From contig JADGCV010000012.1 of the NCBI GenBank assembly GCA_015228815.1, positions 26,749 through 90,748 on the forward strand: a stretch of DNA of 64,000 bases. Reading direction: 5' to 3'. Under the pieces are notes generated by a model. The model searched no databases, was not told the DNA's origin, and saw only the letters and a program-made list of their open reading frames with translations. Source of the stretch: Magnetococcales bacterium. Lineage in GTDB: Bacteria; Pseudomonadota; Magnetococcia; Magnetococcales; UBA8363. The position numbers and the translations under genes are program-made. Below are positions 1 to 64,000 of this stretch, piece after piece; the first letter of the stretch is position 1, and each line of letters opens with the position of its first letter.

Positions 1-1931
1 GCCAGGTCGGGATCGACCGCGAGTTTGGCGAGAAATTCCTGGGCGGCGATGGCGGCGGTCGCGGGAAACGGCAGACGGATGGTGTCATCATGGTCGGTGA
101 CCGTGGCAACGTTTGCCGATATGCCGGCCCACAGAGGGTTGATGCCGGCCAGTTCAGTGTCGCGCCGTCCAGCAGGCACCAGAAAGCGTCGGATGGCGCA
201 TACGGGGCACAGCCGTTCATTCCCGCGCCGCTCCGGATCAAGTTTGCCATGACTCCAGAATGTTTTGGCCCGTTGCAGCATTCCCTCCAGATGTTCTCCA
301 CGCGCGGCGCCTCCCAGGGCGGGACGGACGCTGCACTGGGTGCAGGGGACGCCGCCGGGATTGAGGGTCGGTGGTTCGTGGCGGCGCTCCTTGGCCATCC
401 GATGGAGAACCGCCAGTTTATGGTGGGTGGGGGCATAATCAAATCCCCGTTCCAATTGCAGATAAGTCAAATTGCTTCGACCGAATACCCTTCGTGCGCT
501 TTCGTAGTTGTTCCAATCCTTGCGGGGGATCCAGGGTTCGAGTCGCTGCGCCCGTTCCTTCAGGGCCTCTTTGTCATCTTCGGGGACCGGCTTTTGGTTT
601 TTCCAGTCCTGGCATGGCAGGGCCGGACCCAGAAGGCTGTTGGCATTTTCGATTCGGTCCGGTTTGATCCACGGAACGGCGCTCCAGGTGCAGATCAGGG
701 GACAGGCATGATGATCCTTCCACTGTGTTTGCCAATCCACGTCGGGCAGCCCGAGCCTTTTCATCCAGTCGAACACCAGCCCGGCCAGTTCTTCCCAGCG
801 GTTCTTCATGGCCTCTTCGGCCTTGGCGGCGATGGTTTCCAGGGGATGCAGGTGTGTCCCATCCGCGCCCCGGGGCAGCAGGGCGGTGAAGGTGTTGGGC
901 AGCAGAGCGGCGTAGGTAACCGGATCGGCGTCCTGCGGCAGCCATTCCCGGTTTTCCCGTCCCAGATGGACATCCACCAGATGGTTGCCACGCAGGTCGG
1001 GATAAAGAATGGCGTCGGGTCCATAGTGCATGACGATGGGCCGCATGGCGTGCCAGGAAAGATCCGACAGCAGCATGGAGCCCATCCACAGGTCGCGTCC
1101 CGTCCGGGCAGTCTGGATGAAACGGCTCGCCGGCCCCATGGAAAACTTGAAAAGCCATGGTTGTTGCGAGGGCAGCAGTTTTTTATCCTCTCTGTTCACA
1201 AAGGCCAGGGACGAGGCCATGCGTGTGTGATCCCAGATCGAATGATCGGGGCAGCGGGTCTCGGCGGGCATTTCCCGCCATAAAAGTGGGTGATCGCCAT
1301 TGCGCATCATCTGTTCGCGCAGGCACCGCCACAGGCGCATGAACCGGTCACGGTTGTCGCCGGGCAACAATCGCGCCGCTTCTTCCGTCGCGGCTTTTTC
1401 TTCGGCGTCATCTTCCAGTTCTTCCGTCGCTGCGTTTTTCGCCGCCGTTTCTTCCTCGGCGTCATCTTCCGGATCATGGTTCTGGAAAAAATTTTCTCTG
1501 ACCTTCTCCTCGTGTGGCCTGACCTTGCCCTTGAGGTCAGTAACACTCCCAGGACGTACATCCAGATGCCATCCCGGCATCAACGGATGGGTGATGATGG
1601 GCGTGCCGGGCCAGTGCAGATTAAGATGAGGTTTTTCCCAGCGCGGAGGTGAAAGAACCGGTCGGTCGGCGCCCGCCAGGGCGCGATCGGGTTCCTTGGG
1701 CCAGGGGGGCTTTGGTTTTCTGCCTTTCTTTCCTTGTTCTTTTGCTTCCTTCTGCTTTTTTTCCTGTTTTTCGATGTATTCCAGTTCCTTCTCGTGGAAA
1801 ATTTCCAGAAAGCGCAGCCAGTCCATGGCGGCTTTCTCATGTCCCCCTTTACTATGGAAATAAAACGGCTTGCCCGGAGGATCGTGAAGAAGCTGCATCA
1901 CCTTCAAACGCCAGAATTCTTTTTCATCCAC
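1..1931 (-). CDS. cmr2: Cas10/Cmr2, type III-B large subunit (N-terminal ~640 aa; 3-prime end lies beyond the left window edge)
   Basis: Not in the ORF track because it is open at the window edge. My own minus-strand translation gives VDEKEFWRLKVMQLLHDPPGKPFYFH ... HWPGTPIITHPLMPGWHLDV ... ETRCPDHSIWDHTRMASSLAF ... RLCPVCAIRRF, with no stop down to base 1. The LLHDPP and CPDHS-WDH motifs are typical of Cmr2. A GTG at 1931-1929 lies 6 nt after the cmr1 TGA and in the same frame; an alternative ATG is at 1898. The listed + ORF 90..1283 is its antisense shadow. Confidence 0.85.
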   Translation of the reverse strand, partial: MDEKEFWRLKVMQLLHDPPGKPFYFHSKGGHEKAAMDWLRFLEIFHEKELEYIEKQEKKQKEAKEQGKKGRKPKPPWPKEPDRALAGADRPVLSPPRWEKPHLNLHWPGTPIITHPLMPGWHLDVRPGSVTDLKGKVRPHEEKVRENFFQNHDPEDDAEEETAAKNAATEELEDDAEEKAATEEAARLLPGDNRDRFMRLWRCLREQMMRNGDHPLLWREMPAETRCPDHSIWDHTRMASSLAFVNREDKKLLPSQQPWLFKFSMGPASRFIQTARTGRDLWMGSMLLSDLSWHAMRPIVMHYGPDAILYPDLRGNHLVDVHLGRENREWLPQDADPVTYAALLPNTFTALLPRGADGTHLHPLETIAAKAEEAMKNRWEELAGLVFDWMKRLGLPDVDWQTQWKDHHACPLICTWSAVPWIKPDRIENANSLLGPALPCQDWKNQKPVPEDDKEALKERAQRLEPWIPRKDWNNYESARRVFGRSNLTYLQLERGFDYAPTHHKLAVLHRMAKERRHEPPTLNPGGVPCTQCSVRPALGGAARGEHLEGMLQRAKTFWSHGKLDPERRGNERLCPVCAIRRFLVPAGRRDTELAGINPLWAGISANVATVTDHDDTIRLPFPATAAIAAQEFLAKLAVDPDL

Positions 1932-1937
1932 GGCGAT

Positions 1938-3158
1938 TCATCCCGTTGCAAGTGCGTTCATGAAGTCATCCATGGCATTGGTGGCCGGTGGATGGAGGGG
2001 GCGACCCTGAAAGCGGATGGCGGCGGGAGGGGTTTCTCCGGGAACGTCGCCATCGAGGCGGAGAAAAAAGGGGTGAATCTTCTGACCCAGACGGGTAAGC
2101 CGCAGATGCAACAGGCTGCCATGGCGTTCCAGGGTGGTTTTTCCCGGTTCGTCGAAGGGAAGAAACATGACTTCGTTCTGGCGCATCCCGGGGAGGGATG
2201 TAAAGCGGAAGGTGAGCGGCAGGCCGAAGCAGGCCCGGTCGGGGGAGCGGTCCATATTCTGGCCGGTGTTTTTGTTCAGGGCAATCAGTTGTTCCTTGAC
2301 CCGTTCGTAGTCGGGCTTGCGTCGCAGGCGGAAGGTTTGCAGCTTCAGGCCGCAGTCCGCCAGGGCCTGGTCCCACAGGTGTGGTTGATAGGCGCCCAGA
2401 AAAGGGCCGATCCGGAATCGTTGACCAAGATGGGGTTGGTGCGTGTCCGATTTGGCCGGTCCAAGCCATTGGCGGAACCGTTCCAGGGTGGCATCGAATT
2501 CCCGCCGCCATTGCGCCTCGTCCCGGCAGTTGGCCAGCAGGGGCAGTTCCGCCAATTCGGAAAATTCGCCCTCTTCCACCTGCCACTCCCGGAGGACCAG
2601 GCTGCCAAAACCTCGATGGTTGCGGCTTCCGAGACCTCCCAGATGTCCCAGAAGCCACCAGGAGGCGAGGAAGGCCTGACGCCAGCTTGAATCCATCGGT
2701 CGTGGAATGATGCAGCGCAGGTCGAATCGTGTACTGGCGGCCAGGGCGGTGCGGTTTTCGTTGCCCTTCATCACAAACGGATATCCCAGGTACACCAGAC
2801 CGTTTCTGGTCTCCCTTCCCTGTCCCTTGTTGAAACGCTTCCGAATCGTTTCGGTTTCCCATTCCCAGTGTGTGTCCGGGGTTGGTTTTGGCGCCACGCT
2901 CAGGAGGAACGGCGCCTGTCCCGCCCCTTCACCCGCGCCGCCCATGAATCGATGTTCCCGGGTGAATCGGATGGTGTGGTCGCGACCTTGGCGGCGGACC
3001 GTTGGGGTCAGGATTTTGTTAAAGTCGGGATCGACCGCCCGATACCAGAAGCGGAGCGCCCCCTTGATGGACGGGGGACGCAATTCCGCCTTCCCTTCCG
3101 CGCCACCCAGAAACATGGGGGAGAGGATTTCGAACGACAATTTCAATCGGGTGACCAT
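1938..3158 (-). CDS. cmr1: Cmr1 RAMP protein (type III-B)
   Basis: ORF 1938..3425. The start is set at ATG 3158 because the upstream part overlaps the preceding gene. MVTRLKLSFEILSPMFLGGAEGKAELRPPSIKGALRFWYRA is a RAMP/Cmr1-type N-terminus, and LGGLGSRNHRGFGSL is a glycine-rich loop. Confidence 0.8.
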   Translation of the reverse strand: MVTRLKLSFEILSPMFLGGAEGKAELRPPSIKGALRFWYRAVDPDFNKILTPTVRRQGRDHTIRFTREHRFMGGAGEGAGQAPFLLSVAPKPTPDTHWEWETETIRKRFNKGQGRETRNGLVYLGYPFVMKGNENRTALAASTRFDLRCIIPRPMDSSWRQAFLASWWLLGHLGGLGSRNHRGFGSLVLREWQVEEGEFSELAELPLLANCRDEAQWRREFDATLERFRQWLGPAKSDTHQPHLGQRFRIGPFLGAYQPHLWDQALADCGLKLQTFRLRRKPDYERVKEQLIALNKNTGQNMDRSPDRACFGLPLTFRFTSLPGMRQNEVMFLPFDEPGKTTLERHGSLLHLRLTRLGQKIHPFFLRLDGDVPGETPPAAIRFQGRPLHPPATNAMDDFMNALATG

Positions 3159-5191
3159 GGATAACGCTCCAACATGCGAACAAACCGTTGCCTGGATTCT
3201 CCTTGCCCGCTGCCGGTGGGCATCACCGACATCTCTTCCACGCTTGGCCCTTTTGTCGGGGACCAGTCGGTAAAACGCAGCAGACGCATGGTGCCTCCCT
3301 CGGGTGGTACCAGGAGATCGAGCAGATTGTTGGTAAGATCTTCGTGGTGGCTGGAAAGGATGATCTGGCGTTTGTCCTGGGGGTAGGAAGAGACGCCGGC
3401 AGGGACGTAGGCCAGTTGGCGCCACAGCAGCGATTCGCGGGTCAGATTGGCCAGATCATAGGGGGTGGTCAGATCGTCCAGAAGAATCACCCGGTGCGCA
3501 AGATAAGGGGTGACTCCCACATTCTGGGCCACAAGAAAAGCCACCGCTGCCTGGGCCTTCTGGCCGGTCGAAAGATGTTTAATCTCCCGACCATCCTGTG
3601 CCTTCAGTGCGATCGATCGGCGTGTCTTGGTGTCATCCTCGGTGGATGGCTCCATCATGGGTTCCAATGTCATGGGATAAATACCTTCGACCATGCTGAA
3701 GCGGATCAACACATCGTTGAGATGCTCCGTCAAAGACGTCATCATCGGTTTGGATGGGGTCTCCCGTACCTGATCGACACACAGGGCGAGCAGAGCGTCC
3801 AGACTGGCGAGTTCCGTCTCGGCCAACTCCAGTGCTTTCCGCTTTTCTCGGTATGCTTCCTGTTTGGTGACCGCCTGCCACTGGATGCGGAATTCGTGTT
3901 TGAATTGATTGAACTTTTTACGCAACTCATCCAACCGCTCCAGTTCCTCGGAAATTTTTACCTTGGCAAGTTTGTCCTCAATCTTCATCAACTCTTTTTC
4001 ATGTGAGGAAAGATCCGTCTTTGCCGTGCGTCTGGGGGCCAGCCAATTTCTCAGGGATGTGGCGCAGTCATCGGCCTGTCTTTTTTGAACTTTGTCGAGT
4101 TCCTCAAAGACCCGGACAAGGAGACCCGGTGGGAACGAAGATTTCGTCTCATTCTCCTGGGGCCCGAAATTGGCTTTGGCCCACCGTTGCGCGTTTTCGG
4201 CCAGGGCGTCGAAAATTTCCAACGCTCCGGGCAACCCCGAAGATATGGCTTCGAAGTGCGAAACTTCTTCATCAAGCCTTGGGTATTTCTCTTTAATGTC
4301 AGTTATGGCACGTTCCAGATCGTTTTTTTGTTTCAGGAGCCGTCTGACCTCCTCGGACTCGGAATCCGTGCCGGCCTTGCGTTTTGCGTCTTCGATTGCC
4401 GTCTCGATCCATCCGGAGACCCGATCCATGAAACGTTCCGGGTCGTCGCGTTCCTTGTCGCGTTGGCGTTTGGGATAGTCGCGTGTCCACGCTGCCAGGG
4501 TGGAAAAATCGGTACAGTTCACCCATGCGGGCAGTTCGGGAATCCGCTGCCGCAACTCTGTATGGATGGGAGAGAATGAATCAACGATCAGGCGGTTCAA
4601 CGTGTCGAATCGTGATGGAGCATCGGCGTTATTCAGGCACCGTCCGATTGACCTACGGGTGTCGGCAATTTTCTTTAGGTTATCGTTCATGACGCGGACC
4701 AGGTTGCCCCAATGCTCCGGCAGCGGTTCCAGAACATCCCGAAGGGTTTTCCCGGACGCAATCTTGTCAAACTGCCAATCTACCCGATCCTGAAAAAAAC
4801 AGCTCAATCGCGCTTTCAGTTCCTGGTTGCCGGTACCGAGCCTGCCGTCGGGAAGCCCGACGACGAGATGACTCTTTGTTGACGTCCAGGATACGGTGCC
4901 CGGCACATCGTGGTCCAACGCCACCCTGGCCTCGATTCGTGTCTGGCGTTCTTTCTGCGCCTCTTCCCGGAAACCGAAGGAGATGCAGTCCTTATCACTA
5001 CCGAAAGGGTGATACCCCGTCAAAAGAAGTTGCAACGCCGAGAGCAGACTGCTTTTGCCTGAACCGTTGAAGCCGGAAATGAGTACCACGTCGGCATCCA
5101 GATTCAGGGTATGGTTTTCGCCGACGAAGCCGCGAAAATGACTCAGGGTCACTTCTTTGATTCTGCGGATGGGGCTACTTTCCGTGCTCAT
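3143..5191 (-). CDS. SMC/Rad50-like ABC ATPase with central coiled coil (LmuB-like by architecture)
   Basis: ORF 3143..5257. The start is set at ATG 5191 (MSTESSPIRRIKEVTLSHFRGF), which forms an ATGA overlap with the upstream stop. Motifs: Walker A GFNGSGKSS, a long E/K/L/R heptad-rich middle, ABC signature LSTGQKAQAAVAF and Walker B RVILLDDLTTPYD. The stop lies 16 nt inside cmr1. Confidence 0.75.
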   Translation of the reverse strand: MSTESSPIRRIKEVTLSHFRGFVGENHTLNLDADVVLISGFNGSGKSSLLSALQLLLTGYHPFGSDKDCISFGFREEAQKERQTRIEARVALDHDVPGTVSWTSTKSHLVVGLPDGRLGTGNQELKARLSCFFQDRVDWQFDKIASGKTLRDVLEPLPEHWGNLVRVMNDNLKKIADTRRSIGRCLNNADAPSRFDTLNRLIVDSFSPIHTELRQRIPELPAWVNCTDFSTLAAWTRDYPKRQRDKERDDPERFMDRVSGWIETAIEDAKRKAGTDSESEEVRRLLKQKNDLERAITDIKEKYPRLDEEVSHFEAISSGLPGALEIFDALAENAQRWAKANFGPQENETKSSFPPGLLVRVFEELDKVQKRQADDCATSLRNWLAPRRTAKTDLSSHEKELMKIEDKLAKVKISEELERLDELRKKFNQFKHEFRIQWQAVTKQEAYREKRKALELAETELASLDALLALCVDQVRETPSKPMMTSLTEHLNDVLIRFSMVEGIYPMTLEPMMEPSTEDDTKTRRSIALKAQDGREIKHLSTGQKAQAAVAFLVAQNVGVTPYLAHRVILLDDLTTPYDLANLTRESLLWRQLAYVPAGVSSYPQDKRQIILSSHHEDLTNNLLDLLVPPEGGTMRLLRFTDWSPTKGPSVEEMSVMPTGSGQGESRQRFVRMLERYPWSPD

Positions 5192-5934
5192 GATGTTTTG
5201 TCCACTCGGGTTGCCTTGGTTGCGCGGTCCAGTATTTCCTGAATGAACGCTTCGCAATTGTTCGTGTGTTTTGGATTATCGTTTTTGAGATCCTGTTCCA
5301 GGGACCGCAACAACGCCCCGGTGGCCGTGGTTGTCGCGGCAGGTTTTGTTGTCTCGCCTTCTTTCAGGTTTGCCTGCATGCCGGTCCGCACCGTCTCCAG
5401 AAGGCTCCGCTTGTCTTTGACCGACAGGGGCGCATGGGAAATGGGCAGGAATCCGGGATCGAGCAGTTTTTGCAACAGGTGATCGCTTTGCGGTATCCGT
5501 TGATCCGCCGATTCCGCCGATTCCGCCGATTCCGCCGATTCCGCCGATTCCGCCGATTCCGCCGATTCCGCCGATTTCCGGGCGACGAACAGCAGAAATC
5601 TTCCTCGATGCCATTCCTGGTCACCGGGCCAGCGCATCACGGAGGAGGACAGATTCTGCGGCAGTCCATCCAGTTCCACGACCCCCACAACCGGTCGCAT
5701 CATGTCCGCCTCCAAGGTTATCAATCCCAGGTGGACGAGCATGGCGTAGAGTTCCTTCCGCGGCGGATCATCATCCGTGTCCATGACGTCCTCCCGCCAG
5801 GACAGTCGGGCCGCCAGACACACATGACTGAGATACAGGTCGGGGATTTTCCAGAAACGTCCCGGCATGACAAAGGGCGTGTCCCCATCACGCGACAATC
5901 GCATGGACTCAAGGGTTGGTCGGCTTGTCATCAT
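5188..5934 (-). CDS. Hypothetical 248-aa protein in the LmuC position, with an internal (SAE)x7 repeat
   Basis: ORF 5188..6174. The start is set at ATG 5934 (MMTSRPTLESMRL), which overlaps the SIR2 gene stop (ATGATGA at 5929-5935). The stop overlaps the next start (ATGA). I recognise no motif, so the coding call rests on the coupling and a sensible composition. Confidence 0.6.
   Translation of the reverse strand: MMTSRPTLESMRLSRDGDTPFVMPGRFWKIPDLYLSHVCLAARLSWREDVMDTDDDPPRKELYAMLVHLGLITLEADMMRPVVGVVELDGLPQNLSSSVMRWPGDQEWHRGRFLLFVARKSAESAESAESAESAESAESAESADQRIPQSDHLLQKLLDPGFLPISHAPLSVKDKRSLLETVRTGMQANLKEGETTKPAATTTATGALLRSLEQDLKNDNPKHTNNCEAFIQEILDRATKATRVDKTS
5502..5580. repeat. 9-bp tandem repeat ATTCCGCCG x7 perfect (5511-5573) plus degenerate flanking units
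   Basis: Read directly from the sequence. It is in frame and encodes SAESAESAESAESAESAESAE on the minus strand. Confidence 0.95.
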
Positions 5935-7772
5935 GACGCTCCTCTGGTCAAAGGAACAAGTCGTGCCCGTGGACCCGGCGGGGGCGAGGTGGCGACGATG
6001 TTTGGAAAAATTCCCGGCGAAAAACGTTCCGGCTTGTCTGCCCTTTGCAACAACTCTTCCGCCGAAATCGGCACGGCCCGACCGATGCGCAATGGCCCTG
6101 AATCGGAACTGTGTTCCTTCCAACGCACCCATTCCTGTTTTCCTGATTTCATTTCCGGGAGTACCACAAACCACAGGACCCGGCTTGCGGGCGCGACGGT
6201 CTCGGGCAGCTTCGTCGAGGTGATTTTCAAGGATACTTTGTCACTCCAAGCCTTGCGGGCCACCAGAATGATGTTCATGGGGTCGCTGGTCGGAGTGCCT
6301 TTGTCGATCAATGGAATCTCCAGGCCCAGGCCCGGGCGCGTACCGACGACAGCACTGCCACCCGTGACGTTCAGTCTGTCGCCCATCATGAGGATGAGAA
6401 AGAGCAGAAGGCTTGAAAGAAACACCGAATCTTCCAAAAACGGCAAATACCAGTCGGTTCCGTCCTTCAGGGGCAGCCGGTCGGGGTGTCTGACCGCGAA
6501 GGCATAACGCCACAGGAGCAACGGCCCCCTGGGGTCGATCGCCGCAGGTTGGAACAGTCCGGGAGCGTATCCGAAGTATGGCTGCGATCCGGGGTCTGGC
6601 CAACCACAGGCATGACGGGGGCAGACATGGTTCACCAGGTGTTCCGACCACAAAGAGGGACGGTCCGTCAGGTCGGATAACCATTGAAAAAAACGTCCTG
6701 CCTTTCCGGCATGTATGGCAATCAGCCGGCAACAGGCAGCGGTGAACAGTTTTTGGAAGAAAAGATCCGCCGGCATTTGGGACCCGTTGTGTCCCAGTTT
6801 GGAAGCATCCGTTCCCAGGAGAACATTTTTGAGCAGTGGCTCGATTCTTTGTTTGGGATTCGTGTCCTCTGTCGGGGCACTCCAGGCCTCCTGAAACGCA
6901 TGCAGAAGTTGCAGTTGCACAAAACTAAGCGTCTCTTCGTAGGCGACAATGAAGGGGGCGTTGGGTTGATCGGCGGCTTGGCAGGGCGGGATGCCGCGGG
7001 ATCTGCCATGTGTGTGGGTGGCGAATTCTTCGGCGATGGTGATGGTGGTGTGGCGTACCTGGGGTTCGTCACTGCCGAACCCCACGAACAGCAGGGCATA
7101 TCGTCTTGCCCGGTCCCGCAACATGTCCTGGGCCCACTGCCGCTCGCGGAAACGTTGCAACTGCCGTTGTGTCAGAATGATTCGGGAGGCATCCCCGGTG
7201 CTCGAATAATCCCCGGCACAACCATTGATTTTGTAGAGGCGCGGAACTGGATTTCGGTCAAGGGTGTCTGTCCATGCCTCTCCTCCGCCATGCTGATAGC
7301 TTGGCAAATCGCAGATGACTCGCAACGGTGTTTGGTTTTGGGGGAAGGGGCCGAAACTTTGCCGAAATGCCTCTTCGATGCAGCAATCATAGTTGGTTGA
7401 AATGATCTCCGTGATCAATCCTTCGCGGGCCAGACAGGCCAGATAGCGATGCGCCGGCGTGGGACGCAACCCTGCGAAACTGTGGATCCCGGCGTGTTCA
7501 CAGGCGGTTGTTTTGTCCCCGAAGATGGCAACCAGTTCGGCGAGCTGGTCCAGACGGTCGTCCTGGAAATCGTATGGAATCGACCCCTCTTTCACGGTGT
7601 TTGCCAGGAAGCGGCACAGTCCTCGACGCATGAACTCGGTGGTAGGTTTGAAGTCGAGATCTTCGTCACAGGTGGCCGAAAGACTGATACCCGCACCGAC
7701 GAAAGGGATCACCCGTCCTTCAAACATGCGACGCAGCAGGCGGTTGAATCGTTCGTGCGTCTCCGGCGGCAT
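5931..7772 (-). CDS. SIR2-family (SIR2_2-like) domain protein with ~350-aa uncharacterised C-terminal half (LmuA-like position)
   Basis: ORF 5931..7883. The start is set at ATG 7772 (MPPETHERFNRLLRRMFEGRVIPFVGAGIS). SIR2_2 hallmarks are VIPFVGAGIS and AHRYLACLAREGLITEIISTNYDCCIEEAF. The expected K-x-H-G reads YKINGC. Confidence 0.75.
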   Translation of the reverse strand: MPPETHERFNRLLRRMFEGRVIPFVGAGISLSATCDEDLDFKPTTEFMRRGLCRFLANTVKEGSIPYDFQDDRLDQLAELVAIFGDKTTACEHAGIHSFAGLRPTPAHRYLACLAREGLITEIISTNYDCCIEEAFRQSFGPFPQNQTPLRVICDLPSYQHGGGEAWTDTLDRNPVPRLYKINGCAGDYSSTGDASRIILTQRQLQRFRERQWAQDMLRDRARRYALLFVGFGSDEPQVRHTTITIAEEFATHTHGRSRGIPPCQAADQPNAPFIVAYEETLSFVQLQLLHAFQEAWSAPTEDTNPKQRIEPLLKNVLLGTDASKLGHNGSQMPADLFFQKLFTAACCRLIAIHAGKAGRFFQWLSDLTDRPSLWSEHLVNHVCPRHACGWPDPGSQPYFGYAPGLFQPAAIDPRGPLLLWRYAFAVRHPDRLPLKDGTDWYLPFLEDSVFLSSLLLFLILMMGDRLNVTGGSAVVGTRPGLGLEIPLIDKGTPTSDPMNIILVARKAWSDKVSLKITSTKLPETVAPASRVLWFVVLPEMKSGKQEWVRWKEHSSDSGPLRIGRAVPISAEELLQRADKPERFSPGIFPNIVATSPPPGPRARLVPLTRGAS

Positions 7773-7921
7773 GATTCCGGGTCTTTCGTTGATGGATAAC
7801 GGAGTGGACCCGGACAGACACGTAGTCGTTTGCCAGGCCGTTTTGCGAAAGCGTCTTCCGCATCGTCGGGCATACAACCACAAATGAAATTCTTCCGCAA
7901 GGAAATTTTAAGTAGTTTTCT

Positions 7922-7988
7922 GGTAACCGATCAGGATCCCCTTGATTTTTCCCCGCTACCTCTGGGAGAGGGGCAGGGGACCGGCGCT
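7922..7988. repeat. Solo arm of the GGTAACCG...CTCTGGGAGAGGGGCAGGGG palindromic-element family
   Basis: GGTAACCGATCAGGATCCCCTTGATTTTTCCCCGCTACCTCTGGGAGAGGGGCAGGGGACCGGCGC aligns by eye with the reverse complement of the right arm of the element at 19862-20100. Confidence 0.5.
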
Positions 7989-8030
7989 TTGATGACCATC
8001 CCTCCAGCGAACACCGAACATGGATGTCAC

Positions 8031-9427
8031 CTCTCAATCCCCTCCCATGCGGGGCGATGACTTCAAGAAGCAGTAGAGCAGAATGGATATGCTTTACAAG
8101 ATGTAGTCTCAATCCCCTTTCATGCGGTGCGATGACTGCAAGAATTCTCAGAGTGGACTACGGCAAGCCAATGCCGGTCACATGTTTCAATCCCCTTTCA
8201 TGCGGGGCGATGACTTCAAGAAGCAGTAGAGCAGAATGGATATGCTTTACAAGATGTAGTCTCAATCCCCTTTCATGCGGGGCGATGACTGCAAGACTTA
8301 AATGGTACTTGGAAATGAATGAAGGACACGTAGCGTCTCAATCCCCTTTCATGCGGGGCGATGACTGCAAGACGCCTTTGAGTCTGGCGTTGTTGGACGA
8401 GGCGACCGACGAGTCTCAATCCCCTTTCATGCGGGGCGATGACTGCAAGGAGTCCGTCGCCGGGACCGACATACCAACCCAGTCCGAGTCTCAATCCCCT
8501 TTCATGCGGGGCGATGACTGCAAGAAGTGGGCGGGTGGCGATCGGAATGACTTCGCGCGTCTGGTAGTCTCAATCCCCTTTCATGCGGGGCGATGACTGC
8601 AAGGATGGATCGTCCAGTCTCAATCCCCTTTCATGCGGGGCGATGACTGCAAGGCTATTGCGTGAGCAATAGCAGGTAAATCACTTTCCCAAGTCTCAAT
8701 CCCCTTTCATGCGGGGCGATGACTGCAAGAAAAAATAAAAAATGGAGGGAAAAGGAAATGAAAATGAGTCTCAATCCCCTTTCATGCGGGGCGATGACTG
8801 CAAGAAACAGAAGCCCCCAAACCTGCACAAGGGGGCCTATTCCCCCCGTCTCAATCCCCTTTCATGCGGGGCGATGACTGCAAGTCGATGAAAAGACGAA
8901 ACCGCACGATCCGAAATATAACAAGGTCTCAATCCCCTTTCATGCGGGGCGATGACTGCAAGTCGGGAGAATTCATTATCCTCGTCCGGTATCCGAGATA
9001 TTGTCTCAATCCCCTTTCATGCGGGGCGATGACTGCAAGCCGGTCGAAATTAACGAGTTCTACGCCGACCATCCCCAGGGTCTCAATCCCCTTTCATGCG
9101 GGGCGATGACTGCAAGTCATTGAGGGTAGTGGGGGGGTAGTATCCGGGTTGAAATCGTCTCAATCCCCTTTCATGCGGGGCGATGACTGCAAGATCGGAA
9201 ATAAGCTGCAAGTGAAAGTCGCAATAAAAGAAAGTCTCAATCCCCTTTCATGCGGGGCGATGACTGCAAGAGAGCAAGGTGAGAAAAATATAGTGTCAAG
9301 CGCAACATTAGTGTCTCAATCCCCTTTACATGCGGGGCGATGACTGCAAGAAAACATTGTGCCATGGATCAACAACAGTAAAATCATTATGTCTCAATCC
9401 CCTTTCATGCGGGGCGATGACTGCAAG
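8031..9427 (-). CRISPR. CRISPR array with 19 repeats and 18 spacers, presumably serving the adjacent type III-B genes
   Basis: The 37-bp repeat on the plus strand is GTCTCAATCCCCTTTCATGCGGGGCGATGACTGCAAG. Repeats start at 8031, 8106, 8184, 8259, 8335, 8413, 8488, 8567, 8617, 8693, 8768, 8848, 8926, 9003, 9080, 9157, 9234, 9313 and 9391. Spacers are 38-43 bp except one of 13 bp. Degenerate repeats lie at the 8031 end and an AT-rich non-coding flank at the 9428 end. The reverse complement ends in ATTGAGAC, the usual 8-nt crRNA 5-prime tag, so transcription is on the minus strand. Confidence 0.95.
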
Positions 9428-9726
9428 TTCCTACACTGCATGCCATTAAGAAACAAGGAAAAATTTAACGCTTTTTCGTAACGTGTCGTGATCGGGCGTG
9501 GTGGAAGGGGTATGGGGTGTTCTTTTTGGAGGCAGTGCAAAAAAATATGAGACGAATCAATTGGTTAAAATTTTCGTAACCGGAACGGAAATTCGGCGTG
9601 AAAACGGTTACGGCGGGATGGCGGTGATACGAGGGTTTTGATCGGTTGTTTCGAGTCCTGGATTTCCGCTTTATGGTCAACCGCCGCGGGAATGACAAAG
9701 ACGACGCATCCTGGGATGGTTTTGGT
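9428..9726 (-). promoter_or_regulatory. Putative CRISPR leader
   Basis: A 299-bp AT-richer non-coding stretch abuts the best-conserved end of the array. I could not pin down a clear -35/-10. Confidence 0.5.
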
Positions 9727-10491
9727 TTACATGGCATCCAGCCAACTCAGATAGGGTTGTTGTGGTTGGGGGATGGACGCCATGGTGAGGACACGGAGGG
9801 CCAGGACCCTGGGTTCGCCCGGCAGGGGACGGGTGATTCCCTGTACCCGCAACCATTCACCCGCGACCGGTACAGATTCTTTTGGAATTCCTTCCAGGAC
9901 CACCGCCACCGGGGAGGCGTCCGCGGCACAGCAGGCGATGGCGAACCGATAAAGGACGATCACCCCTTCGGCGCCACGTTCCGGAAACCGTTTTTGCGCG
10001 TCCTCGTCGTTCATGAACGCCACCCGTCCCACCAATTCGACCCGCGCCTGGATTTCGAGAACCTCGTGAACATAAAGGTCGATCAAGGTGACGGGAAAGA
10101 ATTCCCCAGGCCCGAGGCGCGATGGATCGTAACCGATCGTCCCCGGTTCCCGGGTTGGATCATAAACCCGCATCTGGATGCCGTTGCGCAGGTTTGCGAC
10201 ATCCAGGTTCAATGTCGTCACCCCCATCGCCACCGCCAGGAGCAGGGGGGTCCAATGGCCCGCCGTTTCCATGAGGAGGGCCAGGTGATGACGCCAGGGC
10301 AACCGGATGGTTCCCGACCGCTTGACCGGGGCGCCGACAAAGACGACCAGCAACAAAAACGTTCCCAGCCACAGGATGGTCCTCTGCGTATCGGCCAGAT
10401 AGGCGCCATCCCGCCCCGCGAGGATCATGAACAGGAAAAAGGCCAGCCAACCAACAAGTCTGAAATCGTTCCAAACCGCCAACGGACGCAT
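9727..10491 (-). CDS. TIGR03943/DUF1980-type membrane protein (partner of the COG0701 permease)
   Basis: ORF 9727..10530. The start is set at ATG 10491 (MRPLAVWNDFRLVGWLAFFLFMILAG), which overlaps the upstream stop by 1 nt (TGATG). It has N-terminal TM helices and a C-terminal AIACCAADA motif, and it is adjacent to the permease as is typical. Confidence 0.65.
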   Translation of the reverse strand: MRPLAVWNDFRLVGWLAFFLFMILAGRDGAYLADTQRTILWLGTFLLLVVFVGAPVKRSGTIRLPWRHHLALLMETAGHWTPLLLAVAMGVTTLNLDVANLRNGIQMRVYDPTREPGTIGYDPSRLGPGEFFPVTLIDLYVHEVLEIQARVELVGRVAFMNDEDAQKRFPERGAEGVIVLYRFAIACCAADASPVAVVLEGIPKESVPVAGEWLRVQGITRPLPGEPRVLALRVLTMASIPQPQQPYLSWLDAM

Positions 10492-11786
10492 CACATCCAC
10501 CCTTCCATGCCGAACATGAATAAATACCATTCGTCATACCATTCCTGGGGAATCAGGTGCAGCAACAGAATGTAGGCAGCGACGCCCAGGGGAATCACCA
10601 GGGCCAGACGAAGAATGAAGCCGGTCCGGAAAACGGTGCGGTACATGAGCAGCAGTTTGAGGTCGAGCATCGGTCCCAGAACCAGAAATGCCAGATGGGC
10701 ATTCCGGTCGAATTCCACGAAACTGGCGGCGACGAAGGCATCGGCCTCGGAGCACAGGGAAAGAATGAACGACAAGGCCATCATCACTGCCGGGCCACTG
10801 ACCTTTCCTTCCCCGATCCGGGTCAGATCCGACGGATCGATGAATGTTTTCAGCAGGCTTGCCAGAAAAACCCCGAAGAGAAAATAAAGCCCCATCTCCA
10901 GGAAATCATGCCGCGCATGGAGCAAGGCATGCTGTAACCTGTGGCGCCATTCCTCCCCTTCCGGTCCATGATGATCGACAAGGCAGGATGCGTCGGTACA
11001 CGAGGTGCCGGGACCATGGGGCAACGGCAAGGGATGGGTCTGGACCGGGCCCGAAAGGAGCGGCACGATCGGAATCATGGCGCGGCGGTCCCACGGGGGA
11101 AGGCTTTGTGGCTGGTCGGGGACGAGTACCGGTTGCCGCGTGAAGAACAACAGGAAAAAGCCGATGACCATGGCCACAAGAACCCCTCCGAGGCCGCGCA
11201 ACAACGGATAGAGGGAATCCTGATTGAAGGCCAGCCAGGTGCCCGTCAGGACGACCGGATTGACGATGGGCGCCGCCAACATCCACGCCACCGCGTGCGG
11301 CAGGGGCAAACCCTTGGACAACAGCCGCCGCATCACCAACACCACCCCGCACTCGCACGTGGGAAACAACGGCGCCGAAAGAATCACCGCCGGGATGCCA
11401 AGCCATCCCAGACGCCTGGCAAAACGGGGCAGCAGATACTGGGGAACGAAAATTTCGATCATCGCCGCGACGAAGGCCCCCAGAATCATGTACGGCGCCG
11501 CTTCCAGCGCGATGGATACAAAAAAGGTCGTGAAATTCTCCCGCCATCGGATTTCCGGGGGCATGTTGAGGCTGCCAAATGTGGGGGTCGGTGGCCCATC
11601 CCATCCCTGCCACAGGGGCTGAAACAGGAAGATCGATGAAAACCCCAGGATCAAGACCGCGACGATCCAGCGTTCGTGATCGATCTCCGGCGCGGGGGCT
11701 ACCGGTTCCGGCCCAGGGGATGTGCCCGATGACCCGCGTTTTCTTTGGCTTGGTTCCATCATCTGTCCTCGGTGATCGTTCACCAT
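10491..11786 (-). CDS. COG0701/DUF318-type permease
   Basis: ORF 10491..12014. The protein is polytopic and hydrophobic, with the two family motifs PLFPTCECGVV and SLCSEADAFVAASF. The start is uncertain. ATG 11786 was chosen because it has a purine-rich upstream stretch and lies below the end of the DUF1640 gene; 11762 and 11900 are alternatives. Confidence 0.7.
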   Translation of the reverse strand: MVNDHRGQMMEPSQRKRGSSGTSPGPEPVAPAPEIDHERWIVAVLILGFSSIFLFQPLWQGWDGPPTPTFGSLNMPPEIRWRENFTTFFVSIALEAAPYMILGAFVAAMIEIFVPQYLLPRFARRLGWLGIPAVILSAPLFPTCECGVVLVMRRLLSKGLPLPHAVAWMLAAPIVNPVVLTGTWLAFNQDSLYPLLRGLGGVLVAMVIGFFLLFFTRQPVLVPDQPQSLPPWDRRAMIPIVPLLSGPVQTHPLPLPHGPGTSCTDASCLVDHHGPEGEEWRHRLQHALLHARHDFLEMGLYFLFGVFLASLLKTFIDPSDLTRIGEGKVSGPAVMMALSFILSLCSEADAFVAASFVEFDRNAHLAFLVLGPMLDLKLLLMYRTVFRTGFILRLALVIPLGVAAYILLLHLIPQEWYDEWYLFMFGMEGWM

Positions 11787-11932
11787 CCCCGCTTCCTGCT
11801 GGAAGAGGGCTTTGGGTGCGGGCAAACAAAAATTCCATGATTCAACGATCCGTCGCAATCCTTTTGACGCGGCGCTTCGGGAAAAATGAACGCCATTCAT
11901 CAGGGGGGGGGGGAAGCGACTCCTCCGCAGGT

Positions 11933-12622
11933 TCACTTTCCCCCCTGCGACGGTGGCATCGTCTGACGCATCTCCGCGCCGGGAACAGGGACGAACTGGA
12001 CCGGCAGAGGCCACGCCCGCATGATGCCAAAGAGGATGCCGATACCCGCCAGGATCATCCCCCCCAGCTTGATGATCATCCGCAGTTCGAGTTCCCTGAT
12101 TCGTGTTTCCGCCTTGGTGTCGAGTTCCTTGAAACGTGTTTCCGCCTTGGTGTCGAGTTCCTTGAGGCTGGTCTGCATTCTGGCATCGAGTTCTTTGATG
12201 CTGGTTTGTGTCTTGGCGTCGAGTTCCTTGAGGCTGGTCTGCATTCTGGCATCGAGTTCTTTGATGCTGGTTTGTGTCTTGGCGTCGAGTTCCTTGATGC
12301 TGGTTTGTGTCTTGGCGTCGAGTTCCTTGATACTTGTTTCCAATTTGGTATCAAGTTCTTTGATACTTGTTTCCAATTTGGTATCAAGTTCCTTGATATC
12401 TCGTTGCAGATCGGAATGGACCTTCTCGATTTTAAGGTCAAGTTCCTTGATATCCCGTTTGAGGCCCGCGTTGATTTCGGCCAGGTCTTTCCTGGTGGCC
12501 AGTCGTTCCTCGATCAGGCTGAAAAAGGCTTCCGCCTGGAGGGCTGCCTGTTGTTCCGTCAACCCGGCATCCTTGAGTTTCCGGACATAGGCATAGGTGT
12601 CGAACGCGGTGGCATTGCACAT
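11933..12622 (-). CDS. DUF1640-type coiled-coil protein with C-terminal TM helix
   Basis: ORF 11933..12640. The second ATG (12622) is preceded by GGAG. The sequence runs MCNATAFDTYAYVRKLKDAGLTEQQAALQAEAF, then about ten 11-aa IKELDxKxxTS repeats, then MIIKLGGMILAGIGILFGIM. Confidence 0.75.
   Translation of the reverse strand: MCNATAFDTYAYVRKLKDAGLTEQQAALQAEAFFSLIEERLATRKDLAEINAGLKRDIKELDLKIEKVHSDLQRDIKELDTKLETSIKELDTKLETSIKELDAKTQTSIKELDAKTQTSIKELDARMQTSLKELDAKTQTSIKELDARMQTSLKELDTKAETRFKELDTKAETRIRELELRMIIKLGGMILAGIGILFGIMRAWPLPVQFVPVPGAEMRQTMPPSQGGK
12085..12445. repeat. 33-bp (11-codon) coding tandem repeat array inside the DUF1640 gene, with 66-bp higher-order units
   Basis: Units such as GGCGTCGAGTTCCTTGAGGCTGGTCTGCATTCT and GGCATCGAGTTCTTTGATGCTGGTTTGTGTCTT recur head to tail. 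The boundaries are approximate. Confidence 0.8.
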
Positions 12623-12789
12623 GATGGTTTCTCCTTCCATGGGACAAGTTTACAACACTGCCTTCGGCAACGTCCATTCCCGATGTCTGCCGGCCTGGGG
12701 CCATGGGTGCGTTGTTTCTGGCCGTTGGTCCATTCACGCCGATTGAATTTTTTTCGGTCCCGGTCGGCGGTTTCCAGGTACAAACGATC
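12611..12789. repeat. Direct repeat copy A (179 bp), roughly 90 percent identical to 35657-35834
   Basis: Hand alignment from GGCATTGCACATGATGGTTTCTC to TACAAACGATC. It covers the DUF1640 start and upstream region, plus a frameshifted fragment of a CZB-domain C-terminus (DRLYLETADRDRKK). Confidence 0.9.
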
Positions 12790-15063
12790 AAAGGTTTTTT
12801 CCTGGTTGAAATCAAGAGCCGCCCCGGTCGTCTGACCGGCAATGCCGGCGTGTGGGTCTGGATCCAGGAGGGTCGGGAGCATGTGTACGACAACCCGCTC
12901 CTACTTGCCAACCGCAAGGCCAGGAAACTCATCGCTTTGCTGCGCCGCCAGAAGGCGTTGTCGGATCGCACGTTATTTCTTGAAGCGCTGATTTTCTGTT
13001 CCGCGGAGGATCTCGAATGCGATCTGGATCAGCATGCGCGCACCGGGGTGTGGCTGAGAGACCGGGAAGTCGAAGGGGACAAGCCGGGTCGTCAGGGGAT
13101 CCTCCATGCATTGACCAAGGCGCTGACTCCGGAAGAGGTGCGGCGATTCCAGCGCATCGACCGCTCCATGGCCAGGAAGGTCTGCCGGGGCCTGGAAAAG
13201 GCAGGGATTCGCCGCGCCAACACGTACCGGCGGGTTGGCCAGTACCAACTGGGCCATCTGCTGGCCGAGGAGGACTTCTACCAGGAGTGGGAAGCACGGC
13301 ATGTCACTCTGGAGAAAATCTTCCGCCGGGTGCGGATCTATTCGGCTTCATCCAGGGAGAAGGGCACCCGGGAGGCCATCATCCGTGCGGCCCGGCGGGA
13401 GTTCCAGATCCTGGAAGGCATCGAGCATCCCGGGATTCTGCGCGCGGAGAACTATGTCGAGCATGAACTGGGGTTCACTCGGAGTTGTTGGAGCGTTTCG
13501 GGGGTGATCTGCTTCGGGCGTTCAACCATTTGGAGGAGCACGGCATTTCCCACCGGGACATCAAGCCGGGCAATCTGGGCCTGGTGGCGTCCGGCAGCAA
13601 GGGCAAGCTGCATCTGATCCTGTTTGATTTCTCCCTGGCGAGGATCCCGCCGGACAACATTCGCGCCGGCACGCCGCCCTATCTGGACCCGTTTCTCAAG
13701 GATGCCTCGCGCCGCCGGTGGGATCTGCATGCCGAGCGCTTTGCGGCGGCGGTCACTCTGTACGAGATGGCCACGGGAACCGTTCCCAAGTGGGGCGACG
13801 GCAGGAGCGATCCTGCGCTCCTGAGCTGTGAGGCGACCATTGACAGCGCGTTGTTCGAGCCTTCTCTGCGTGAGGGGTTGAGCGCATTTTTCACCAAGGC
13901 GCTGGCGCGTTCGGTCAAGAATCGCTTCGACACCTGCGAGGAGATGCTCAAGGCGTTCAGCCAGTTGTTCCGGGAGGTGGAACGGGCCGAACGCAGTACG
14001 GGCGCAGGCCACGCCGGCGATTGGGCCACCCTGCCGGAGCCGATCTCCCTGGAAACCCCGGTGGTGTTCCTGTCGTTCAGCGACCGGGCATTGAGTGCCC
14101 TTGAGCGGATGGATTTGCGGACCGTCGGCGATTTCCTGGGTGTCCATATCGACGGCCTCTCCCGCATTCGGGGGGGGGGACGTCAGACCCAGAAGGAGCT
14201 GACCCAGGTCCATCGCACGCTGGCGCCGCGTTTTCCGGAGTTGCATGTCACCGGCCCGCCCCAAAGCGGCGATGGACGATGCCTTGGCCCCGGAAGCGGA
14301 GGTGCAGAGCGTTGACCTGTTGGCCCGGCAGTTGATCCCGGCTCCGGCGCGGGCGGGTTCGGACGCCGAGCCTCGCGTCCTGGAGCTGCACCTGGGTTTG
14401 AAGGATCCGGTGGCGGTTTTCTCGACTCAGGCTCTCTGGCCCGGGCAGGCCGAGATTGCCGATGCGGTGGGCGTGACCCGGGGGCGGATCAGCCAGATCG
14501 TGGGCAAGGCGCGCACCCTCTGGGCCAAGCGGATTCCATCATTGACGGCGCTGCGTGGGGAGATTGCCGAACTGCTGAACGGGGCGGGCGGCGTCATGAC
14601 CCTGAGCGAGTTGAGCAATGCGGTGTTGGCTTTGCGGGGTTCCGCCCGGATGGCGCCGGAGCGTTTTCGCACCGCCCAGGCGGTGACCCGGGCTGCGTTG
14701 GAGGTGGATCGCGGCATGAAGTCGCCGCGTTGGATCGAACGGCGCGGCGACGGGCAGGTGTTTCTGGCCCAGGACGAGGACGACCGGGGGCAGGAGCGGG
14801 CCGACTATGCCCTGAGGCTGGGCCGCGCCGCCGATGAGCTGGCCGGGCAGGATCCTCTGCCCACGCCGTCCCGGGTGATGGAGCGGCTGCAAGGGGAGCG
14901 ATCGCCTCGGGATATGGCCCTGCTTTCCACCGCTCGTTTGCTGAAGCTGGCCGTCAGCGCCTCTCGCCATGCGGCCCTCTCCAGCCGGTTGGAGATCTAT
15001 GCCGGTGATTACCCCGGGCGAGTGGGCGCGTATTCCGGATGGGTGGATTCATGGACTGCATGA
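12790..15063 (+). pseudogene. pglW: PglW-like NERD + Ser/Thr protein kinase, 5-prime truncated and frame-disrupted
   Basis: Three consecutive ORFs lie in different frames.
- 12703..13617: after about 29 repeat-derived codons it reads FLVEIKSRPGRLTGNAGVWVWIQ..NPLLLANRKARKL, the C-terminal half of a NERD domain, followed by kinase N-lobe sequence REFQILEGIEHPGIL.
- 13485..14315: the catalytic core HRDIKPGNL, DFS, GTPPYLDPF.
- 14245..15063: an HTH-like tail.
The kinase segment between EHELG and LLERFGG is missing at about 13465-13485. Confidence 0.6.
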
Positions 15064-15488
15064 GCGGCCCAACGCATGAGGGCGAGAGAATTTCATGATC
15101 AATGCCGCGACATTATTGAAGGATTTGAAAGGGCTGCTGCCCGGTCTGGAGGAGGATATCCGCGCCCGGCTGGAGGAGATGCCCGAAGAGAAGGCGCGGC
15201 TGGTCTGCAACAGGCCCTGGCCCTGGCGGGTTATTTCATCAGCATGAAGGAGAACGAGGGCTGGTCTGCCGAACGACTCACCCCCCTGCTGGCCGGATTG
15301 CTGGAGTTGTTGCCCTGGCTCAAACAGTGGCACAATGCGCCGGATCCCACCTTCGATACCGGCATGGGGGATCACTTCGCCGGATTCATCGACGAACAGT
15401 TGCGCGAACTGAAGATGACCGAAGCGAAGGTGCGATCCTGGTCTCCACCCCAGACCGCACGCCGTCGAGGAGGGAAAAGGAACATGTC

Positions 15489-15866
15489 ATGAACATTGCC
15501 AGGCATACCGACTATTGGCGTAAAGGGTCCGGAGGCGATTGGGAGGCGGCAGAAATTTTGCTCGAAAAGGGCAAGATACAGCAAGGTCTGTTTTTTCTGC
15601 ATTTGGCCATGGAAAAACTGATCAAGGCCCACGTCTGCCGGATCACACGGCAGCTTCCTCCAAAGAGTCACAATTTGATCCGCCTTCTGGAACTGACGGG
15701 ACTCGACCCCGGCTTGAGCGAAAAAAGACTGTTGTTGGAGTTGAACGACTTCTGCATGGAGGGGCGCTATCCTGATGAACTGGCACCGCCACCATCGCAC
15801 AAAGAAGCATTGGCCATTCTGTATCGAATCCAGGAGGTGCGCATATGGTTGCACAACCAGTCGTAG
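15489..15866 (+). CDS. HEPN domain protein (toxin of a HEPN/MNT pair)
   Basis: Part of ORF 15327..15866. The ATG at 15489 gives MNIARHTDYWRKGSGGDWEAAEILLEKGKIQQGLFFLHLAMEKLIKAH ... EGRYPD, a HEPN-type layout including the R-x4-6-H-like region. Confidence 0.75.
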   Translation: MNIARHTDYWRKGSGGDWEAAEILLEKGKIQQGLFFLHLAMEKLIKAHVCRITRQLPPKSHNLIRLLELTGLDPGLSEKRLLLELNDFCMEGRYPDELAPPPSHKEALAILYRIQEVRIWLHNQS

Positions 15867-16171
15867 AAGCCGTGCAAAATTACATCAAGGCTCTACAGCT
15901 TGCTGGAATCGCCGTTGATTTTGCCGTCCTTTACGGATCCCATGCACGAGGCGAAGCAACGGAATGGAGCGATATCGATGTGATGGTGGTTTCTCCGCTC
16001 TTCGACCAGGAGAAACGTCGTGATGACATCAATCGTCTCTGGTACGCCACGTTGGAGTCAGACACGCGCATCGAGCCGGTTGGCGTAGGCACAAGGCAAT
16101 GGGAACTCGACGATGGTATCCCCCTGATCGAAATCGCCCGCCGCGAAGGCCAGATCATCCACCCAACATGA
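15845..16171 (+). CDS. Minimal nucleotidyltransferase (MNT) domain protein, antitoxin partner
   Basis: YGSHARGEATEWSDIDVMVV matches the GSxxRGxxxxxSDIDL motif. It overlaps the HEPN gene by 22 nt. Confidence 0.85.
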   Translation: MVAQPVVEAVQNYIKALQLAGIAVDFAVLYGSHARGEATEWSDIDVMVVSPLFDQEKRRDDINRLWYATLESDTRIEPVGVGTRQWELDDGIPLIEIARREGQIIHPT

Positions 16172-16187
16172 CCTGGGAAATCACAAC

Positions 16188-19100
16188 ATGACACTGATCA
16201 AGGAACTCATCGAAATACCCGAGCGGGTTCACAAGGGGGATTTTGTCCTGCGCCTTGCCGAGGGGGTGGAGCGGGCCGACGAGACCTTGCGTCATTACGT
16301 GGTGACGCCTCAGCTCAAGGAGCGCTTCGACCACGCCATCACCTTCGTCAAAAGCGCAGTGGACAACCAGGCCAGCAAGGCGGCCTATCTCCATGGCAGC
16401 TTTGGCAGCGGCAAATCCCACTTCATGGCGGTCTTGCACCTCCTGCTTCAGCACAATCCCGATGCCCGGGCCATCCCTGAACTGTCCCCGGTGGTGGCCA
16501 AACACGATGGTTGGCTCACTGGAAAAAAACTGCTCATGGTTCCGTACCACATGATTGGCGCGATCAGCATGGAGTCGGCCATTCTGGGAGGGTTTGTCCA
16601 GCATGTGCGCAAGCGCCATCCGGAAGCGGGCATCCCCGGCGTTTACCTGGCCGAAGGGATCTTCCGGGATGCCATCAAGTTGCGCGAAGAGATCGGCGAC
16701 TACGGGTTTTTCCCCATGCTCAACGGCCCGGTCAAGGAGGAAGGCGACTGGGGAGCGTTGGAAGTGACATGGTATCCCAAACGATTTGACGAGGCATTGA
16801 AACAACCTCCCGGGGGTGAGCTGCGCACGGCCCTGGTCGGCGATCTGGTGAAAAACATCTTTACCGCCCATGCCAGTTTGGCCGCGACCCAGGAGGAGGC
16901 CTTCGTCCCTCTGGAGGAGGGCCTCGCCATCATCAGCCGTTTCGCCCGGGGGCTGGGTTATGACGGGCTGATTTTGTTTCTGGACGAGCTGATCCTGTGG
17001 CTGGCCAGCCATGTGGCCGACCTGAAATTTGTCAGTGCCGAGATCCAGAAGGTGATCAAGCTGGTGGAGTCCGGCGATGGCCAGCGCCCCGTGCCCATCA
17101 TCAGCTTCGTCGCCCGTCAGCAGGACCTGCGGGAGCTGGTGGGCGAGCACATGCCCGGGGTCCAAAGGCTCTCCTTCGCCGACACCCTGAAATATTGGGA
17201 GGGGCGCTTCGACATCATCACCCTGGAAGACCGCAACCTGCCGTTGATCGCCGAAAAGCGGGTGCTGCGCCCCAAATCCGATGCCGCCCGCGCCCAACTG
17301 CAAACCGCTTTCGAGACCGCTACCAGGGTTCGGGAGGAGATCCTCTCCACCCTGCTCACCAGCAACGGTGACCGGGAGATGTTTCGCCGGGTCTACCCCT
17401 TCAGCCCGGCCCTGGTGCAGGCCCTGGTGGCCCTCTCCTCGGTGCTGCAACGGGAACGCACCGCGCTGAAAGTGATGATCCAACTACTGGTCAACCAGAG
17501 GGAGACCCTGGAGCTGGGTCGGATCGTGCCCGTGGGCGACCTCTACGATGCCATCGCCGACGAGGCCGAACCTTTCACCAGCGAGATGCGCCACCACTTT
17601 GAAAACGCCCGCAAGCTCTACCGGCAGAAGCTCTTGCCCATGCTGGAAAAGGATCATGCCGTGCGGGCGGAAAACATTGCCGATCTGCCGGTGACCGACG
17701 TCAAACGTCGCGCTTTTTTGACCGACGACCGGCTGGTGAAGACCCTGCTGCTCTCGGCCCTGGTTCCGGCGGTGGAGTGTTTCAAGGGTCTCAACGCCTC
17801 GCGCCTGACGGCGCTCAACCATGGCAATGTGCGTGCGCCCATTCCCGGGCAGGAAGCGGGCATCGTTCTGCAGAAATGCCGCAAGTGGGCCGGACAGGTG
17901 GGCGAGATCAAGATCGGCGACGAACCGACCAACCCGACCCTGTCGGTGCAACTGACCGGCGTGGACATCGAAACCATCCTGGAAAAGGCCCGTGGTGTGG
18001 ACAACCCGGGCAGCCGGGCCAAGAAAATCCGCGAGATTTTGTTCGCCGCCCTGGGCATTTCCGATTCGGACGCCCTGTTCGGGGTAGAGGTCGTCCACAC
18101 ATGGCGGGGGACCTCCCGAGCCCTGGACGTGGTCTTTGCCAACATTCGCGAGATGGCCGACGAGACCCTCAAGGGTGGCGAAGAGCGTTGGAAGGCCGTC
18201 ATCGACTTTCCCTTCGACGTGGCGGGGTACACCCCGTTGGATGACCTGGCCACCCTGGAGCGCTTCCGCAACCGCAACAAACCCAGCCGCACCTTTTGCT
18301 GGTTGCCGTCCTTTTTCAGTCGTGAGGTGCAGCGGGATCTGGGCTCACTGGTGGTGATGGAGCATGTTCTGACCAGCGACGATCGCTTCCGCGGCTATAC
18401 GGGCCATCTCTCGGAAATCGAACGCGCATCGGCCAAGAGCCTGATGGACAACCAGCGCAGCCAGCTCAGGCAGTATGTGCAAAACTGCCTGGAGGGGGCC
18501 TATGGCATCACCTTGGCGGCCCCCGGAACCCTGGATGGAGCGCACAATCTTGCCGACCACTTTCAGTCCCTGGATCCCACCTTCCAGCTCCGCCCGCCGG
18601 TGGCGGCCAATCTGAAGGGTGGCTTTCTCCATTTGGTGGAGCAGGCCCTGGGCCATCAGTTCCCGGCCCATCCCCGGTTCGAGGCGGAGATCAAGGCCGC
18701 CAACCTCAAGCGGGTGATGGAAGAGGTCATCCGGGCCATCCAGTCCAGCGAAGGGCGCGTGGGCGTGGAAAAGCCCCTGCGCTCGCTGATGAAGCAGATT
18801 GCCACCCCCCTGCTGTTGGGCGAAATGTATGAAACCCATTTCGTGCGGGACACGCACTGGAAAACCCATTTCGAACGCAAGATCATCGACCACGGCAGTC
18901 TGACCACCGTGTACCACCTGCGGCAATGGACCGACGACCCCAAACCCATGGGGCTCCCCACCGTTGCCCAGAACCTGTTGATCCTGCTCTTCGCCCAGCA
19001 GACCAACCGGGTTTTCATGCGGCACGGCATGGTGATTCAGCCCAATCTGGAACGCATTCCCGACGATGCCGTTCTGCATCAACAGATATTGCCGGAACAG

Positions 19101-19847
19101 ACCGCATGGGAACGGGCCGTGGATCGTGCGGGATCCATTTTTGGCATTTCTGTCTCACCTCTGTGCAATGCCGCCAATGTGGTCAACCTGGCCCAGGAGA
19201 TTCAGAACCGGCTGGCCCTCCATCTGGAGCCTTGCCGCCGTTTGGCCAAGGCGCTGGGAGAACGGAGCCAGGCGCTTTCTCTGCCCGGGGATGCTGCCCG
19301 CAAACAGAGCGCGGATTCCGTGCTCGCTCTGCTGGAAAAAATGCGCCATGTCGAGGCCAATGCCCTGGTGACCATTCTGTCCGAGTGGGCGATCCCCACC
19401 AGCAAGGAAAGCCTGGGCAAAAGCCTGAAGAAAGCCGCCGATGTTCTGGCCTCCCTGAATGGCGCCGAATGGGACATTCTGGAGGTGGCATGGGGATTGA
19501 CGGACGAACGGCAAACCCTGGCTCGGGCCAACCGGGCCAAGGTGATCGACGCCCTGTCCCGGGACGAACTGGTGGTTTCCCTGGGCGCTGTGTTGCGGGA
19601 GGCACGGAACGAAGCGGTGCGATTGTTGGGGCTACCAGCCAAACCGAGGCCACCCGTTTCGCCACCGGAACCGCCCATGGTCATCCCGTCGGGTCCGCGC
19701 GGTCGCAGGATTTTCGCGACCGTATCCCGGCAGGGGGTGGCCAGGGCCGAGGCCAAACGGGTTTTGCAAGGGATCGAACAGCAACTGGACCAGCACCCTC
19801 ATGCCTCGATGACCATCGAAGTCCGCATCGAAGGGGAAGAGGAGTAG
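16188..19847 (+). CDS. BrxC/PglY-family BREX P-loop ATPase (1219 aa)
   Basis: The N-terminus reads LRHYVVTPQLKERFDHAITFVKSAV...AAYLHGSFGSGKSHFMAVLHLLL. It parallels the BrxC pattern (VVT..L...., GFFGSGKSHF), and the size is about 1200 aa. It lies next to a PglW-like kinase remnant. Confidence 0.8.
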   Translation: MTLIKELIEIPERVHKGDFVLRLAEGVERADETLRHYVVTPQLKERFDHAITFVKSAVDNQASKAAYLHGSFGSGKSHFMAVLHLLLQHNPDARAIPELSPVVAKHDGWLTGKKLLMVPYHMIGAISMESAILGGFVQHVRKRHPEAGIPGVYLAEGIFRDAIKLREEIGDYGFFPMLNGPVKEEGDWGALEVTWYPKRFDEALKQPPGGELRTALVGDLVKNIFTAHASLAATQEEAFVPLEEGLAIISRFARGLGYDGLILFLDELILWLASHVADLKFVSAEIQKVIKLVESGDGQRPVPIISFVARQQDLRELVGEHMPGVQRLSFADTLKYWEGRFDIITLEDRNLPLIAEKRVLRPKSDAARAQLQTAFETATRVREEILSTLLTSNGDREMFRRVYPFSPALVQALVALSSVLQRERTALKVMIQLLVNQRETLELGRIVPVGDLYDAIADEAEPFTSEMRHHFENARKLYRQKLLPMLEKDHAVRAENIADLPVTDVKRRAFLTDDRLVKTLLLSALVPAVECFKGLNASRLTALNHGNVRAPIPGQEAGIVLQKCRKWAGQVGEIKIGDEPTNPTLSVQLTGVDIETILEKARGVDNPGSRAKKIREILFAALGISDSDALFGVEVVHTWRGTSRALDVVFANIREMADETLKGGEERWKAVIDFPFDVAGYTPLDDLATLERFRNRNKPSRTFCWLPSFFSREVQRDLGSLVVMEHVLTSDDRFRGYTGHLSEIERASAKSLMDNQRSQLRQYVQNCLEGAYGITLAAPGTLDGAHNLADHFQSLDPTFQLRPPVAANLKGGFLHLVEQALGHQFPAHPRFEAEIKAANLKRVMEEVIRAIQSSEGRVGVEKPLRSLMKQIATPLLLGEMYETHFVRDTHWKTHFERKIIDHGSLTTVYHLRQWTDDPKPMGLPTVAQNLLILLFAQQTNRVFMRHGMVIQPNLERIPDDAVLHQQILPEQTAWERAVDRAGSIFGISVSPLCNAANVVNLAQEIQNRLALHLEPCRRLAKALGERSQALSLPGDAARKQSADSVLALLEKMRHVEANALVTILSEWAIPTSKESLGKSLKKAADVLASLNGAEWDILEVAWGLTDERQTLARANRAKVIDALSRDELVVSLGAVLREARNEAVRLLGLPAKPRPPVSPPEPPMVIPSGPRGRRIFATVSRQGVARAEAKRVLQGIEQQLDQHPHASMTIEVRIEGEEE

Positions 19848-19861
19848 AATTTGCGCCCGAT

Positions 19862-20100
19862 GGTAACCGTTCAGACCCCCTCTCCCTCCGGGAGAGGGTC
19901 GGGGTGAGGAGAAACAGAAACTCCATCATTCAAAGGGCTGTGGTGATCCTTGAAGAACCATTCCAATTGCTTGATTTCGTGACGAGATCTTTCTATGGAA
20001 TTACCGTTGATCAAAGCGCCGGTTCCCTCACCCCTGCCCCTCTCCCAGAGGGAGAGGGGAAAAAATCCAGGGGGGGGCTGAATGGTTACGAACGGTTACC
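19862..20100. mobile_element. MITE-like palindromic element (239 bp)
   Basis: An 11-bp perfect terminal inverted repeat, GGTAACCGTTC / GAACGGTTACC. The inner arms CTCTCCCTCCGGGAGAGGGTCGGGGTGAGG and CCCTCACCCCTGCCCCTCTCCCAGAGGGAGAGGGG are inverted copies. It sits between the convergent BrxC/PglY and radical-SAM genes. I saw no clear target duplication. Confidence 0.6.
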
Positions 20101-20122
20101 AATTTGGAAGGAACGGAAGACC

Positions 20123-21211
20123 TCAAGGGGCAAAGATCAAGGTAGGGAGATAGCCGTCATGGATACACGGTCTTGAACCATGAACGTGTACATTCAACTG
20201 AATGTCTCCCCAGTCGGCAGCGACGTCATTGTTTTCCAGCGGACAATAAGGATCCCGGCAATCCATGGTTTGATGCCAGATGATACGGCGATCAAAAGCA
20301 CCGCCCTTGCAATGGTGTTTGACCGGACAGCCATCACAGGAACGTGGCCACTCGAAGTTCAATTTGTGGTGACCGATCAACCGGTCTGGCAACAGTTGAT
20401 CGCTCAGATCCAGTTCAAGGATATGTCCCCGTTTCCAATCCGAAGAGACCAAATAAGTTGAGGGGGTTACCGAGCCATCGGGCAGAATGCGAAGACTGGA
20501 TGTGCCGGAACAGTCTTTTTTTTCCTCATTGCCGATGAGTGCGGAGATGAGCGGATCCGCCAATGAAACCACTTTATGATTGCCAATTATCCACTTCAGG
20601 GAGCTTTTTAAGGCGCCATATGACAAAACGGGTATTTTTTGTCCTGCGTTTGGCCTGAAAATATTGATGCGTACAAAACAACCGCGTTCGGTTGCTATTG
20701 CAAAGATTTTTTCAAGATTTTCTTTTGTCAGAGTTTGATCGATCCCCAGCATGGTCAGTGTTGTGGTCATCCCTTTGGAGCGGCACAGGTCGATACAGTC
20801 CAACGCCCAACGGTACGCATGCTCATTGTTGCGGAAGTTGTTTTGTTTTTGTTCATCGGCGAAATCCAGAGAGATGTCCACTTCCTCCAGGGCGGAGAAA
20901 ATGATTTCCTGTTTATCGGGGGCCAGTTCCACGAGGCTGCCGTTGGTGGTCAGGGCCTGGGAGATGTCCGGGAAAGATTTGGCCACATGCGACAAAAGAG
21001 AGATCCATTCCGATGACAGGGTGTTCTCACCTGTTCCATAATTAATGGAATCGATATAGGAATAATTCCTGTCGATGAATTGAATATTATTAAGAAGTGG
21101 CGAATCATTATGAGTTGATCTTGACTCTTTGCTGTAACAAAATTCGCATTTCATATTGCATGCCGAGGTTGTTCCCCACCCAATGTGCCATTTCTTCATT
21201 TTCAATTCCAT
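20123..21211 (-). CDS. Radical SAM enzyme with SPASM/twitch-like C-terminal Cys cluster
   Basis: CNMKCEFCY is the CxxxCxxC motif. The C-terminus has RILPDGSVTPSTYL and SCDGCPVKHHCKGGAF...CRDPYCP. The local GC is low by eye. Confidence 0.8.
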   Translation of the reverse strand: MELKMKKWHIGWGTTSACNMKCEFCYSKESRSTHNDSPLLNNIQFIDRNYSYIDSINYGTGENTLSSEWISLLSHVAKSFPDISQALTTNGSLVELAPDKQEIIFSALEEVDISLDFADEQKQNNFRNNEHAYRWALDCIDLCRSKGMTTTLTMLGIDQTLTKENLEKIFAIATERGCFVRINIFRPNAGQKIPVLSYGALKSSLKWIIGNHKVVSLADPLISALIGNEEKKDCSGTSSLRILPDGSVTPSTYLVSSDWKRGHILELDLSDQLLPDRLIGHHKLNFEWPRSCDGCPVKHHCKGGAFDRRIIWHQTMDCRDPYCPLENNDVAADWGDIQLNVHVHGSRPCIHDGYLPTLIFAP

Positions 21212-21253
21212 GCTTATTAGAGAAAACCAGAAGAACCTTGTCGCGTTTTTATT

Positions 21254-21640
21254 TTACTTCCTGACAATTTTGTTTGGGCCGGCCCATTTTTCCTGGAATT
21301 CAGTCAATGCAGCGATTTGTTCGTCGGAATATCCCTGCCTGGCGGGTGATATAACGATCAATTTGTCGTCTTTTTCCTGCAATCGGACCAATACCGCGAT
21401 ACAGAGTCCCTGAAAACGCTCCAGAGGTTCGAATTCGCCCAATACGTAGGCGTCCAGTTCTTCACCATCATCGGAAAGGGTGCCGGGTACGTGCCCGTAA
21501 TTTTGCAGATAGGTAAACCCGAGGCTGTGATGTTTAAACCCAATGGGCCGTTCAACAACAACTTCCACGGTATGGCCGATAAACTGAGTGGAATCTGTAA
21601 CCTTTCTGTTCAAAACCGCCCTCGCATTGATGGCACGCAT
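21254..21640 (-). CDS. Small inorganic-pyrophosphatase-like protein
   Basis: NYGHVPGTLSDDGEELDAYVLG resembles the PPase Y-G-x-P-x-T-x-x-x-DGDPLD-x-x-VL core. At 128 aa it is shorter than canonical PPases. Confidence 0.5.
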   Translation of the reverse strand: MRAINARAVLNRKVTDSTQFIGHTVEVVVERPIGFKHHSLGFTYLQNYGHVPGTLSDDGEELDAYVLGEFEPLERFQGLCIAVLVRLQEKDDKLIVISPARQGYSDEQIAALTEFQEKWAGPNKIVRK

Positions 21641-21769
21641 TGGGGAAAGAGATGGTGGATGCTCAAAGCACGGGCCCCCCCTCCTTTTTTGCGTGGCGCG
21701 ACCGGGAGGGGGGAACCCGTATGGACCGATGCCGAGCAGGTCCCGAACGGTCAGATCCTGGCAATACCA

Positions 21770-21982
21770 TCAGGCGTCAAGATTGGCCGCCTTCAGGTAC
21801 GCCTGATTGGAACTGCCGCTCTTTACCGCCTGATTTTTCACCGCCAGAACGTATTCCACGCCATCGTCCGTCACCCTTTTTGAAATGCCCCGTTCGTTGT
21901 ACGCGCTGGCAAGGACATCCCCCAAATCCTGCAGGTATTGATGACGTTCATCCTGGGAATGCATAAGTCTTTGTTTTGACAT
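21770..21982 (-). CDS. Hypothetical 70-aa protein
   Basis: An internal ATG of ORF 21770..22075 gives MSKQRLMHSQDERHQYLQDLGDVLASAYNERG.... The composition is sensible but there are no motifs. It lies in the AT-rich segment. Confidence 0.3.
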   Translation of the reverse strand: MSKQRLMHSQDERHQYLQDLGDVLASAYNERGISKRVTDDGVEYVLAVKNQAVKSGSSNQAYLKAANLDA

Positions 21983-22580
21983 GATCAATCTCCGATTATC
22001 AGTGGTTATCATCAAAAATGGCAGCCATGCCAACGCGCGCCATTCACACAGAACCAAACCCGCATCCAGACACAACCCGACAGCCCGGGAGACGGCGCAT
22101 ATCGAGCGGCGTCCTGAATTGACTTGTGGTGCATTGTAACATGAATTTTGAACTTGTCAAATAGTTAAAATCACCTGTCGTTCGTTTTTTATGATGTTGC
22201 GCAAATGACGAACAAATAAAAAAATAACAAGACATTGTATTATTTGATAAATCATTCCACCAGAGGACCCCGTTCGCACCGTTTCGACCGATCATGCCAG
22301 CGTCGGCCTGAAGATATGGAAACAAAGGATCCGGGTCGATTCCTGAAAAATATTCGTTCTGGAAAAACAGATCAAACCTTCAGGATTTAATTGATGTTTT
22401 TTATTTTTGTTTAGACAATAGTTTCCATTTTTTTGTGTTTTCAGAGCAAAGTCTTGACACGGTGAATGAAAAAATATATATTGAAGACCGGTACGTGTCT
22501 TCAAGGGAGGGATGGCTGTGCTCCAAGAGGGCCGGGGCTTTGAGTCCGCGGTGATTTCAGTGGCCAAACATGTGTGAAGG

Positions 22581-23894
22581 GTGACCAGGATGGTTGGAAG
22601 ATATACCCAGGCGTTTAGAACCAGGCAACTGTTGGAAACCCTGGATCATGCCATTGCAAAATCATCCTTCTACCAGCACCATCTTGGTGCTTTTCGGCAC
22701 CAAGTGAACAGTGTCGATGACCTGGGTGTTCTGCCCACCATCGGCAAGGAGCATCTGGCCCGGCACGGATTGGAAATGCGCACCTCGAAGGCTTTTCCAA
22801 TCCGTTTTGGCATCTCATCGGGGTCCACCTGGGGCGATTTCCGGCCAGGCGAACCAGGCGACAGTCTCTCCTCCCTCGTCGATCCGGCCATTTCCTTTCA
22901 GACCTTGCAGGAAATGGCGGCCATGCGGCACATCCAACAACGGCTGTTTCCACAGGACTCCGGCAATAAAAGTCTGACTTTGCAAATTATTTCCGCATCC
23001 CATGGCATTCGGTATGAAACGTCCGAGGATGGTTACATCCATGCTCCGCTGGAAAGCCCCTTCCACTACGCCCACATCAAACGTCTTCTCCGGACCCGGT
23101 TCGACTTCGATGGCTATCACCCCAGAATTCAAAACGTCGCAGGGGGATTGAACAGTATCAAACTGCTCAGTGAACTGATCCGGCACGACCCGGAAAAGGA
23201 GAAGCTGGATCTCCGGTTGGAGCGGGTCCTGGTTTACGGCCATCATTTGACCCGTTTCTGGAACCGCCGTCTGGAGGAGGTTTTTGCCTGTCCCGTGTTG
23301 AATATTTATGGGATATCGGAAATGTCCGGTGCCACCGGTTTTCAATGTGAGTGCGGTTCGTTCCATATGCCGCCCTTCATCATTCCGGAAGTGATCTCCC
23401 TGGACCGGGCATGCCGGCCCGTCACGCAAGGAGTGGGAGAGTTGGTACTCACCGCCTTGGTTCCTTTTACCGAATATCAGCCTCTGATCCGCTATCGTAC
23501 CGACGATGTGGTCCTGCAAAGTGGTGCCTGTCCCCAGGTGCCGGATATGGGGATTCTTCCCCTCGGTAAAAAAACGAAAACCATTCAAGGACCTGATTAT
23601 ATCCTTCCCTCCTTTCTGCTGGACGAGGTTTTGGAAAAGGTTCCATGGGTTCCAAAAAAGATCGCGGAGAAATTCGCCGTCTTTTTTGACAGCCAACCCT
23701 ATGGGCCGCCCATCTACACCGTGAACCACAGGCCGGGGAAACGCATGCCCGTTGAAATTCTCATTGCGTGCAACACTCCGGACCGGCCATCCGTTTCCGA
23801 ACGGGCCAGGGTGGTGGCGGAGGCCGGTGAAAAGCTGCTGCGGATCGATGGATCAAACGTCAATCAACCCCTTATAGAACTGATTGTAACCTGA
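22581..23894 (+). CDS. PaaK / coenzyme F390 synthetase-like adenylate-forming ligase
   Basis: Motifs: ISSGSTWG (degenerate SSGTTG), YGISEMSGATGFQCECG and LIRYRTDDVV. The start is GTG 22581 or ATG 22590. Confidence 0.7.
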   Translation: MTRMVGRYTQAFRTRQLLETLDHAIAKSSFYQHHLGAFRHQVNSVDDLGVLPTIGKEHLARHGLEMRTSKAFPIRFGISSGSTWGDFRPGEPGDSLSSLVDPAISFQTLQEMAAMRHIQQRLFPQDSGNKSLTLQIISASHGIRYETSEDGYIHAPLESPFHYAHIKRLLRTRFDFDGYHPRIQNVAGGLNSIKLLSELIRHDPEKEKLDLRLERVLVYGHHLTRFWNRRLEEVFACPVLNIYGISEMSGATGFQCECGSFHMPPFIIPEVISLDRACRPVTQGVGELVLTALVPFTEYQPLIRYRTDDVVLQSGACPQVPDMGILPLGKKTKTIQGPDYILPSFLLDEVLEKVPWVPKKIAEKFAVFFDSQPYGPPIYTVNHRPGKRMPVEILIACNTPDRPSVSERARVVAEAGEKLLRIDGSNVNQPLIELIVT

Positions 23895-24959
23895 ATGAAT
23901 GCCCCATTGATTACCTCTTTTTGCACGACGGGTGGGTGTGCCGGAAAGATTGGTCCGGATATTCTGGAGACGATGCTTTCTCCCATGCGTCAATTCCCCA
24001 GCGTGTCTCAGTTGCTGGTGGGGTTGATGGATCAGGACGATGCGGCGGTCTATGCACACAACGGAACCGAAGGGTTGATCTTCTCGGCCGACTTTATCCC
24101 GCCATTGCTGGATGATCCGACCGCATACGGCGAAATTGCGGCGGCGCACGCCATCAACGATATTTATGCCATGGGGGGAACACCGCTCATGTGCGTGAAT
24201 CTGCTGGCGATTCCTCAACCACTCCTGGGATCGGATACCGTGACCAGGATCCTTGGCGGCGTGGCGCAGAAAATCGTGGAGGCCGGAGCTTTTTTGGTGG
24301 GAGGGCACTCCATACGCAGCCGCGATTTGTTGTGCGGGCTGGCAGTTATCGGTCTGGTACACGTTGAAAAAATGTGGCGGAAAAACCAGTCGCGGGTGGG
24401 TGATGCCATCGTGTTGACCAAACCTTTGGGATCTGGGGTGGTGTTGTCCGCTCATGGTGCCGGTATGTTGGCAAACGATGCCGAGATGGGTCCCAGTCTG
24501 GCCTGTATCCGGCGCCTGAACCGGGCGGCCACGGAAGCATTGTGTCTTTTTCACGTTCATGCCGCCACGGATGTTTCCGGTTTTGGCCTGGTTCACCATG
24601 CAGCCGATATTGCCCGACACTCCGCCGTCAGCCTGATCTTCGACTGGGAACGGATTCCCATCCTGGAAGGTGCCTTGAATCACATGGAACAGGGGATACG
24701 CTCAAGTCTGACGGAGGCCAACCGCAGGCATCTCCATCACGAAGTGCGCTACCCCCCGTCCTGCGCTTCCACGGTGCAGGACATGTTGAACGAACCACAA
24801 ACCAATGGCGGGTTGCTGGTGACCCTTCCCTGGGAAGAGGCGGAAGAAGCCGTGCGACGACTTCACGATTCGGGGGAACGGGATGCCTGTGTCGTGGGCC
24901 GGGTTGCCGCCTTTCAGGATGACTTCAAGATCGGGTTTTCCCCATTAATCAACCCATGA
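23895..24959 (+). CDS. SelD-like (PurM superfamily) selenide/water dikinase homologue
   Basis: The N-terminus reads FCTTGGCAGKIGP, against the canonical G-C/U-G-C-K-I-x-P. Other motifs are DDAAVY, AINDIYAMGG and VGGHSI. The ATG abuts the upstream TGA. Confidence 0.75.
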   Translation: MNAPLITSFCTTGGCAGKIGPDILETMLSPMRQFPSVSQLLVGLMDQDDAAVYAHNGTEGLIFSADFIPPLLDDPTAYGEIAAAHAINDIYAMGGTPLMCVNLLAIPQPLLGSDTVTRILGGVAQKIVEAGAFLVGGHSIRSRDLLCGLAVIGLVHVEKMWRKNQSRVGDAIVLTKPLGSGVVLSAHGAGMLANDAEMGPSLACIRRLNRAATEALCLFHVHAATDVSGFGLVHHAADIARHSAVSLIFDWERIPILEGALNHMEQGIRSSLTEANRRHLHHEVRYPPSCASTVQDMLNEPQTNGGLLVTLPWEEAEEAVRRLHDSGERDACVVGRVAAFQDDFKIGFSPLINP

Positions 24960-26140
24960 TTGATCGTCACATTCATTTTACCGGCGCCCTGCCGATGTGG
25001 TTTCTGGCGCATTGTGCGACACAACCCTGGGTTGGGCCCAGTGTGCGGGACCGTTTGATCGCCGCGGTGTGCGCCCATGACGGGGCGAGACATGCTTCCC
25101 TGACGGGAAAACGGTTGCAAAACTGGCTCAAAGGCTGGTTCGGCGCGGACCATCGGCGCAATTATTTCCGCTTTTTCGAGGTGTACGATCTTCTCCATGG
25201 CCTTGTGCATCCTCCTGGAGATGCGGAGCGTCGATTGGCCTTTCGGGAAGGGGCGGAAGCCTTGGCCATTGGCTTGGTTGGTGAGGGGGTCAGGGCATGT
25301 GAGTTGCTTGTCGGCCTGAAGCCAACCGTGGAACAGACGGTGGAGCGGATTCAGGCCATCATCGAGGGGTTTGAACGTTGCCGTCGGCGTCTGGGACGCA
25401 CTCCATCCCTGGGCTTGCGGCTGACGATGATCCGGACGGAGCATGGAGATTCCCCCGTCGTGACACCGGAACTCATGGAAGGTTTGTTCCTGGCCCTGGA
25501 GGAAACAACATCCTGGAGTCCGGCTGTCGTGGGTCTGGATCTGTGCGGCATTGAAAACCCGGAGCGGGCTGATGCGACATTTCGTATGATTGCGCTTTGG
25601 AACCAGTTGAACGAAATTCGTAGACGGCATGGTCGATCGGGGCTTTCCATTTCCGTGCATGCGGGCGAAAATATGACCAATGTGAGTTCTGATACCTATT
25701 TTGCATTTTTTGAAAAACTCTTGAATTTTCGGATCGATCGCATGATTCATGGGACCTTCCTGTGGATTTCACCCCGGAGCCTGGAACTTGACCGGGAAGA
25801 AACCCGGGCCAGGGAGGCGATTTTGGATGCCATTGCGAAACGTCGGTGGTCTTTCGACATCTGTCCCACATCGAATCTGCTGCTGACGCCTCTGGCTCGG
25901 GCCGATATTCCCGCTGGATTGGATCGGCTGCGCGCCCGCGCCATCGATTTTTCGGTCTGCACCGACAATCCGGCGATCCTGCAAACATCCCTGGCACGGG
26001 AGCATGAGCTGGCCATCCATGGAACAAGCGAAAGAGAGCCCTATGACACGTCAGACCACGATGGAGCGCGTATCGGAAGGGGTGGCCGGTTTGAACCGGC
26101 TTGCTGCCCGGTTGGGCGACCGTGCGCTGAAAAGGAATGA
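24956..26140 (+). CDS. Adenosine/AMP deaminase-fold metallo-hydrolase
   Basis: Motifs in canonical order: DRHIHFTG (HxH), SISVHAGE, DRMIHGTFL, ICPTSNLLL and VCTDNPAI. The start overlaps the upstream stop (ATGA). The 3-prime ~100 nt overlaps the next gene, so either that end or the next start is uncertain. Confidence 0.7.
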   Translation: MIDRHIHFTGALPMWFLAHCATQPWVGPSVRDRLIAAVCAHDGARHASLTGKRLQNWLKGWFGADHRRNYFRFFEVYDLLHGLVHPPGDAERRLAFREGAEALAIGLVGEGVRACELLVGLKPTVEQTVERIQAIIEGFERCRRRLGRTPSLGLRLTMIRTEHGDSPVVTPELMEGLFLALEETTSWSPAVVGLDLCGIENPERADATFRMIALWNQLNEIRRRHGRSGLSISVHAGENMTNVSSDTYFAFFEKLLNFRIDRMIHGTFLWISPRSLELDREETRAREAILDAIAKRRWSFDICPTSNLLLTPLARADIPAGLDRLRARAIDFSVCTDNPAILQTSLAREHELAIHGTSEREPYDTSDHDGARIGRGGRFEPACCPVGRPCAEKE

Positions 26141-26981
26141 TCAAGGATTTGCCAATCAGATCTTTCTGGGTGAGCGGTTCGTTTACAAATGCCACAAGAC
26201 TTCAGGCCAGGTCCCAACGGCCAAGCAGAAAAAGGAGGCGTTGGTTCTGCGTCATCTTGCCCAATGCCTGGATTGCTCCATGCGGTCTCTGGTGCCTGAA
26301 CTCATCCATGAGGAACAGGTTTCGGAGGACTACCATGTTGTCGTCCAGCAAAGGTTGACGGGATGCCCGCCAGAACGGTTGGACCAAACCCTGGCGGAAT
26401 CCCTCGGACGTTTTCTATCCGTACTCCACGCAATTCCCCAGGACCCTTGGATGGATGAATTCGAGGGCGAGGAACATCGCCAGACCTTCCGTGATTATCT
26501 TATTGATCAACCAATTCGCTTCGCCGAAAAACTCAATGCGTCCGAATTGGTGGATACGTCGGACCGGGCGTTGATCCGCCAGGCTGTGGACGCCATTACC
26601 TTTGCCGCTCGGAGGTTGTCCGATCCTGTGCCTCTGGTTTTGAACCACAAGGACTTGTTTGAAAGAAATCTGCTGCAACACAGGGGCCGGTTGACTGGAA
26701 TCATTGACTGGGACGCGGCGCAAACGGCTCCCAGAGAGTGGGAATTCGCAATTCTCAGGCAACGCATTCCCCAATTCTGGGAAGCGGCCCACGGATGTTA
26801 TGGCACGCCTGTCGATCCCCTGATCATGGACTGCTGTGCCCTGGCCCAAAGCCTGAGATTTTGGAAGTCCTTTCCGCATCATGCGGATTTTGCAGATGCC
26901 CAGAGGTGCCATATCCGCGATATTCTGAAAACATTCGTAACTGCCCAGGTACCCTCTCCCCGGTTTCCCCTGGTTCGATAA
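26043..26981 (+). CDS. Aminoglycoside-phosphotransferase (APH)-fold kinase
   Basis: ORF 26004..26981. Motifs: VYKCHK, LNHKDLFERNLL (HxDxxxxN) and GIIDWDAA. The start is uncertain (26004, 26043 or 26061). Confidence 0.7.
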   Translation: MTRQTTMERVSEGVAGLNRLAARLGDRALKRNDQGFANQIFLGERFVYKCHKTSGQVPTAKQKKEALVLRHLAQCLDCSMRSLVPELIHEEQVSEDYHVVVQQRLTGCPPERLDQTLAESLGRFLSVLHAIPQDPWMDEFEGEEHRQTFRDYLIDQPIRFAEKLNASELVDTSDRALIRQAVDAITFAARRLSDPVPLVLNHKDLFERNLLQHRGRLTGIIDWDAAQTAPREWEFAILRQRIPQFWEAAHGCYGTPVDPLIMDCCALAQSLRFWKSFPHHADFADAQRCHIRDILKTFVTAQVPSPRFPLVR

Positions 26982-27002
26982 ATTTCCGTCAAAGGAGCCT
27001 CT

Positions 27003-27992
27003 ATGAATTTGGATACGATTTGGCGCCCGGAGGAAAAGGTGTTGTATGACCGGTTGGTGGACGACCCGTTCTCCTCCCATTGGTGTATTTCCGATCTTTT
27101 GGCCCATTACCAACTCGATGGGCAGCCGGTTGAACCGGAGGCCATGGCTGGCACCGTCGAGATTATTGATAAGGTGTTGAATTATATCAATCAGCAACTT
27201 TCCCGGGATAACAATTGGATCGTTCCAAAACAACTATTGCGCGAAGGCTGTTTTCCACGCATTCGGCAAATGCGAGATGTCCATCAATTCGATGTTGGCA
27301 GCCACCTGGCATGTTGCCATGCTTTGGCCGTTCGCGGCGCTCCCGTCCATCTGTGCCGGACGCTCGGACACAATCGACTGGCCGATCGGTTGTACCAGAC
27401 CTGCGCTCGGGTGCCCGTCACGACGCTTGGGTTGACCGCTCTGTTTCACGATATATTCAAATGTTTACGCCCCCGCCGTCCCCTGCCCAGCAAAATGGGC
27501 GTGTTGGCCGATTTTGAATGGCAATTGCCCGATGGCACGTATCCCTCGTCCCAGATCCGGGAGGACGAGGGCGCCATTGCCAGTTCGGCGATGCCCTGCT
27601 TCGTCGCCGATGAGCGTGTGACCCGCCCGGCCATCCAGGCGATCCTGACAGGCAATCGAATGGGCCAACTGCTCTATTCCCGAATCAAGGAACATCCCCG
27701 AGACCATCTGGAATCCTTTGAACTTCGGCTCGACCAGTTGCTCACGGAACCGTGGGCATGGTTGGGGATTTACATGGGAATTGTGGATTGGCAGGGGAAA
27801 GGTTTGGCCCAGTATGTGGTGGCCACGCGGAAAAAAGCAGTCAGAAGTCTGCATGATGCCGGTGTCGAACTACTATCGGCCATCGAGGAACGTCTTTTAC
27901 GAATGGAATCAACACTTGGCGCACGCACAGGCATGAGACCGTTGGCAGGCCATGCTTCTGGCTGTGCTGTCTGTTCTCATGGGGAAATATGA
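27003..27992 (+). CDS. Hypothetical protein, possibly HD-type phosphohydrolase
   Basis: The only weak cue is GLTALFHDIFK (an HD dyad) after histidines in SHLACCH. The coding call rests on operon context and composition. Confidence 0.4.
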   Translation: MNLDTIWRPEEKVLYDRLVDDPFSSHWCISDLLAHYQLDGQPVEPEAMAGTVEIIDKVLNYINQQLSRDNNWIVPKQLLREGCFPRIRQMRDVHQFDVGSHLACCHALAVRGAPVHLCRTLGHNRLADRLYQTCARVPVTTLGLTALFHDIFKCLRPRRPLPSKMGVLADFEWQLPDGTYPSSQIREDEGAIASSAMPCFVADERVTRPAIQAILTGNRMGQLLYSRIKEHPRDHLESFELRLDQLLTEPWAWLGIYMGIVDWQGKGLAQYVVATRKKAVRSLHDAGVELLSAIEERLLRMESTLGARTGMRPLAGHASGCAVCSHGEI

Positions 27993-29263
27993 GCGTTCTG
28001 CTGTCTCATTGGTATGACCTGGCCCAATTCATGAGTGATCACGCCATCAAGGTGGTGGGGTTGGATTTGCGTGGCACCCTGGTTGATCCGCAACGAAAAG
28101 GTAACCTGTTCAAGGTCGCCCGGTCCATTCTGACAGGAGTTCCTCCGGCCCTGCTGGAATCCATCTGCCAAACCATTCCCGATCTTGTCATTCAACGCCA
28201 TGAACACGAGGAACAGGTCTGCGACTGGACCCTGATGACCTGTCTGGAATTGTTCGGGGAATTGCGGGTCCGGGGTGTTGAAACCGGAAACCTGGATTTG
28301 GAGCGCCTCTATTCGTTGATCGTGCGTGACTATTTCAGGGAAGCGCGGCATCTGGTGGATGACGACGCACTTGAGGCGCTGATTGCCGCCTGCAACGCGA
28401 TGAATATTGCGGTTCATATTGTCGCCGATGGCATGGCTTGGCGGGAGTCGGCCATCTTTCAGCAGTTATTCCCGGTCAGTTCCAGACGGATCGCCGGATT
28501 TTTCAGTTCCTCCATGGGGGGTATCAATAAACTGTCTCCACGTTACTACCAGGCATTTGCCGATGCCCTTGGCCTGCCGGTCCGCCACGTTCTGATCATC
28601 GGGGACCGGTTCGACAAGGATGTCGGCGTGGCCTTGAAAGCCGGGTGTCGGGCTTTGTTGATTGCGCCGGACCCGCGCGCTCCGTTGACGACCCCATCGT
28701 TAAACCATATTCTGCCAGGCATTTCCAGAAGCCATGATACGGGCGTGATCCTTGGGCGCTTCCAGCCGTTCCATCTGGAACATTTGCGCTATGCCCGGGC
28801 CGCCAGTCACAGGGCCAGAACGTTGATTGTGGGAATTACCCAGCCTTTCGGTGCCAACAGCGGCGAGCCGGGTCAGGAACGGACCAGGCCGGATCACAAT
28901 CCTTACCCCTATTGGTTGCGCGAACAGTGCGTTCGTCATGCCTTGTTCGAGGCCGGGATCCAGGTGCGAGCCATCCTGCCGTTGCCTTTGGATGTGGCGA
29001 GCCTGCAATCGGCCCTTGCCCCGGATACGCCCATTTTTACAACCGTCTTCGACCGTTGGGGTGAGGAGAAGGAGGCGCTCTTGCGGCAAAGTGGCTTTAG
29101 TGTGTACCGGCTTGAGGTGGGAGATAAAACCATCACCGGCAGTCAAGTCAGAGCGTTGGTCGAGAAACGTGACAACCGTTGGCGCACTTTCGTTCCCCCC
29201 GTGGTTGCCGAACGGTTTGGCGCGGCGATTGAAACGTATCTGATCAACGGGAGACGATCATAA
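27989..29263 (+). CDS. Fusion of a HAD-type phosphatase (N) and a GRFQPFH nucleotidyltransferase (C, NMN adenylyltransferase-like)
   Basis: VVGLDLRGTLVD (DxDxT-like) and IIGDRFDKDV mark the N-terminal half. GVILGRFQPFHLEHLRYARAA is a cytidylyltransferase-family H-x-x-H motif in the C-terminal half. The start overlaps the upstream stop (ATGA). Confidence 0.7.
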   Translation: MSVLLSHWYDLAQFMSDHAIKVVGLDLRGTLVDPQRKGNLFKVARSILTGVPPALLESICQTIPDLVIQRHEHEEQVCDWTLMTCLELFGELRVRGVETGNLDLERLYSLIVRDYFREARHLVDDDALEALIAACNAMNIAVHIVADGMAWRESAIFQQLFPVSSRRIAGFFSSSMGGINKLSPRYYQAFADALGLPVRHVLIIGDRFDKDVGVALKAGCRALLIAPDPRAPLTTPSLNHILPGISRSHDTGVILGRFQPFHLEHLRYARAASHRARTLIVGITQPFGANSGEPGQERTRPDHNPYPYWLREQCVRHALFEAGIQVRAILPLPLDVASLQSALAPDTPIFTTVFDRWGEEKEALLRQSGFSVYRLEVGDKTITGSQVRALVEKRDNRWRTFVPPVVAERFGAAIETYLINGRRS

Positions 29264-30561
29264 TGACGCATGCGTTTTGCGGCCTGGACTTCGGTACCAC
29301 CAATTCCACCATCGGGATTGTGAAGGAAAGGCCGTTGCTGGTTCCTCTGGAGGAGAATCATTCCTATATCCCCTCGGCGATTTTCATCGATGAGGCGTCG
29401 GGGGACTGGTCGTTTGGCCGGACGGCCATTGAAAAATACATGGAGGGTCATGACGGCAGGCTCATGACCTCGCTGAAAAGCCTGCTGGGTTCTTCGTTGA
29501 TGTCGGAAAAAACACTGGTTGGCCATCGGTATTATGCGTTCGAGGAAATCCTGGAAAAATTTCTGGGAATGATCAAATCCAGTGCCGAACGGACTCTCGG
29601 CCACCCGATCCACGATGTGGTCGTGGGACGTCCGGTCCATTTCAAGAACGACGCTCCCGATGCCGATCATCGCGCCCAGGAGATGCTTACCCGAATTCTG
29701 CGAACGATCGGGTTTGACCACATCGTTTTCATGTACGAACCCGTCGCCGCCGGGATGGTCTTTCATGCGGAGATACCCCAGGAGAATCACCTGTGTCTGG
29801 TCGTGGACATCGGAGGAGGAACCTCTGATTTTTCGGTCATCCAGGTTGAACCGCCCCGTGGGCAGGATGCATCGGGCGGATTCAAGGTTTTGGCCAGCAA
29901 TGGCATTCCCATCGCGGGCAATGATTTCGATCAGGAGATTAGCCTCCGGCTGGTGATGCCTCATTTGGGACTGGGGTCCACCGTAAAAAGTTTCAGTAAT
30001 CCGGCCATCCCCTTTCCGAAACATTTTTTTTACGACTTGTCGTCTTGGCGCTTGATCAATCGGTTATACAACAACGACACGATCGTGTCGTTGAAAGATC
30101 TGGTTCATGGTTCCAACGACAAGATCAGAACCGGTCGGTTGTTGAAAGTCATACAGGAGCGGCACGGGCATGCCATCAACAAGAGCGTTGAGGATCAAAA
30201 AAAAACTTTGTCCGATGCCGGTCCATCGCTGTTGAATCTCGAATATATCGCTGCGGATTTGCGTATTCCCATTGAGTCTGGCGAGGTCCATCAGGCAATC
30301 CACAACAGTTTGGCAAAAATCGTTACCATGGCAGAAAAGACGATCATGGATGCTGGCGTCCAGGCGCACCAGATTGATCAGGTTCTGTTCGTGGGTGGAT
30401 CGACAAAACTGCCCCTGGTTCAGGAACGCATCATGTCTCTGGTTCCAGAGGGCAAGAAGGTCATCAAGGAAGCCTTTGGCAGCATCGGTCTCGGATTGAC
30501 CCTGGCAGCGGCCAAACGGTTTGGACCCACCACAACTTTATGTGATGGTGACATCCGATGA
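29263..30561 (+). CDS. Hsp70/actin-fold ATPase (YegD-like)
   Basis: Motifs: FCGLDFGTTNSTIG, VVDIGGGTSDFSV and LFVGGSTKLPLV. There is no substrate-binding lid region. The start overlaps the upstream stop (TAATG). Confidence 0.8.
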   Translation: MTHAFCGLDFGTTNSTIGIVKERPLLVPLEENHSYIPSAIFIDEASGDWSFGRTAIEKYMEGHDGRLMTSLKSLLGSSLMSEKTLVGHRYYAFEEILEKFLGMIKSSAERTLGHPIHDVVVGRPVHFKNDAPDADHRAQEMLTRILRTIGFDHIVFMYEPVAAGMVFHAEIPQENHLCLVVDIGGGTSDFSVIQVEPPRGQDASGGFKVLASNGIPIAGNDFDQEISLRLVMPHLGLGSTVKSFSNPAIPFPKHFFYDLSSWRLINRLYNNDTIVSLKDLVHGSNDKIRTGRLLKVIQERHGHAINKSVEDQKKTLSDAGPSLLNLEYIAADLRIPIESGEVHQAIHNSLAKIVTMAEKTIMDAGVQAHQIDQVLFVGGSTKLPLVQERIMSLVPEGKKVIKEAFGSIGLGLTLAAAKRFGPTTTLCDGDIR

Positions 30562-30581
30562 CTTTACGATAAGGTGTCTTC

Positions 30582-32144
30582 ATGGCTTCATCAGTTGTAT
30601 TGGCTACACCGGCACCCATTTCCCATCGCACCGCGGAGGAAAATCTGGGACTGGCTTATTTGGCGGCGGTTCTACGGTCCCACGGCTTTCCCGTCGTGAT
30701 TCTGGATGCGTGGTTGTCGGGTTGGTCCGAGGAGGTCTTGTCGCAGCGGATCCTTGCTTGCGGCGAAATTCTTTGGATCGGTTTTTCCGCCTATCGTTCC
30801 AACATGGAACAGGCCATAAAAACAATCGACCTTTTGCGAGCAGCCGGTTTGACCGCTCCGGTGGTGGCGGGAGGATATGGTCCCACATTCCACACGGAAA
30901 CTTTTTTAAGGGCTGGGTTCGATTTTGTGGTTCGGGGGGAAGGCGAGTGGACGGCCCTGGATCTCACAAGACATTTCTTGACGGGTCATCCGCCTTTGGC
31001 GTTCATTCCCAACCTGTCCTTCCTTCAGGCGGGCCGGATCGTGGACACGCCCCACCGTCCGTTAATACAGGATCTGGATACGCTGCCGGATCCGGCTCGC
31101 GACACGATGCCCATGTCGATGGCACGGAAAAGTGCCATCCATATTGATTCCTCACGAGGATGCCATGGAAAATGCGTTTTTTGTTCGGTCACGTCCTTTT
31201 TTCATCTGGCACCGGGACGTCAGTGGCGGGAACGATCCATCGTTCGTTTTGTGGACGAGTTGGAACGGTTGACCCGGCGAGGCATTTCTTGTTTCAAGGT
31301 TTTGGATGACAGTTTTCTTGAGCCGCCGCGCGATCTTGCGTGGTGTCGCTCGCTGGCCGACGAGATTCAGTCGCGGGGGCTTGAGGTACAATTGCGTGGA
31401 TCTTTGCGTGCCGATCAGGTGACTGGTGAAATTGTCGGTGAACTCAAGAGGGCAGGCTTTTTTTCCTTTGCCTGTGGGATCGAAAATTTTTCCGACACGG
31501 CCCTCAAGCGCATGCGCAAGAGGGCCACAAAGCAAGAAAACCTTCAGGCTTTGGCCAGTTTCAAGGAACATGGCATTTATGTCCAGGCCGGTCACATCCT
31601 TTTTGATCAGGGCACGACCCTGTGCGAATTACAGGAAAACCTGGAGCAGATGCGGCAGACCATGTGGACATTAAGCAAGGGCATTTTTTCCATCATGTTT
31701 GCCGCCGATGGCACGCCCCTGGCCCATCGTTTGCGACGCCATGGCACTTTGTTGGAAGATCCACATGGTTTTGGCAACAATAACTACGATTTGGAAAATC
31801 CGGAGGTGTTGCCCGTCTATGAGGGATTGAGGCTTTGGCACAAGGCCCACAGCGTTACCTACGACAAAACAATGGATCCCCTGTCCGCTCCCAAGGCCAT
31901 CTCGCCGCAATGCCGGCGTGGTTTTCATGCGTTGTCTCTGGACTTGCGCCAACAGGATTTGGCAGTCATGTCACAATTGCTTGATTTGGCCATGGCGGAA
32001 CGACCGATGAAGGAGGTTTTAGCGTATGTCCACCAAACCATTCTGGACAAGCAGCCGTTTTATCGGGCATTGGAGGAAAAACTGGGGGCGTTGTATCGGG
32101 AAACCGGTTTGGTTTATGACGCTGCGGTCAATCCCTTCATCTGA
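30582..32144 (+). CDS. Cobalamin(B12)-binding-domain radical SAM enzyme
   Basis: An N-terminal Rossmann-like LGLAYLAAVLRSHGFPVVILD is followed by SSRGCHGKCVFCSV (CxxxCxxC). Confidence 0.8.
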   Translation: MASSVVLATPAPISHRTAEENLGLAYLAAVLRSHGFPVVILDAWLSGWSEEVLSQRILACGEILWIGFSAYRSNMEQAIKTIDLLRAAGLTAPVVAGGYGPTFHTETFLRAGFDFVVRGEGEWTALDLTRHFLTGHPPLAFIPNLSFLQAGRIVDTPHRPLIQDLDTLPDPARDTMPMSMARKSAIHIDSSRGCHGKCVFCSVTSFFHLAPGRQWRERSIVRFVDELERLTRRGISCFKVLDDSFLEPPRDLAWCRSLADEIQSRGLEVQLRGSLRADQVTGEIVGELKRAGFFSFACGIENFSDTALKRMRKRATKQENLQALASFKEHGIYVQAGHILFDQGTTLCELQENLEQMRQTMWTLSKGIFSIMFAADGTPLAHRLRRHGTLLEDPHGFGNNNYDLENPEVLPVYEGLRLWHKAHSVTYDKTMDPLSAPKAISPQCRRGFHALSLDLRQQDLAVMSQLLDLAMAERPMKEVLAYVHQTILDKQPFYRALEEKLGALYRETGLVYDAAVNPFI

Positions 32145-32392
32145 ATTGAAGTCCAACCATGTGTACCACACCTTCCGATGATTGCTTGGTGATCCAGCGT
32201 AACGAGGTCGGCAAACTTTTTGCCGCGATGAAGAAAGAAGGCAAGGTTGCCTCAGCGAAAATGTGTTATGATACGCCTGCCAGGTAAGGTCCGCCGTCAG
32301 GGCGTCCTGTTGTTTCCAGCCGCGCTTCGGCCCGAAAAGGGGTCACGGAAAGCGACGGCAACGACTTTTTTTTACAGAAAGATGATACCAAC

Positions 32393-32815
32393 ATGAAGGT
32401 CGAACCATATCTGTTTTTCGAGGGCCGTTGCGAGGAAGCCATCGACCTATACCGCCGTGTTCTCGGCGCCGAGGTGACGTTTCTCATGCGTTATCGGGAG
32501 AGCCCGGAACCCTCCGAGCATTGGCCCAACCCGGAGGCCGGCGACAAGGTCATGCATGCGAACCTGCGCCTGGGCGATACCATGGTGATGGTTTCCGACG
32601 GCCAGTGTGGTGGGAAGGCGGGCTTCGAGGGCTTCTCCCTGACTGTGTCCCTGGCCGATGTTGGGGAGGCCGAACGCATCTTCGCCGCCATGAGCGACGG
32701 CGGACAGGTGCGGATGCCTCTTGGAAAAACCTTCTGGTCTCCCTGTTTCGGCATGGTGACGGACCGTTTCGGGGTAGGATGGTTCATCGTGGTGCATGAA
32801 ACCATGGCCTGCTGA
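32393..32815 (+). CDS. VOC/PhnB-like glyoxalase-fold protein
   Basis: KVEPYLFFEGRCEEAIDLYRRVLGAEV ... VMHANLRLGD ... TFWSPCFGMVTDRFGVGW is the typical PhnB-family pattern. Confidence 0.8.
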   Translation: MKVEPYLFFEGRCEEAIDLYRRVLGAEVTFLMRYRESPEPSEHWPNPEAGDKVMHANLRLGDTMVMVSDGQCGGKAGFEGFSLTVSLADVGEAERIFAAMSDGGQVRMPLGKTFWSPCFGMVTDRFGVGWFIVVHETMAC

Positions 32816-32816
32816 G

Positions 32817-33215
32817 GCGTAACCGTTCAGACCCCTTCCCGTATTAAGATTATTGGTAACTGCCCAGGTACCCCCAGGGTCCAGAATTATTGAAAGAAAA
32901 AAGTGGTCTGGGGGATTGCCCCCAGGGTTTTGACTTTGTTTTTGATTTTGTTTTTCCACGCGCCCTTTTACCCGAAGCAAGATTCCCGCGTGATTTTTGC
33001 GGGAATCTTGCGTAGGCGTGCGCCTTGGTTTACCCTTCTTCGCGGTTTTTGCGAAGAAGGGTAAACGCCGTGCAGGTTGAAAGGCCTGAAAACGTGCAAT
33101 TCGCTTCGGGTGAAATGGCGCGTAAAAAACAAAATCAAAACCCTGGGGAAAATCCCTTAAGACTCCTTTTTTCTTTCAATAATTTTAATATGGGGAGGGG
33201 TCTGAACGGTTACGC
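32817..33215. mobile_element. MITE-like long palindromic element (399 bp) with 20-bp perfect TIRs and a 4-bp flanking duplication
   Basis: The TIR GCGTAACCGTTCAGACCCCT (32817-32836) pairs with AGGGGTCTGAACGGTTACGC (33196-33215). TGAG occurs immediately outside both ends (32813-32816 and 33216-33219). The arms are an extended imperfect inverted repeat, and there are two central hairpins (AAGATTCCCGCG..CGCGGGAATCTT and TTTACCCTTCTTCGC..GCGAAGAAGGGTAAA). Confidence 0.7.
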
Positions 33216-33266
33216 TGAGGCTGCGGGGGCAGGCCATTTAATCACGTTCAGCCGGGAGAAACGAAT

Positions 33267-33794
33267 ATGTCGTTGATTACGCTCCAGACACCGGAAACCA
33301 CCACGGGAAAAACCCGGGAAATCTTTGACATCATCGATCGGATGCTTGGGAGAATTCCCCATGCCATGCAGCTGTTCGGACACAATTCGATGCTGATGGA
33401 GTACATGAATAACCGGTTTGCCTACTACCACGGGCAACAGCAGGAGCTGACACCCGAGTTGATGCAGTGGATTCTCTACCTGAACGCTCATCGCAAGCAG
33501 TGTGTCTTCTGCATCGACTACAACAAGGGGCAACTCCTTGCGTCCGGTATTCAAGAGGAGACGCTGATCGCAGCCGTCTCCGATCCAGGTGTCACTCCCC
33601 TGTCGGAGAAGGAAAAGGCGATGCTGCTTTTCGCGCTGGATACGGCCAGGGACGACAAGTCGGCCACTCCTGACAGGATCGAACGCCTGCGCCAACTTGG
33701 CTACTCGGATACCGCCATTTTCAATGCGGTGGAATTCACCGCCTTTGGGACATTTTCAGACACGCTGCTCAACGTGTTCCAGGTGGAGACGTAA
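33267..33794 (+). CDS. Carboxymuconolactone decarboxylase (CMD)/AhpD-like family protein
   Basis: A 175-aa protein, MSLITLQTPETTTGKTREIF...NAHRKQCVFCIDYN. It is a paralogue of 34909..35436. Confidence 0.75.
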   Translation: MSLITLQTPETTTGKTREIFDIIDRMLGRIPHAMQLFGHNSMLMEYMNNRFAYYHGQQQELTPELMQWILYLNAHRKQCVFCIDYNKGQLLASGIQEETLIAAVSDPGVTPLSEKEKAMLLFALDTARDDKSATPDRIERLRQLGYSDTAIFNAVEFTAFGTFSDTLLNVFQVET

Positions 33795-33890
33795 CCTCCC
33801 CCACGGTCGCTCGATGGGGGATTTCTGATTTGATCGGGGAAACGCTTTCCTCGCCTCCAAACCAGGCGATGGCAGAGGTTCCATTTCGGG

Positions 33891-34232
33891 TTGCGCTTGC
33901 TGAAGGGTGGCAAGGCCGCCTCCATCCGGCCCATCGCCGAGCAGGAGAAAATCGACTCGTCCTGCGTGGCCACGGCGCCGCGCCTTGCTGGCCCTCGACA
34001 ATCGGCCTGGAATGCCGCTTTGGATCGACCGGAGGCAGGCCCGAAGGACGCTGGCATGGATGACCAGCGTCACATCATCAAGGCCATTCTCGCTGACCTC
34101 CAGACCGACGTCATGACCTGGCGGGAACTGGCCAGGCCGTTTCCCATGGAGACCGAATCCTCGCCCTGCGTGCTCCTGGAAGGCGGTCACCCGCTTCCGC
34201 CATGGCAACCATTCGGTCAACTATTCCATTGA
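33891..34232 (+). pseudogene. Possible remnant of a recombinase-associated HTH/C-terminal domain
   Basis: LRLLKGGKAASIRPIAEQEKIDSSCV ... RHIIKAILADLQTDVMTWRELARPFPME resembles the pattern (S..IAE.EGI..SYVSR...LA.LAPDIV.AIL.G.QP..L....L...FP..W) seen in proteins linked to serine recombinases. The middle is disrupted and no catalytic domain lies upstream. Confidence 0.3.
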
Positions 34233-34235
34233 CAG

Positions 34236-34850
34236 ATGGAAACGAAACCGGCAGAATCAGTCGCCATGGGACGAACGAGCGACGCCAGGGAACGACTGAT
34301 CCAAAGCGGCATGGAGCTGATCCACGCCGGAGGATACACTCAGGCTGGCGTCCAGGAAATCTGCGATCAGGCCGGAGTGCGCAAGGGAAGTTTCTACCAT
34401 TTCTTCCCTTCCAAGGGCGATCTGGCCCTGGCGGTGGTGGAGCGCTTCCAGGAGCAGGCCCGGGAAATCTTTCTCGACCGGGCGTTGGCGTCGGATCTGC
34501 CCCCGGGGGAGCGCATCCTGCGCTTCTTCACCCTGGCCGGAGAGATCCAACAGGGGTTCAAGGAGGCGGACGGGTGGGTCAAGGGGTGTCCCTTCGCCAA
34601 CCTGGCCCTGGAGATGAGCACTCGTGACCAGGCCTTGCGCCTTTTGTTGGAGCAGGTGCTTCAAGGGGTGATCCAGCAACTCGAAGGTGTGGCGCGGGAG
34701 GCGGGTCAGCCCCCATCAGCCGCGCAGCGGACGGCGGAAGCGATCTTTTCCCTCTTCGAGGGGGCCATCCTGCTGGCCAAGACCCGCAACGATCCGGAGG
34801 TCATTCGTCGCATGGGCGCAGTAGCCCAAACCTTGATCGAGATGGCGTGA
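34236..34850 (+). CDS. TetR/AcrR-family transcriptional regulator
   Basis: ARERLIQSGMELIHAGGYTQAGVQEICDQAGVRKGSFYHFFPSKGDLALAVVE is a canonical TetR N-terminal HTH. Confidence 0.85.
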   Translation: METKPAESVAMGRTSDARERLIQSGMELIHAGGYTQAGVQEICDQAGVRKGSFYHFFPSKGDLALAVVERFQEQAREIFLDRALASDLPPGERILRFFTLAGEIQQGFKEADGWVKGCPFANLALEMSTRDQALRLLLEQVLQGVIQQLEGVAREAGQPPSAAQRTAEAIFSLFEGAILLAKTRNDPEVIRRMGAVAQTLIEMA

Positions 34851-34908
34851 TTTTTTTTATCTGCATTATAGATGTCCAGTCAACTAACATCCATTTCAGG
34901 AGACCACC

Positions 34909-35436
34909 ATGTCGTTGATCACCCTGCAATCCACCGAAACCGCCGCCAGCCCGGTGACGGAGATTTACGCCCAGTTTCGTCAAATGTTGGGTTATGTGCC
35001 GTCGCCGATGCAGCTTTTGGGCGTCAGTCCGCCGTTGTTGCAATCCTTTGCCGCCCAGGCGGGATATTTTTTCAGCGGTCAGCAGGAGTTGGACGGTGTG
35101 CTTCTGGCATGGATGCGTTATCTCGGCGCCCAGAGGCTGGCCTGCAAAGTTTGCATCGACCTGAACGCCGGCATGCTGCTCCAGATGGGGGCGACGCAGG
35201 AGGATTTGGATGCGGCGCGGAAGAACCCCGCCACGGTCCCCCTGCCGGAAAAGGAAAAAACCATGCTTTTGTTCGTCCTGGATGCGGTGCAAAACGACAA
35301 GGGCGTCACCCCGGCGACCATCGCCCGGCTGCGCGAACAGGGCTACAGTGAACGGGCCATTTTCGAAGGGGCGGCCTATGCTGCGTACAGCCTGTATGCG
35401 GATACTCTGCTGAACATTTTCCAGGTGGAGGAATGA
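34909..35436 (+). CDS. CMD/AhpD-like family protein (paralogue)
   Basis: MSLITLQSTETAASPVTEIY...GAQRLACKVCIDLN. It has the same length (175 aa) and layout as 33267..33794. Confidence 0.75.
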   Translation: MSLITLQSTETAASPVTEIYAQFRQMLGYVPSPMQLLGVSPPLLQSFAAQAGYFFSGQQELDGVLLAWMRYLGAQRLACKVCIDLNAGMLLQMGATQEDLDAARKNPATVPLPEKEKTMLLFVLDAVQNDKGVTPATIARLREQGYSERAIFEGAAYAAYSLYADTLLNIFQVEE

Positions 35437-35458
35437 CCATACCCTGGAAGAGGGGATG

Positions 35459-35477
35459 GCGTAACCGTTCAGGCCCC
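35459..35477. repeat. Solo terminal repeat of the GCGTAACCGTTCAG element family
   Basis: GCGTAACCGTTCAGGCCCC matches the 32817 TIR with one mismatch. No partner end lies nearby. Confidence 0.4.
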
Positions 35478-35495
35478 GTCATTCCCTGCTACAGT

Positions 35496-35541
35496 GGGGA
35501 TCCAGGATTTGCGGAGCCTTCCTGGATCCCCTCTTTTGCTT
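35496..35541 (+). terminator. Candidate rho-independent terminator after the second CMD gene
   Basis: A perfect 12-bp stem, GGGGATCCAGGA / TCCTGGATCCCC, with a 12-nt loop, followed by TCTTTTGCTT. Confidence 0.5.
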
Positions 35542-35656
35542 AGGAGGACGTTTGTCAAGCGGGGGTATGAACGATTGCGGGATGGCGAGGATTGCCGTTC
35601 TCAAAATTTCACACGGCGGCCTGTGAGATTGTTCGATTCGAGGGGGGTACGCTTCA

Positions 35657-35834
35657 GGCATTGCACATGATGGTTTCTCTTTCCATGGGACAAGTCTGCA
35701 ACACCGCTTCCGGCAACGTCCATTCCCGATGTTTGCCAGCAGGGGCCATGGGTGCGTTGTTTCTGGCGCCGGTCCATTTACGCCGATTGAATTTTTCTCC
35801 GGTCCCGGTCGGCGGCTTCCAGATACAAACGATC
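35657..35834. repeat. Direct repeat copy B (178 bp) of 12611-12789
   Basis: It carries a DUF1640 start truncated after 4 codons (ATGTGCAATGCCTGA on the minus strand). It also holds the intact last ~19 codons of the chemoreceptor CZB domain. Confidence 0.9.
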
Positions 35835-38800
35835 GAGAAATTCGAAAAGTTCATCCTTGACGGTGCTGAATCGATCGATTTCGCGTTCCGCCTCGGCGAC
35901 GTTTCCTTCTTCCGTCAACCGGATCGCCTCGCGGGCGATTTCGTGAACCAGGTGATGTACCGGGCCGATCTTCCTGAAAGAGTCCATTGCGCCGAACCGG
36001 GCTTTCCCATCGCCGTCATACCATTTGCCGAAGTCACATTCATGCCCGCTTGCGACCTGTTCCGGTCGCAGCGTCGTCCGTCCCCGAACGGCACTTTCCA
36101 ATTTTCCAAGCCAGGCAAGGTGGGCCAGCTTGATTTTTTCCACATCGAAGGGTTCTTCCGTCAAACGAAGGTCCCGTACCGCCTCCAGCAATCGTTTACC
36201 GGGAATGCTCATGGAGTCCAGAAGCAGGGCGGTGTGATGAATGGAACCGTTGATGAGAATGATCTGGCGCCGGACCTCCCGGACACGTTGGTTGGCGTTC
36301 GAGGTCGATTCGGCGGCGGTCCTGGCCGATTGGGCGACCGTTCGGGTCCCGGTATGGATGGCGATGCTTTGTTGCGCCAGCGTATCGGCGGCGGTCGCGG
36401 CCTCGGAGGCCAGGCGTGCCACATCCTGGGTGCCATTGGCGGCGCTCAACGCCGATCGGGCGACATCTTCCGCCGCCTGGCTCAACTCCCTGGCATTCCG
36501 GGTCACATCCCCCGCGGCGTGCGCCACTTCATCGATGGAGCGGGCAATCGCGCCGACACTGTCCGCCTGCTCATCCACCGCAAGGGTGATGACGGCGTTG
36601 GATTGATCGATACGATCAATGCTTTCGGTGATTTCTCCATTGGCCAGGGCAACCTTTTTGGTCGTATCCTGGATTTCCTGGATCTTGTCCGAGATCATCT
36701 TGGTCGCCTCGCTGGTCTGACGGGCCAGGTCCTTGACCTCGTTGGCGACCACCGCAAACCCTTTTCCCGCCTCTCCCGCTCCCGCCGCCTCGATGGCGGC
36801 GTTCAGAGACAGCATGTTCGTCTGGGCGGCAATATCCCGAATAATGTTGACGACATGCCCGATCTCCTGGGCCGAGGTGGCCAATTGTTCCATGACCCGA
36901 CTGGTCCCCTTGGCGTTTTCATTGGCCTGCTTGGATTCCTGACTGGCCAGTTGACACCGGCGCCGAACTTGTTCCAGGGACAGGGTGACCTCCTTGACCG
37001 CGCCCGCCACCGTCGTGACCGAATGGTCCACCTGCTCCAGGCTTTGATTGACCCCGGAAATGTTGGCGGTGATCTCCTCGGCCGCCGAAGCCATGGTGGT
37101 GATGTCGTTGCTCGCCTTCTCGGCGCTCGTGGCAATGTTTGCGATATTGGCGGACAATTGTTCGGTCGCCGCGGAAATGGCTCCCACCTGCTCGGTTGCC
37201 CCTTCGATCGCCTGCCGAATGGTCGCAACCTGCCCTTCCACAAGGTCTTGACTCTCGGCAACCTCCTTGCTCAGATGGAGAATATTTGTCGAATCCTGGG
37301 CCAATCCATTCTTGACGACCGTCAGTTCCTCGATGTGGGCCGACATGGAACGGGTCTGAAGAAAAACCTGGCGAATGATGATTCCAAGACTGTCCACCAT
37401 CGCCCGGATGGAACTGTAAATGCTCTCCGGATTGCGGTTCGTCTCCAGCATCAAGGTCAGATCGCCTCTGGAAACCGTTTCCACCACGCCCCTGACCTCC
37501 TCCGGTTCCCCGCCAAGCATGGCGAGGATATTGCCCGAAATCCGGATACTCACCACAATGGCGAGAAGAATCAGCCCAACCGTGACCAGCAGATACATGA
37601 AAAAGGCCCGATCCGCTTCCCCCTTGATCACCGTGGCCCGCGAGGACAGCTCCAGGGCAATCTTGTCCTCGATTTCCTTCAACAGATCGATCCGGATCGT
37701 CACCATCTTGAACCAATGATTCGGGTCGATGCCGAATCTTCCTGGAACAACCGCTTCCCAAAGCAGGGACAGGGCCTTGAGCGCCGGTCCGTCATCGATC
37801 GGGCCGACGTGTGTCGTCGTCGGATGGGACCGGTATTGCTTCAGGGTATCACGGAGCGTCAGCAAGGCCTGTTTCTCCTCCGGGGTCGCCACTTCCAGGA
37901 ACGACTCGATGTGCCTGTCGATCTCTTGGAGGTCGGCGACGAATTGCCGTTCGGTTTCCGGCGTCGGGGTGAGGAGATGATCCTTGAGGTGGTGGATCAT
38001 GCCGCCGTAGCCCATGCCGCGAACGATCGCGTTGTAATGATCGAGTTTCCTCGTCGTCAACCCTTTTCGGGTGGCGACCGTGCGCATTTCCAGAACCGAG
38101 TTTACCGCCTCATGGTCCATCTTCCGCGCAAAAAACTCGATCGACTCGGGTGCGGCAAAACTCTTGAAAACGGCAAAATACACATCCTGTTCCGTCACCG
38201 TGGCGCGAAACTGTTCGAACATTCCAGGACCGAATCGGTCTTGAGCGAAGGTGTTGGTCAGTATGGCCCGTTCGATTCCCGCCCGTTCCTTGCCGCGAAG
38301 AAAATTGTTGAAGGCATTTGAAATCGAAGCCATTTCAGGGTGTCCGACCGTTTTTTGCGAAATCTTGCCGATGGCCTCCAGGAAGGATTCGTTCATTCGT
38401 GTGTAATATTGGATCGCCTCGGGGGCCGTGGCCGTGAGTGAATCGACCTGACGACGCATGGTCTGGACCCCATCCAACTGCCTCATGGCACCGATCAGAA
38501 CGGTAATGAATTCCTTTTCTTCGGGATTGGCGTCAAGCGCTTGTTCGGATTGTCGCAAATTAGCGGCGCGTCGATCGGATTCTTCCCTTTGGATCGGCAG
38601 TTCCACACGGAATTTCTCCCCTTTGCTTCCCAGAAACCCGACTGTCATCCCCCGTTCTTTCTGTAGTTCATGAACCAGGGCGCCAATCTGGACGGTCAAC
38701 CGGGACAATCGTTCCACCGCCCCCATATCCCGTGATGTGCCATATCGTTCCAGCACGTTGAGGCTGCCGAACCAGATCAATCCCACCAAGGGGAAAAACA

Positions 38801-38900
38801 ACAGGAGGATCAACCGGGTTCTGAGTTTCAAATGGATCCGGGGAAACAGGGTGTTAAACATCATCGATGGCTCCAGGGAAACCTTTGACGGATAAAACAT
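35778..38900 (-). CDS. Methyl-accepting chemotaxis protein: NIT sensor - TM - HAMP - MCP signalling - C-terminal CZB zinc-binding domain
   Basis: Cues: [20 protein letters not shown] (NIT), a long A/S/T/Q-rich MCP signalling region with [36 protein letters not shown], and a C-terminal HLAWLGKLE...HECDFGKWY...VHHLVHE (CZB). The start is 38900 or 38864. Confidence 0.85.
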
Positions 38901-39058
38901 GATTATTTGTATTTATTTTACAAACTTAGGCCATTCTGTCTGCAAATAAATATTTATTTACATTGTCGGTGTCAATAGCCATCGAGAGAGTTATTGACCC
39001 AAATCAAGGATCATGAGATCGGGTTCAATGAATCTTTTCGCGATCCGACCCAAATAGT

Positions 39059-39205
39059 TCATTCTATCCACTCCCGTTCCTGGAGTGGTCCTTCATCCTC
39101 CATGTCGGGAAAATCCGGAATGGATCCCGCACAACGGTCCAGAAATTCCTGGACATCCCATGGTCTGGCAGGGTTTGGCCAATCACCTGAATCGATCAAG
39201 GTCAT
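39059..39205 (-). pseudogene. Possible decayed VapB-like antitoxin C-terminal fragment, with a 23-codon PIN-start-like stub downstream
   Basis: WDVQEFLDRCAGSIPDFPDMEDEGPLQEREWIE resembles VapB C-termini (SWDEFF...DDF...R...P.QERE). There is no AbrB-type N-terminal half. Its stop overlaps an ATG (ATGA) that opens only MNYLGRIAKRFIEPDLMILDLGQ. Confidence 0.25.
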
Positions 39206-39298
39206 GGTTATTCTCCAGTTGTTCTGATGGCCTGTCGTCACACACGCTCCCGGATCAGCACCGGCACGTTAATGAACGTCCAGCTTCGCCCAGCAGCC

Positions 39299-40516
39299 TT
39301 ATGCGGGTGGTACATGATTTTCCGATGCGTCGAGCAGTGCGCGCGCCGCCTGGTGGACCTCATCGACGGTGATCATTTGCATGCAGCGATTGTCGGTGCA
39401 GGGGGAGCGTTTCTGGTTGTAGACCGAGACGCAGGGACTGCACGCCAGGGGATGATGGATGACTCGGGCATGGGGGCTTGATGGTCCGAAAAGGCGGGGT
39501 GTTTCGGGGCCGAAAAGGGCCACGAGCGGCAGTTCGGTGACCGAGGAAAAATGGACCGGACCCGAATCGTTGGTCACCATGAGATGGCAGAGGGAATAAA
39601 GGTCGATCAAGGATTCCAGGGTGGTCTCTCCTGCCATGTTGACGACCCGCGAATCGCCGATCCTTTGCCGCAGATGTTCCAGGGGGGGGCGTTCTCCGGG
39701 GGATCCGGTCAGGAGGATCAGAAGGTTGTTGTCGTCGGCCAGGAGGCGTTTGCCGAGTTCCACAAAGTTTTCGCTGGCCCATCTTCGTGCCGGAATCAGG
39801 TCGCTCGCATTGGCATTGAGGATGACCAGGCGATGCGTCTTGGTCAGGGATGGATACAGCCGTTGCAACAACGCCCACATGGCCTGTTGTTCCCTGGCGC
39901 TTCTTTGAATCCGCAACCGTTCCAGAGGCAGATCCTCGATGACCCTTTTGACCAGGGGGTCGTCCCGGGGTTCTTCTTCGAGCGCCATGGCCAGGGACAG
40001 GTAGGAGCGGGTGATATGCTGATGTGGATTGTAGATCACCTCATGGGTCAGCAACCGTCCCATGTAATGTCCTTCCTCGAAAAAGCGGTGAAAACCGACC
40101 CGGCGTCGGGCGCCGCTCGAAAAGGCGAGCAGGGTGCTGAATCGGGTATGGACCTCCAGGTTGATCGTGGCATCGAGTTTCAGTCGGCGCATTTGGACGA
40201 TGGCCTTCAGGGTATCCAGGATGAACAGTGGCAGGGGCGATGAACGCAGGAGAATCCGATGCCGTTCCTGGTTGAATCCCAGAAGGTTGAGAATCCCCTG
40301 GCTGCCCTTGAAGGAGAGAAAATACAATTCCGCGCCGGGATGGCGCTGCCGCAGCCAGTGCAGCGCGGGATGGGCAAGTACCAGGGCGCCCGTTTCGGCG
40401 ATGCAGATCAGGAGAATGCGCCCAGGCGCTTCGGTTGGAAGCGGGCGGTGGCGTCGTCGCCAGAGGGAGGCCACCAGGCACAGCAGGCTTCCCAGCCATC
40501 GATCGATCGAACGCAT
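39299..40516 (-). CDS. Glycosyltransferase family 9 (ADP-heptose:LPS heptosyltransferase-like)
   Basis: ORF 39299..40759. The start is set at ATG 40516, 30 nt below the upstream gene. Motifs: RILLICIAETGALVLAHPALHWLRQRHPGAELYFLS, LLTGSPGERP and MVTNDSGPVHF. Confidence 0.8.
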   Translation of the reverse strand: MRSIDRWLGSLLCLVASLWRRRHRPLPTEAPGRILLICIAETGALVLAHPALHWLRQRHPGAELYFLSFKGSQGILNLLGFNQERHRILLRSSPLPLFILDTLKAIVQMRRLKLDATINLEVHTRFSTLLAFSSGARRRVGFHRFFEEGHYMGRLLTHEVIYNPHQHITRSYLSLAMALEEEPRDDPLVKRVIEDLPLERLRIQRSAREQQAMWALLQRLYPSLTKTHRLVILNANASDLIPARRWASENFVELGKRLLADDNNLLILLTGSPGERPPLEHLRQRIGDSRVVNMAGETTLESLIDLYSLCHLMVTNDSGPVHFSSVTELPLVALFGPETPRLFGPSSPHARVIHHPLACSPCVSVYNQKRSPCTDNRCMQMITVDEVHQAARALLDASENHVPPA

Positions 40517-40545
40517 GAGGTCTGGATGCACGGATCGGGTGCCTT

Positions 40546-42417
40546 TCACGGAAACGACCAGGTATTCCCCGGAGAGAGGGACTGACTTCTCCGCCAGACG
40601 CCCGTGACCCCACCGGCCATGATGCCGAAAAGGGTCACCAGGCCGAGCCATTCGGCGGTTTCCTGTCCCTGGGGTTTGTGAAACGGAAACGTCCGATAGT
40701 GTGTGAACCGCTCCAATGAGTCGCGTTGTTCCCTCCGGAAATGGTCGCCCACCTGGCATTGGTTTTCAAGGGGCGCAAGGTAACAGGCGGGATTTTTCAT
40801 GTTGAATCCTTTTTCGGTGGCACTGAATACCATTCCCATCACCAGGGGGGCATACGGAAAGCGCTGCAACGCCGGACCCAGGACGGGTTCGTTGCAAAAC
40901 ATCGTCGATATGCCGCGGACCATGCGGTTGTCGCGGTCGAGGGGCAGGGCGACCTGGCGGGTTTCCGGATCGATCACGGCATCAAGCCGATGGATGTGGA
41001 AGGGGATGTCCGCGGCGTGTTGGCGCTGCCAGGCGGAAAGGATCGGGGCAGGGTCGTAGGATTCGCGGATCCAGGGCTGCCCATCGACCATGAACGGGTG
41101 GGCGAAGGCGACCAGAAGACCGGCCAGGGCCAGTTCACGGCGATGCCCCGGCGCCCAGTTCCAACGATCATGGGCGACGAAGATCCAGAGGAGGACGAGT
41201 CCGGGATAAATCGACCAGCCCTCGATCAGAGGGGTTCCCGCACGCAGAAGGGGGGCTTCCCGGAGGAAAGGGTCCCACAGCGGCGAATGGACCGCCGTGG
41301 CCAGGGGGAGGACGGCAAGAAGGATCAGAAGGACGATCCGGGTAACCTGTCGGCGCGGGGTGAAGGTTTTTTCCCGGGTTTCGCGGCGCCGATGCCACCA
41401 AAGGACCAGGGTGGCGACCAGAAATGCCAGGGGGATGAAGGTCACCTGCACCAGAGGCGCGAAGGACACGAAGGGAAAGGAGGGATCGATGAGGTGGCCG
41501 GCGAGGGTTTGTTCATCGACGGGGGTGAAAAACAGGCTTTCGAACAGCAGGGAAAACGCAGTATCCAATGCCGTCAGACCGGCAAGGGGGGTGGGAGCGG
41601 CGCCCAGATGATCGAGAAAACGGATCCCTGGCCACCATTTGGCGGCGGACAAGGCGGTGGCGACCAGGAGTGCCAGGGCCAGAGGGGTCCAGAAGCGGTG
41701 GTTGTCCACGGGATGGGTGATCCGCAGGGTCAGATGGACGAGCGCCAGGAAAAGCAGGGTCGAGGGAATCAGCGACAGGGCGCCGCACCAGACTCCGTAG
41801 GACAAAAGCGTTCCGGCGGCGATGGCCTGGAAAAATAAATTTTCGGGTCCGGCCTCCGGGATGCGATTTCCCGTGGCTCCAGGGGTGCGGCGTGGCGAAG
41901 CGGACCGGGTCAGAAGCCAGGCGATCCATGGGGTGAGCATGAGAAAGTGGTGGGCGCTCGCCCCGAGGATCATCGAATGGTTGAAGGCGCCGTTGAAGGC
42001 AAAGAGTACCGCTCCCAGGACGGCGGTCGGGGTCGAGACTGCGAAACGGTCCGAAAGGAGCCTGAGAAAACCGAAATAACCCACCAGGGCGAACAGATGA
42101 AAGGTGACCTGGATGCTTTTCAGGGGATCCATGAACAGCGTCAGCGCCTGGGGGAGCGAATAAAACGGATTGTCCGGATTTGGGAATGCCGGCAGACCGC
42201 CGCAAAAGGCGGGGGTGAACCAGGGGGGATCCAGGAAACTGTTGTTTTTCAACCACAGAAAACCATCCAGAAGACGGGGCAGGGTGACGGCATGTCCCGG
42301 CCCCAGGAGTCCCCGGTCACCGGAAAGAAATGGGCCAAGGGCCATGACATGGACCACCAGGACCAGGACTGCCAGTCCCAGGCGAATCGTCCCTTGCCGC
42401 CAAAGGTGTGTGTTCAT
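40546..42417 (-). CDS. Polytopic integral membrane protein (623 aa), function unknown
   Basis: The minus frame is strongly hydrophobic and helix-rich throughout, whereas the overlapping + ORFs are G/Q/D-rich junk. Confidence 0.6.
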   Translation of the reverse strand: MNTHLWRQGTIRLGLAVLVLVVHVMALGPFLSGDRGLLGPGHAVTLPRLLDGFLWLKNNSFLDPPWFTPAFCGGLPAFPNPDNPFYSLPQALTLFMDPLKSIQVTFHLFALVGYFGFLRLLSDRFAVSTPTAVLGAVLFAFNGAFNHSMILGASAHHFLMLTPWIAWLLTRSASPRRTPGATGNRIPEAGPENLFFQAIAAGTLLSYGVWCGALSLIPSTLLFLALVHLTLRITHPVDNHRFWTPLALALLVATALSAAKWWPGIRFLDHLGAAPTPLAGLTALDTAFSLLFESLFFTPVDEQTLAGHLIDPSFPFVSFAPLVQVTFIPLAFLVATLVLWWHRRRETREKTFTPRRQVTRIVLLILLAVLPLATAVHSPLWDPFLREAPLLRAGTPLIEGWSIYPGLVLLWIFVAHDRWNWAPGHRRELALAGLLVAFAHPFMVDGQPWIRESYDPAPILSAWQRQHAADIPFHIHRLDAVIDPETRQVALPLDRDNRMVRGISTMFCNEPVLGPALQRFPYAPLVMGMVFSATEKGFNMKNPACYLAPLENQCQVGDHFRREQRDSLERFTHYRTFPFHKPQGQETAEWLGLVTLFGIMAGGVTGVWRRSQSLSPGNTWSFP

Positions 42418-42432
42418 GAATCATCTACCCGT

Positions 42433-43743
42433 TCAAAAGGTGATCAACGCCACCAGGTGCGGCAGCGTGGTCACTCCCTGGTCTTCGACAGCCACGCGCA
42501 TCCGTCCAAGAAGGTTGGGATTGTGACCGATCGACTTGGCAAATTGTTGCACGGTATGGACGACCTCTGTTTCCAACAGATTTTTTTGTTCCTTGTTGTC
42601 CCGGGGCCAGGTTTCGCGTGTTTGGGCCAGGAGTCCGAAGAGGATGAAACGCAATACCGCCAGAAACAGCAGCAGTTCCCGGACATAAGCCAGAAGGCTT
42701 TTTTCCTTGAGGTAGGGTTGGCTCATGATGTGGTTCAAGGCAAAATGGGTCTGATACTGGTCGAGTTCGCGGGAAAACCCCTGGTGCCAGAATGCTTTGG
42801 CCGCATGGTAACGGTGAAGGACCTCGTCGATCCCCGCGGCGATTCCTTGAGGTTCGACCTTGCCTCCCAGACCCTTCAGAGACTGCACCAGCAGGGAGCG
42901 GAAGGCAACCGTTCCCGCCTGGGAAAAACCGGCGTCCAGCAGATGTCGAAGCAACTCCAGACATTTTTTTTCCAATCGTGGGATTTCTTCGAAGCGTCGA
43001 TGAACTTCCTGTTGGATCTCCGGACGGTTGATGCGCCGGATTTCCTGGTCGAGGAGGGCGGTGTTCGCGGTCATTTTGGCATGGAAAAACGGTTCGACCC
43101 GGTTTGCAAAATATCCGAGGAGGAAAAGCCGTGTCGCGATGGGATATTCCTTGAGACGGCACAGCAGAAACAATTCGGCGCGTACCCGGTCGAACTGGGC
43201 GACGTAAGGGTCGCCATGGTGCAAATCGATGATGAACTGGTGGGGAATGTCGTTGCCGATCATTCCGTCCCGCAGGGGCGCGACCGTCATCGCCTGGGGA
43301 TCCAGAAGACAGCGCCGCGCCGTTTCGGGGCAGGCCAGGGTCGCCGACAGTTCCAGTCTTCGTCCGACAATCGAAAGGACCCGTGGAAAACGACTACAGA
43401 GACGCGGCAGTACCGCCTCGCCAAATCTCCTTTGCAGCGAACAGAGGTGTTCGTCGTCCAGAAACGGGCACCGGGCATCCGGTGTGCTTCGGATTGCAAA
43501 CCGCCCTTCGTCGCTCGCCCCGTCGATGCGGACCACCTTGTCTCGAAGCTCCGTTTTTCCCTCGGGGTCGGTTTCAAGAAAACCACACAGTCTTCGATGA
43601 TCATCGGCGCTCAAGGGAATCGCCCAATCGGTGCAGCAGGAATCACCGCAGCGCGATCCGATGCAGGAAAAACCGGCCAGATAATTCAAAGTGATCGACT
43701 CGATGAACATGGCGCCCCTGCCAGCGAAGGTTCGATGGACCAA
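42433..43743 (-). CDS. FliB-family (flagellin lysine-N-methylase-like) CxxCxxCC protein
   Basis: LNYLAGFSCIGSRCGDSCCTDWAIPLSADDHRRL ... DARCPFLDDEHLCSLQRRFG is the characteristic N-terminal Cys pattern. The start is 43743 or 43710. Confidence 0.65.
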   Translation of the reverse strand: MVHRTFAGRGAMFIESITLNYLAGFSCIGSRCGDSCCTDWAIPLSADDHRRLCGFLETDPEGKTELRDKVVRIDGASDEGRFAIRSTPDARCPFLDDEHLCSLQRRFGEAVLPRLCSRFPRVLSIVGRRLELSATLACPETARRCLLDPQAMTVAPLRDGMIGNDIPHQFIIDLHHGDPYVAQFDRVRAELFLLCRLKEYPIATRLFLLGYFANRVEPFFHAKMTANTALLDQEIRRINRPEIQQEVHRRFEEIPRLEKKCLELLRHLLDAGFSQAGTVAFRSLLVQSLKGLGGKVEPQGIAAGIDEVLHRYHAAKAFWHQGFSRELDQYQTHFALNHIMSQPYLKEKSLLAYVRELLLFLAVLRFILFGLLAQTRETWPRDNKEQKNLLETEVVHTVQQFAKSIGHNPNLLGRMRVAVEDQGVTTLPHLVALITF

Positions 43744-43893
43744 CCCTGGTCCAAGTTGAACATGGTATTTTATATTTCAATGATAATCAACAAGATACAA
43801 TCTTGTTTTCGCTCATGTTACAAATTGTGTGATCGGTTGATTATTGAATCTTGAAGAGGCACTCTCATGTGATCGCACAGAACACGCAGGGAG

Positions 43894-44553
43894 ATGCCCA
43901 TGATGCTGTTTCCGATTACCCAGTTGATGGATGAGCAAAAATGCTACGACCATCTTGTAGAAATCTTGCATCCAGGAGGGTTGAAGTGTCCACAATGCCA
44001 TGCATTTTTGAGTGCAACCAAGGTTCACCGGAAGGATCGTGCGCCTCTTCTGTACTATCGGTGTTCTTGTGGTCGGGTCTTCAACGCATTGACCGGAACG
44101 ATCTGGCAGGGAACGCACCATCCATGCTCGACCGTTATCCGTATCCTGCAGGGAATCGCGCAGGGGGTGCCGACGAACCATCTGGACACGGCTTGGCAGG
44201 ATCTGAATCCGCTCTTGCTGAAGGCTACCAAACCAGGGACAACCGTAAACACGGATGATTGGACCGGATATCTTCCACTGTCAAACAATGGGAGAGTCCA
44301 TGTGACTGTTTGCCACTCTCTCAAGAACCCAGTATGGGCGCGAGATCTGGATGGAGACGGCGTTCGCGAAGTCCATAACAACACCATGGAAGGCACATGG
44401 GTCGGCTTGCGGAACTTTTTGCGCCTGTTTCGTGGTGTCAGCAAGGTCTACCTCCAGCAGTATGTGGCTATGCACGAATGGGCGCATAACCTCAAGAATG
44501 TGACGCTGGAATTCCTCAGAATTTTATGCGGCGTCACACGATTTGCAACATGA
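43894..44553 (+). mobile_element. IS1595-family transposase gene, apparently internally deleted (219 aa)
   Basis: An N-terminal zinc ribbon (CPQCHAFL...YRCSCGRVFNALTGT) is followed by the C-terminal DDE portion (VNTDDWTGY...VCHS...DGDGVREVHNNTMEGTWVGLRNFLRLFRGVSK). The segment that should carry the first catalytic acidic residues seems absent. I did not identify terminal inverted repeats. Confidence 0.65.
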
Positions 44554-44738
44554 GCGGAAAAAATGATGGGAACCATGGGGTTCGTTCGGCGCTTACGGCT
44601 GAACTTGGCTATACATGTTAAACGTGTATCAATAATGAAAGGTAGAACGATGCTGATTCAGGGAATGAGCGTGGCTCGTGCTTGATGAATCCTTGTTCCT
44701 GAAACTTACAATTGTCCTGATTTTCCCGATGCGATTTG

Positions 44739-44767
44739 TTGACAACCCGGAGAAGTTGTAGTACAAC
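44739..44767 (+). promoter_or_regulatory. Candidate sigma70-type promoter overlapped by a palindrome
   Basis: TTGACA (44739-44744), a 17-nt spacer, then TACAAC (44762-44767). The palindrome GTTGTAgTACAAC (44755-44767) covers the -10. It lies about 460 nt upstream of the first ter gene in an AT-rich region. Confidence 0.25.
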
Positions 44768-45229
44768 TATCACCCATAAAGATGTGCGTTTCATTGTGGT
44801 GAAAAGTTTATATTTCTTATGTTATTCATAATTTTCCCGCATCGAGAGTCGAGGAGTTTCTTGTTTTCGGTTGATCTGCAGGTTCAAAAGGATCTTGGTT
44901 GATCTTAATTTTTTAGTTTTCAGTTTTTTTAATGAGAATTATTGGTTGATATATATATCTAATTATTAAGGTTTATACATTGCTAACATAGATGGAGATG
45001 GTGTTTGCCGTTTTATTCTAATAGTTGTTATGACCGAGCCATATTGATTCATATTGCTCTTGTAGTGGGTAGGGTGTCGTTCCAGTAAAGTTTAATTTTA
45101 GAAGAGTATGATTAGAATTCTATCGCGCAAGTTTCAACCTTGCCTTGCTGGAGTAGTCGCTGTTCTGGACAAATGCGGTAGCGTCCATATACGTCAACCT
45201 CATTGGGAAGGCACGAAGGAGACATTAAG

Positions 45230-45838
45230 ATGCCTATCAGTCTTGTTAAAGGGCAAAAAGTTAGTCTGGAAAAAAGCGGTACCAGTCTGAAACAAGTGTG
45301 TGTGGGCCTGAACTGGGGAGCCATCGAAACGAAGAAGTTCTTTGGTGGTAGGAAAGTTGTTGCCGTGGACTTGGACGCCAGTTGCGCGGTTTTCTCCGGA
45401 AAGAATGAATTGAAGGATATCGTTTATTTCGGAAACCTAACCAGCAGGGATGGGGCCATTCGGCATAGTGGAGATGATCGGACCGGCGATGCCGGTGGCG
45501 ACGATGGCCTTGATAACGAGATCATTACCGTCGACTTTTCCAGGGTGGATGCCGGAATCGATAAGGTTGTTTTCGTTTTGAACAGTTACAAGGGGCAGGA
45601 TTTCGCGACAGTCCCTTTTGCCAGGATCCGTATTTATGAAGGCAGCCCGGAACGGGTGGACAATGTGTTGGCCACTTTTGACATTGCTGCAGATCCAAAA
45701 TATGCGGGCCACGTTTCCATGGTGATGGGGAGGTTTTACCGTCACCAGGGAGCCTGGAAGTTTGCGGCTATCGGTGATTCGACTACGGACAGAAAATTGG
45801 AAGATACGATTCGGACGGTGGCACGTCTTTACCTATGA
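45230..45838 (+). CDS. TerD-domain protein (TerZ/TerX-like)
   Basis: ATG 45230 is preceded by AAGGAG. MPISLVKGQKVSLEKSGTSLKQVCVGLNWG ... DLDASCAVF ... GDDRTGDAGGDDG is the TerD-family calcium-binding pattern. Confidence 0.85.
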   Translation: MPISLVKGQKVSLEKSGTSLKQVCVGLNWGAIETKKFFGGRKVVAVDLDASCAVFSGKNELKDIVYFGNLTSRDGAIRHSGDDRTGDAGGDDGLDNEIITVDFSRVDAGIDKVVFVLNSYKGQDFATVPFARIRIYEGSPERVDNVLATFDIAADPKYAGHVSMVMGRFYRHQGAWKFAAIGDSTTDRKLEDTIRTVARLYL

Positions 45839-46069
45839 TGGTACGCCAGATTTGGATGGTATTCTTGGCAAGGGTGTGATACGGCCTGTGGACTTTGTTA
45901 TGGATGTGAATTTTTCGCAGATTAGACATACTCCGGATGGGGCGTGCGCCTCGACTCTTTCCGCTATGGCGGGACATGCATCGTCTCGTTGCTGTCTTGC
46001 TAGATGATCGATTCGTCTCGTGTTTTATTTCGCAATCTGTGCGATCAATGGCCAATAGGAGGGTTCAAT

Positions 46070-46645
46070 ATGGCTGTTTCTTTATCGAAGGGTGGCAACG
46101 TTTCGTTGAGCAAAGAGGCTCCTGGTCTTTCCACCATTAACGTCGGTCTGGGCTGGGATGCTCGCGTTACCGACGGTTCGGCTTTTGACCTGGACGCATC
46201 GGCGTTTTTATTGAACGAGGTTGGCAAGGTTCGCAGCGACACTGACTTTATTTTCTATAACAATAAAAAGTCTTCCGACGGCTCGGTTGTTCACCAGGGC
46301 GATAACCAGACTGGTTCTGGCGACGGTGACGACGAGGCCATCTCCGTCAACCTGGATAAGGTCCCTGCTGGCGTGCAGAAGGTCGCTTTCTCGGTCACCA
46401 TCCACGATGCTGATGTCCGCAAGCAGAACTTCGGTCAGGTCGCCAATGCCTACATTCGCGTCGTCAACAATGCCGATGGCAAGGAAATCGCCCGTTACGA
46501 CTTGTCCGAGGACTTTTCGATCGAGACGGCCATGATCTTCGGCGAACTGTACCGCCACGGCGGCGAGTGGAAGTTCAAGGCCATCGGCCAAGGATTTGCT
46601 GGCGGACTTGGCCCGCTTGCCAAAAACTACGGCGTGAATGTCTAA
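46070..46645 (+). CDS. terD: TerD
   Basis: ATG 46070 is preceded by [54 protein letters not shown] ... [13 protein letters not shown]. Confidence 0.9.
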
Positions 46646-46839
46646 AGGGGGCCGGAATGGGCGTTTTCCTCTAAGATCGGTTTTTCTTTATCCGTACCGA
46701 TATGATGATGGCAAGAATTTACCGGTACACCGGCGGGTGGAAAATTTACACCATCGGCGAGAAGACGAACACTCGGATCTTTCACGACTTGGTATCGGCA
46801 ATTTAGACGGCTCTTTAGGATCCGGAGAGAGAGGTAACA

Positions 46840-48165
46840 ATGGGTGCGGTTGTCCTGATGCCGGGCGCGAACACTGACATACCTAAATGTCGCCAGGTGG
46901 CCGTTGTCGTTGGATGGGACCCGAAGTTTTCACCCGGGATGGAAATTGATGCATCGTCTTTCCTGGTCGGTGCAGACGGGAAGGTCCCAAGCGATGCGTA
47001 TTTCGTCTTCTACGGTGAGCAGTCCTCGCCTGATGGTTCTGTCCGATTCCTGTCTTCCCCCTCGACCGGAGTCGACTTTGACGTCCAGGCGTTCGACGTG
47101 GATCTCGATAAGGTGCCTGCCCAAGTTGAAGCTATCGACGTCTGCGTTACCATTCATGAGGGGCAAGTTCGCAGGCAGAGCTTTGCAAACCTCAAGGGCG
47201 TGTTTGCCCGGCTCGTGGACTCTGTCTCGGGCCGGGAAATTGCCCGATTCGATCTGCATGTCGATGGCATGAAGGAGACGGCAATTACGCTGGCCAAGGT
47301 CTATCGCCGGAGCGGCCAATGGAAATTCCGGGCTGTCGGGCAAGGTTTCGCGGGTGGACTTGCTCCTCTGGCTCGCCGATACGGCGTTGATGTGGCCAAC
47401 GAGATTCCGTCGCCGCCGGTTTCGGAATCGAAGGTACGCCTTGAAAAAAGGCTTGTCGATCTTGAGAAGAAGGCCCCTCATCTTGTCTCTTTGGCCAAGA
47501 AGGCCAGCGCTTCTGTGGATAAGTTCCATCTTTCCGGCACTGTCTGCCGGGTCGGTCTGGTGCTTGATGCCTCAGGTTCGATGTTGCGGCAGTACCAGCA
47601 GGGACGGGTACAGGAGGTCGTCGATAGAATATTCCCGCTTGCGGTACATTTCGATGATGACGGATCGTTGGATGTCTGGGCGTTCGCCGAAAAATCCAGG
47701 GAGTTAACACCGCTCACGTCGGACAGTGTGAAGTCTTACGTCGATCGTGAATGGGGTGGTTGGCAAAAATGGATGAGGGTATTGAACTCCGACATCAATT
47801 ATGAGCCGGCTGTCATTCGGGCCGTCATTGACAGATACAGGGGCACCTTTACCACCCAAGCAGTTCAGCCGGTTTACGTTGTCTTTATCAGCGACGGAGG
47901 GGTTGGAAGCGATAAGGAAATAGAAAAGCTCCTCATCAAGGCATCACAATTGCCGATTTTCTGGCAATTCGTGGGCATCGGCGGCAGCAACTACGGAATC
48001 TTGAGGCGTTTCGACACGATGCAGGGACGATTCCTTGATAACTGTAATTTCTTCTCGTTGGATGACCTGCATAGCGTGACCGATCAGGAACTCTATGACC
48101 GGTTGCTTGCTGAATATCCGGAGTGGTTGAAGGAGGCTGCGGCCAAGGGCATCATCAGGGGTTGA
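46840..48165 (+). CDS. TerD domain fused to a C-terminal vWA domain (TerF-like)
   Basis: The N-terminal TerD fold shows VVVGWDPKF..EIDASSFLV. The C-terminal half has the vWA MIDAS-like VGLVLDASGSM and VVFISDGG. Confidence 0.8.
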   Translation: MGAVVLMPGANTDIPKCRQVAVVVGWDPKFSPGMEIDASSFLVGADGKVPSDAYFVFYGEQSSPDGSVRFLSSPSTGVDFDVQAFDVDLDKVPAQVEAIDVCVTIHEGQVRRQSFANLKGVFARLVDSVSGREIARFDLHVDGMKETAITLAKVYRRSGQWKFRAVGQGFAGGLAPLARRYGVDVANEIPSPPVSESKVRLEKRLVDLEKKAPHLVSLAKKASASVDKFHLSGTVCRVGLVLDASGSMLRQYQQGRVQEVVDRIFPLAVHFDDDGSLDVWAFAEKSRELTPLTSDSVKSYVDREWGGWQKWMRVLNSDINYEPAVIRAVIDRYRGTFTTQAVQPVYVVFISDGGVGSDKEIEKLLIKASQLPIFWQFVGIGGSNYGILRRFDTMQGRFLDNCNFFSLDDLHSVTDQELYDRLLAEYPEWLKEAAAKGIIRG

Positions 48166-48660
48166 AGGGGGACGATGGTATTTTCTTGCCACTGGGGCGA
48201 ATGTGGGGTTGGATGCGCAAGCGTTCTCGTGTTTGCCTTCATCCACGATGGCGTTTCCAACTTCCACTACCGGATACTTTTTTGGCGATCTATCTCTTAG
48301 GTGTTTGGAATGGTGCCATCTTTCCATATCATGCATTTAGCAAACTGTCAGGAGGAGTCGTGCGTGGATATCACAAGAGCAACGGGCGATCTTCCTGAAA
48401 AGTGTCCGGTAGCGAATTCCAACCGGGCGGCTGATGGGCGCACGACGGTGAAGGTTTTCGGACGGCGCGACATCGTAGTTGGATGCGACACGCCACTTCC
48501 GGGACGGGCTTGTGTGCGATCGTTTTGATCGAGAACAGCAGAGGTTGATCTGAAGATGACCAAGGAGTAGCGATACTTCCGCAGGTCCCTTGAAATGGGC
48601 AAAGCATACCAATGGGGCCTCCGCTGGGTGGCCGGATCCAAGGACTGAAAGGGGACAACT

Positions 48661-49113
48661 ATGTCTTTCACTGACTGGCTGAAGAAAAACGTCGTTGAAG
48701 CTCGTGACGCGCTCAACACCGAAATTACCAAGTTCAAGTCGAAGGACCTGCTTGATGCCGTGGTCGCGGGATGCGCCATGGTCGCCTACGCCGACGGGAA
48801 CGTTTCGTCGGAGGAGAAGCAGAAGATGATGGGCTATCTGAAAACCTCCGATCATCTCAAGGTCTTTGACTCCGGCGACGTTATCAAGATCTTCCAAAAG
48901 TATGTCGAAAAGTTTGAGTTTGACCCGATCATTGGGACTGGCGAGGTCATGCAGGCGGTCGGTAAGTTCCGTGGCAAGCCTCAGGCCCAACTTGTGGTCC
49001 GTGTCTGCTGCGCCATCGGTGCCGCCGACGGCGACTTCGACGGGATGGAACGGGCGGTCGTTCGACGCATGACCTCCGAGCTTGGCTTGAACCCCTCCGA
49101 CTTCAACCTCTGA
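48661..49113 (+). CDS. terB: TerB
   Basis: MSFTDWLKKNVVEARDALNTEITKFKSKDLLDAVVAGCAMVAYADGNVSSEEKQKM is the typical TerB pattern. Confidence 0.85.
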   Translation: MSFTDWLKKNVVEARDALNTEITKFKSKDLLDAVVAGCAMVAYADGNVSSEEKQKMMGYLKTSDHLKVFDSGDVIKIFQKYVEKFEFDPIIGTGEVMQAVGKFRGKPQAQLVVRVCCAIGAADGDFDGMERAVVRRMTSELGLNPSDFNL

Positions 49114-49132
49114 TGTTCCCAAGGACTTTCCC

Positions 49133-50233
49133 ATGGCCCACTTTGGTTTTCCCATCGAAACGATCGCCATTTTCTTTGGAGTGATCGGTCTTTCAGTCTT
49201 CATGGACCTGTTCGCGCATCGCAAGATCAAGGAAATATCGGTCCTCGACGCGAGTCTGTGGTCTGTCTTCTGGATCGGACTTGCGGTGGGCTTTTATGGC
49301 TACCTGTGGATCCGCTTCGACAAGCAGTGGGCCGACCTCTACCTTGCCGGAGTCGTGTTGGAGAAGTCTCTTTCCGTTGATAACCTGATGGTCTTCATGG
49401 CTATTTTCGCTTCTTTCGGCATCAGGGGTGTCCTTCAGCACCGTATTTTGTATTGGGGAATCATCGGCGCTCTGGTTTTCCGTGCGGCCTTCGTTGCCGT
49501 CGGAACGGGTCTGTTCCACCTCGCGCCATGGGTCGGCTTCGGCTTTGCTGCGGTCGTCGCATGGTCGGGCTGGAAGATGCTCCGATCGGGCGACAACGAC
49601 GAGGAAATCACGGACTACTCCGAACATTGGTCGGTGAAAATGACCGAGAAGGTCGTGCCGATCTTTCCTCGACTCCACGCCGAATGCTTCATCGTTACCC
49701 GGGCGATCGTCAGGGACCTTGCCAAGTCCGACTCTACCATCCGCACCGCGAAGGACGCGGCGGTGTTTGTAACTCCCGCCTTCCTCTGCTTGGTGGCAAT
49801 TGAGACTTCGGACATCATGTTTGCCTTTGATTCGGTGCCTGCGGTGATCGCTGTCACCCAGGAGCCCCTGCTGGTTTACGCGGCAATGATTTTCGCTGTC
49901 CTTGGCCTACGTTCGCTGTACTTTGTGCTTGCGGCCATGACCAAATACCTCGTCCACCTGGAGAAGGCGGTCATCGCTCTTCTGTTCTTTATCGCCTTCA
50001 AGTTGACGGTGCAGTCTGGAGAGGATGTGTTCGGTTGGGACTTCTTGCACATCAGCGCCAATGCGAGTTTGATGGTGGTGCTGGGCACCCTGGGGGTTGG
50101 AGTGGTGGCCTCTGTCATCTGGCCGGAAAAGAGTGCCGACGGGGACGGCAACAAGGGTGATAACGCGGACGGCAATTCCTTTCCGGGCACTTCCAAGGAA
50201 GGGGGGATTGCCATGGTGGAAAACACCCTCTAA
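49133..50233 (+). CDS. terC: TerC-family integral membrane protein
   Basis: LEKSLSVDNLMVFMAIF plus a second repeat, TSDIMFAFDSVPAVIAVT. The protein is polytopic. Confidence 0.9.
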   Translation: MAHFGFPIETIAIFFGVIGLSVFMDLFAHRKIKEISVLDASLWSVFWIGLAVGFYGYLWIRFDKQWADLYLAGVVLEKSLSVDNLMVFMAIFASFGIRGVLQHRILYWGIIGALVFRAAFVAVGTGLFHLAPWVGFGFAAVVAWSGWKMLRSGDNDEEITDYSEHWSVKMTEKVVPIFPRLHAECFIVTRAIVRDLAKSDSTIRTAKDAAVFVTPAFLCLVAIETSDIMFAFDSVPAVIAVTQEPLLVYAAMIFAVLGLRSLYFVLAAMTKYLVHLEKAVIALLFFIAFKLTVQSGEDVFGWDFLHISANASLMVVLGTLGVGVVASVIWPEKSADGDGNKGDNADGNSFPGTSKEGGIAMVENTL

Positions 50234-50814
50234 TGAAACGGGGCGTGGCAGTGTTCGATTTCGACCGTACCTTGGTGCGTCAGGAGACCCTGGCATTGTT
50301 TCTCCGGACCATCGCGGGCCGCAGGATGTGGATGGATGTGGCCGCTGCTGCCGCTCATGCGGCCTTCGTTCCCTCTCAGCGTCGGATGGAGGTGTTCCGT
50401 GCCCAGTTGCTGCGATGTGTCCTCGCCGGTCGAACATTGGAGCAGGCCCAGGATGCGGCGGAAGTTCTGTTCTGTAGGCTTGACTGGATCAGTCAAACTT
50501 GTGAGGCGCTGATCAGTCATCGGCAGGCTGGACGGCGGATTCTCGTCGCCACCGGAAGTCTATCGATCTACATGCCCATTCTTCTGAATTTGAAGGGTTT
50601 GCCGGTGGATGCATTGCTCAGTACCGAAATGTGTTTGGAGGGTAACACCATCACTGGTGAGGTAGCTACTCCATCGTGTACCTGGGAAGAAAAAGCGCGG
50701 CGTGTGCGTCAGTGGCTCACTGATGTAGATGGTCCCGTCTGGGGCTATGGTAACCTGCCCCACGATGGGGCGATGCTTGCATTGACGGACCACCCTACGG
50801 TGGTTCCTACCTGA
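50233..50814 (+). CDS. HAD-IB-type phosphatase
   Basis: VAVFDFDRTLVRQETL (DxDxT) and a C-terminal YGNLPHDGAML. The start overlaps the terC stop (TAATG). Confidence 0.75.
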   Translation: MKRGVAVFDFDRTLVRQETLALFLRTIAGRRMWMDVAAAAAHAAFVPSQRRMEVFRAQLLRCVLAGRTLEQAQDAAEVLFCRLDWISQTCEALISHRQAGRRILVATGSLSIYMPILLNLKGLPVDALLSTEMCLEGNTITGEVATPSCTWEEKARRVRQWLTDVDGPVWGYGNLPHDGAMLALTDHPTVVPT

Positions 50815-50829
50815 CGAGGGGAATGTGAC

Positions 50830-51405
50830 ATGGCGATTTCTCTTACAAAGGGTGGCAATCTCTCTCTCTTCAAAACTGATCCGGGATTGAAACAAATCCT
50901 GATTGGCTTGGGGTGGGATGCCCGTGCCACAGAAGGTGCGGACTTCGATCTGGACGCCTCGGCCTTTATGCTTGGTGCCAACCACAAAGTTCCTAATGAG
51001 AGGGATTTTATCTTTTATAACAATCTGAAATCTAGAGATGGTTCTGTGGAACATACAGGGGATAATCTGACCGGAGGGAGCGGCGATAATGAAGTGATCC
51101 GAGTAAACTTTGCGTCAGTACCGAGTAACATTCAGGTTGTCGTTATCACTGTCACGATCCACGATGCTGAGGTGCGCCGACAGAATTTCGGCCAAGTGCG
51201 GAACGCTTTCATCCGCATCGTCAACGAGGAAAACGGCAGGGAAATCGCCCGCTACGATCTGACGGAGGACTTCTCGGTTGAAACTGCCATGATCTTCGGT
51301 GAGATCTACCGCTATGGGTCAGAGTGGAAATTCCGAGCTGTGGGCCAGGGTTATTCCGGGGGACTGTGCGCAATGTGTACCCAGTACGGCATTGATGTCA
51401 TTTGA
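50830..51405 (+). CDS. TerD/TerE paralogue
   Basis: [48 protein letters not shown] ... GDNLTGGSGDNE. Confidence 0.9.
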   Translation: MAISLTKGGNLSLFKTDPGLKQILIGLGWDARATEGADFDLDASAFMLGANHKVPNERDFIFYNNLKSRDGSVEHTGDNLTGGSGDNEVIRVNFASVPSNIQVVVITVTIHDAEVRRQNFGQVRNAFIRIVNEENGREIARYDLTEDFSVETAMIFGEIYRYGSEWKFRAVGQGYSGGLCAMCTQYGIDVI

Positions 51406-51453
51406 CCCTGCACATTGCTGATCCATCATTAATGAACCCAAGGAGATTACAGT

Positions 51454-52089
51454 ATGCGCCGCCTTCCCGTCTATTTGGTCCTCGACGTCTCCGGCTCCAT
51501 GCTTGGAGAGCCCATTGAGTCTGTACGCAGTGGTCTGCAAACCCTGGTGAGCACGCTGCGCACCGACCCCTATGCCTTGGAGACCGCCTACCTGTCGGTG
51601 ATCGTGTTTGACGACAAGGCTCGCCAAGTTGTGCCTCTGACCGAGTTGACGGTATTCCAGCCACCCGCTATCAACGCGGGTTCCTCAACTGCTCTGGGGG
51701 ATGCGCTGAAGGTAACCGGGGAGTGCATCAAGCGGGAGGTGCAGCTGACCACGGCTGATGTTAAAGGGGATTGGAAGCCACTGGTGTTCATCATGACTGA
51801 TGGACAGCCTACCGACGATTGGCGACGCGGGCTTGATGCCTTTCGCAAAGTAAAAACCGGAATGGTCATCGCGTGCGCAGCCGGATCTCAGGCGGATACC
51901 TCAGTACTGAGGCAGATCACCGAGATCGTGGTTTCCTTGGATACTGCCGATGCCAGCACAATCAACTCCTTCTTCAAGTGGGTGTCGGCTTCTATTTCCA
52001 CATCGTCAAAAAAGGTTGACCTGAACAAGAAAGACTCTAAGGACGTCAACGATCTGCCGCCACCACCGCCGCAGATCACCTTGGTCTGA
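51454..52089 (+). CDS. TerY-type vWA protein 1
   Basis: MRRLPVYLVLDVSGSMLGEPIESV ... FIMTDGQPTD is the TerY MIDAS pattern. Confidence 0.85.
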   Translation: MRRLPVYLVLDVSGSMLGEPIESVRSGLQTLVSTLRTDPYALETAYLSVIVFDDKARQVVPLTELTVFQPPAINAGSSTALGDALKVTGECIKREVQLTTADVKGDWKPLVFIMTDGQPTDDWRRGLDAFRKVKTGMVIACAAGSQADTSVLRQITEIVVSLDTADASTINSFFKWVSASISTSSKKVDLNKKDSKDVNDLPPPPPQITLV

Positions 52090-52120
52090 ACGCGAAGGAT
52101 TCGGAACGGGAGGGTGAGGC

Positions 52121-52756
52121 ATGAGACGACTACCGGTCTACCTGTTGTTGGATACTTCCGGCTCCATGTACGGTGAGCCCATTGAGGCAGTGCGTAACGG
52201 TTTGGGGGTCATGATTAACACATTGAGGCAGGATCCTTACGCCTTGGAGACGGTTTACATCAGCATTCTCACCTTCGATGTCAAAGCCAAGGTGCTACTG
52301 GAGCTTACTGCGCTGGATGTGTTACGGACTCCGGACATCATGGCACCCCGTTCCGCCCCTACCCATCTGGGGCTGGCCTTGGAGGAACTGGGGCAGAGGG
52401 TGCGGCAAGAGATCATCAAATCCACTTCTGATCGGAAGGGGGACTGGGCGCCGCTACTATTTATCATGACCGACGGTAAGCCTTCGGACATCGATCTGTT
52501 CAGGCAGCAATGCCAGGAAGTTCGCACGCTTGGCTTCTCCAGTATTATCGGCTGCGTGGCTGGTCCCAAAGCTCGTAAGGAGGATCTGTTGCCGCTGTGC
52601 GACCACGTGGTCGCCATGGATACTCTCGACAGTGCTTCCTTAACCGGATTCTTTAAATGGGTGACATGTACCATTACCAGCGGTAACCGATCCTTGGGGG
52701 CCACTTCGAAGATGGAACTACCACCGCCGCCGCCCGTCATTCAGGTAGTGTTCTGA
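52121..52756 (+). CDS. TerY-type vWA protein 2
   Basis: MRRLPVYLLLDTSGSMYGEPIEAV ... FIMTDGKPSD. Confidence 0.85.
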   Translation: MRRLPVYLLLDTSGSMYGEPIEAVRNGLGVMINTLRQDPYALETVYISILTFDVKAKVLLELTALDVLRTPDIMAPRSAPTHLGLALEELGQRVRQEIIKSTSDRKGDWAPLLFIMTDGKPSDIDLFRQQCQEVRTLGFSSIIGCVAGPKARKEDLLPLCDHVVAMDTLDSASLTGFFKWVTCTITSGNRSLGATSKMELPPPPPVIQVVF

Positions 52757-52769
52757 TCGGGAGCCTCAC

Positions 52770-53840
52770 ATGCGCCGTTTGCCGATCTTTCTGTTACTCG
52801 ATGTTTCCGAATCCATGCTGGGAGATGGATTGCATCAACTAGAGAAGGGAGTAAGCGACATCGTCGCCACCCTGCGGCGGGATCCTCATGCTCTGGAAAC
52901 GGTGTTTCTGTCGGTGATCGTGTTCGCCGGTCGGGCGCGAACCTTGGTGCCTCTTACTGAGTTGGCCGCGTTTTATCCTCCAACACTGCCGCTGGGGGGA
53001 GGCACTGCTCTGGGCTCCGCCCTCTTCTACCTGATGGACGAAATTGATCGCCAGGTGATCACTGCCTCCACTCGGGAATCCAAAGGGGACTGGCGTCCCA
53101 TTGTGTTTTTGCTCACCGACGGCTACCCTACCGACGATCCTGGTCCAGCGTTGGATCGTTGGAACCGCTTCTATCGCCGGCGGGTGAATCTGGTGGCAGT
53201 GTCCGTGGGAGGTCGTGCCGACCACAGCGCGTTGCGGCAGTTGACCGAGAAGGTGATCGTGTTCGACGATACTGCCCCGGATGCCTTTGCCCGGGTTGTG
53301 GATTGGATTTCCCTGTCGATCCTGAACCAGAGCCGTCGCGTGGGTGGCGACCGGAGGGGCGACGTAAGTCTGGCAAAGGGCGATCCTGGAGTTATCATGC
53401 CGCTGGATCTTGCCGCGCCCATGCTTCGGACCGGGAACTTGGACGAGCAGTATGCGGTGTTTGTAGCCCGTTGCGCCCTCCTCCGTCAGCCCTATGTGGT
53501 GAAATTCAAACGTCTGCAGACACCGTCTACTCGGGACTCCGCTATTGCCCAATCGCCGATCTTTCAGTATTATCGCCTGGAAACCGCCGTGCAGGTGGAA
53601 GAAAGTTATTTTGAACTTTCCGATGACACCAAAATCGGTCGGTCGGTGAACTCGGGGGAGTTGCTTGGACAGCCCTACTGCCCCTATTGCATCTCCCCTT
53701 ACGGCATGGCGGTATGCACCTGCGGTGGCATTCACTGCGTTGAGCGGGACGGAGAACAGACCTGCCCCTGGTGCGGCAGTAGAGGAATCTACCAAGCCCC
53801 TGGTGCGGACGGCTGTGACATTGGACGGGAGAGGGGATGA
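52770..53840 (+). CDS. TerY-type vWA protein 3 with C-terminal extension ending in a Cys-rich zinc-ribbon-like motif
   Basis: MRRLPIFLLLDVSESMLGDGL ... FLLTDGYPTD, then about 150 extra aa with CPYCISPYGMAVCTCGGIHC...CPWCGSRG. Confidence 0.8.
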   Translation: MRRLPIFLLLDVSESMLGDGLHQLEKGVSDIVATLRRDPHALETVFLSVIVFAGRARTLVPLTELAAFYPPTLPLGGGTALGSALFYLMDEIDRQVITASTRESKGDWRPIVFLLTDGYPTDDPGPALDRWNRFYRRRVNLVAVSVGGRADHSALRQLTEKVIVFDDTAPDAFARVVDWISLSILNQSRRVGGDRRGDVSLAKGDPGVIMPLDLAAPMLRTGNLDEQYAVFVARCALLRQPYVVKFKRLQTPSTRDSAIAQSPIFQYYRLETAVQVEESYFELSDDTKIGRSVNSGELLGQPYCPYCISPYGMAVCTCGGIHCVERDGEQTCPWCGSRGIYQAPGADGCDIGRERG

Positions 53841-55291
53841 GTGGAATTAACAAGGATCTCCTAACTGCCCTTAATAGAGCCGCTTTCCTTGCCGAGAAAT
53901 ATCAGTTTTCCGATCCTGGCCCCGGATACCGCGGTTACCGACATCTTGCGAAGCGATGGCGCTATCTCCTTTCACTGCTGGATTGTATTGAGTCGTATTA
54001 TCAGAAAAAGAGCGAGCAGAACATGCAACAGGACCAGTATGGAACCGATAAGCCAGTCATTACCAGCGAAACGGATGCACGTAATCAGGCGGATGGGTTT
54101 ACGCCCTTGAACCAGTTTATGTCAAAGACTCTGCATTTGAAGAACGCCCGTGCCGGGGAGGTCTATGTCGGAACTCTGGAACTGGAAGGGCTCAAGGGCC
54201 TGAAGCTTCAGGATGCGGGCGGTTCCGGGCTGAAGTTTGAGGAGACAACGGCGCAACTGCGGGGAATGCCTACCGGAATCGGGGATTTTCAGCTTCGGTT
54301 CCAGGGGCTGTTGCACGGCAGTCGGACTGAGATTGTGGCCAATTTGGCTGTGATTCCCGATCCTAAATCCTTGTGGGTGAAAAAGGACAGCGATTCCAGC
54401 GATCCATTCTGGAAACCGGATGAGGCATCCAGTCGGGTGGAGGGGGACCTTCTGTGTGTGGCGGCCAGCAAGCGCGGACGTTCTCATGCCCGTGAGGGGG
54501 GGATTCGCGACGATGATTTCGGTCTTCTGGCCGACGGACCTGGAGGTTGGCACATTGCGGTGGTGGCGGACGGTGCTGGTAGCGCCAAATTTGCCCGCCG
54601 CGGTTCCAAAGTCGCCTGCGACAGTGTTTTGCAGGGGCTACCCGTTTTGCTGGACCAGCACGTGACCCCCCAGTTGGAACGCTTGGTGGGTCTGCACCTG
54701 CAGAGGAATTCCGATGCATCCGCCCAGATCATAAGGCAACTCTATCAGTCTCTGGCTACTTCGGCGTTTCAAGCTGCCAAGGCTATCGTTGCGGAGGCAG
54801 AGTGCAAGGGGGGGCATCACTCGGCTTTTTCTACCACCCTGATCTTGGGGGTGGCGCGAAAAATTACCCATGGCTGGTTTCTGGCCGGTTTTTCCATCGG
54901 CGACGGTGGGGCGGCGGTATTTGATGTGGGCGATGCCTCTCTGACCACTCTGACCTTGCCAGACAGCGGTGAATTCGCCGGCCAGACTCGCTTTTTGCAG
55001 AGTTCCGAATTCGCCAGTTACGAGGATGTGGCGAAACGGATATTTTTTGATATACGGAAATCATTTACGGCTATGGTATTGATGACAGACGGCATTTCAG
55101 ATCCCAAGTTTCCTACCGAAAGCGCGTTCGCCGATCCGGCCCGGTGGGTTTCGTTCTGGAACGATGACCTGTCCCCGGCGGTGGGGATGACCCGCGACAA
55201 TGCCGGATTGGAGCAGCAACTGCTCGCTTGGCTGGATTTTTGGTCTTCTGGCAATCATGATGATCGAACACTGGCGGTTCTGGTGCCATGA
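53837..55291 (+). CDS. PP2C-family protein phosphatase (TerY-P triad)
   Basis: Motifs: GRSHAREGGIRDDDFGL, VVADGAGSAKFA and LMTDGISD. The start overlaps the upstream stop (ATGA). Confidence 0.75.
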   Translation: MSGINKDLLTALNRAAFLAEKYQFSDPGPGYRGYRHLAKRWRYLLSLLDCIESYYQKKSEQNMQQDQYGTDKPVITSETDARNQADGFTPLNQFMSKTLHLKNARAGEVYVGTLELEGLKGLKLQDAGGSGLKFEETTAQLRGMPTGIGDFQLRFQGLLHGSRTEIVANLAVIPDPKSLWVKKDSDSSDPFWKPDEASSRVEGDLLCVAASKRGRSHAREGGIRDDDFGLLADGPGGWHIAVVADGAGSAKFARRGSKVACDSVLQGLPVLLDQHVTPQLERLVGLHLQRNSDASAQIIRQLYQSLATSAFQAAKAIVAEAECKGGHHSAFSTTLILGVARKITHGWFLAGFSIGDGGAAVFDVGDASLTTLTLPDSGEFAGQTRFLQSSEFASYEDVAKRIFFDIRKSFTAMVLMTDGISDPKFPTESAFADPARWVSFWNDDLSPAVGMTRDNAGLEQQLLAWLDFWSSGNHDDRTLAVLVP

Positions 55292-56796
55292 GGGGTAGAA
55301 GCGTGTCCGAAATCGTCAGACTCATGACCAACAGTGGCCAAATGGTAGAATACCGGAATGAGATTGTCCGTCAGGGGGGAATGAAGGACGCTTATTTTAG
55401 TTGCGATCGATCTCAGGTGGTGCTGTTCTTCCGCGACCCTCTAAGTAGAGCCGGTATCGAACGGCTTGAGGCCATCATCGGTCCTTATCGGGAGGGTATT
55501 TTCCACAACAACGGTGGAGATTACTGGAAGGATCTTTTCTGCTGGCCTACTGGGATGGTACAGAAGGATGGCCGACATGGCGTGGTGGTGCCGGTGTATC
55601 AGTCGCAGTTCTTTTTTACGTATGGCTCGGTGAACAATGATTTTCTGGGCATCAGGGGCAAGGAAAAGGAGGGAAAGTGGTTCGCCAGCGCCTCCAACCG
55701 TAACAAGTTCCTGGCCCCCGAGGAACGGGGCAATTGGCTGACCCATCTGCAGATCTGTCTGATGATCAGCCGCGCTGTGCGGCGTTTGCATATGGCCGGG
55801 CTGGCCCATTCGGATCTTTCTTACAAGAACGTGTTGGTGGACCCTACCAGCGGCAAGGCATGTGTCATCGACATTGATGGACTGGTAGTACCGCAGAAAT
55901 TTCTTCCCGACGTGGTGGGCACACCGGACTTCATTGCTCCGGAGGTACTTGCTACCCAGCATCTGGAAAGGAGTGATCCGGCCCGCAGGCTTCCCTCCAT
56001 TGCCACCGATCGTCACGCCTTGGCGGTGTTGATCTACATGTATCTGTTCTACCGTCATCCCCTACGAGGTGGGAAGGTGCATGACATGGATGCCACCCGG
56101 GATGAGGAACTGACCATGGGGAGCGGGGCACTGTTCATTGAGCACCCAAACGACCGTTCTAACTTGGTGAAAGCAAACCAACTTTCCACAGCGCATCTTC
56201 CCTGGGGTGACCCGGCCCGGATTCCTTTCACCATTGCAGGTCCACTGCTGAAAAAACTGTTCCTCAATGCGTTTGTCGATGGGCTTCATAATCCCGATCG
56301 TCGGCCCAGTGCCTCGGAGTGGGAGAACGCCCTGGTGCGGACCATCGACATGATTCAACCCTGTCCCAACCAGTGCGAAATGGGTTGGTACGTGTTTGAC
56401 AACAGCACCAGACCTAAATGTCCGTTCTGCGGTACTGCATATACCGGTGCGCTTCCGGTACTGAACTTCTACTCCAGCCGCCACCAAGGCGAGTTCCTAC
56501 CGGATGACCATCGGCTCATGGTGTGGGACGGACAGTCGCTGTTCTTGTGGCACGTTACGCGCAGGGTGTTTCCCAATGAGCATCTGGCCTCGGATCAGCG
56601 TTTGCGAATGGGGTATTTCCGACACCACAGAGGGGAGTGGTATCTGGTCAACGAGCGGATGAATGAGATGTTGGATATGGCAAGTGGACGGCGCATATCC
56701 ATAGGCAGTAATGTCAGACTCTCGGAGGGTAGCCAGTTCCTTTTGTCGAGGGATGACGGTGGACGGCTGGTCCATGTGCAACTGGTCAACGGTTGA
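55288..56796 (+). CDS. Ser/Thr protein kinase (TerY-P triad) with a C-terminal zinc-ribbon/FHA-like region
   Basis: Motifs: LAHSDLSYKNVLVD (HxDxxxxN), VIDIDGLVV and GTPDFIAPEV, then CPNQCEMGW...CPFCG. The start overlaps the upstream stop (ATGA). Confidence 0.8.
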   Translation: MRGRSVSEIVRLMTNSGQMVEYRNEIVRQGGMKDAYFSCDRSQVVLFFRDPLSRAGIERLEAIIGPYREGIFHNNGGDYWKDLFCWPTGMVQKDGRHGVVVPVYQSQFFFTYGSVNNDFLGIRGKEKEGKWFASASNRNKFLAPEERGNWLTHLQICLMISRAVRRLHMAGLAHSDLSYKNVLVDPTSGKACVIDIDGLVVPQKFLPDVVGTPDFIAPEVLATQHLERSDPARRLPSIATDRHALAVLIYMYLFYRHPLRGGKVHDMDATRDEELTMGSGALFIEHPNDRSNLVKANQLSTAHLPWGDPARIPFTIAGPLLKKLFLNAFVDGLHNPDRRPSASEWENALVRTIDMIQPCPNQCEMGWYVFDNSTRPKCPFCGTAYTGALPVLNFYSSRHQGEFLPDDHRLMVWDGQSLFLWHVTRRVFPNEHLASDQRLRMGYFRHHRGEWYLVNERMNEMLDMASGRRISIGSNVRLSEGSQFLLSRDDGGRLVHVQLVNG

Positions 56797-57050
56797 TGTC
56801 AACTTCATACGCCAGTTTCTTTGATGTACTGATAACGTACTGAAGTTTCGCTGTCTTGGCCGGTTGCGGGGCTGCGATCGATGGAAGCGGTGAAATGTCA
56901 GTGATAGAACTTGCCGATTGATCAGGGAGTAGAAAAAGATTACAGTTTTCTGGGAAATCTTCTTGAGAGTGAAGTATCTTTGGGTGATGGTTTTCCTGGA
57001 GATAAGGGGTTGCACCAAAATTATTGCAATTAAAGTAAAATTGTCTCCCA

Positions 57051-59867
57051 ATGGGGCATCATGTTTGGATCCTTTTTCCTCTTCGACAACCCATTCCTAT
57101 ACTCGGATCCATGGCCGCCATCGCCTCCATCCCCGTCAACGCCCTTCTGGTGCTGCTCCTGGCCCTGACCGGCACGGTCCTTCGTGCGACCCACGGCCAT
57201 CTTCATCCCATCCATCTGCCGCTTCTGACCTTCGCCCTGTTTGGTATTGGCGCTTTTTTCGTTCTTTTCGGCGAACGGGTCACCCCCCTTCGTTCGATCG
57301 AACGGTGGCTTTCGGGAGTGTGGTTCCTCTTCGCCTTTTTTCTTCTGCTCGATGACGAAACCATTTACTCCCTGGACAATACCGCTCATCGGCTGGTCCA
57401 AATCGGATTATGGATCAACGCGGCCCTCGCATTGTATCTATGGGCCGGCATGACCTTCGCCGACCGCGACGATCCCCACTGGCGTCGTATCCTCCTGGGA
57501 GGATGGCTGCTCTGGCCCGTGATCCTGGTGGCGGTACTTTCAGCCTCGCCCAATCCCAACATCGACGTGTTTCATCACGGTATCGAGGCAGTCGAACATC
57601 TTTTCGCCGGAAAAAATCCCTACGCCGAACCACTCTCCGACCTTTATCAGGGGGCTTATGGCTATATCCCCGGGTACATCTATCTTCCGGTCATCCTCGT
57701 GGCCAATGCCCTGGCACACGCTTTCCTGGGCGATATCCGCCATACCTATACCATCGCCCAACTTGTGATCCTCCTGGTCTTGTGGCGCATGGGCCGCAAC
57801 CGCGGCTTCTCTCCGGTTGCCTGTCATCTTCTGGCCATGGTCTGGATTTCCTTCCCGGTAACCCTGTTCGTCATCGAACAGGCGTGGAACGATACCCTGC
57901 TGATCGCCTTTTCGGCCCTCCTTGCCTGGAGTCTCGACCGTCAGATCCGGGGAGAGGCCCCCCGGGCCTGGTGGACCACCGCCATTTTCCTGGGACTCGC
58001 GGTCGCAACCAAGCAGTATGCCGTGGTCTTGGCCTGGATCACCCTCCTGTTTCTCTGGCGACGCTTTGGTTTGTCCCTGGCCCTTCGCGTGGCGGGGGTC
58101 TCCTTGTCCGTCTTCCTCGTCACCGTTCTCCCTTTTTTCCTCTGGGATCCCGCCTCCTTCATCGCCCATCCGATCCTCGAAGTCGCGGGATACCGCATTC
58201 GCGGCGATGCCCTCTCCTGGATCGCCTATTTGCTTTCCTTCTCCGGAATGGAAATCGGCGGCGGCATCATCCTCACGATCTATTTCCTGATCGCGGGCGC
58301 CGTCACCCTCTGGTTGATCGTTCACGACCGCCTTACCCTGTTTCACTGGGCATTGGCGGCGATCCTGATTTTTGGCGGATTGTTCCTCTTCGGCAAGCAG
58401 GCCTTCTGCAACTATTACCATTTCCTGGCCTTTTTCATACTTCTGGCCCTCCTCTTCGCCCAGGAAAAACGTCACGGAACCTCGGAATCCCTCCCTGATT
58501 CGACCCGTATTCCTGGACAACCCGGACACCTCGGACCGGAGACGATGGGTTTTTCCTTTCCCGCGTTTTCGACGTTCGGCTCCGCCCCGATCCTGCCGCA
58601 ACCCCTCTTCTGGACCCTGATGACCGTGGCGGTCCTCATCCGCCTGACCTTCCTCGACATGATCGAATTCAAGGAAGACGAATTCAATGCCATCGTCCTG
58701 GCCTGGAAACAGTTCTCGGAGGGCGTTCTTGCCCAGACCGGCCTGAAATCCTCCACCGGACTGTTCAATCCGCCGTTTTTCATCTATCTGATGTCCCTGC
58801 CGGTCGCCGTCACCACCGATCCCATCCTGGTGACCCTCTTCGTCATCATGTTCAATCTGGTTGGGCTGGTTTTGCTTTATGACGTGCTGCGGTGGGCCTT
58901 TTCCGCCAATGTCGCCGCCCTGACCACACTCCTGTTCGCCTCTTCTCCCTGGGTCGTCCTCTACTCCAGAAAAATATGGGCCCAGGATTTTCTTTTTCCC
59001 TTCATGATGGGGCTGGTGGCGCTCCTGGTTTCCATGAGCGAACGGTCGCGTCCATGGAAAACCTGGCTTTTGTTTTTCCTTCTGGCGGTGGTGACCCAAC
59101 TGCACATGAGCGCCTGGTTTCTCCCCCCCGCCATTCTCCTGTTCATGGTGCGTTTCCGCGTCGCCGTCCGCTGGCGCGATCTGGGGGTGGGCCTCGCGGT
59201 GCTGTCGCTCCTTTATGTTCCATACCTTCGGTTTCACGTCCAAACCGGCTTCCAGAACCTGATCGAGGCGATAAACCTCATGGGGGGCCAGGACAATCCG
59301 TTTCCGGCAGGTAATCTTCTCTGGATGGTTTTGATCGCCACTGGCGTGGGGTTTTCCTACCTTCTCGGCAACGATGGTTTTTCGCGCTTCTGGGAGGCCA
59401 ACCTGATCGCCCTTCCCTACGGGATGTTTTTCCTGTTTTTCATGCTGACCGTCCTCGGATGGGTGTGGGTGATGGGCCATCATTGGCCTTTTCGGACCGG
59501 GAATCGTGTTCTGGAAACGCCTCGTGGCGCCCGGATGGTGACGTTGCTCTTTTGGATCATGGTGACGATCCAGGGGGCGTATGTCCTCCTGTCCATTCCC
59601 TCCTTTCCCCACTATGCCATCATCTTCTTTCCTTCCCTGTTTCTGTTCGCGGTATTGCTCCTGGGACGGTTCCATGAGTGGCTGGCCCCGGGAAGACGTC
59701 GTGGGGTCGTGGTCGGCCTCGTGACCGCGATCGTCGTGGCCAATCTGTATCACACCATTTCGTTTCATTCCTTCGTCCTTTATAATCCGCAAAGTATTTC
59801 GGGGGACTATGGCGTTCCCTACTTTGTCGATCGGCAACGGTGGAAACACCTGTTGCCCGGCCCGTGA
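57051..59867 (+). CDS. Large polytopic membrane protein (938 aa), apparently two GT-C-type glycosyltransferase modules in tandem
   Basis: The protein is hydrophobic throughout. The N-terminal half has DVFHHGIEAVEHLFAGKNPY (DUF2029/GT87-like cue). The C-terminal half has LTFLDMIEFKEDEFNAIVLAW...GLFNPPFFIYLM (ArnT/PMT-like cue). The start is 57051 or 57111. Confidence 0.55.
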   Translation: MGHHVWILFPLRQPIPILGSMAAIASIPVNALLVLLLALTGTVLRATHGHLHPIHLPLLTFALFGIGAFFVLFGERVTPLRSIERWLSGVWFLFAFFLLLDDETIYSLDNTAHRLVQIGLWINAALALYLWAGMTFADRDDPHWRRILLGGWLLWPVILVAVLSASPNPNIDVFHHGIEAVEHLFAGKNPYAEPLSDLYQGAYGYIPGYIYLPVILVANALAHAFLGDIRHTYTIAQLVILLVLWRMGRNRGFSPVACHLLAMVWISFPVTLFVIEQAWNDTLLIAFSALLAWSLDRQIRGEAPRAWWTTAIFLGLAVATKQYAVVLAWITLLFLWRRFGLSLALRVAGVSLSVFLVTVLPFFLWDPASFIAHPILEVAGYRIRGDALSWIAYLLSFSGMEIGGGIILTIYFLIAGAVTLWLIVHDRLTLFHWALAAILIFGGLFLFGKQAFCNYYHFLAFFILLALLFAQEKRHGTSESLPDSTRIPGQPGHLGPETMGFSFPAFSTFGSAPILPQPLFWTLMTVAVLIRLTFLDMIEFKEDEFNAIVLAWKQFSEGVLAQTGLKSSTGLFNPPFFIYLMSLPVAVTTDPILVTLFVIMFNLVGLVLLYDVLRWAFSANVAALTTLLFASSPWVVLYSRKIWAQDFLFPFMMGLVALLVSMSERSRPWKTWLLFFLLAVVTQLHMSAWFLPPAILLFMVRFRVAVRWRDLGVGLAVLSLLYVPYLRFHVQTGFQNLIEAINLMGGQDNPFPAGNLLWMVLIATGVGFSYLLGNDGFSRFWEANLIALPYGMFFLFFMLTVLGWVWVMGHHWPFRTGNRVLETPRGARMVTLLFWIMVTIQGAYVLLSIPSFPHYAIIFFPSLFLFAVLLLGRFHEWLAPGRRRGVVVGLVTAIVVANLYHTISFHSFVLYNPQSISGDYGVPYFVDRQRWKHLLPGP

Positions 59868-59919
59868 TACGGGACGTTTCGATGATCGAAATTATCCTGC
59901 CAAGGAAGGACGGCCCACC

Positions 59920-62034
59920 ATGACCGGACCGGATCATTCGCCCCCAGGGGCGGCGCCATTTCCTGTGCAACCGGTGTTCGCTCATGCCATGGACCATCAC
60001 CTGGCGGGCCGCCTTCAGGAGGCCGAGGCGCTCTATCGTCGCATCCTCCAGGACGAGCCCAACCACGCCGATGCCTTGCACATGTTCGGGGTTCTGGCGC
60101 ATCAACTGGGGCATCACGAAGTCGCGGTGGCATGCCTTGACCGGGTGATCGCCTTCCGTCCCGGATTTGTCGAAGCCCACTACAATCGTGGCAACGCCTT
60201 GAAATCCCTGGGTCAAAAGGAACAGGCCGCGAAGAGTTATCGCCAGGTGGTCCGGCTGGGTGGCGACGTTCCCGAAGCCTTGTTTTTCGTCGGCAACGGT
60301 TTCTGGGAACTGGGTCACCGTGCGGAAGCACTGGCATGCTACCGCAGGGCGGTCGGGATCAACCCTCGATTCGCCGCGGCCTTTGCCGCCCTGGGACGCG
60401 CCTTGAAGGAGGAGGGGGCGTGGGTCGAAGCCCGACAGGCGTGTCTCGATGCGCTGGCCCTTTCCCCGGAGGATCCCGAGGTCTGGTTTACCCTGGGGCT
60501 GATCGACATTCAAACCCGATCTTTCCCCGAGGCCGAGGAACACCTGAAAAAATGTTTATCGCTTCGTCCTGAATTTCCCGAGGCGTTGTGCAATCTGGGG
60601 CTGGTATTTCTCGAATCGAACCGGGTTTCCGAGGCGATCGGCTTTTTGCAGGAGGCCATCGCCCTGAAACCTGACGATTCCGCAGCCTTGTCCAACCTGG
60701 GCGCCGCCTGCCAGGAACAGGGACGCTACGAGGAGGCCATCGATCTGTATTCCCGGGCCCTGGCATTCAAGCCCGACGTTGCCGAAATCTTTTCCAACAT
60801 GGGATATGCCCTTCAGGAACTGGGACGGCTCGACGAGGCGGTCGCATCCCTCATGCGGGCCGTGGCGCTTTCTCCCGACGATCCGGCGGCATGGAACAAC
60901 CTGGGCAACGTCTACAAGCAACTGGGACGCCATGACGAAGCCCTGGCCGCCTATCAAAGGGCACTGCGCATCGCTCCCGATCATCCCGAGGTCCATGCCA
61001 ACGTCGGGGCGCTCCATTTGGAGTTGGGGCGTTGGGATGAGGCGCTTCATTGGTTCGGACGGGTTCTGGAGATCAAACCCGACCATCCCGAGGGACATTT
61101 GGGACTGGGTCTGTACCATTTGACGATGGGGGATCTGGAGTCGGGTTGGAATGATTACGAATGGCGCTGGCGGACGCGAAATTTTATCCATCATGGCCAT
61201 TCGCAGCCCTTGTGGATGGGGGAACCGTTGCCGGGAAAAACCTTGTTGATCCACTGTGAGCAGGGGTATGGCGATGGCATCCAGTTCATCCGTCTGGTCC
61301 CGGAGGCGCGGAGAATCAGCGGTGCCAAGGGGGTGGTGCTGTTTTGTCCCGAACCTTTGTCTCGGTTGTTTGCGACCATGGCGGGCATCGATGTTCGGAC
61401 CTCGCGACGGGAGGATCTGCCTCAATGCGATGTCCAGGTTCCCCTTTTGAGTCTGCCCCATCGTTTGAAAACGACCCTGGCCACGATTCCGGCCCCCATT
61501 CCCTATCTGGCGGCTGATCCGGCGTTGGTGCGGGTGTTTCGCGATCGGCTGGCTTTGTATCCCGGATTCAAGGTGGGCATCGCCTGGCGGGGAAATCCGC
61601 GGCACAAAAATGACCGGCAACGTTCGATGGATCCGGCGTTGTTTCTGCCACTGGCGGCGCTGCCGGGGTGTTGCCTGGTGAATTTGCAGATGGATGTGAC
61701 CCCGACCGAACGCGCGCTGTTCGCCCCGTGTCACCCGTTTGTCGATGTCTCGGGGATGGTGCGCGATTTTGCCGACACTGCGGCGGTCCTTGCCAACCTT
61801 GACCTGGTGATCGCGGTCGATACCGCTGTCATTCATCTGGCCGGGGCGATGGGACGACGGGCCTGGTTATTGTTGCCGCACGTCGCCGACTGGCGCTGGC
61901 TTCGGGATCGGAGCGACAGTCCGTGGTATCCCGGCCTGCGGTTGCTGCGGCAAGGGACCATGGGGGATTGGCGTGCGTGCATCGATCGGGTTGCCGACGA
62001 TTTGAAAAAAATCGATCAAGGAGTGCCTTCGTGA
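59920..62034 (+). CDS. TPR-repeat protein with a C-terminal GT9/GT41-like glycosyltransferase domain
   Basis: ORF 59809..62034. The start is set at ATG 59920, after the upstream stop. It has about 12 TPR units (AEALYRRILQDEPNHADAL...), then LLIHCEQGYGDGIQFIRLVP and VIAVDTAVIHLAGAMG. Confidence 0.75.
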   Translation: MTGPDHSPPGAAPFPVQPVFAHAMDHHLAGRLQEAEALYRRILQDEPNHADALHMFGVLAHQLGHHEVAVACLDRVIAFRPGFVEAHYNRGNALKSLGQKEQAAKSYRQVVRLGGDVPEALFFVGNGFWELGHRAEALACYRRAVGINPRFAAAFAALGRALKEEGAWVEARQACLDALALSPEDPEVWFTLGLIDIQTRSFPEAEEHLKKCLSLRPEFPEALCNLGLVFLESNRVSEAIGFLQEAIALKPDDSAALSNLGAACQEQGRYEEAIDLYSRALAFKPDVAEIFSNMGYALQELGRLDEAVASLMRAVALSPDDPAAWNNLGNVYKQLGRHDEALAAYQRALRIAPDHPEVHANVGALHLELGRWDEALHWFGRVLEIKPDHPEGHLGLGLYHLTMGDLESGWNDYEWRWRTRNFIHHGHSQPLWMGEPLPGKTLLIHCEQGYGDGIQFIRLVPEARRISGAKGVVLFCPEPLSRLFATMAGIDVRTSRREDLPQCDVQVPLLSLPHRLKTTLATIPAPIPYLAADPALVRVFRDRLALYPGFKVGIAWRGNPRHKNDRQRSMDPALFLPLAALPGCCLVNLQMDVTPTERALFAPCHPFVDVSGMVRDFADTAAVLANLDLVIAVDTAVIHLAGAMGRRAWLLLPHVADWRWLRDRSDSPWYPGLRLLRQGTMGDWRACIDRVADDLKKIDQGVPS

Positions 62035-62963
62035 AACAACGTCGCTTGATCAGTTTCGATTGGGCCTTGAAACGTCTTTTGCGCAGCAAGGCCAATTTTG
62101 AAATCCTGGAGGGGTTTCTGAGCGAACTTCTCAAGGATGATATTCGTATTCAGGAAATTCTGGAGAGCGAAAGCAACAAAAATGACCGGCTCGATAAATA
62201 CAACAGGGTTGACATCAAGGTAAGAAACAAGAACGGTGAATTGATTCTGGTCGAAATCCAGGCGCAACGGCAGTGGGATTATCTGCAACGCCTGCTGTAT
62301 GGCACTGCCAAGGCAGTCACGGAACACATTGACGAGGGAGAACCTTATACGAGCATTCCCAAGGTCATCTCGGTGAGTATCGTCTATTTCGACCTGGGGC
62401 AGGGGACGGATTATGTCTACAAGGGGACGACCACCTTCAAGGGATTGCATACGCATGATGAATTGAGTCTCAGCGAAGGGCAGAAGTCGCTGTTCCACCG
62501 TGGCAGCGTTCCCGAACTTTATCTGGAATATTATCTGATCAAGATCAATCGTTTCGACAATGTGGCGCGGGATACCCTGGACGAGTGGATTTATTTTCTG
62601 AAGAATGAGGACATCCGCGAGGGCTTTACTGCGCGTGGCCTCGACAAGGCCAAGAAGCAGTTGGACATTCTCACCCTTACCGGTCCGGAACGGGAGTCCT
62701 ACGAACGCTACAAGGATGACCTTCACGATCAGGCCAGCATGGTATTTTCGACCTATGGTGTCGGCAAGTGGGAGGGGATACAGGAAGGGGAGAAAAAAGG
62801 CGAGGCCAAATTATTGTTACGCCTGTTGCACCGTCGCTTTGGCGTCATTCCCGAGTGGGCCAACGAAAAGATTGCCCAGGCCGAACTGCCTGCCCTGGAA
62901 CGGTGGAGTTTGGGTCTCCTCGAGGCCCGAACATTGGCCGAGGTGTTTTCGGACGATCCGTGA
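62031..62963 (+). CDS. Rpn/YhgA-like PD-(D/E)XK nuclease-family 'transposase' with a DUF4351-like C-terminus
   Basis: GTG 62031 overlaps the upstream TGA (GTGA). VKQRRLISFDWALKRLLRSKANFEILEGFLSELL...RVDIKVRNKNGELILVEIQ is the PD-(D/E)XK core. The C-terminus reads LLLRLLHRRFGVIPEWANEKI. Confidence 0.8.
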   Translation: MKQRRLISFDWALKRLLRSKANFEILEGFLSELLKDDIRIQEILESESNKNDRLDKYNRVDIKVRNKNGELILVEIQAQRQWDYLQRLLYGTAKAVTEHIDEGEPYTSIPKVISVSIVYFDLGQGTDYVYKGTTTFKGLHTHDELSLSEGQKSLFHRGSVPELYLEYYLIKINRFDNVARDTLDEWIYFLKNEDIREGFTARGLDKAKKQLDILTLTGPERESYERYKDDLHDQASMVFSTYGVGKWEGIQEGEKKGEAKLLLRLLHRRFGVIPEWANEKIAQAELPALERWSLGLLEARTLAEVFSDDP

Positions 62964-63124
62964 GGTGACATGTTTTCGTGGCGCCTGCGTATCGGTGCGA
63001 ATCGACGGGATGTATCGAAAGAAGGAATGATCAAAAGAATAAAAAAGGCTCAAGGGAGTACTTCCAGGGGTGATTGGCTTTTCGGACGAATGTCGATCCC
63101 TGCCAAATTTTGGACCGGTGAACC

Positions 63125-64000
63125 TTGGATACGTTGACGGAACTTGATCGTGCGATCGATCATCACACCCATGGCCGGTTATCCGAGGCCCGGGAGATGT
63201 ATCGCAGGGTTCTGCGAAAAAATCCGCGACAGCATGATGCCCTTCATTTGTCGGGGGTGCTGGCCCTGCAAACGGGGGATCCGGTCGCGGCGATTCATCT
63301 GATCGGGACTGCCGTTGCCATCCGGCCCGAATTTGCCGAGGCTCATTGCCATCTGGGGCTGGCGTGTCAGGCCGTGGGGCAAAACGAGGAAGCGTTGCGC
63401 CACTTCCATGAGTCCACCCGGCACAAGGCGCGGTTTCCCGATCCCTGGTTTCACCGGGGCAATCTTCTGGCCGAACTGGGGCGTTCCGAAGAGGCCCTGG
63501 CTGCGTATTCTCATGCAGTTTCCCTGGCGCCGCAATGGGCCGAGGCCCATTACAATCTTGGCAACACCTTCGTCACTCTGCAACGATGGCCCGAGGCCGA
63601 GGCCAGTTATTTGCGGGCGGTGGTGGCGAAACCCGATTTTGCCGCCGCATGGTTCAATCGGGGGTTGACCCTTGGGACCCTGGGCCGGCATGAAGAAGCG
63701 CTGCATTCCTTGTTTCGCGGGTTGTCCCTTGAGCCCGACAATGCGGGGGGCCATAACGGTTTGGGCAATACTCTTCTGGAATTGGGGCGACTTGAGGAAG
63801 CGGTCGCTGCCTATCGTCGGGCCATGGCCCTTGATCCGGCCCTGATCGATGCGGTCTACAATCTGGGACGGGTGCATGCCCTGAGGCAGGCGTTGGATGA
63901 GGCCGTGGCGTGTTATCGTGCCGCTTTGGCGCTCGATCCTGGATTTGCTCCGGCGCTCTATAATATGGGCAACACATTGTCGCGCCTGGGACGCCTCAAA
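63125..64000 (+). CDS. TPR-repeat protein, 3-prime end beyond the right window edge
   Basis: Not in the ORF track (no ATG, and open at the edge). My translation gives LDTLTELDRAIDHHTHGRLSEAREMYRRVLRKNPRQHDALHLSGVLALQTGD... with regular 34-aa TPR units running to base 64000. The frame opens after TGA 63119-63121. The only start candidates are TTG 63125 and TTG 63134. Confidence 0.65.
   Translation, partial: MDTLTELDRAIDHHTHGRLSEAREMYRRVLRKNPRQHDALHLSGVLALQTGDPVAAIHLIGTAVAIRPEFAEAHCHLGLACQAVGQNEEALRHFHESTRHKARFPDPWFHRGNLLAELGRSEEALAAYSHAVSLAPQWAEAHYNLGNTFVTLQRWPEAEASYLRAVVAKPDFAAAWFNRGLTLGTLGRHEEALHSLFRGLSLEPDNAGGHNGLGNTLLELGRLEEAVAAYRRAMALDPALIDAVYNLGRVHALRQALDEAVACYRAALALDPGFAPALYNMGNTLSRLGRLK

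What the first reader, a model, noticed from the sequence alone, without database searches (positions are those of the whole stretch)
12611..35834. About 23 kb of accessory DNA bracketed by imperfect 179-bp direct repeats that split a chemoreceptor / DUF1640 gene pair
Copies A (12611-12789) and B (35657-35834) align end to end in the same orientation at roughly 90 percent identity by hand count.
- Copy B carries the true 3-prime end of the chemoreceptor (..[20 protein letters not shown]-stop) and only 4 codons of a DUF1640 gene before a stop.
- Copy A carries the intact DUF1640 start and only a frameshifted stub of the CZB tail (DRLYLETADRDRKK).

This is the pattern expected if the chemoreceptor and DUF1640 genes were once adjacent and about 22.9 kb was inserted between them by recombination across this region, giving attL/attR-like duplication. 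The enclosed DNA is a patchwork. It holds a decayed BREX-like locus, a HEPN/MNT pair, three MITE-like elements, an AT-rich radical-SAM locus, an orphan 8-gene operon, a recombinase-associated remnant and a TetR/CMD cassette. The left junction cuts straight into a NERD domain (12790), so the island has been remodelled since.
Basis: partly seen in the sequence, partly recalled or inferred. Interest (0 to 1): 0.7.

Follow-up and report, generated by a model that had tools for sequence, protein, structure and literature searches.

The report
Decayed genomic island between duplicated gene junction
Two diverged 179-bp copies of one gene-to-gene junction (chemoreceptor end plus start of a DUF1640 gene) bracket 23 kb of decayed defence and metabolic DNA in an uncultured magnetotactic bacterium; it looks like an old, now immobile island and is ordinary.

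Summary
12611-12789 and 35657-35834 are direct repeats, 90.0% identical over 180 columns (15 substitutions, 3 single-base indels, E about 1e-61). Both edges are sharp and there is no third copy.

Copy B completes the NIT-MCP-CZB chemoreceptor and then reads MCNA-stop. Copy A carries the ribosome-binding site and start of the DUF1640 gene. It also carries a chemoreceptor tail that is one deleted base away from intact and has its own stop codon.

The 22.9 kb between the copies is a patchwork:
- a pglW pseudogene cut at about codon 60, exactly at the junction
- a HEPN/MNT pair
- an intact pglY
- three MITEs with 8-bp target duplications
- an AT-rich radical-SAM block
- an 8-gene operon containing selD
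- a TetR/CMD cassette

- I found no integrase, no tRNA and no overall compositional contrast.
- The DNA outside the repeats is accessory too.
- No close relative gives an empty site. The nearest chemoreceptor orthologue (76% aa) has different neighbours on both sides.
- One distant relative does have MCP directly followed by DUF1640.
- DUF1640 is a multi-copy family that also rides on P4-like integrative elements.

Best reading (about 0.5): an old insertion that duplicated the junction, followed by decay. Main rival (about 0.3): two diverged chemoreceptor-DUF1640 pairs trimmed by deletions. Interest is low.

The parts
12611..12789 (-). Copy A of the junction repeat. On the minus strand it carries a chemoreceptor CZB-tail stub (DRLYLETADRDR, one-base deletion, KKIQSA, TGA), the spacer, the ribosome-binding site and the first 4 codons of DUF1640.
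35657..35834 (-). Copy B of the junction repeat. It carries the functional last 19 codons and TAA stop of the chemoreceptor, the spacer, the ribosome-binding site and a dead 4-codon DUF1640 start (MCNA-stop).
11933..12622 (-). DUF1640 / CCDC90-like gene: coiled coil with a C-terminal membrane segment, 229 aa. It contains 33-bp tandem repeats (12054-12429). An AGGAGA ribosome-binding site lies upstream of the ATG at 12622.
35778..38900 (-). NIT-MCPsignal-CZB chemoreceptor gene, 1040 aa from the first ATG. The database copy P0001 is 1028 aa from a later start.
12790..15063 (+). pglW pseudogene (BREX type 2 kinase with an N-terminal NERD domain). Profile positions 60-285, 613-868 and 876-1117 of 1403 lie in three different frames. 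The first 59 positions, 286-612 and the C-terminus are missing.
15327..16171 (+). HEPN (15327-15866) and minimal nucleotidyltransferase (15845-16171) pair, sitting where pglX lies in the intact relative locus.
16188..19847 (+). Intact pglY/brxC ORF, 1219 aa (PADLOC BrxC-PglY, 1503 bits). pglX, pglZ, brxD and brxHI are absent.
19863..20089 (.). MITE copy 1 (terminal inverted repeat GTAACCGTTCAG...). No clean target-site duplication found.
20090..22570 (-). AT-rich block (GC 0.475) with a radical SAM/SPASM gene (20123-21211) and a pyrophosphatase-like ORF (21254-21640).
22581..32144 (+). Eight-gene operon: PaaK-like AMP ligase, SelD, ADA-like amidohydrolase, APH-like kinase, an unknown protein, a HAD plus nucleotidyltransferase fusion, a YegD-like Hsp70 ATPase and a B12-binding radical SAM enzyme.
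32393..32815 (+). VOC/glyoxalase-family (PhnB-like) gene.
32819..33213 (.). MITE copy 2, about 395 bp, with 39-nt terminal inverted repeats and an 8-bp target-site duplication GCTGAGGC.
33267..35436 (+). CMD-like gene (33267-33794), TetR (34236-34850) and CMD (34909-35436). The two CMD genes are paralogues (47% aa). 33795-34235 has no recognisable gene.
35461..35578 (.). MITE copy 3, about 118 bp, with an 8-bp target-site duplication GGGATGGC. It is an independent insertion and is not the cause of the copy B edge.
35581..35656 (.). 76 bp of unassigned sequence between MITE 3 and copy B. It has no similarity to DUF1640 or to the left flank of copy A.

Best explanation
**What it is.** The two 179-bp copies descend from one ancestral junction in which a NIT-MCP-CZB chemoreceptor gene was followed, after a 121-nt spacer, by a DUF1640 gene on the same strand.

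**How it arose (inferred).**
- DNA was inserted at this junction by recombination across a second, diverged copy of the junction that came in on the incoming DNA. That would be either site-specific integration of the e14/icd kind or a Campbell-type single crossover.
- Such an event leaves one hybrid copy at each end and keeps both flanking genes whole.

**How it works now (read directly from the sequence).**
- Copy B supplies the last 19 codons and the stop of the chemoreceptor.
- Copy A supplies the spacer, ribosome-binding site and start codon of DUF1640.

**What happened afterwards.** The loss of a recombinase is inferred. The other steps are read from the present sequence.
- Any recombinase was lost.
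- A deletion or illegitimate join removed the first ~59 codons of pglW and fused the rest to copy A.
- The BREX type 2 locus lost pglX, pglZ, brxD and brxHI.
- At least two MITEs inserted, and unrelated modules accumulated.

**Present state.** The longest identical runs are only 23-26 nt and no recombinase is visible, so the island is most likely immobile.
For: - The repeat is real, has exactly two copies and has sharp edges.
- Each outer gene is intact and each inner stub is dead. Copy A's tail keeps 17 of 19 residues and its own stop codon once a single base is restored, so it came from a working chemoreceptor end.
- A single recombination event explains why both stubs are so short (57 nt of a 3.1-kb gene, 12 nt of a 0.7-kb gene) and why they overlap in exactly one junction. 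Two independent deletions would have to land there by chance.
- The spacer and tail are not a dispersed family.
- MCP followed by DUF1640 occurs in a distant Magnetococcales MAG (L022).
- The insert is accessory and decayed: pglW pseudogene, orphan pglY, HEPN/MNT, MITEs with 8-bp target duplications, an AT-rich block. A related MAG has the intact pglX-pglY-pglZ-brxD-brxHI locus.
- A known precedent has the same anatomy. Prophage e14 is flanked by icd, which extends into the element, and by the displaced icdC C-terminal pseudogene (PMC13626634).
Against: - No integrase or recombinase anywhere in 64 kb, and no tRNA or tmRNA.
- No empty site could be found. The nearest orthologue (L021, 78% nt) differs on both flanks.
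- Overall GC and tetranucleotide usage do not differ from the flanks, and the flanks are themselves accessory DNA.
- The island edge at 12790 lies inside a gene. The copy A boundary is therefore probably secondary and the original repeat may have been longer, up to a whole chemoreceptor gene.
- DUF1640 is multi-copy within single MAGs and rides on P4-like integrative elements. This raises the prior for a second, imported pair.
- The sequence is a MAG contig, so the arrangement depends on the assembly being correct.
Confidence: 0.5

Rival explanations
1. Two chemoreceptor-DUF1640 pairs, paralogous or one acquired from a relative and about 90% identical, once lay in the same orientation in this region. 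One deletion removed nearly all of the chemoreceptor of pair A together with the 5' end of pglW. A second event removed DUF1640 of pair B from codon 5 onward. The 179-bp repeat is simply the overlap of what survived. No insertion between adjacent genes ever took place.
For: - The copy A edge is a truncation junction inside pglW.
- Copy A's tail looks like a formerly functional gene end with its own stop codon.
- DUF1640 is multi-copy within single MAGs, for example four HQL77 locus tags.
- DUF1640 is mobile cargo of P4-like elements.
- Magnetococcales carry many NIT-MCP paralogues.
Against: - It needs two independent events whose endpoints fall within 57 nt and 12 nt of the same short spacer. 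That is roughly a 2% chance for each if endpoints are random within the genes.
- No other chemoreceptor or DUF1640 remnant is present in the window.
- MCP-DUF1640 adjacency is rare: one of about 38 DUF1640 loci with enough upstream sequence, and none of 20 MCP loci. Two such pairs side by side would be unusual unless they share an origin.
Confidence: 0.3
2. The junction was duplicated in place, for example by a tandem or segmental duplication or by a long staggered-break repair during insertion. The two initially identical copies then drifted apart to 90% identity.
For: - Direct orientation and sharp edges.
- Differences are spread evenly along the repeat.
- The heavy decay and several MITE insertions inside the island point to an old event.
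Against: - Ten percent divergence within one genome needs a very long time without gene conversion or deletion between the repeats.
- The changes in copy A's tail are conservative and the stop codon is preserved as TGA. That fits evolution as a coding sequence better than neutral drift, although 57 nt is too little to test.
- No known insertion mechanism creates 179-bp target duplications.
Confidence: 0.12
3. Assembly artefact: the MAG contig joins DNA from two co-existing strains through the shared junction sequence, so the two copies are never on one molecule.
For: - The source is a metagenome-assembled Magnetococcales contig of 96.9 kb.
- About 90% identity is typical of co-occurring related populations.
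Against: - A single chimeric join yields one copy of the shared sequence, not two copies 23 kb apart with unique DNA on all four sides.
- The identical runs are at most 26 nt, shorter than the final k-mers that assemblers normally use.
Confidence: 0.05

Closest known systems
Cryptic prophage e14 (and phage 21) at the icd gene of E. coli K-12
   Same: - The element is bracketed by imperfect direct repeats made from the end of a host gene.
- One copy keeps the gene functional, and the other is a displaced, non-functional C-terminal fragment (icdC) at the far end of the element (PMC13626634; Hill et al. 1989 as cited there).
- The repeat is more than a hundred bp long, from my own knowledge.
- Recombination between the copies would restore a single hybrid gene end.
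   Different: - e14 has its own integrase and excises on SOS induction. No recombinase is present here.
- Here the repeat runs past the gene end, through the whole spacer and 4 codons into the next gene.
- One edge of the island lies inside a truncated gene.
- The content is a patchwork, not a prophage.
Degenerate ('grounded') genomic or defence islands flanked by imperfect direct repeats
   Same: - Accessory, defence-rich, mosaic content: a BREX remnant, a HEPN/MNT pair and MITEs.
- Flanking direct repeats.
- Signs of decay and accretion.
- A position in a variable region next to CRISPR-Cas and other defence genes.
   Different: - Classical islands sit at tRNA or tmRNA genes, keep at least an integrase remnant, and often differ in composition from the host.
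- None of these three features was found here.
P4-like integrative elements of Magnetococcales that carry DUF1640 (L115, L116, L107, L108)
   Same: They carry the closest homologues of the window's DUF1640 gene: 78-83% nt identity in the two longest aligned stretches, confined to the coding sequence. This shows that the family moves on mobile elements.
   Different: - Those elements are about 8 kb and encode an integrase, AlpA, a PriCT_2/Toprim/AAA_25 primase and a TubC_N protein.
- They are flanked by an 18-nt repeat that looks to me like a tmRNA 3' end.
- None of these genes or repeats is in the window.

Membership tests
Integrative element with att duplication that rebuilds the target gene end (e14/icd type) | Direct repeats in the same orientation at both ends of the inserted DNA | tested here: met
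   12611-12789 versus 35657-35834, 90.0% identity, E 1.6e-61, no similarity beyond the edges
Integrative element with att duplication that rebuilds the target gene end (e14/icd type) | One repeat completes a functional flanking gene and the other is a displaced dead fragment | tested here: met
   Copy B gives an intact chemoreceptor end, while copy A's tail is frameshifted. Copy A gives an intact DUF1640 start, while copy B reads MCNA-stop.
Integrative element with att duplication that rebuilds the target gene end (e14/icd type) | A tyrosine or serine recombinase gene, or a recognisable remnant, inside the element | tested here: not met
   No recombinase domain in any ORF of the island or the window in the Pfam scans, nor in the ORFs scanned against NCBIfam and PADLOC. 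tblastn of the candidate remnant 33891-34232 against plasmids found nothing.
Integrative element with att duplication that rebuilds the target gene end (e14/icd type) | An empty site (the two flanking genes adjacent, single junction) in related genomes | tested here: inconclusive
   The closest orthologue, L021 (76% aa), has different genes on both sides. The distant L022 has MCP followed by DUF1640 187 bp later. No same-species genome is in the collections.
Integrative element with att duplication that rebuilds the target gene end (e14/icd type) | A core of perfect identity where strand exchange occurs | tested here: inconclusive
   Identical runs of 23 nt (at the DUF1640 edge) and 25-26 nt (mid-spacer) exist, but nothing marks either as a crossover site.
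Integrative element with att duplication that rebuilds the target gene end (e14/icd type) | Excision or circular forms | not testable with these tools
   Needs the raw reads of the source metagenome or a culture.
   - Only two copies in the window.
- A conserved 25-mer is absent from the metagenome contigs.
- Other DUF1640 loci match only from about 14 nt upstream of the ATG.
BREX type 2 (Pgl) defence system | Complete gene set pglW, pglX, pglY, pglZ, brxD, brxHI | tested here: not met
   Only pglY is intact. pglW is a three-frame pseudogene lacking profile positions 1-59, 286-612 and 1118-1403, and the other genes are absent. A related MAG has the intact pglX-pglY-pglZ-brxD-brxHI locus.
MITE (non-autonomous transposable element) | Terminal inverted repeats, target-site duplication, no transposase, several copies | tested here: met
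   The terminal motif GTAACCGTTCAGRCCCC gives 7 matches against 0.35 expected. Copies at 32819-33213 and 35461-35578 have 8-bp duplications, GCTGAGGC and GGGATGGC, and 39-nt inverted repeats.

The most novel reading that the evidence does not exclude
The 179-bp junction acts as a portable homology cassette. An integrase-free block of defence and metabolic cargo carries a copy of a host gene junction and enters or leaves the chromosome by host RecA-type recombination alone. It rebuilds both flanking genes each time, so cargo can be swapped between related Magnetococcales at this one locus without any dedicated recombinase.
Probability: 0.08. Interest if true: 0.5.

Novelty: new member of a known kind. 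Interest (0 to 1): 0.22.

Why it matters
It would matter only modestly. It would document how a variable, defence-rich region in an uncultured magnetotactic lineage was built, and give one more case where an insertion preserves both neighbouring genes by duplicating their junction. It also gives a concrete site, the chemoreceptor/DUF1640 junction, to inspect in future Magnetococcales genomes for alternative cargo. It opens no long-standing question. The by-products may be of more practical interest than the repeat itself: the selD-containing operon, DUF1640 as cargo of P4-like elements, and a MITE family with 8-bp target duplications.

Tried and rejected
**Exact look-ups of the window's own proteins.** The chemoreceptor, DUF1640, TetR and database copy P0001 are not on record, so the rest of the source contig could not be fetched.

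**Search for an empty site.**
- The genome-collection scan with the chemoreceptor found only relatives at 51% identity or less, none with a DUF1640 neighbour.
- The only close orthologue (L021) sits on a 3.7-kb contig and both of its flanks differ from the window.

**Dispersed-family test.**
- An exact 25-mer scan of the metagenome contigs found nothing.
- Eighty DUF1640 loci from metagenomes have no chemoreceptor upstream.

**Structured RNA, promoter or terminator in the spacer.**
- No Rfam hit.
- No promoter-like or terminator-like site.
- Folding z-scores of +1.1, so no structure signal.

**MITE-mediated origin of the copy B edge.** Rejected. MITE 3 has its own intact 8-bp duplication and ends 76 bp from the repeat.

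**Recombinase remnant at 33.8-34.2 kb.** The motif I recalled from memory was not supported by Pfam, NCBIfam, PADLOC or tblastn against plasmids.

**Missing 5' end of pglW elsewhere in the window.** This would have indicated an insertion into pglW. It was not found in the intergenic ORFs tested.

**Upstream context of an intact pglW in a relative.** The contigs start inside pglX.

**Compositional contrast.** None overall.

Full report
**1. The observation**

A blastn of the window against itself gives one pair, 12611-12789 and 35657-35834, in the same orientation. Identity is 90.0% over 180 columns, E 1.6e-61 (also the MAFFT alignment).

A global alignment shows 15 substitutions and three one-base indels spread evenly along the repeat. 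The longest identical runs are 23 nt, at the DUF1640 edge, and 25-26 nt, in mid-spacer.

The 150 nt beyond each edge are unrelated. The local alignment score is 15 against a shuffle mean of 15.5 on both sides. The window has no third copy.

- Copy B ends the chemoreceptor as ...[20 protein letters not shown]-stop and then reads MCNA-stop.
- Copy A reads DRLYLETADRDRKK and then runs out of frame.
- The next frame of copy A reads IQSA-stop. The stub is therefore one deleted base away from a complete tail, with its own TGA stop where B has TAA. Copy A descends from a real chemoreceptor 3' end.

**2. What lies around it**

The source is an uncultured Magnetococcales bacterium. The chemoreceptor and PglY are 100% identical to proteins of a 96.9-kb MAG contig.

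The flanking genes are:
- a NIT-MCPsignal-CZB chemoreceptor, 35778-38900, minus strand
- a DUF1640/CCDC90-like coiled-coil protein with a C-terminal membrane segment, 11933-12622, minus strand

The 22.9 kb between the copies holds the following:
- A pglW pseudogene whose similarity to the PADLOC PglW profile starts at position 60, exactly at base 12790. It continues in three different frames with large gaps.
- A HEPN/MNT pair.
- An intact pglY/brxC (1503 bits).
- An AT-rich block (GC 0.475) with a radical SAM/SPASM gene.
- An eight-gene operon whose second gene is selD (309 bits against a cut-off of 125).
- A VOC-family gene.
- A CMD / TetR / CMD cassette.
- Three copies of one MITE family. 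Two have clean 8-bp target duplications.

A related MAG has the intact pglX-pglY-pglZ-brxD-brxHI locus. The BREX type 2 system here is therefore a remnant.

**3. Tests of the island interpretation**

(a) Mobility genes. No integrase or other recombinase appears in any ORF of the 64-kb window. There is no tRNA or tmRNA and no Rfam family.

(b) Composition.
- GC is 0.566 inside and 0.562 outside.
- The tetranucleotide correlation inside versus outside is 0.71, no lower than between two outside parts (0.63).
- Only the 20.1-22.6 kb block stands out.

(c) The DNA outside the repeats is accessory too:
- type III CRISPR-Cas genes and a 19-repeat CRISPR array
- an SMC-like ATPase and a SIR2 gene
- an IS1595 fragment
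- a Ter cluster

The repeats therefore do not separate core DNA from accessory DNA.

(d) Empty site. None could be found.
- The window's own proteins are not retrievable by exact look-up.
- The only close chemoreceptor orthologue (P0002, 76% aa, 78% nt) sits on a 3.7-kb contig. Its upstream gene looks NosL-like (my reading of the translation, not a profile hit), and a different gene lies downstream. Neither resembles the window.
- All other homologues are at most 51% identical.

(e) Is the junction a dispersed family? No.
- Other DUF1640 loci share DNA similarity with the window only from about 14 nt upstream of the ATG to the stop codon.
- A 25-mer conserved in both copies is absent from the metagenome contigs.
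- About 38 of some 85 DUF1640 loci have at least 1.5 kb of upstream sequence. Only L022 among them has a chemoreceptor upstream.
- None of 20 chemoreceptor loci has a DUF1640 nearby.

(f) Is the proposed ancestral adjacency plausible? Yes. In MAG GCA_015228975.1 a NIT-MCP (35% identity) is followed 187 bp later, on the same strand, by a DUF1640 gene (37% identity) (L022).

(g) DUF1640 is a multi-copy family in Magnetococcales, with several paralogues per MAG.
- Its closest members to the window's gene are cargo of ~8-kb P4-like integrative elements: integrase, AlpA, primase, TubC_N, DUF1640.
- These elements are flanked by an 18-nt repeat that looks to me like a tmRNA 3' end.
- None of those element genes is in the window.

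**4. Most likely history and mechanism**

Read directly from the sequence:
- The two copies are homologous pieces of one contiguous junction.
- Each outer gene is intact and each inner stub is dead.
- The edge at 12790 is a truncation inside pglW.
- The insert is a decayed mosaic.

Inferred: DNA entered between two adjacent genes by recombination across a second, ~10% diverged copy of the junction carried by the incoming DNA. That leaves a hybrid copy at each end and keeps both genes functional.

A single event of this kind explains why both stubs are tiny and meet in one short spacer. The stubs are 57 nt of a 3.1-kb gene and 12 nt of a 0.7-kb gene. The anatomy matches prophage e14 at icd, where icd extends into the element and a displaced icdC fragment lies at the far end (PMC13626634).

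Later events would be:
- loss of the recombinase
- a deletion into pglW, which may also have shortened copy A
- MITE insertions
- accretion of unrelated modules

Recombination between the copies would remove 23,046 bp and restore a single junction. With identical runs of at most 26 nt and no recombinase, this should be rare. That estimate rests on what is generally known about the minimal homology needed by RecA and was not tested here.

I give this reading about 0.5.

**5. Rivals**

(i) Two diverged chemoreceptor-DUF1640 pairs trimmed by two deletions, about 0.3.
- For: the truncation at pglW, the formerly functional tail in copy A, and the multi-copy, mobile nature of DUF1640.
- Against: two independent endpoints must fall within 57 nt and 12 nt of the same spacer, and the window has no other remnants.

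(ii) Duplication in place followed by drift to 90%, about 0.12.

(iii) A chimeric MAG assembly, about 0.05. This is unlikely because a single join gives one copy rather than two, and the identical runs are short.

**6. Comparison and novelty**

It works like a grounded integrative island of the e14/icd type. It fails one defining feature of that family, a recombinase, and two others could not be settled: the empty site and the crossover core. I file it as resembling that kind, not as a demonstrated member.

It is a new instance of a known kind of structure in a poorly sampled lineage.

**7. Verdict**

It is ordinary biology, with an interest score of about 0.2.

The most novel reading still open is an integrase-free island that moves by host homologous recombination through a carried copy of a gene junction. 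I give that a probability of about 0.08.

Noticed in passing
window 8031-9444, with 3-3425: A CRISPR array of 19 copies of a 37-nt repeat (GTCTCAATCCCCTTTCATGCGGGGCGATGACTGCAAG) with spacers of about 40 nt. It lies a few kb from type III genes: Cmr2/Cas10 N-terminal domain at 3-1931 and a RAMP protein at 1938-3425. One unit is short (8567 to 8617, 50-nt spacing). Rfam gave no CRISPR-DR hit.
   Followed up: partly
window 22581-32144: An eight-gene operon with a bona fide selD (23895-24959, 309 bits against a cut-off of 125). The other genes are a PaaK-like AMP ligase, an ADA-like amidohydrolase, an APH-like kinase, an unknown 329-aa protein, a HAD plus nucleotidyltransferase fusion, a YegD-like Hsp70 ATPase and a B12-binding radical SAM enzyme. 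It may make a selenium-containing small molecule. None of the non-SelD genes reached a curated NCBIfam cut-off.
   Followed up: partly
L115 532-8731; L116 152-8234; L107 377-4707: The closest DUF1640 homologues are cargo of an ~8-kb P4-like integrative element: integrase, AlpA, a PriCT_2/Toprim/AAA_25 primase, a TubC_N protein, DUF1640 and a 116-aa ORF. L116 has 18-nt flanking repeats that look to me like a tmRNA 3' end. The L115 copy is 99.8% identical but abuts tRNA-Ala. L107 is 89.5% identical and lies next to tRNA-Arg.
   Followed up: partly
window 12054-12429 (inside the DUF1640 gene): Eight tandem 33-bp units encode 11-residue coiled-coil repeats (KELDxKxET...). The number of units varies widely among homologues, which range from 127 to 248 aa. 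The gene's length is therefore likely to change by repeat slippage.
   Followed up: partly
window 19863-20089, 32819-33213, 35461-35578; fragment at 7923-7993: A MITE family with the terminal motif GTAACCGTTCAGRCCCC (7 matches against 0.35 expected). Sizes are about 120-400 bp and target duplications are 8 bp (GCTGAGGC, GGGATGGC). No matching transposase is in the window. The fragment near 7946-7993 matches the interior of copy 1 in inverted orientation.
   Followed up: partly
window 12790-19847: A decayed BREX type 2 (Pgl) locus: a pglW pseudogene in three frames, a HEPN/MNT pair in the place of pglX, and an intact 1219-aa pglY left as an orphan. A related MAG (82% PglY identity) has the full pglX-pglY-pglZ-brxD-brxHI locus.
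   Followed up: yes
window 3143-7883: An SMC-like ATPase (3143-5257) has its best PADLOC hits to LmuB (E 2e-18). It lies next to a 650-aa SIR2_2-domain protein (5931-7883). This may be a Lamassu-like defence pair between the cas genes and the CRISPR array.
   Followed up: no
window 43894-44553 and 45203-56796: An IS1595-family transposase fragment (219 aa, with only the end of the DDE domain) is followed by a large Ter-type cluster: TerD x4 (one fused to a vWA-TerF-like domain), TerB, TerC, HAD, VWA/TerY and a PP2C phosphatase.
   Followed up: no
window 33267-33794 and 34909-35436: Two paralogous CMD/peroxidase-related genes (47% aa) flank the TetR gene. The 440 bp between the first CMD and TetR (33795-34235) has long ORFs on both strands but no detectable family.
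   Followed up: partly
L021 3474-3690: In the closest relative, a different gene begins about 165 nt downstream of the chemoreceptor orthologue (MTIDLDSLREGWDCEAKTA...). Upstream lies what looks to me like a NosL-like gene. Even at 78% nt identity this chemoreceptor sits in a different neighbourhood.
   Followed up: partly

Follow-up and report, generated by a model that had tools for sequence, protein, structure and literature searches.

Positions 20123–32144 of the window, i.e., the whole 64,000-nucleotide stretch of Magnetococcales DNA analyzed here, are best explained as a divergently transcribed biosynthetic cluster for a selenium-bearing nucleoside- or pentose-derived antimetabolite, and we consider the chances of this explanation as a whole to be about even. 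The core of the cluster is a widespread and uncharacterized radical SAM pathway, of which the window holds a rare, selenium-equipped version. Since the pathway probably makes a nucleoside-type compound, this rare version is a candidate for a new way of introducing selenium into small molecules. The likely product is an antimetabolite of the nucleoside or pentose type that contains selenium, and we infer its bioactivity, the substrate, the order of steps, and the site of selenium. A modified, possibly selenium-bearing nucleoside, as proposed from the sequence alone, is still the best reading, and no described system with this composition was found in the searchable literature, in agreement with the same proposal.

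Organization of the gene cluster

All eight plus-strand genes of the sequence-only reading are present (Table 1), and the five junctions quoted for them are exact: TGAATG at 23892–23897 (g1/g2), ATGA overlaps at 24956 (g2/g3) and 27989 (g5/g6), TAATG at 29261–29265 (g6/g7), and a 20-nt spacer (CTTTACGATAAGGTGTCTTC) followed by the ATG at 30582 (g7/g8). The earlier picture of a single transcription unit of nucleotide-type enzymes with tight coupling is supported. Two more junctions, absent from the earlier reading, are an ORF overlap of at most 137 nt (g3/g4) and a 21-nt gap with an AAAGGAG ribosome-binding site (g4/g5). Alignments with homologues show that the tail of g3 is not conserved and that the real start of g4 is probably near M20 (26061). 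Compared with the 92%-identical cluster of the sister MAG Magnetococcales DCbin2, dN/dS is 0.14–0.32 for all eight genes, which indicates that they are under purifying selection and are not chance ORFs. Pfam and NCBIfam bear out seven of the eight family calls, the exception being g5. The description as an orphan unit of eight genes did not hold, as the cluster comprises 10–11 genes including the minus-strand arm at 20123–21640, which the sequence-only reading had missed, and the gene set recurs elsewhere.

Table 1. Features of the cluster, with positions in the window.
Gene	Position	Strand	Assignment
	20123..21211	-	SPASM/twitch-type radical SAM enzyme, 362 aa
	21254..21640	-	short pyrophosphatase-fold protein, 128 aa
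	21770..21982	-	possible 70-aa gene
	22133..22482	none	divergent control region, low GC
g1	22581..23894	+	ANL/PaaK-like adenylating ligase
g2	23895..24959	+	SelD, selenide water dikinase (selenophosphate synthetase)
g3	24956..26140	+	adenosine-deaminase-fold metallohydrolase
g4	26004..26981	+	APH-fold small-molecule kinase
g5	27003..27992	+	orphan protein
g6	27989..29263	+	HAD phosphatase fused to NMNAT/cytidylyltransferase-fold nucleotidyltransferase
g7	29263..30561	+	Hsp70/actin-fold (ASKHA) ATPase, YegD-like
g8	30582..32144	+	cobalamin-binding-domain radical SAM enzyme

The control region between the two arms has a GC content of 0.48–0.49, and a promoter scan found sigma-70-like sites facing both arms (22454–22482 on the plus strand and 22160–22133 on the minus strand), each with 11 of 12 matches. 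A search with Rfam found no riboswitch in this region. The 70-aa ORF, which is possibly a lineage-specific gene heading the leftward operon, is intact in the other Magnetococcales cluster (L009; 94% identical, dN/dS 0.22, no gaps) and has neither a Pfam match nor a homologue in the other loci. On the opposite side, homology between the window and L009 stops 13 nt past the stop codon of g8.

The radical SAM core and its distribution

The family-defining core gene is g8, which encodes B12-binding (Pfam, 68.8 bits) and Radical_SAM (60.1 bits) domains with a CHGKCVFC motif at residue 194. It has 499 homologues at E ≤ 1e-60 with 43–56% identity across phyla, and it is distant from any characterized enzyme (BchE, 112 bits), which counts against the preferred reading; its best sequence match in the PDB is 9ccb (49 bits). 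Its core partner is the SPASM enzyme of the left arm (Radical_SAM, 55.6 bits; CNMKCEFC motif at residues 18–25 and a Cys-rich C-terminal region), which aligns along its entire length, at 23–26% identity, with the products of the radical SAM genes adjacent to the B12-radical SAM genes of L001, L002, and L004, and whose family occurs in 63 of 75 loci. The third core component is the pyrophosphatase-fold protein (Pfam Pyrophosphatase, 35.8 bits), kept in L009 with a dN/dS of 0.52; this family adjoins both radical SAM genes in 46 of the 75 loci. The cluster family built on this trio was found in ~75 genomes from Actinomycetes, Bradyrhizobium, gut Alphaproteobacteria, Bacilli/Mollicutes, Clostridia, Muribaculaceae, and Patescibacteria.

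Kinases and phosphohydrolases accompany the trio, and an enzyme acting on adenine nucleosides is encoded in 57 of the 75 loci. This enzyme belongs to one of three unrelated families (PNP/MTAP-like in 35 loci, ADA in 12, and Amidohydro_1 in 17), with non-orthologous replacement between loci, and its presence supports a nucleoside pathway. In the window, the position is taken by g3 (A_deaminase, 47.7 bits), which contains HxH, HAGE, HG, and TDNP motifs; sister clusters have either a phosphorylase resembling MTAP or a member of Amidohydro_1 in its place. Fourteen of the 75 loci encode a member of the g7 family, mostly together with an ADA-fold gene; g7 itself contains only the nucleotide-binding domain of HSP70 (94.3 bits), lacks the substrate-binding and lid domains, and scores 234.5 bits with PRK11678, below its cut-off of 331. 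Other partners that support the same view are NDT (23 loci), an HprK/FomB-like kinase (35), a dNK/TMPK-like kinase (9), and Nudix (11), as well as ThyA-like and ThiD-like genes in actinomycetes.

Among known enzymes, MTAP, 5'-deoxyadenosine deaminase, and MTA/SAH deaminase most resemble the replaceable ones, which could simply clear radical SAM by-products, and this counts against the nucleoside reading. The core could accordingly act on a peptide, lipid, sugar, or cofactor while these enzymes only remove inhibitory 5'-deoxyadenosine and SAH. Peptide maturation is a common function of SPASM radical SAM enzymes, HprK-like kinases are able to phosphorylate lasso-peptide precursors, and the left arm begins with a conserved 70-aa ORF. 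We nevertheless regard a non-nucleoside substrate as improbable, because the core is accompanied by NDT, dNK/TMPK-like kinase, Nudix, MazG, ThyA-like, and ThiD-like genes. Moreover, no precursor ORF is conserved across the loci (the 70-aa ORF is lineage-specific), only 60–100 bp separate the regulator from the first gene in Bacilli-type operons, and a PqqD/RRE domain, a protease, and a RiPP-type transporter are all absent.

The same partners include classic deoxynucleoside-salvage enzymes (NDT, dNK/TMPK-like kinase, PNP, and ThyA-like), and the core is common in Patescibacteria, Mollicutes-like Bacilli, and Enterousia. Both observations would fit a core devoted to primary or salvage metabolism, such as RNR-independent deoxynucleoside supply or the recycling of by-products with an adenosyl group in anaerobes with reduced genomes, of which the window would hold a selenium-linked offshoot. 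However, such a role is very unlikely given that the distribution is patchy and tied to mobile elements or plasmids, the Bradyrhizobium copies of the core are decaying, the actinomycete versions lie among tailoring, exporter, and regulator genes, and HelD/HelR and MazG indicate management of toxicity.

The proposed selenium module

SelD (g2), the APH kinase (g4), g5, and the HAD-nucleotidyltransferase (g6) form a selenium module that is all-or-none in nine of nine clusters, and the module occurs together with both radical SAM genes in eight clusters besides that of the window. The other carriers are Hoeflea sp. AS60, Nocardia arizonensis, a second Magnetococcales MAG, and five metagenome contigs.

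The SelD encoded by g2 scores 308.9 bits with TIGR00476 (cut-off 125) and 176.5 bits against E. coli SelD (3u0o), in an alignment that pairs the N-terminal loop Cys and Lys of the two proteins. The loop, GGCAGK, had been taken as aberrant, but it retains the equivalents of Cys17 and Lys20 in the E. coli enzyme, and the corresponding loop of Aquifex SelD reads SGCAAK. Judged by these sequence features, the cluster SelD is a bona fide one, and it might also serve housekeeping needs. A recruited paralogue that makes thiophosphate or phosphorylates an intermediate, yielding a phosphorylated or sulfur nucleoside without selenium, is quite improbable. The cluster SelDs are indeed divergent (32–37% identical to one another) and fall below the stricter PRK00943 cut-off (148–259 bits vs. 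299), members of the PurM superfamily such as ThiL phosphorylate organic substrates, and the cluster has no selenium transporter and none of the known C–Se-forming enzyme types (SenB/TIGR04348, EgtB-like, rhodanese SelU, and PLP SelA), the latter lack also counting against the preferred reading. On the other hand, all copies are well above the TIGR00476 equivalog cut-off (197–309 bits vs. 125), all keep the loop Cys and Lys that are specific to selenide activation, and g2 scores far lower with the ThiL (77 bits) and HypE (44 bits) models.

The APH kinase (Pfam APH, 70.7 bits) has HKDLxxxN and DWD motifs that are invariant across eight orthologues, falls below every curated kinase model, and always precedes g5. 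The product of g5 has no match in Pfam, NCBIfam, PADLOC, or the PDB, and its AF2 model (pLDDT 85) has no significant fold match in the PDB. Only 13 homologues were found among 5.8 billion proteins and 16 representatives, none of them remote, among 1.84 billion. It is rich in Arg, His, and Asp and found only alongside SelD; its invariant residues include R80, R88, R91, D92, H94, D97, H101, H149, D150, K153, R156, R158, R159, and K164. The assignment of g5 as an HD phosphohydrolase is unproven, with an H..HD..D-like invariant pattern as the one point in its favor, and the protein is probably a metal-dependent enzyme acting on phosphorylated substrates. Like g5, g6 is essentially absent outside the selenium-module clusters; it is 35–40% identical in every cluster of this type and has only four homologues in a word-indexed search. 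Its HAD part (residues ~20–226) matches Pfam Hydrolase and Hydrolase_like, and its nucleotidyltransferase part (~250–408) matches CTP_transf_like (20.1 bits, slightly below the 21-bit cut-off) and MJ0541 in the PDB (20.6 bits). The suggested link to NAD comes solely from the distant NMNAT-type fold of this part, which reaches 32.9 bits with the archaeal NMNAT model of NCBIfam against a cut-off of 127.

The remaining gene, g1, matches the DVU_1553 family of NCBIfam weakly (77 bits), PaaK and F390 synthetase with lower scores, and AMP-binding below the cut-off (17 bits), and contains SSGST and YGISE motifs. Among the clusters, only the two from Magnetococcales encode it (dN/dS 0.165), and the enzyme probably has a tailoring role.

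Proposed pathway and comparison with known systems

In the proposed pathway, the core (g8, the SPASM enzyme, and the pyrophosphatase-fold protein) would remodel the sugar moiety, either in an adenine nucleoside or nucleotide or in a 5'-deoxyadenosyl adduct. Next, the adenine would be processed by the ADA-fold g3, a step that may be taken by the MTAP-like phosphorylase or amidohydrolase in sister clusters, while g7 and the phosphohydrolases may control the phosphorylation state. SelD would produce selenophosphate, and g4 and the g6 fusion may turn a hydroxyl group into a phosphate or nucleotidyl ester, a leaving group that selenophosphate would displace. The displacement may be catalyzed or completed by g5, with hydrolysis of the Se–P bond, and the ligase g1 may tailor the product.

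Several known pathways share parts of this logic. In the futalosine (MqnE/MqnB and aminofutalosine deaminase) and hopanoid (HpnH/HpnG) pathways, a radical SAM enzyme acts first, and a deaminase or PNP_UDP_1 enzyme then strips adenine from the adenosyl adduct. The ADA, PNP, and amidohydrolase genes that replace one another between the loci mirror this adenine removal, although the homology is at the superfamily level only and the cluster encodes none of the enzymes that act further downstream in the two pathways. In oxetanocin A biosynthesis, the B12-radical SAM enzyme OxsB acts on the sugar of an adenine (deoxy)nucleotide with the HD phosphohydrolase OxsA as its partner. OxsB is likewise a cobalamin-type radical SAM enzyme and the second-best PDB sequence match of g8, but with only 43 bits; moreover, the core partners of g8 are the SPASM enzyme and the pyrophosphatase-fold protein, and the HD nature of g5 is unproven.

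A sugar or APH-fold kinase, a HAD phosphatase, and a cytidylyltransferase-fold nucleotidyltransferase form the trios of NDP-sugar synthesis; MtnK, NahK, and AmgK–MurU exemplify anomeric kinase and nucleotidyltransferase pairs, and the ADP-heptose route uses the HldE kinase, the HAD phosphatase GmhB, and the HldE adenylyltransferase. Together, g4 and g6 form the same enzyme trio and would follow the same logic, but without membership at the sequence level, as g4 is below the kinase models and g6 below the NMNAT models. The phosphorylase variants L004, L030, and L091 retain the APH kinase, and therefore the detail that an anomeric kinase acts after hydrolysis is weakened.

In selenoneine biosynthesis, SenB forms a C–Se bond on an NDP-activated sugar in a selenophosphate-dependent reaction, and the authors of that study found no selD inside a recognizable BGC (10.1101/2022.04.13.486033). 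The present cluster shares with the SelD-dependent selenoneine (senABC) and ovoselenol systems a dedicated SelD homologue encoded among the biosynthetic genes, and the expected attack of selenophosphate on an activated (NDP-) sugar-type electrophile would be as in SenB. In contrast, it lacks the SenB (TIGR04348) selenosugar synthase and an EgtB/OvoA-type enzyme and instead has two radical SAM enzymes, the APH kinase, the HAD-nucleotidyltransferase, and the orphan protein. The Photorhabdus thmABC genes encode a radical SAM enzyme, a kinase, and an NTPase that produce 4'-thiothymidine, a chalcogen-substituted nucleoside, with the NTPase conferring self-resistance, and AbmM of albomycin biosynthesis draws sulfur from its own Fe–S cluster (PMC12691670). 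Compared by enzyme type, both thmABC and the albomycin thiofuranose enzymes AbmM/AbmG/AbmJ combine one or more radical SAM enzymes, a nucleoside kinase, and a nucleotide phosphohydrolase to give a nucleoside with a chalcogen in its sugar, and the sister clusters carry dNK/TMPK-like kinase, Nudix, MazG, and pyrophosphatase-like genes. The cluster in the window differs from thmABC in that its kinase is of the APH type rather than the dNK type, and from AbmM in that SelD points to selenophosphate as the donor.

Genomic context and possible bioactivity

The operon adjoins PglW fragments and PglY of BREX-2, which confirms the predicted neighborhood of defense remnants, as well as other defense-type genes. 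This setting raises the alternative of a nucleotide-based conflict or anti-phage system that, on infection, makes a toxic or chain-terminating nucleotide (as viperin does) or depletes or deaminates nucleotides, with selenium or phosphorylation as part of the effector chemistry. Further points in its favor are the selenium-type clusters L002 and L089 on elements with integrase, relaxase, and TrwB genes, weak domain-level PADLOC matches (CARF_ADA, 37 bits; PDC-M61B, 38.7; PDC-M51A, 31.4), and an association with HelD/HelR that also fits polymerase-stalling nucleotides. However, no PADLOC system model matched and for five of the eight proteins PADLOC gave no match at all, the cluster has no sensor or effector-type domains, and a search of 2.9 million viral contigs did not recover it. 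The chromosomal context of the core in Bacilli, Enterousia, and Actinomycetes is an ordinary or secondary-metabolite one, with tailoring genes, exporters, and regulators of the LysR or IclR type. A defense role, which had been suggested earlier, thus gains no backing from PADLOC or a conserved defense-island context, and we consider it unlikely.

Several features point to bioactivity of the product under the preferred reading of an antimetabolite cluster, although the cluster of the window itself contains neither an exporter nor an obvious resistance gene, which counts against this reading. The locus on an Enterococcus conjugative plasmid encodes both an MFS exporter and an A-T protein of NRPS-like type. 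Besides this locus and the mobile elements, the signs include MazG, present in L091, and the RNAP-recycling helicase HelD/HelR, which is encoded within or adjoining ~31 operons from several phyla and lies inside the selenium variant L090.

Gene content and extent of the cluster

All eight plus-strand genes called in the sequence-only reading (g1 to g8; Table) are present as open reading frames (ORFs) at exactly the positions where it had placed them, and its five junctions are base-exact, comprising TGAATG at 23892-23897, ATGA overlaps at 24956 and 27989, TAATG at 29261-29265, and a 20-nt spacer before 30582. As ORFs, g3 and g4 share as many as 137 nt. When g4 is aligned with seven orthologues, the conserved kinase start falls at about M20 (26061). 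In the sister metagenome-assembled genome (MAG), Magnetococcales DCbin2, conservation of g3 does not extend to its final ~33 residues. The 21-nt spacer between g4 and g5 contains an AAAGGAG site. The cluster of Magnetococcales DCbin2 (locus L009) is 92% identical, and dN/dS against it is 0.14-0.32 for all eight genes, which are real and selected.

The unit is nevertheless larger than the eight genes first proposed, as two minus-strand genes upstream, encoding a SPASM-type radical SAM protein and a pyrophosphatase (PPase)-fold protein, also belong to it. The region between the two arms has a GC content of 0.48 and strong predicted sigma-70-like sites facing each way. The small ORF within this region is intact, 94% identical in L009, and has a dN/dS of 0.22, with no Pfam match and no homologue in the other loci; since this sole conserved small ORF is lineage-specific, a RiPP precursor was rejected. 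No riboswitch or other RNA was found by Rfam at E ≤ 1 between 15000 and 36000. The right edge of the cluster is sharp, with L009 homology ending 13 nt past the g8 stop codon, and the YjdN-like VOC and TetR genes downstream therefore lie outside the cluster. Both are missing from the flank of the sister cluster and are probably unrelated to it.

Coordinates of the cluster and of neighbouring features in the window
Feature	Position	Strand	Remark
Cmr1-like RAMP domain match	1938-3425	-	Left end of window; defence-type
RecF/SMC/DndD-like ATPase	3143-5257	-	Left end of window; defence-type
BREX type 2 (Pgl) remnant	12703-13617
BREX type 2 (Pgl) remnant	14245-15063
BREX type 2 (Pgl) remnant	16188-19847
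MITE-like element	19863-20089		Small, intergenic
SPASM-type radical SAM gene	20123-21211	-	Homologous to gene beside g8 orthologues elsewhere
PPase-fold gene	21254-21640	-	128 aa; homologous to gene beside g8 orthologues elsewhere
Small ORF	21770-21982	-	70 aa; between leftward promoter-like site and PPase-fold gene
g1 to g8	22581-32144	+	Eight genes
YjdN-like VOC/glyoxalase-fold gene	32393-32815
MITE-like element	32819-33213		Small, intergenic
TetR regulator	34236-34850
MITE-like element	35461-35578		Small, intergenic
Large chemoreceptor	35778-38900	-

Protein families of the plus-strand arm

Seven of the eight family assignments made from the sequence (g1-g4 and g6-g8) are confirmed by Pfam and NCBIfam, and the assignment of g5 to the HD phosphohydrolases is not. 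The g1 product is a PaaK/ANL-like ligase by a weak match with the right motifs, and its gene is limited to the two Magnetococcales clusters. The g3 product is an adenosine deaminase (ADA)-fold hydrolase, for which a sequence search found no ADA structure match, and g4 encodes an APH-fold kinase. In g6, a HAD phosphatase is fused to an NMNAT-type nucleotidyltransferase fold; this C-terminal domain falls under the cut-offs of the archaeal NMNAT models (PRK01153, 32.9 bits vs 127; TIGR01527, 27.1 bits vs 181) and what it has in common with archaeal-type NMN adenylyltransferase is limited to the fold and the nucleotidyltransferase motif GRFQPFH. The g7 product is a YegD-like Hsp70 nucleotide-binding domain without a lid or substrate-binding domain, and is under the cut-off of the YegD model PRK11678 (234.5 bits vs 331). 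The g8 product is a class B radical SAM enzyme with an N-terminal B12-binding domain (PF02310, 68.8 bits), a radical SAM domain (PF04055, 60.1 bits), and the CxxxCxxC motif CHGKCVFC at residue 194. It falls in no characterised subfamily among those compared (BchE, OxsB, Fom3, GenK, HpnJ, and others), the best score being 112 bits to BchE against a cut-off of 481.

The g5 protein, which is 100% identical to NCBI HQL76_07065, has no Pfam, NCBIfam, or PADLOC match, and a profile search of the PDB returned nothing. Among 1.84 billion representative proteins, a profile search recovered only 16 members of its own family and none remote. The AF2 model is confident (pLDDT 85), and its best Foldseek matches, TmpB and phosphodiesterases, are not significant (E > 0.4). 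The invariant residues are mostly Arg/Lys and His/Asp and include an H..HD pattern in the sequence (H94, H149, and D150 are invariant, and D262 nearly so), a combination compatible with an enzyme that depends on metal and has a phosphorylated substrate. Neither an HD profile nor an HD-fold structure matches g5, and calling the protein an HD phosphohydrolase is a guess.

SelD and the selenium-type clusters

The g2 protein scores 308.9 bits against the SelD equivalog model TIGR00476, for which the curated cut-off is 125, and four further SelD proteins encoded by related clusters score 197-263 bits; against the enterobacterial-type SelD model PRK00943, g2 is under the cut-off (258.6 bits vs 299). 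Its glycine-rich loop had appeared aberrant at first reading, but TGGCAGK pairs in alignment with GAGCGCK in E. coli SelD (3u0o) and with SGCAAK in Aquifex SelD (2yye), so that GGCAGK retains both catalytic residues, Cys and Lys. Moreover, the residues matching E. coli Cys17 and Lys20 are kept in every cluster SelD with a readable N-terminus. Judged by its sequence, g2 is a bona fide SelD of a divergent lineage. That it is instead a SelD paralogue not using selenium is quite unlikely, being contradicted by both the scores and the conserved loop. In L009, a 1-nt deletion in a G run at ~3630-3650 (equivalent to ~24175 in the window) splits the selD ORF, with loss of the N-terminal loop, and is due either to a mistake in the assembly or to inactivation of the gene in the recent past.

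The cluster is not an orphan, as the same gene set was found again in the neighbourhoods of g5 homologues, where the genes for the APH kinase, g5, and the HAD-nucleotidyltransferase are always contiguous, in this order, and accompanied by selD and both radical SAM genes. This selenium-type set occurs in Hoeflea sp. AS60, Nocardia arizonensis, and five metagenome contigs, giving nine clusters including those of the window and L009, and the four module genes (selD, APH, g5, and HAD-nucleotidyltransferase) are present all or none. A metagenome search for more such loci returned the known loci only. The loci L002 and L089 are placed between integrase/recombinase, relaxase, and TrwB genes, and are therefore on mobile elements. 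The cluster is thus real, selected, recurrent, and uncharacterised, and new among SelD-dependent biosynthetic clusters: a bona fide SelD is tied to an orphan enzyme family and two radical SAM enzymes in nine clusters, which represent four or more bacterial lineages.

A wider family of radical SAM clusters, probably for nucleosides

The cluster belongs to a wide, unnamed family of radical SAM nucleoside clusters. There are 499 homologues of g8 at E ≤ 1e-60, and a scan of one genome per species gave 80 loci (75 after removing redundancy), for which all ORFs were clustered. Hosts include Streptomyces, Nocardia, Streptoalloteichus, Bradyrhizobium, gut Alphaproteobacteria (Ca. Enterousia), Clostridia, Muribaculaceae, Patescibacteria, and Bacilli/Mollicutes/Erysipelotrichaceae MAGs. 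The core consists of the g8-type enzyme with a SPASM radical SAM protein (63 of the 75 loci) and a PPase-fold protein (46). Its partners include an MTAP-like phosphorylase (35), an Amidohydro_1 enzyme (17), an ADA-fold enzyme (12), an HprK/FomB-like P-loop kinase (35), a nucleoside deoxyribosyltransferase-family (NDT) protein (23), an Hsp70-like ATPase (14), Nudix (11), and a dNK/TMPK-like kinase (9). At least one adenine-nucleoside enzyme is encoded in 57 of the 75 loci and in 41 of the 51 where both flanks are at least 5 kb, and the loci without one are mostly decaying Bradyrhizobium copies. That three unrelated enzyme families stand in for each other in a single function is, among the comparative signals of the analysis, the strongest, and it indicates that the pathway must process an adenine nucleoside.

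It is improbable that the substrate is not a nucleoside and that the adenine enzymes scavenge by-products: the replaceable enzymes do look like MTAP and 5'-dAdo deaminases, but the NDT, dNK/TMPK, Nudix, MazG, and ThyA-like partners favour nucleosides, and a conserved precursor peptide is absent across the loci. A role in primary or salvage metabolism, in keeping with the deoxynucleoside-salvage partners and the reduced-genome hosts, is very unlikely given the patchy, mobile, and plasmid-borne distribution.

The gene labelled 'UvrD' after the Bacilli operons encodes HelD, an RNA-polymerase-recycling motor (418.7 bits), and the helicase within the selenium-type variant L090 is HelR-like (349.9 bits). 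A HelD-type gene is located in or directly behind the operon in ~31 loci of Bacilli, Mollicutes, Clostridia, and Muribaculaceae (HelD/HelR examples are L008, 12013-14193; L079, 8677-10761; and L090, 6024-8024), and none was found in the window. HelR-type proteins shield RNA polymerase from inhibitors. The HelD linkage, together with the MazG, Nudix, and PPase-type 'house-cleaning' genes, suggests a nucleotide analogue with toxic action as the core product, and the HelD/HelR linkage suggests that this product acts on RNA polymerase. A polymerase-directed nucleoside analogue from an unnamed core that is widespread in gut commensals, candidate-phyla bacteria, and actinomycetes, and often HelD/HelR-linked, would matter for antibiotic discovery and gut microbial ecology.

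Several lineages have gene contexts of their own. In Bradyrhizobium (L007, L010, L036, L061, L078, L084, and L085), the core pair lies amid transposases near nitrogenase-type genes and adjoins genes for a class II aldolase, another radical SAM protein, and a Peptidase_S10 protein; the B12-radical SAM gene is fragmented in several strains, which suggests decay. The actinomycete cores (L006/L064 of S. hygroscopicus, L092 of S. clavuligerus plasmid pF1D35B, L011, L012, and L014) are joined to ThyA-like, NDT-family, ThiD-like (187 bits), FAD oxidase, and TenA-family genes, along with aminotransferase, methyltransferase, and ABC exporter genes, a set that resembles, by analogy, bacimethrin-type hydroxymethylpyrimidine chemistry. 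This thiamine/bacimethrin link is not extended to the window, where ThyA-like, NDT, ThiD-like, and TenA genes are absent. A compact version of the core is located on the conjugative plasmid pM190262 of the human isolate Enterococcus sp. M190262 (L093, 8950-16317), with genes for a B12-radical SAM protein (34% identical to g8), a radical SAM protein, an inorganic diphosphatase, a 961-aa NRPS-like A-T protein, and an MFS transporter.

Proposed pathway and comparison with known systems

No description of the cluster or its core was found in the literature searched. The closest published logic, judged from the description in the paper, is that of the 4'-thiothymidine cluster thmABC, which encodes a radical SAM enzyme, an AbmG-like kinase, and a resistance NTPase and was expressed in medium supplemented with vitamin B12 (PMC12691670). 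An AbmG/ThmB-type dNK-fold enzyme is missing from the window cluster, where neither a dNK nor a TMPK domain was found; nine sister loci do have such a domain. Further close systems are the albomycin thiofuranose enzymes, oxetanocin OxsAB, and the sen/ovs selenium clusters. However, g8 matches OxsB weakly (43 bits), and its conserved partners are the SPASM radical SAM and PPase-fold proteins, in contrast to the OxsA/OxsB pair with its adjacent HD phosphohydrolase. Neither a SenB-type selenosugar synthase (TIGR04348, NCBIfam; eight proteins and flanking proteins) nor a family match to an EgtB/OvoA-like C-Se bond-forming enzyme (Pfam and NCBIfam) was found, which sets the cluster apart from sen/ovs. 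To our knowledge, only two dedicated small-molecule selenium pathways are known, those of selenoneine and ovoselenol, and both have a SenB-type selenosugar synthase. Their discoverers reported no selD within a recognisable biosynthetic cluster (10.1101/2022.04.13.486033).

We give roughly even weight for and against the view, which like all functional claims here is a genomic inference, that the cluster uses selenophosphate to make a metabolite derived from a nucleoside or a pentose; any single step below is held far less firmly. The two radical SAM enzymes would act on an adenine nucleoside or nucleotide, or else on an adenosyl adduct, and remodel its sugar, while the PPase-fold protein and other phosphohydrolases would set the phosphorylation state and the ADA-fold enzyme, or a phosphorylase, would handle the adenine. 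For the selenium module, co-occurrence and precedent point to a route in which SelD may provide selenophosphate, and the APH kinase and HAD-nucleotidyltransferase may make a phosphate or NDP leaving group. The same leaving-group logic is found in MtnK, NahK, AmgK-MurU, and the ADP-heptose route. Selenophosphate would then displace the leaving group, as in the displacement on an activated sugar by SenB (10.1101/2022.04.13.486033). The g5 protein may catalyse or finish the selenium step, and g1 may attach an acyl or aminoacyl group.

A bolder proposal, made by analogy and in our view rather doubtful, is that the cluster provides a third way, independent of the two known pathways, of introducing selenium specifically into a small molecule. 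This route would combine radical SAM nucleoside remodelling with a new selenophosphate-using enzyme (g5, or the SPASM protein as a Se-for-O swapper, by analogy with AbmM), and would yield the first selenonucleoside or seleno-pentose from nature (e.g., a 4'-seleno analogue of the 4'-thionucleoside antibiotics). If so, a function would also be gained for the core of gut Bacilli, Enterousia, Patescibacteria, and Actinomycetes, the product of which may, in view of the HelD/HelR linkage, target RNA polymerase. The analysis provides a working hypothesis for a core common to many gut and candidate-phyla bacteria, and a 12-kb clonable target for new C-Se chemistry.

Genomic surroundings

Defence-type genes occur on the left side of the window. 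The BREX type 2 remnants include a broken pglW, of which two separate ORFs match model residues 53-284 and 869-1111, and a PglY-like ATPase with 1106 bits, under the cut-off of 1700. Despite these PglW fragments and PglY nearby, it is unlikely that the cluster itself is a defence system, as PADLOC-DB 2.0 gave three weak domain-level matches (31-39 bits) and none for five of the eight proteins, in other genomes the family does not have a defence-like context, and viral contigs lack the core. A known defence system was rejected on the weak PADLOC matches, and a phage origin on the viral contigs.

As a check for an integration site, tRNA genes were searched for, and none was found in the window. 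A 20-nt direct repeat (19863 and 32819) was rejected as an att pair, being the terminal inverted repeat of the three MITE-like elements, two of which flank the cluster on either side. The ends of these elements are an inverted 17-mer, GTAACCGTTCAGACCCC, present in 6 copies against 0.16 expected by chance. The large chemoreceptor gene farther downstream encodes NIT (nitrate/nitrite sensing), MCP signalling, and C-terminal CZB zinc-binding domains.
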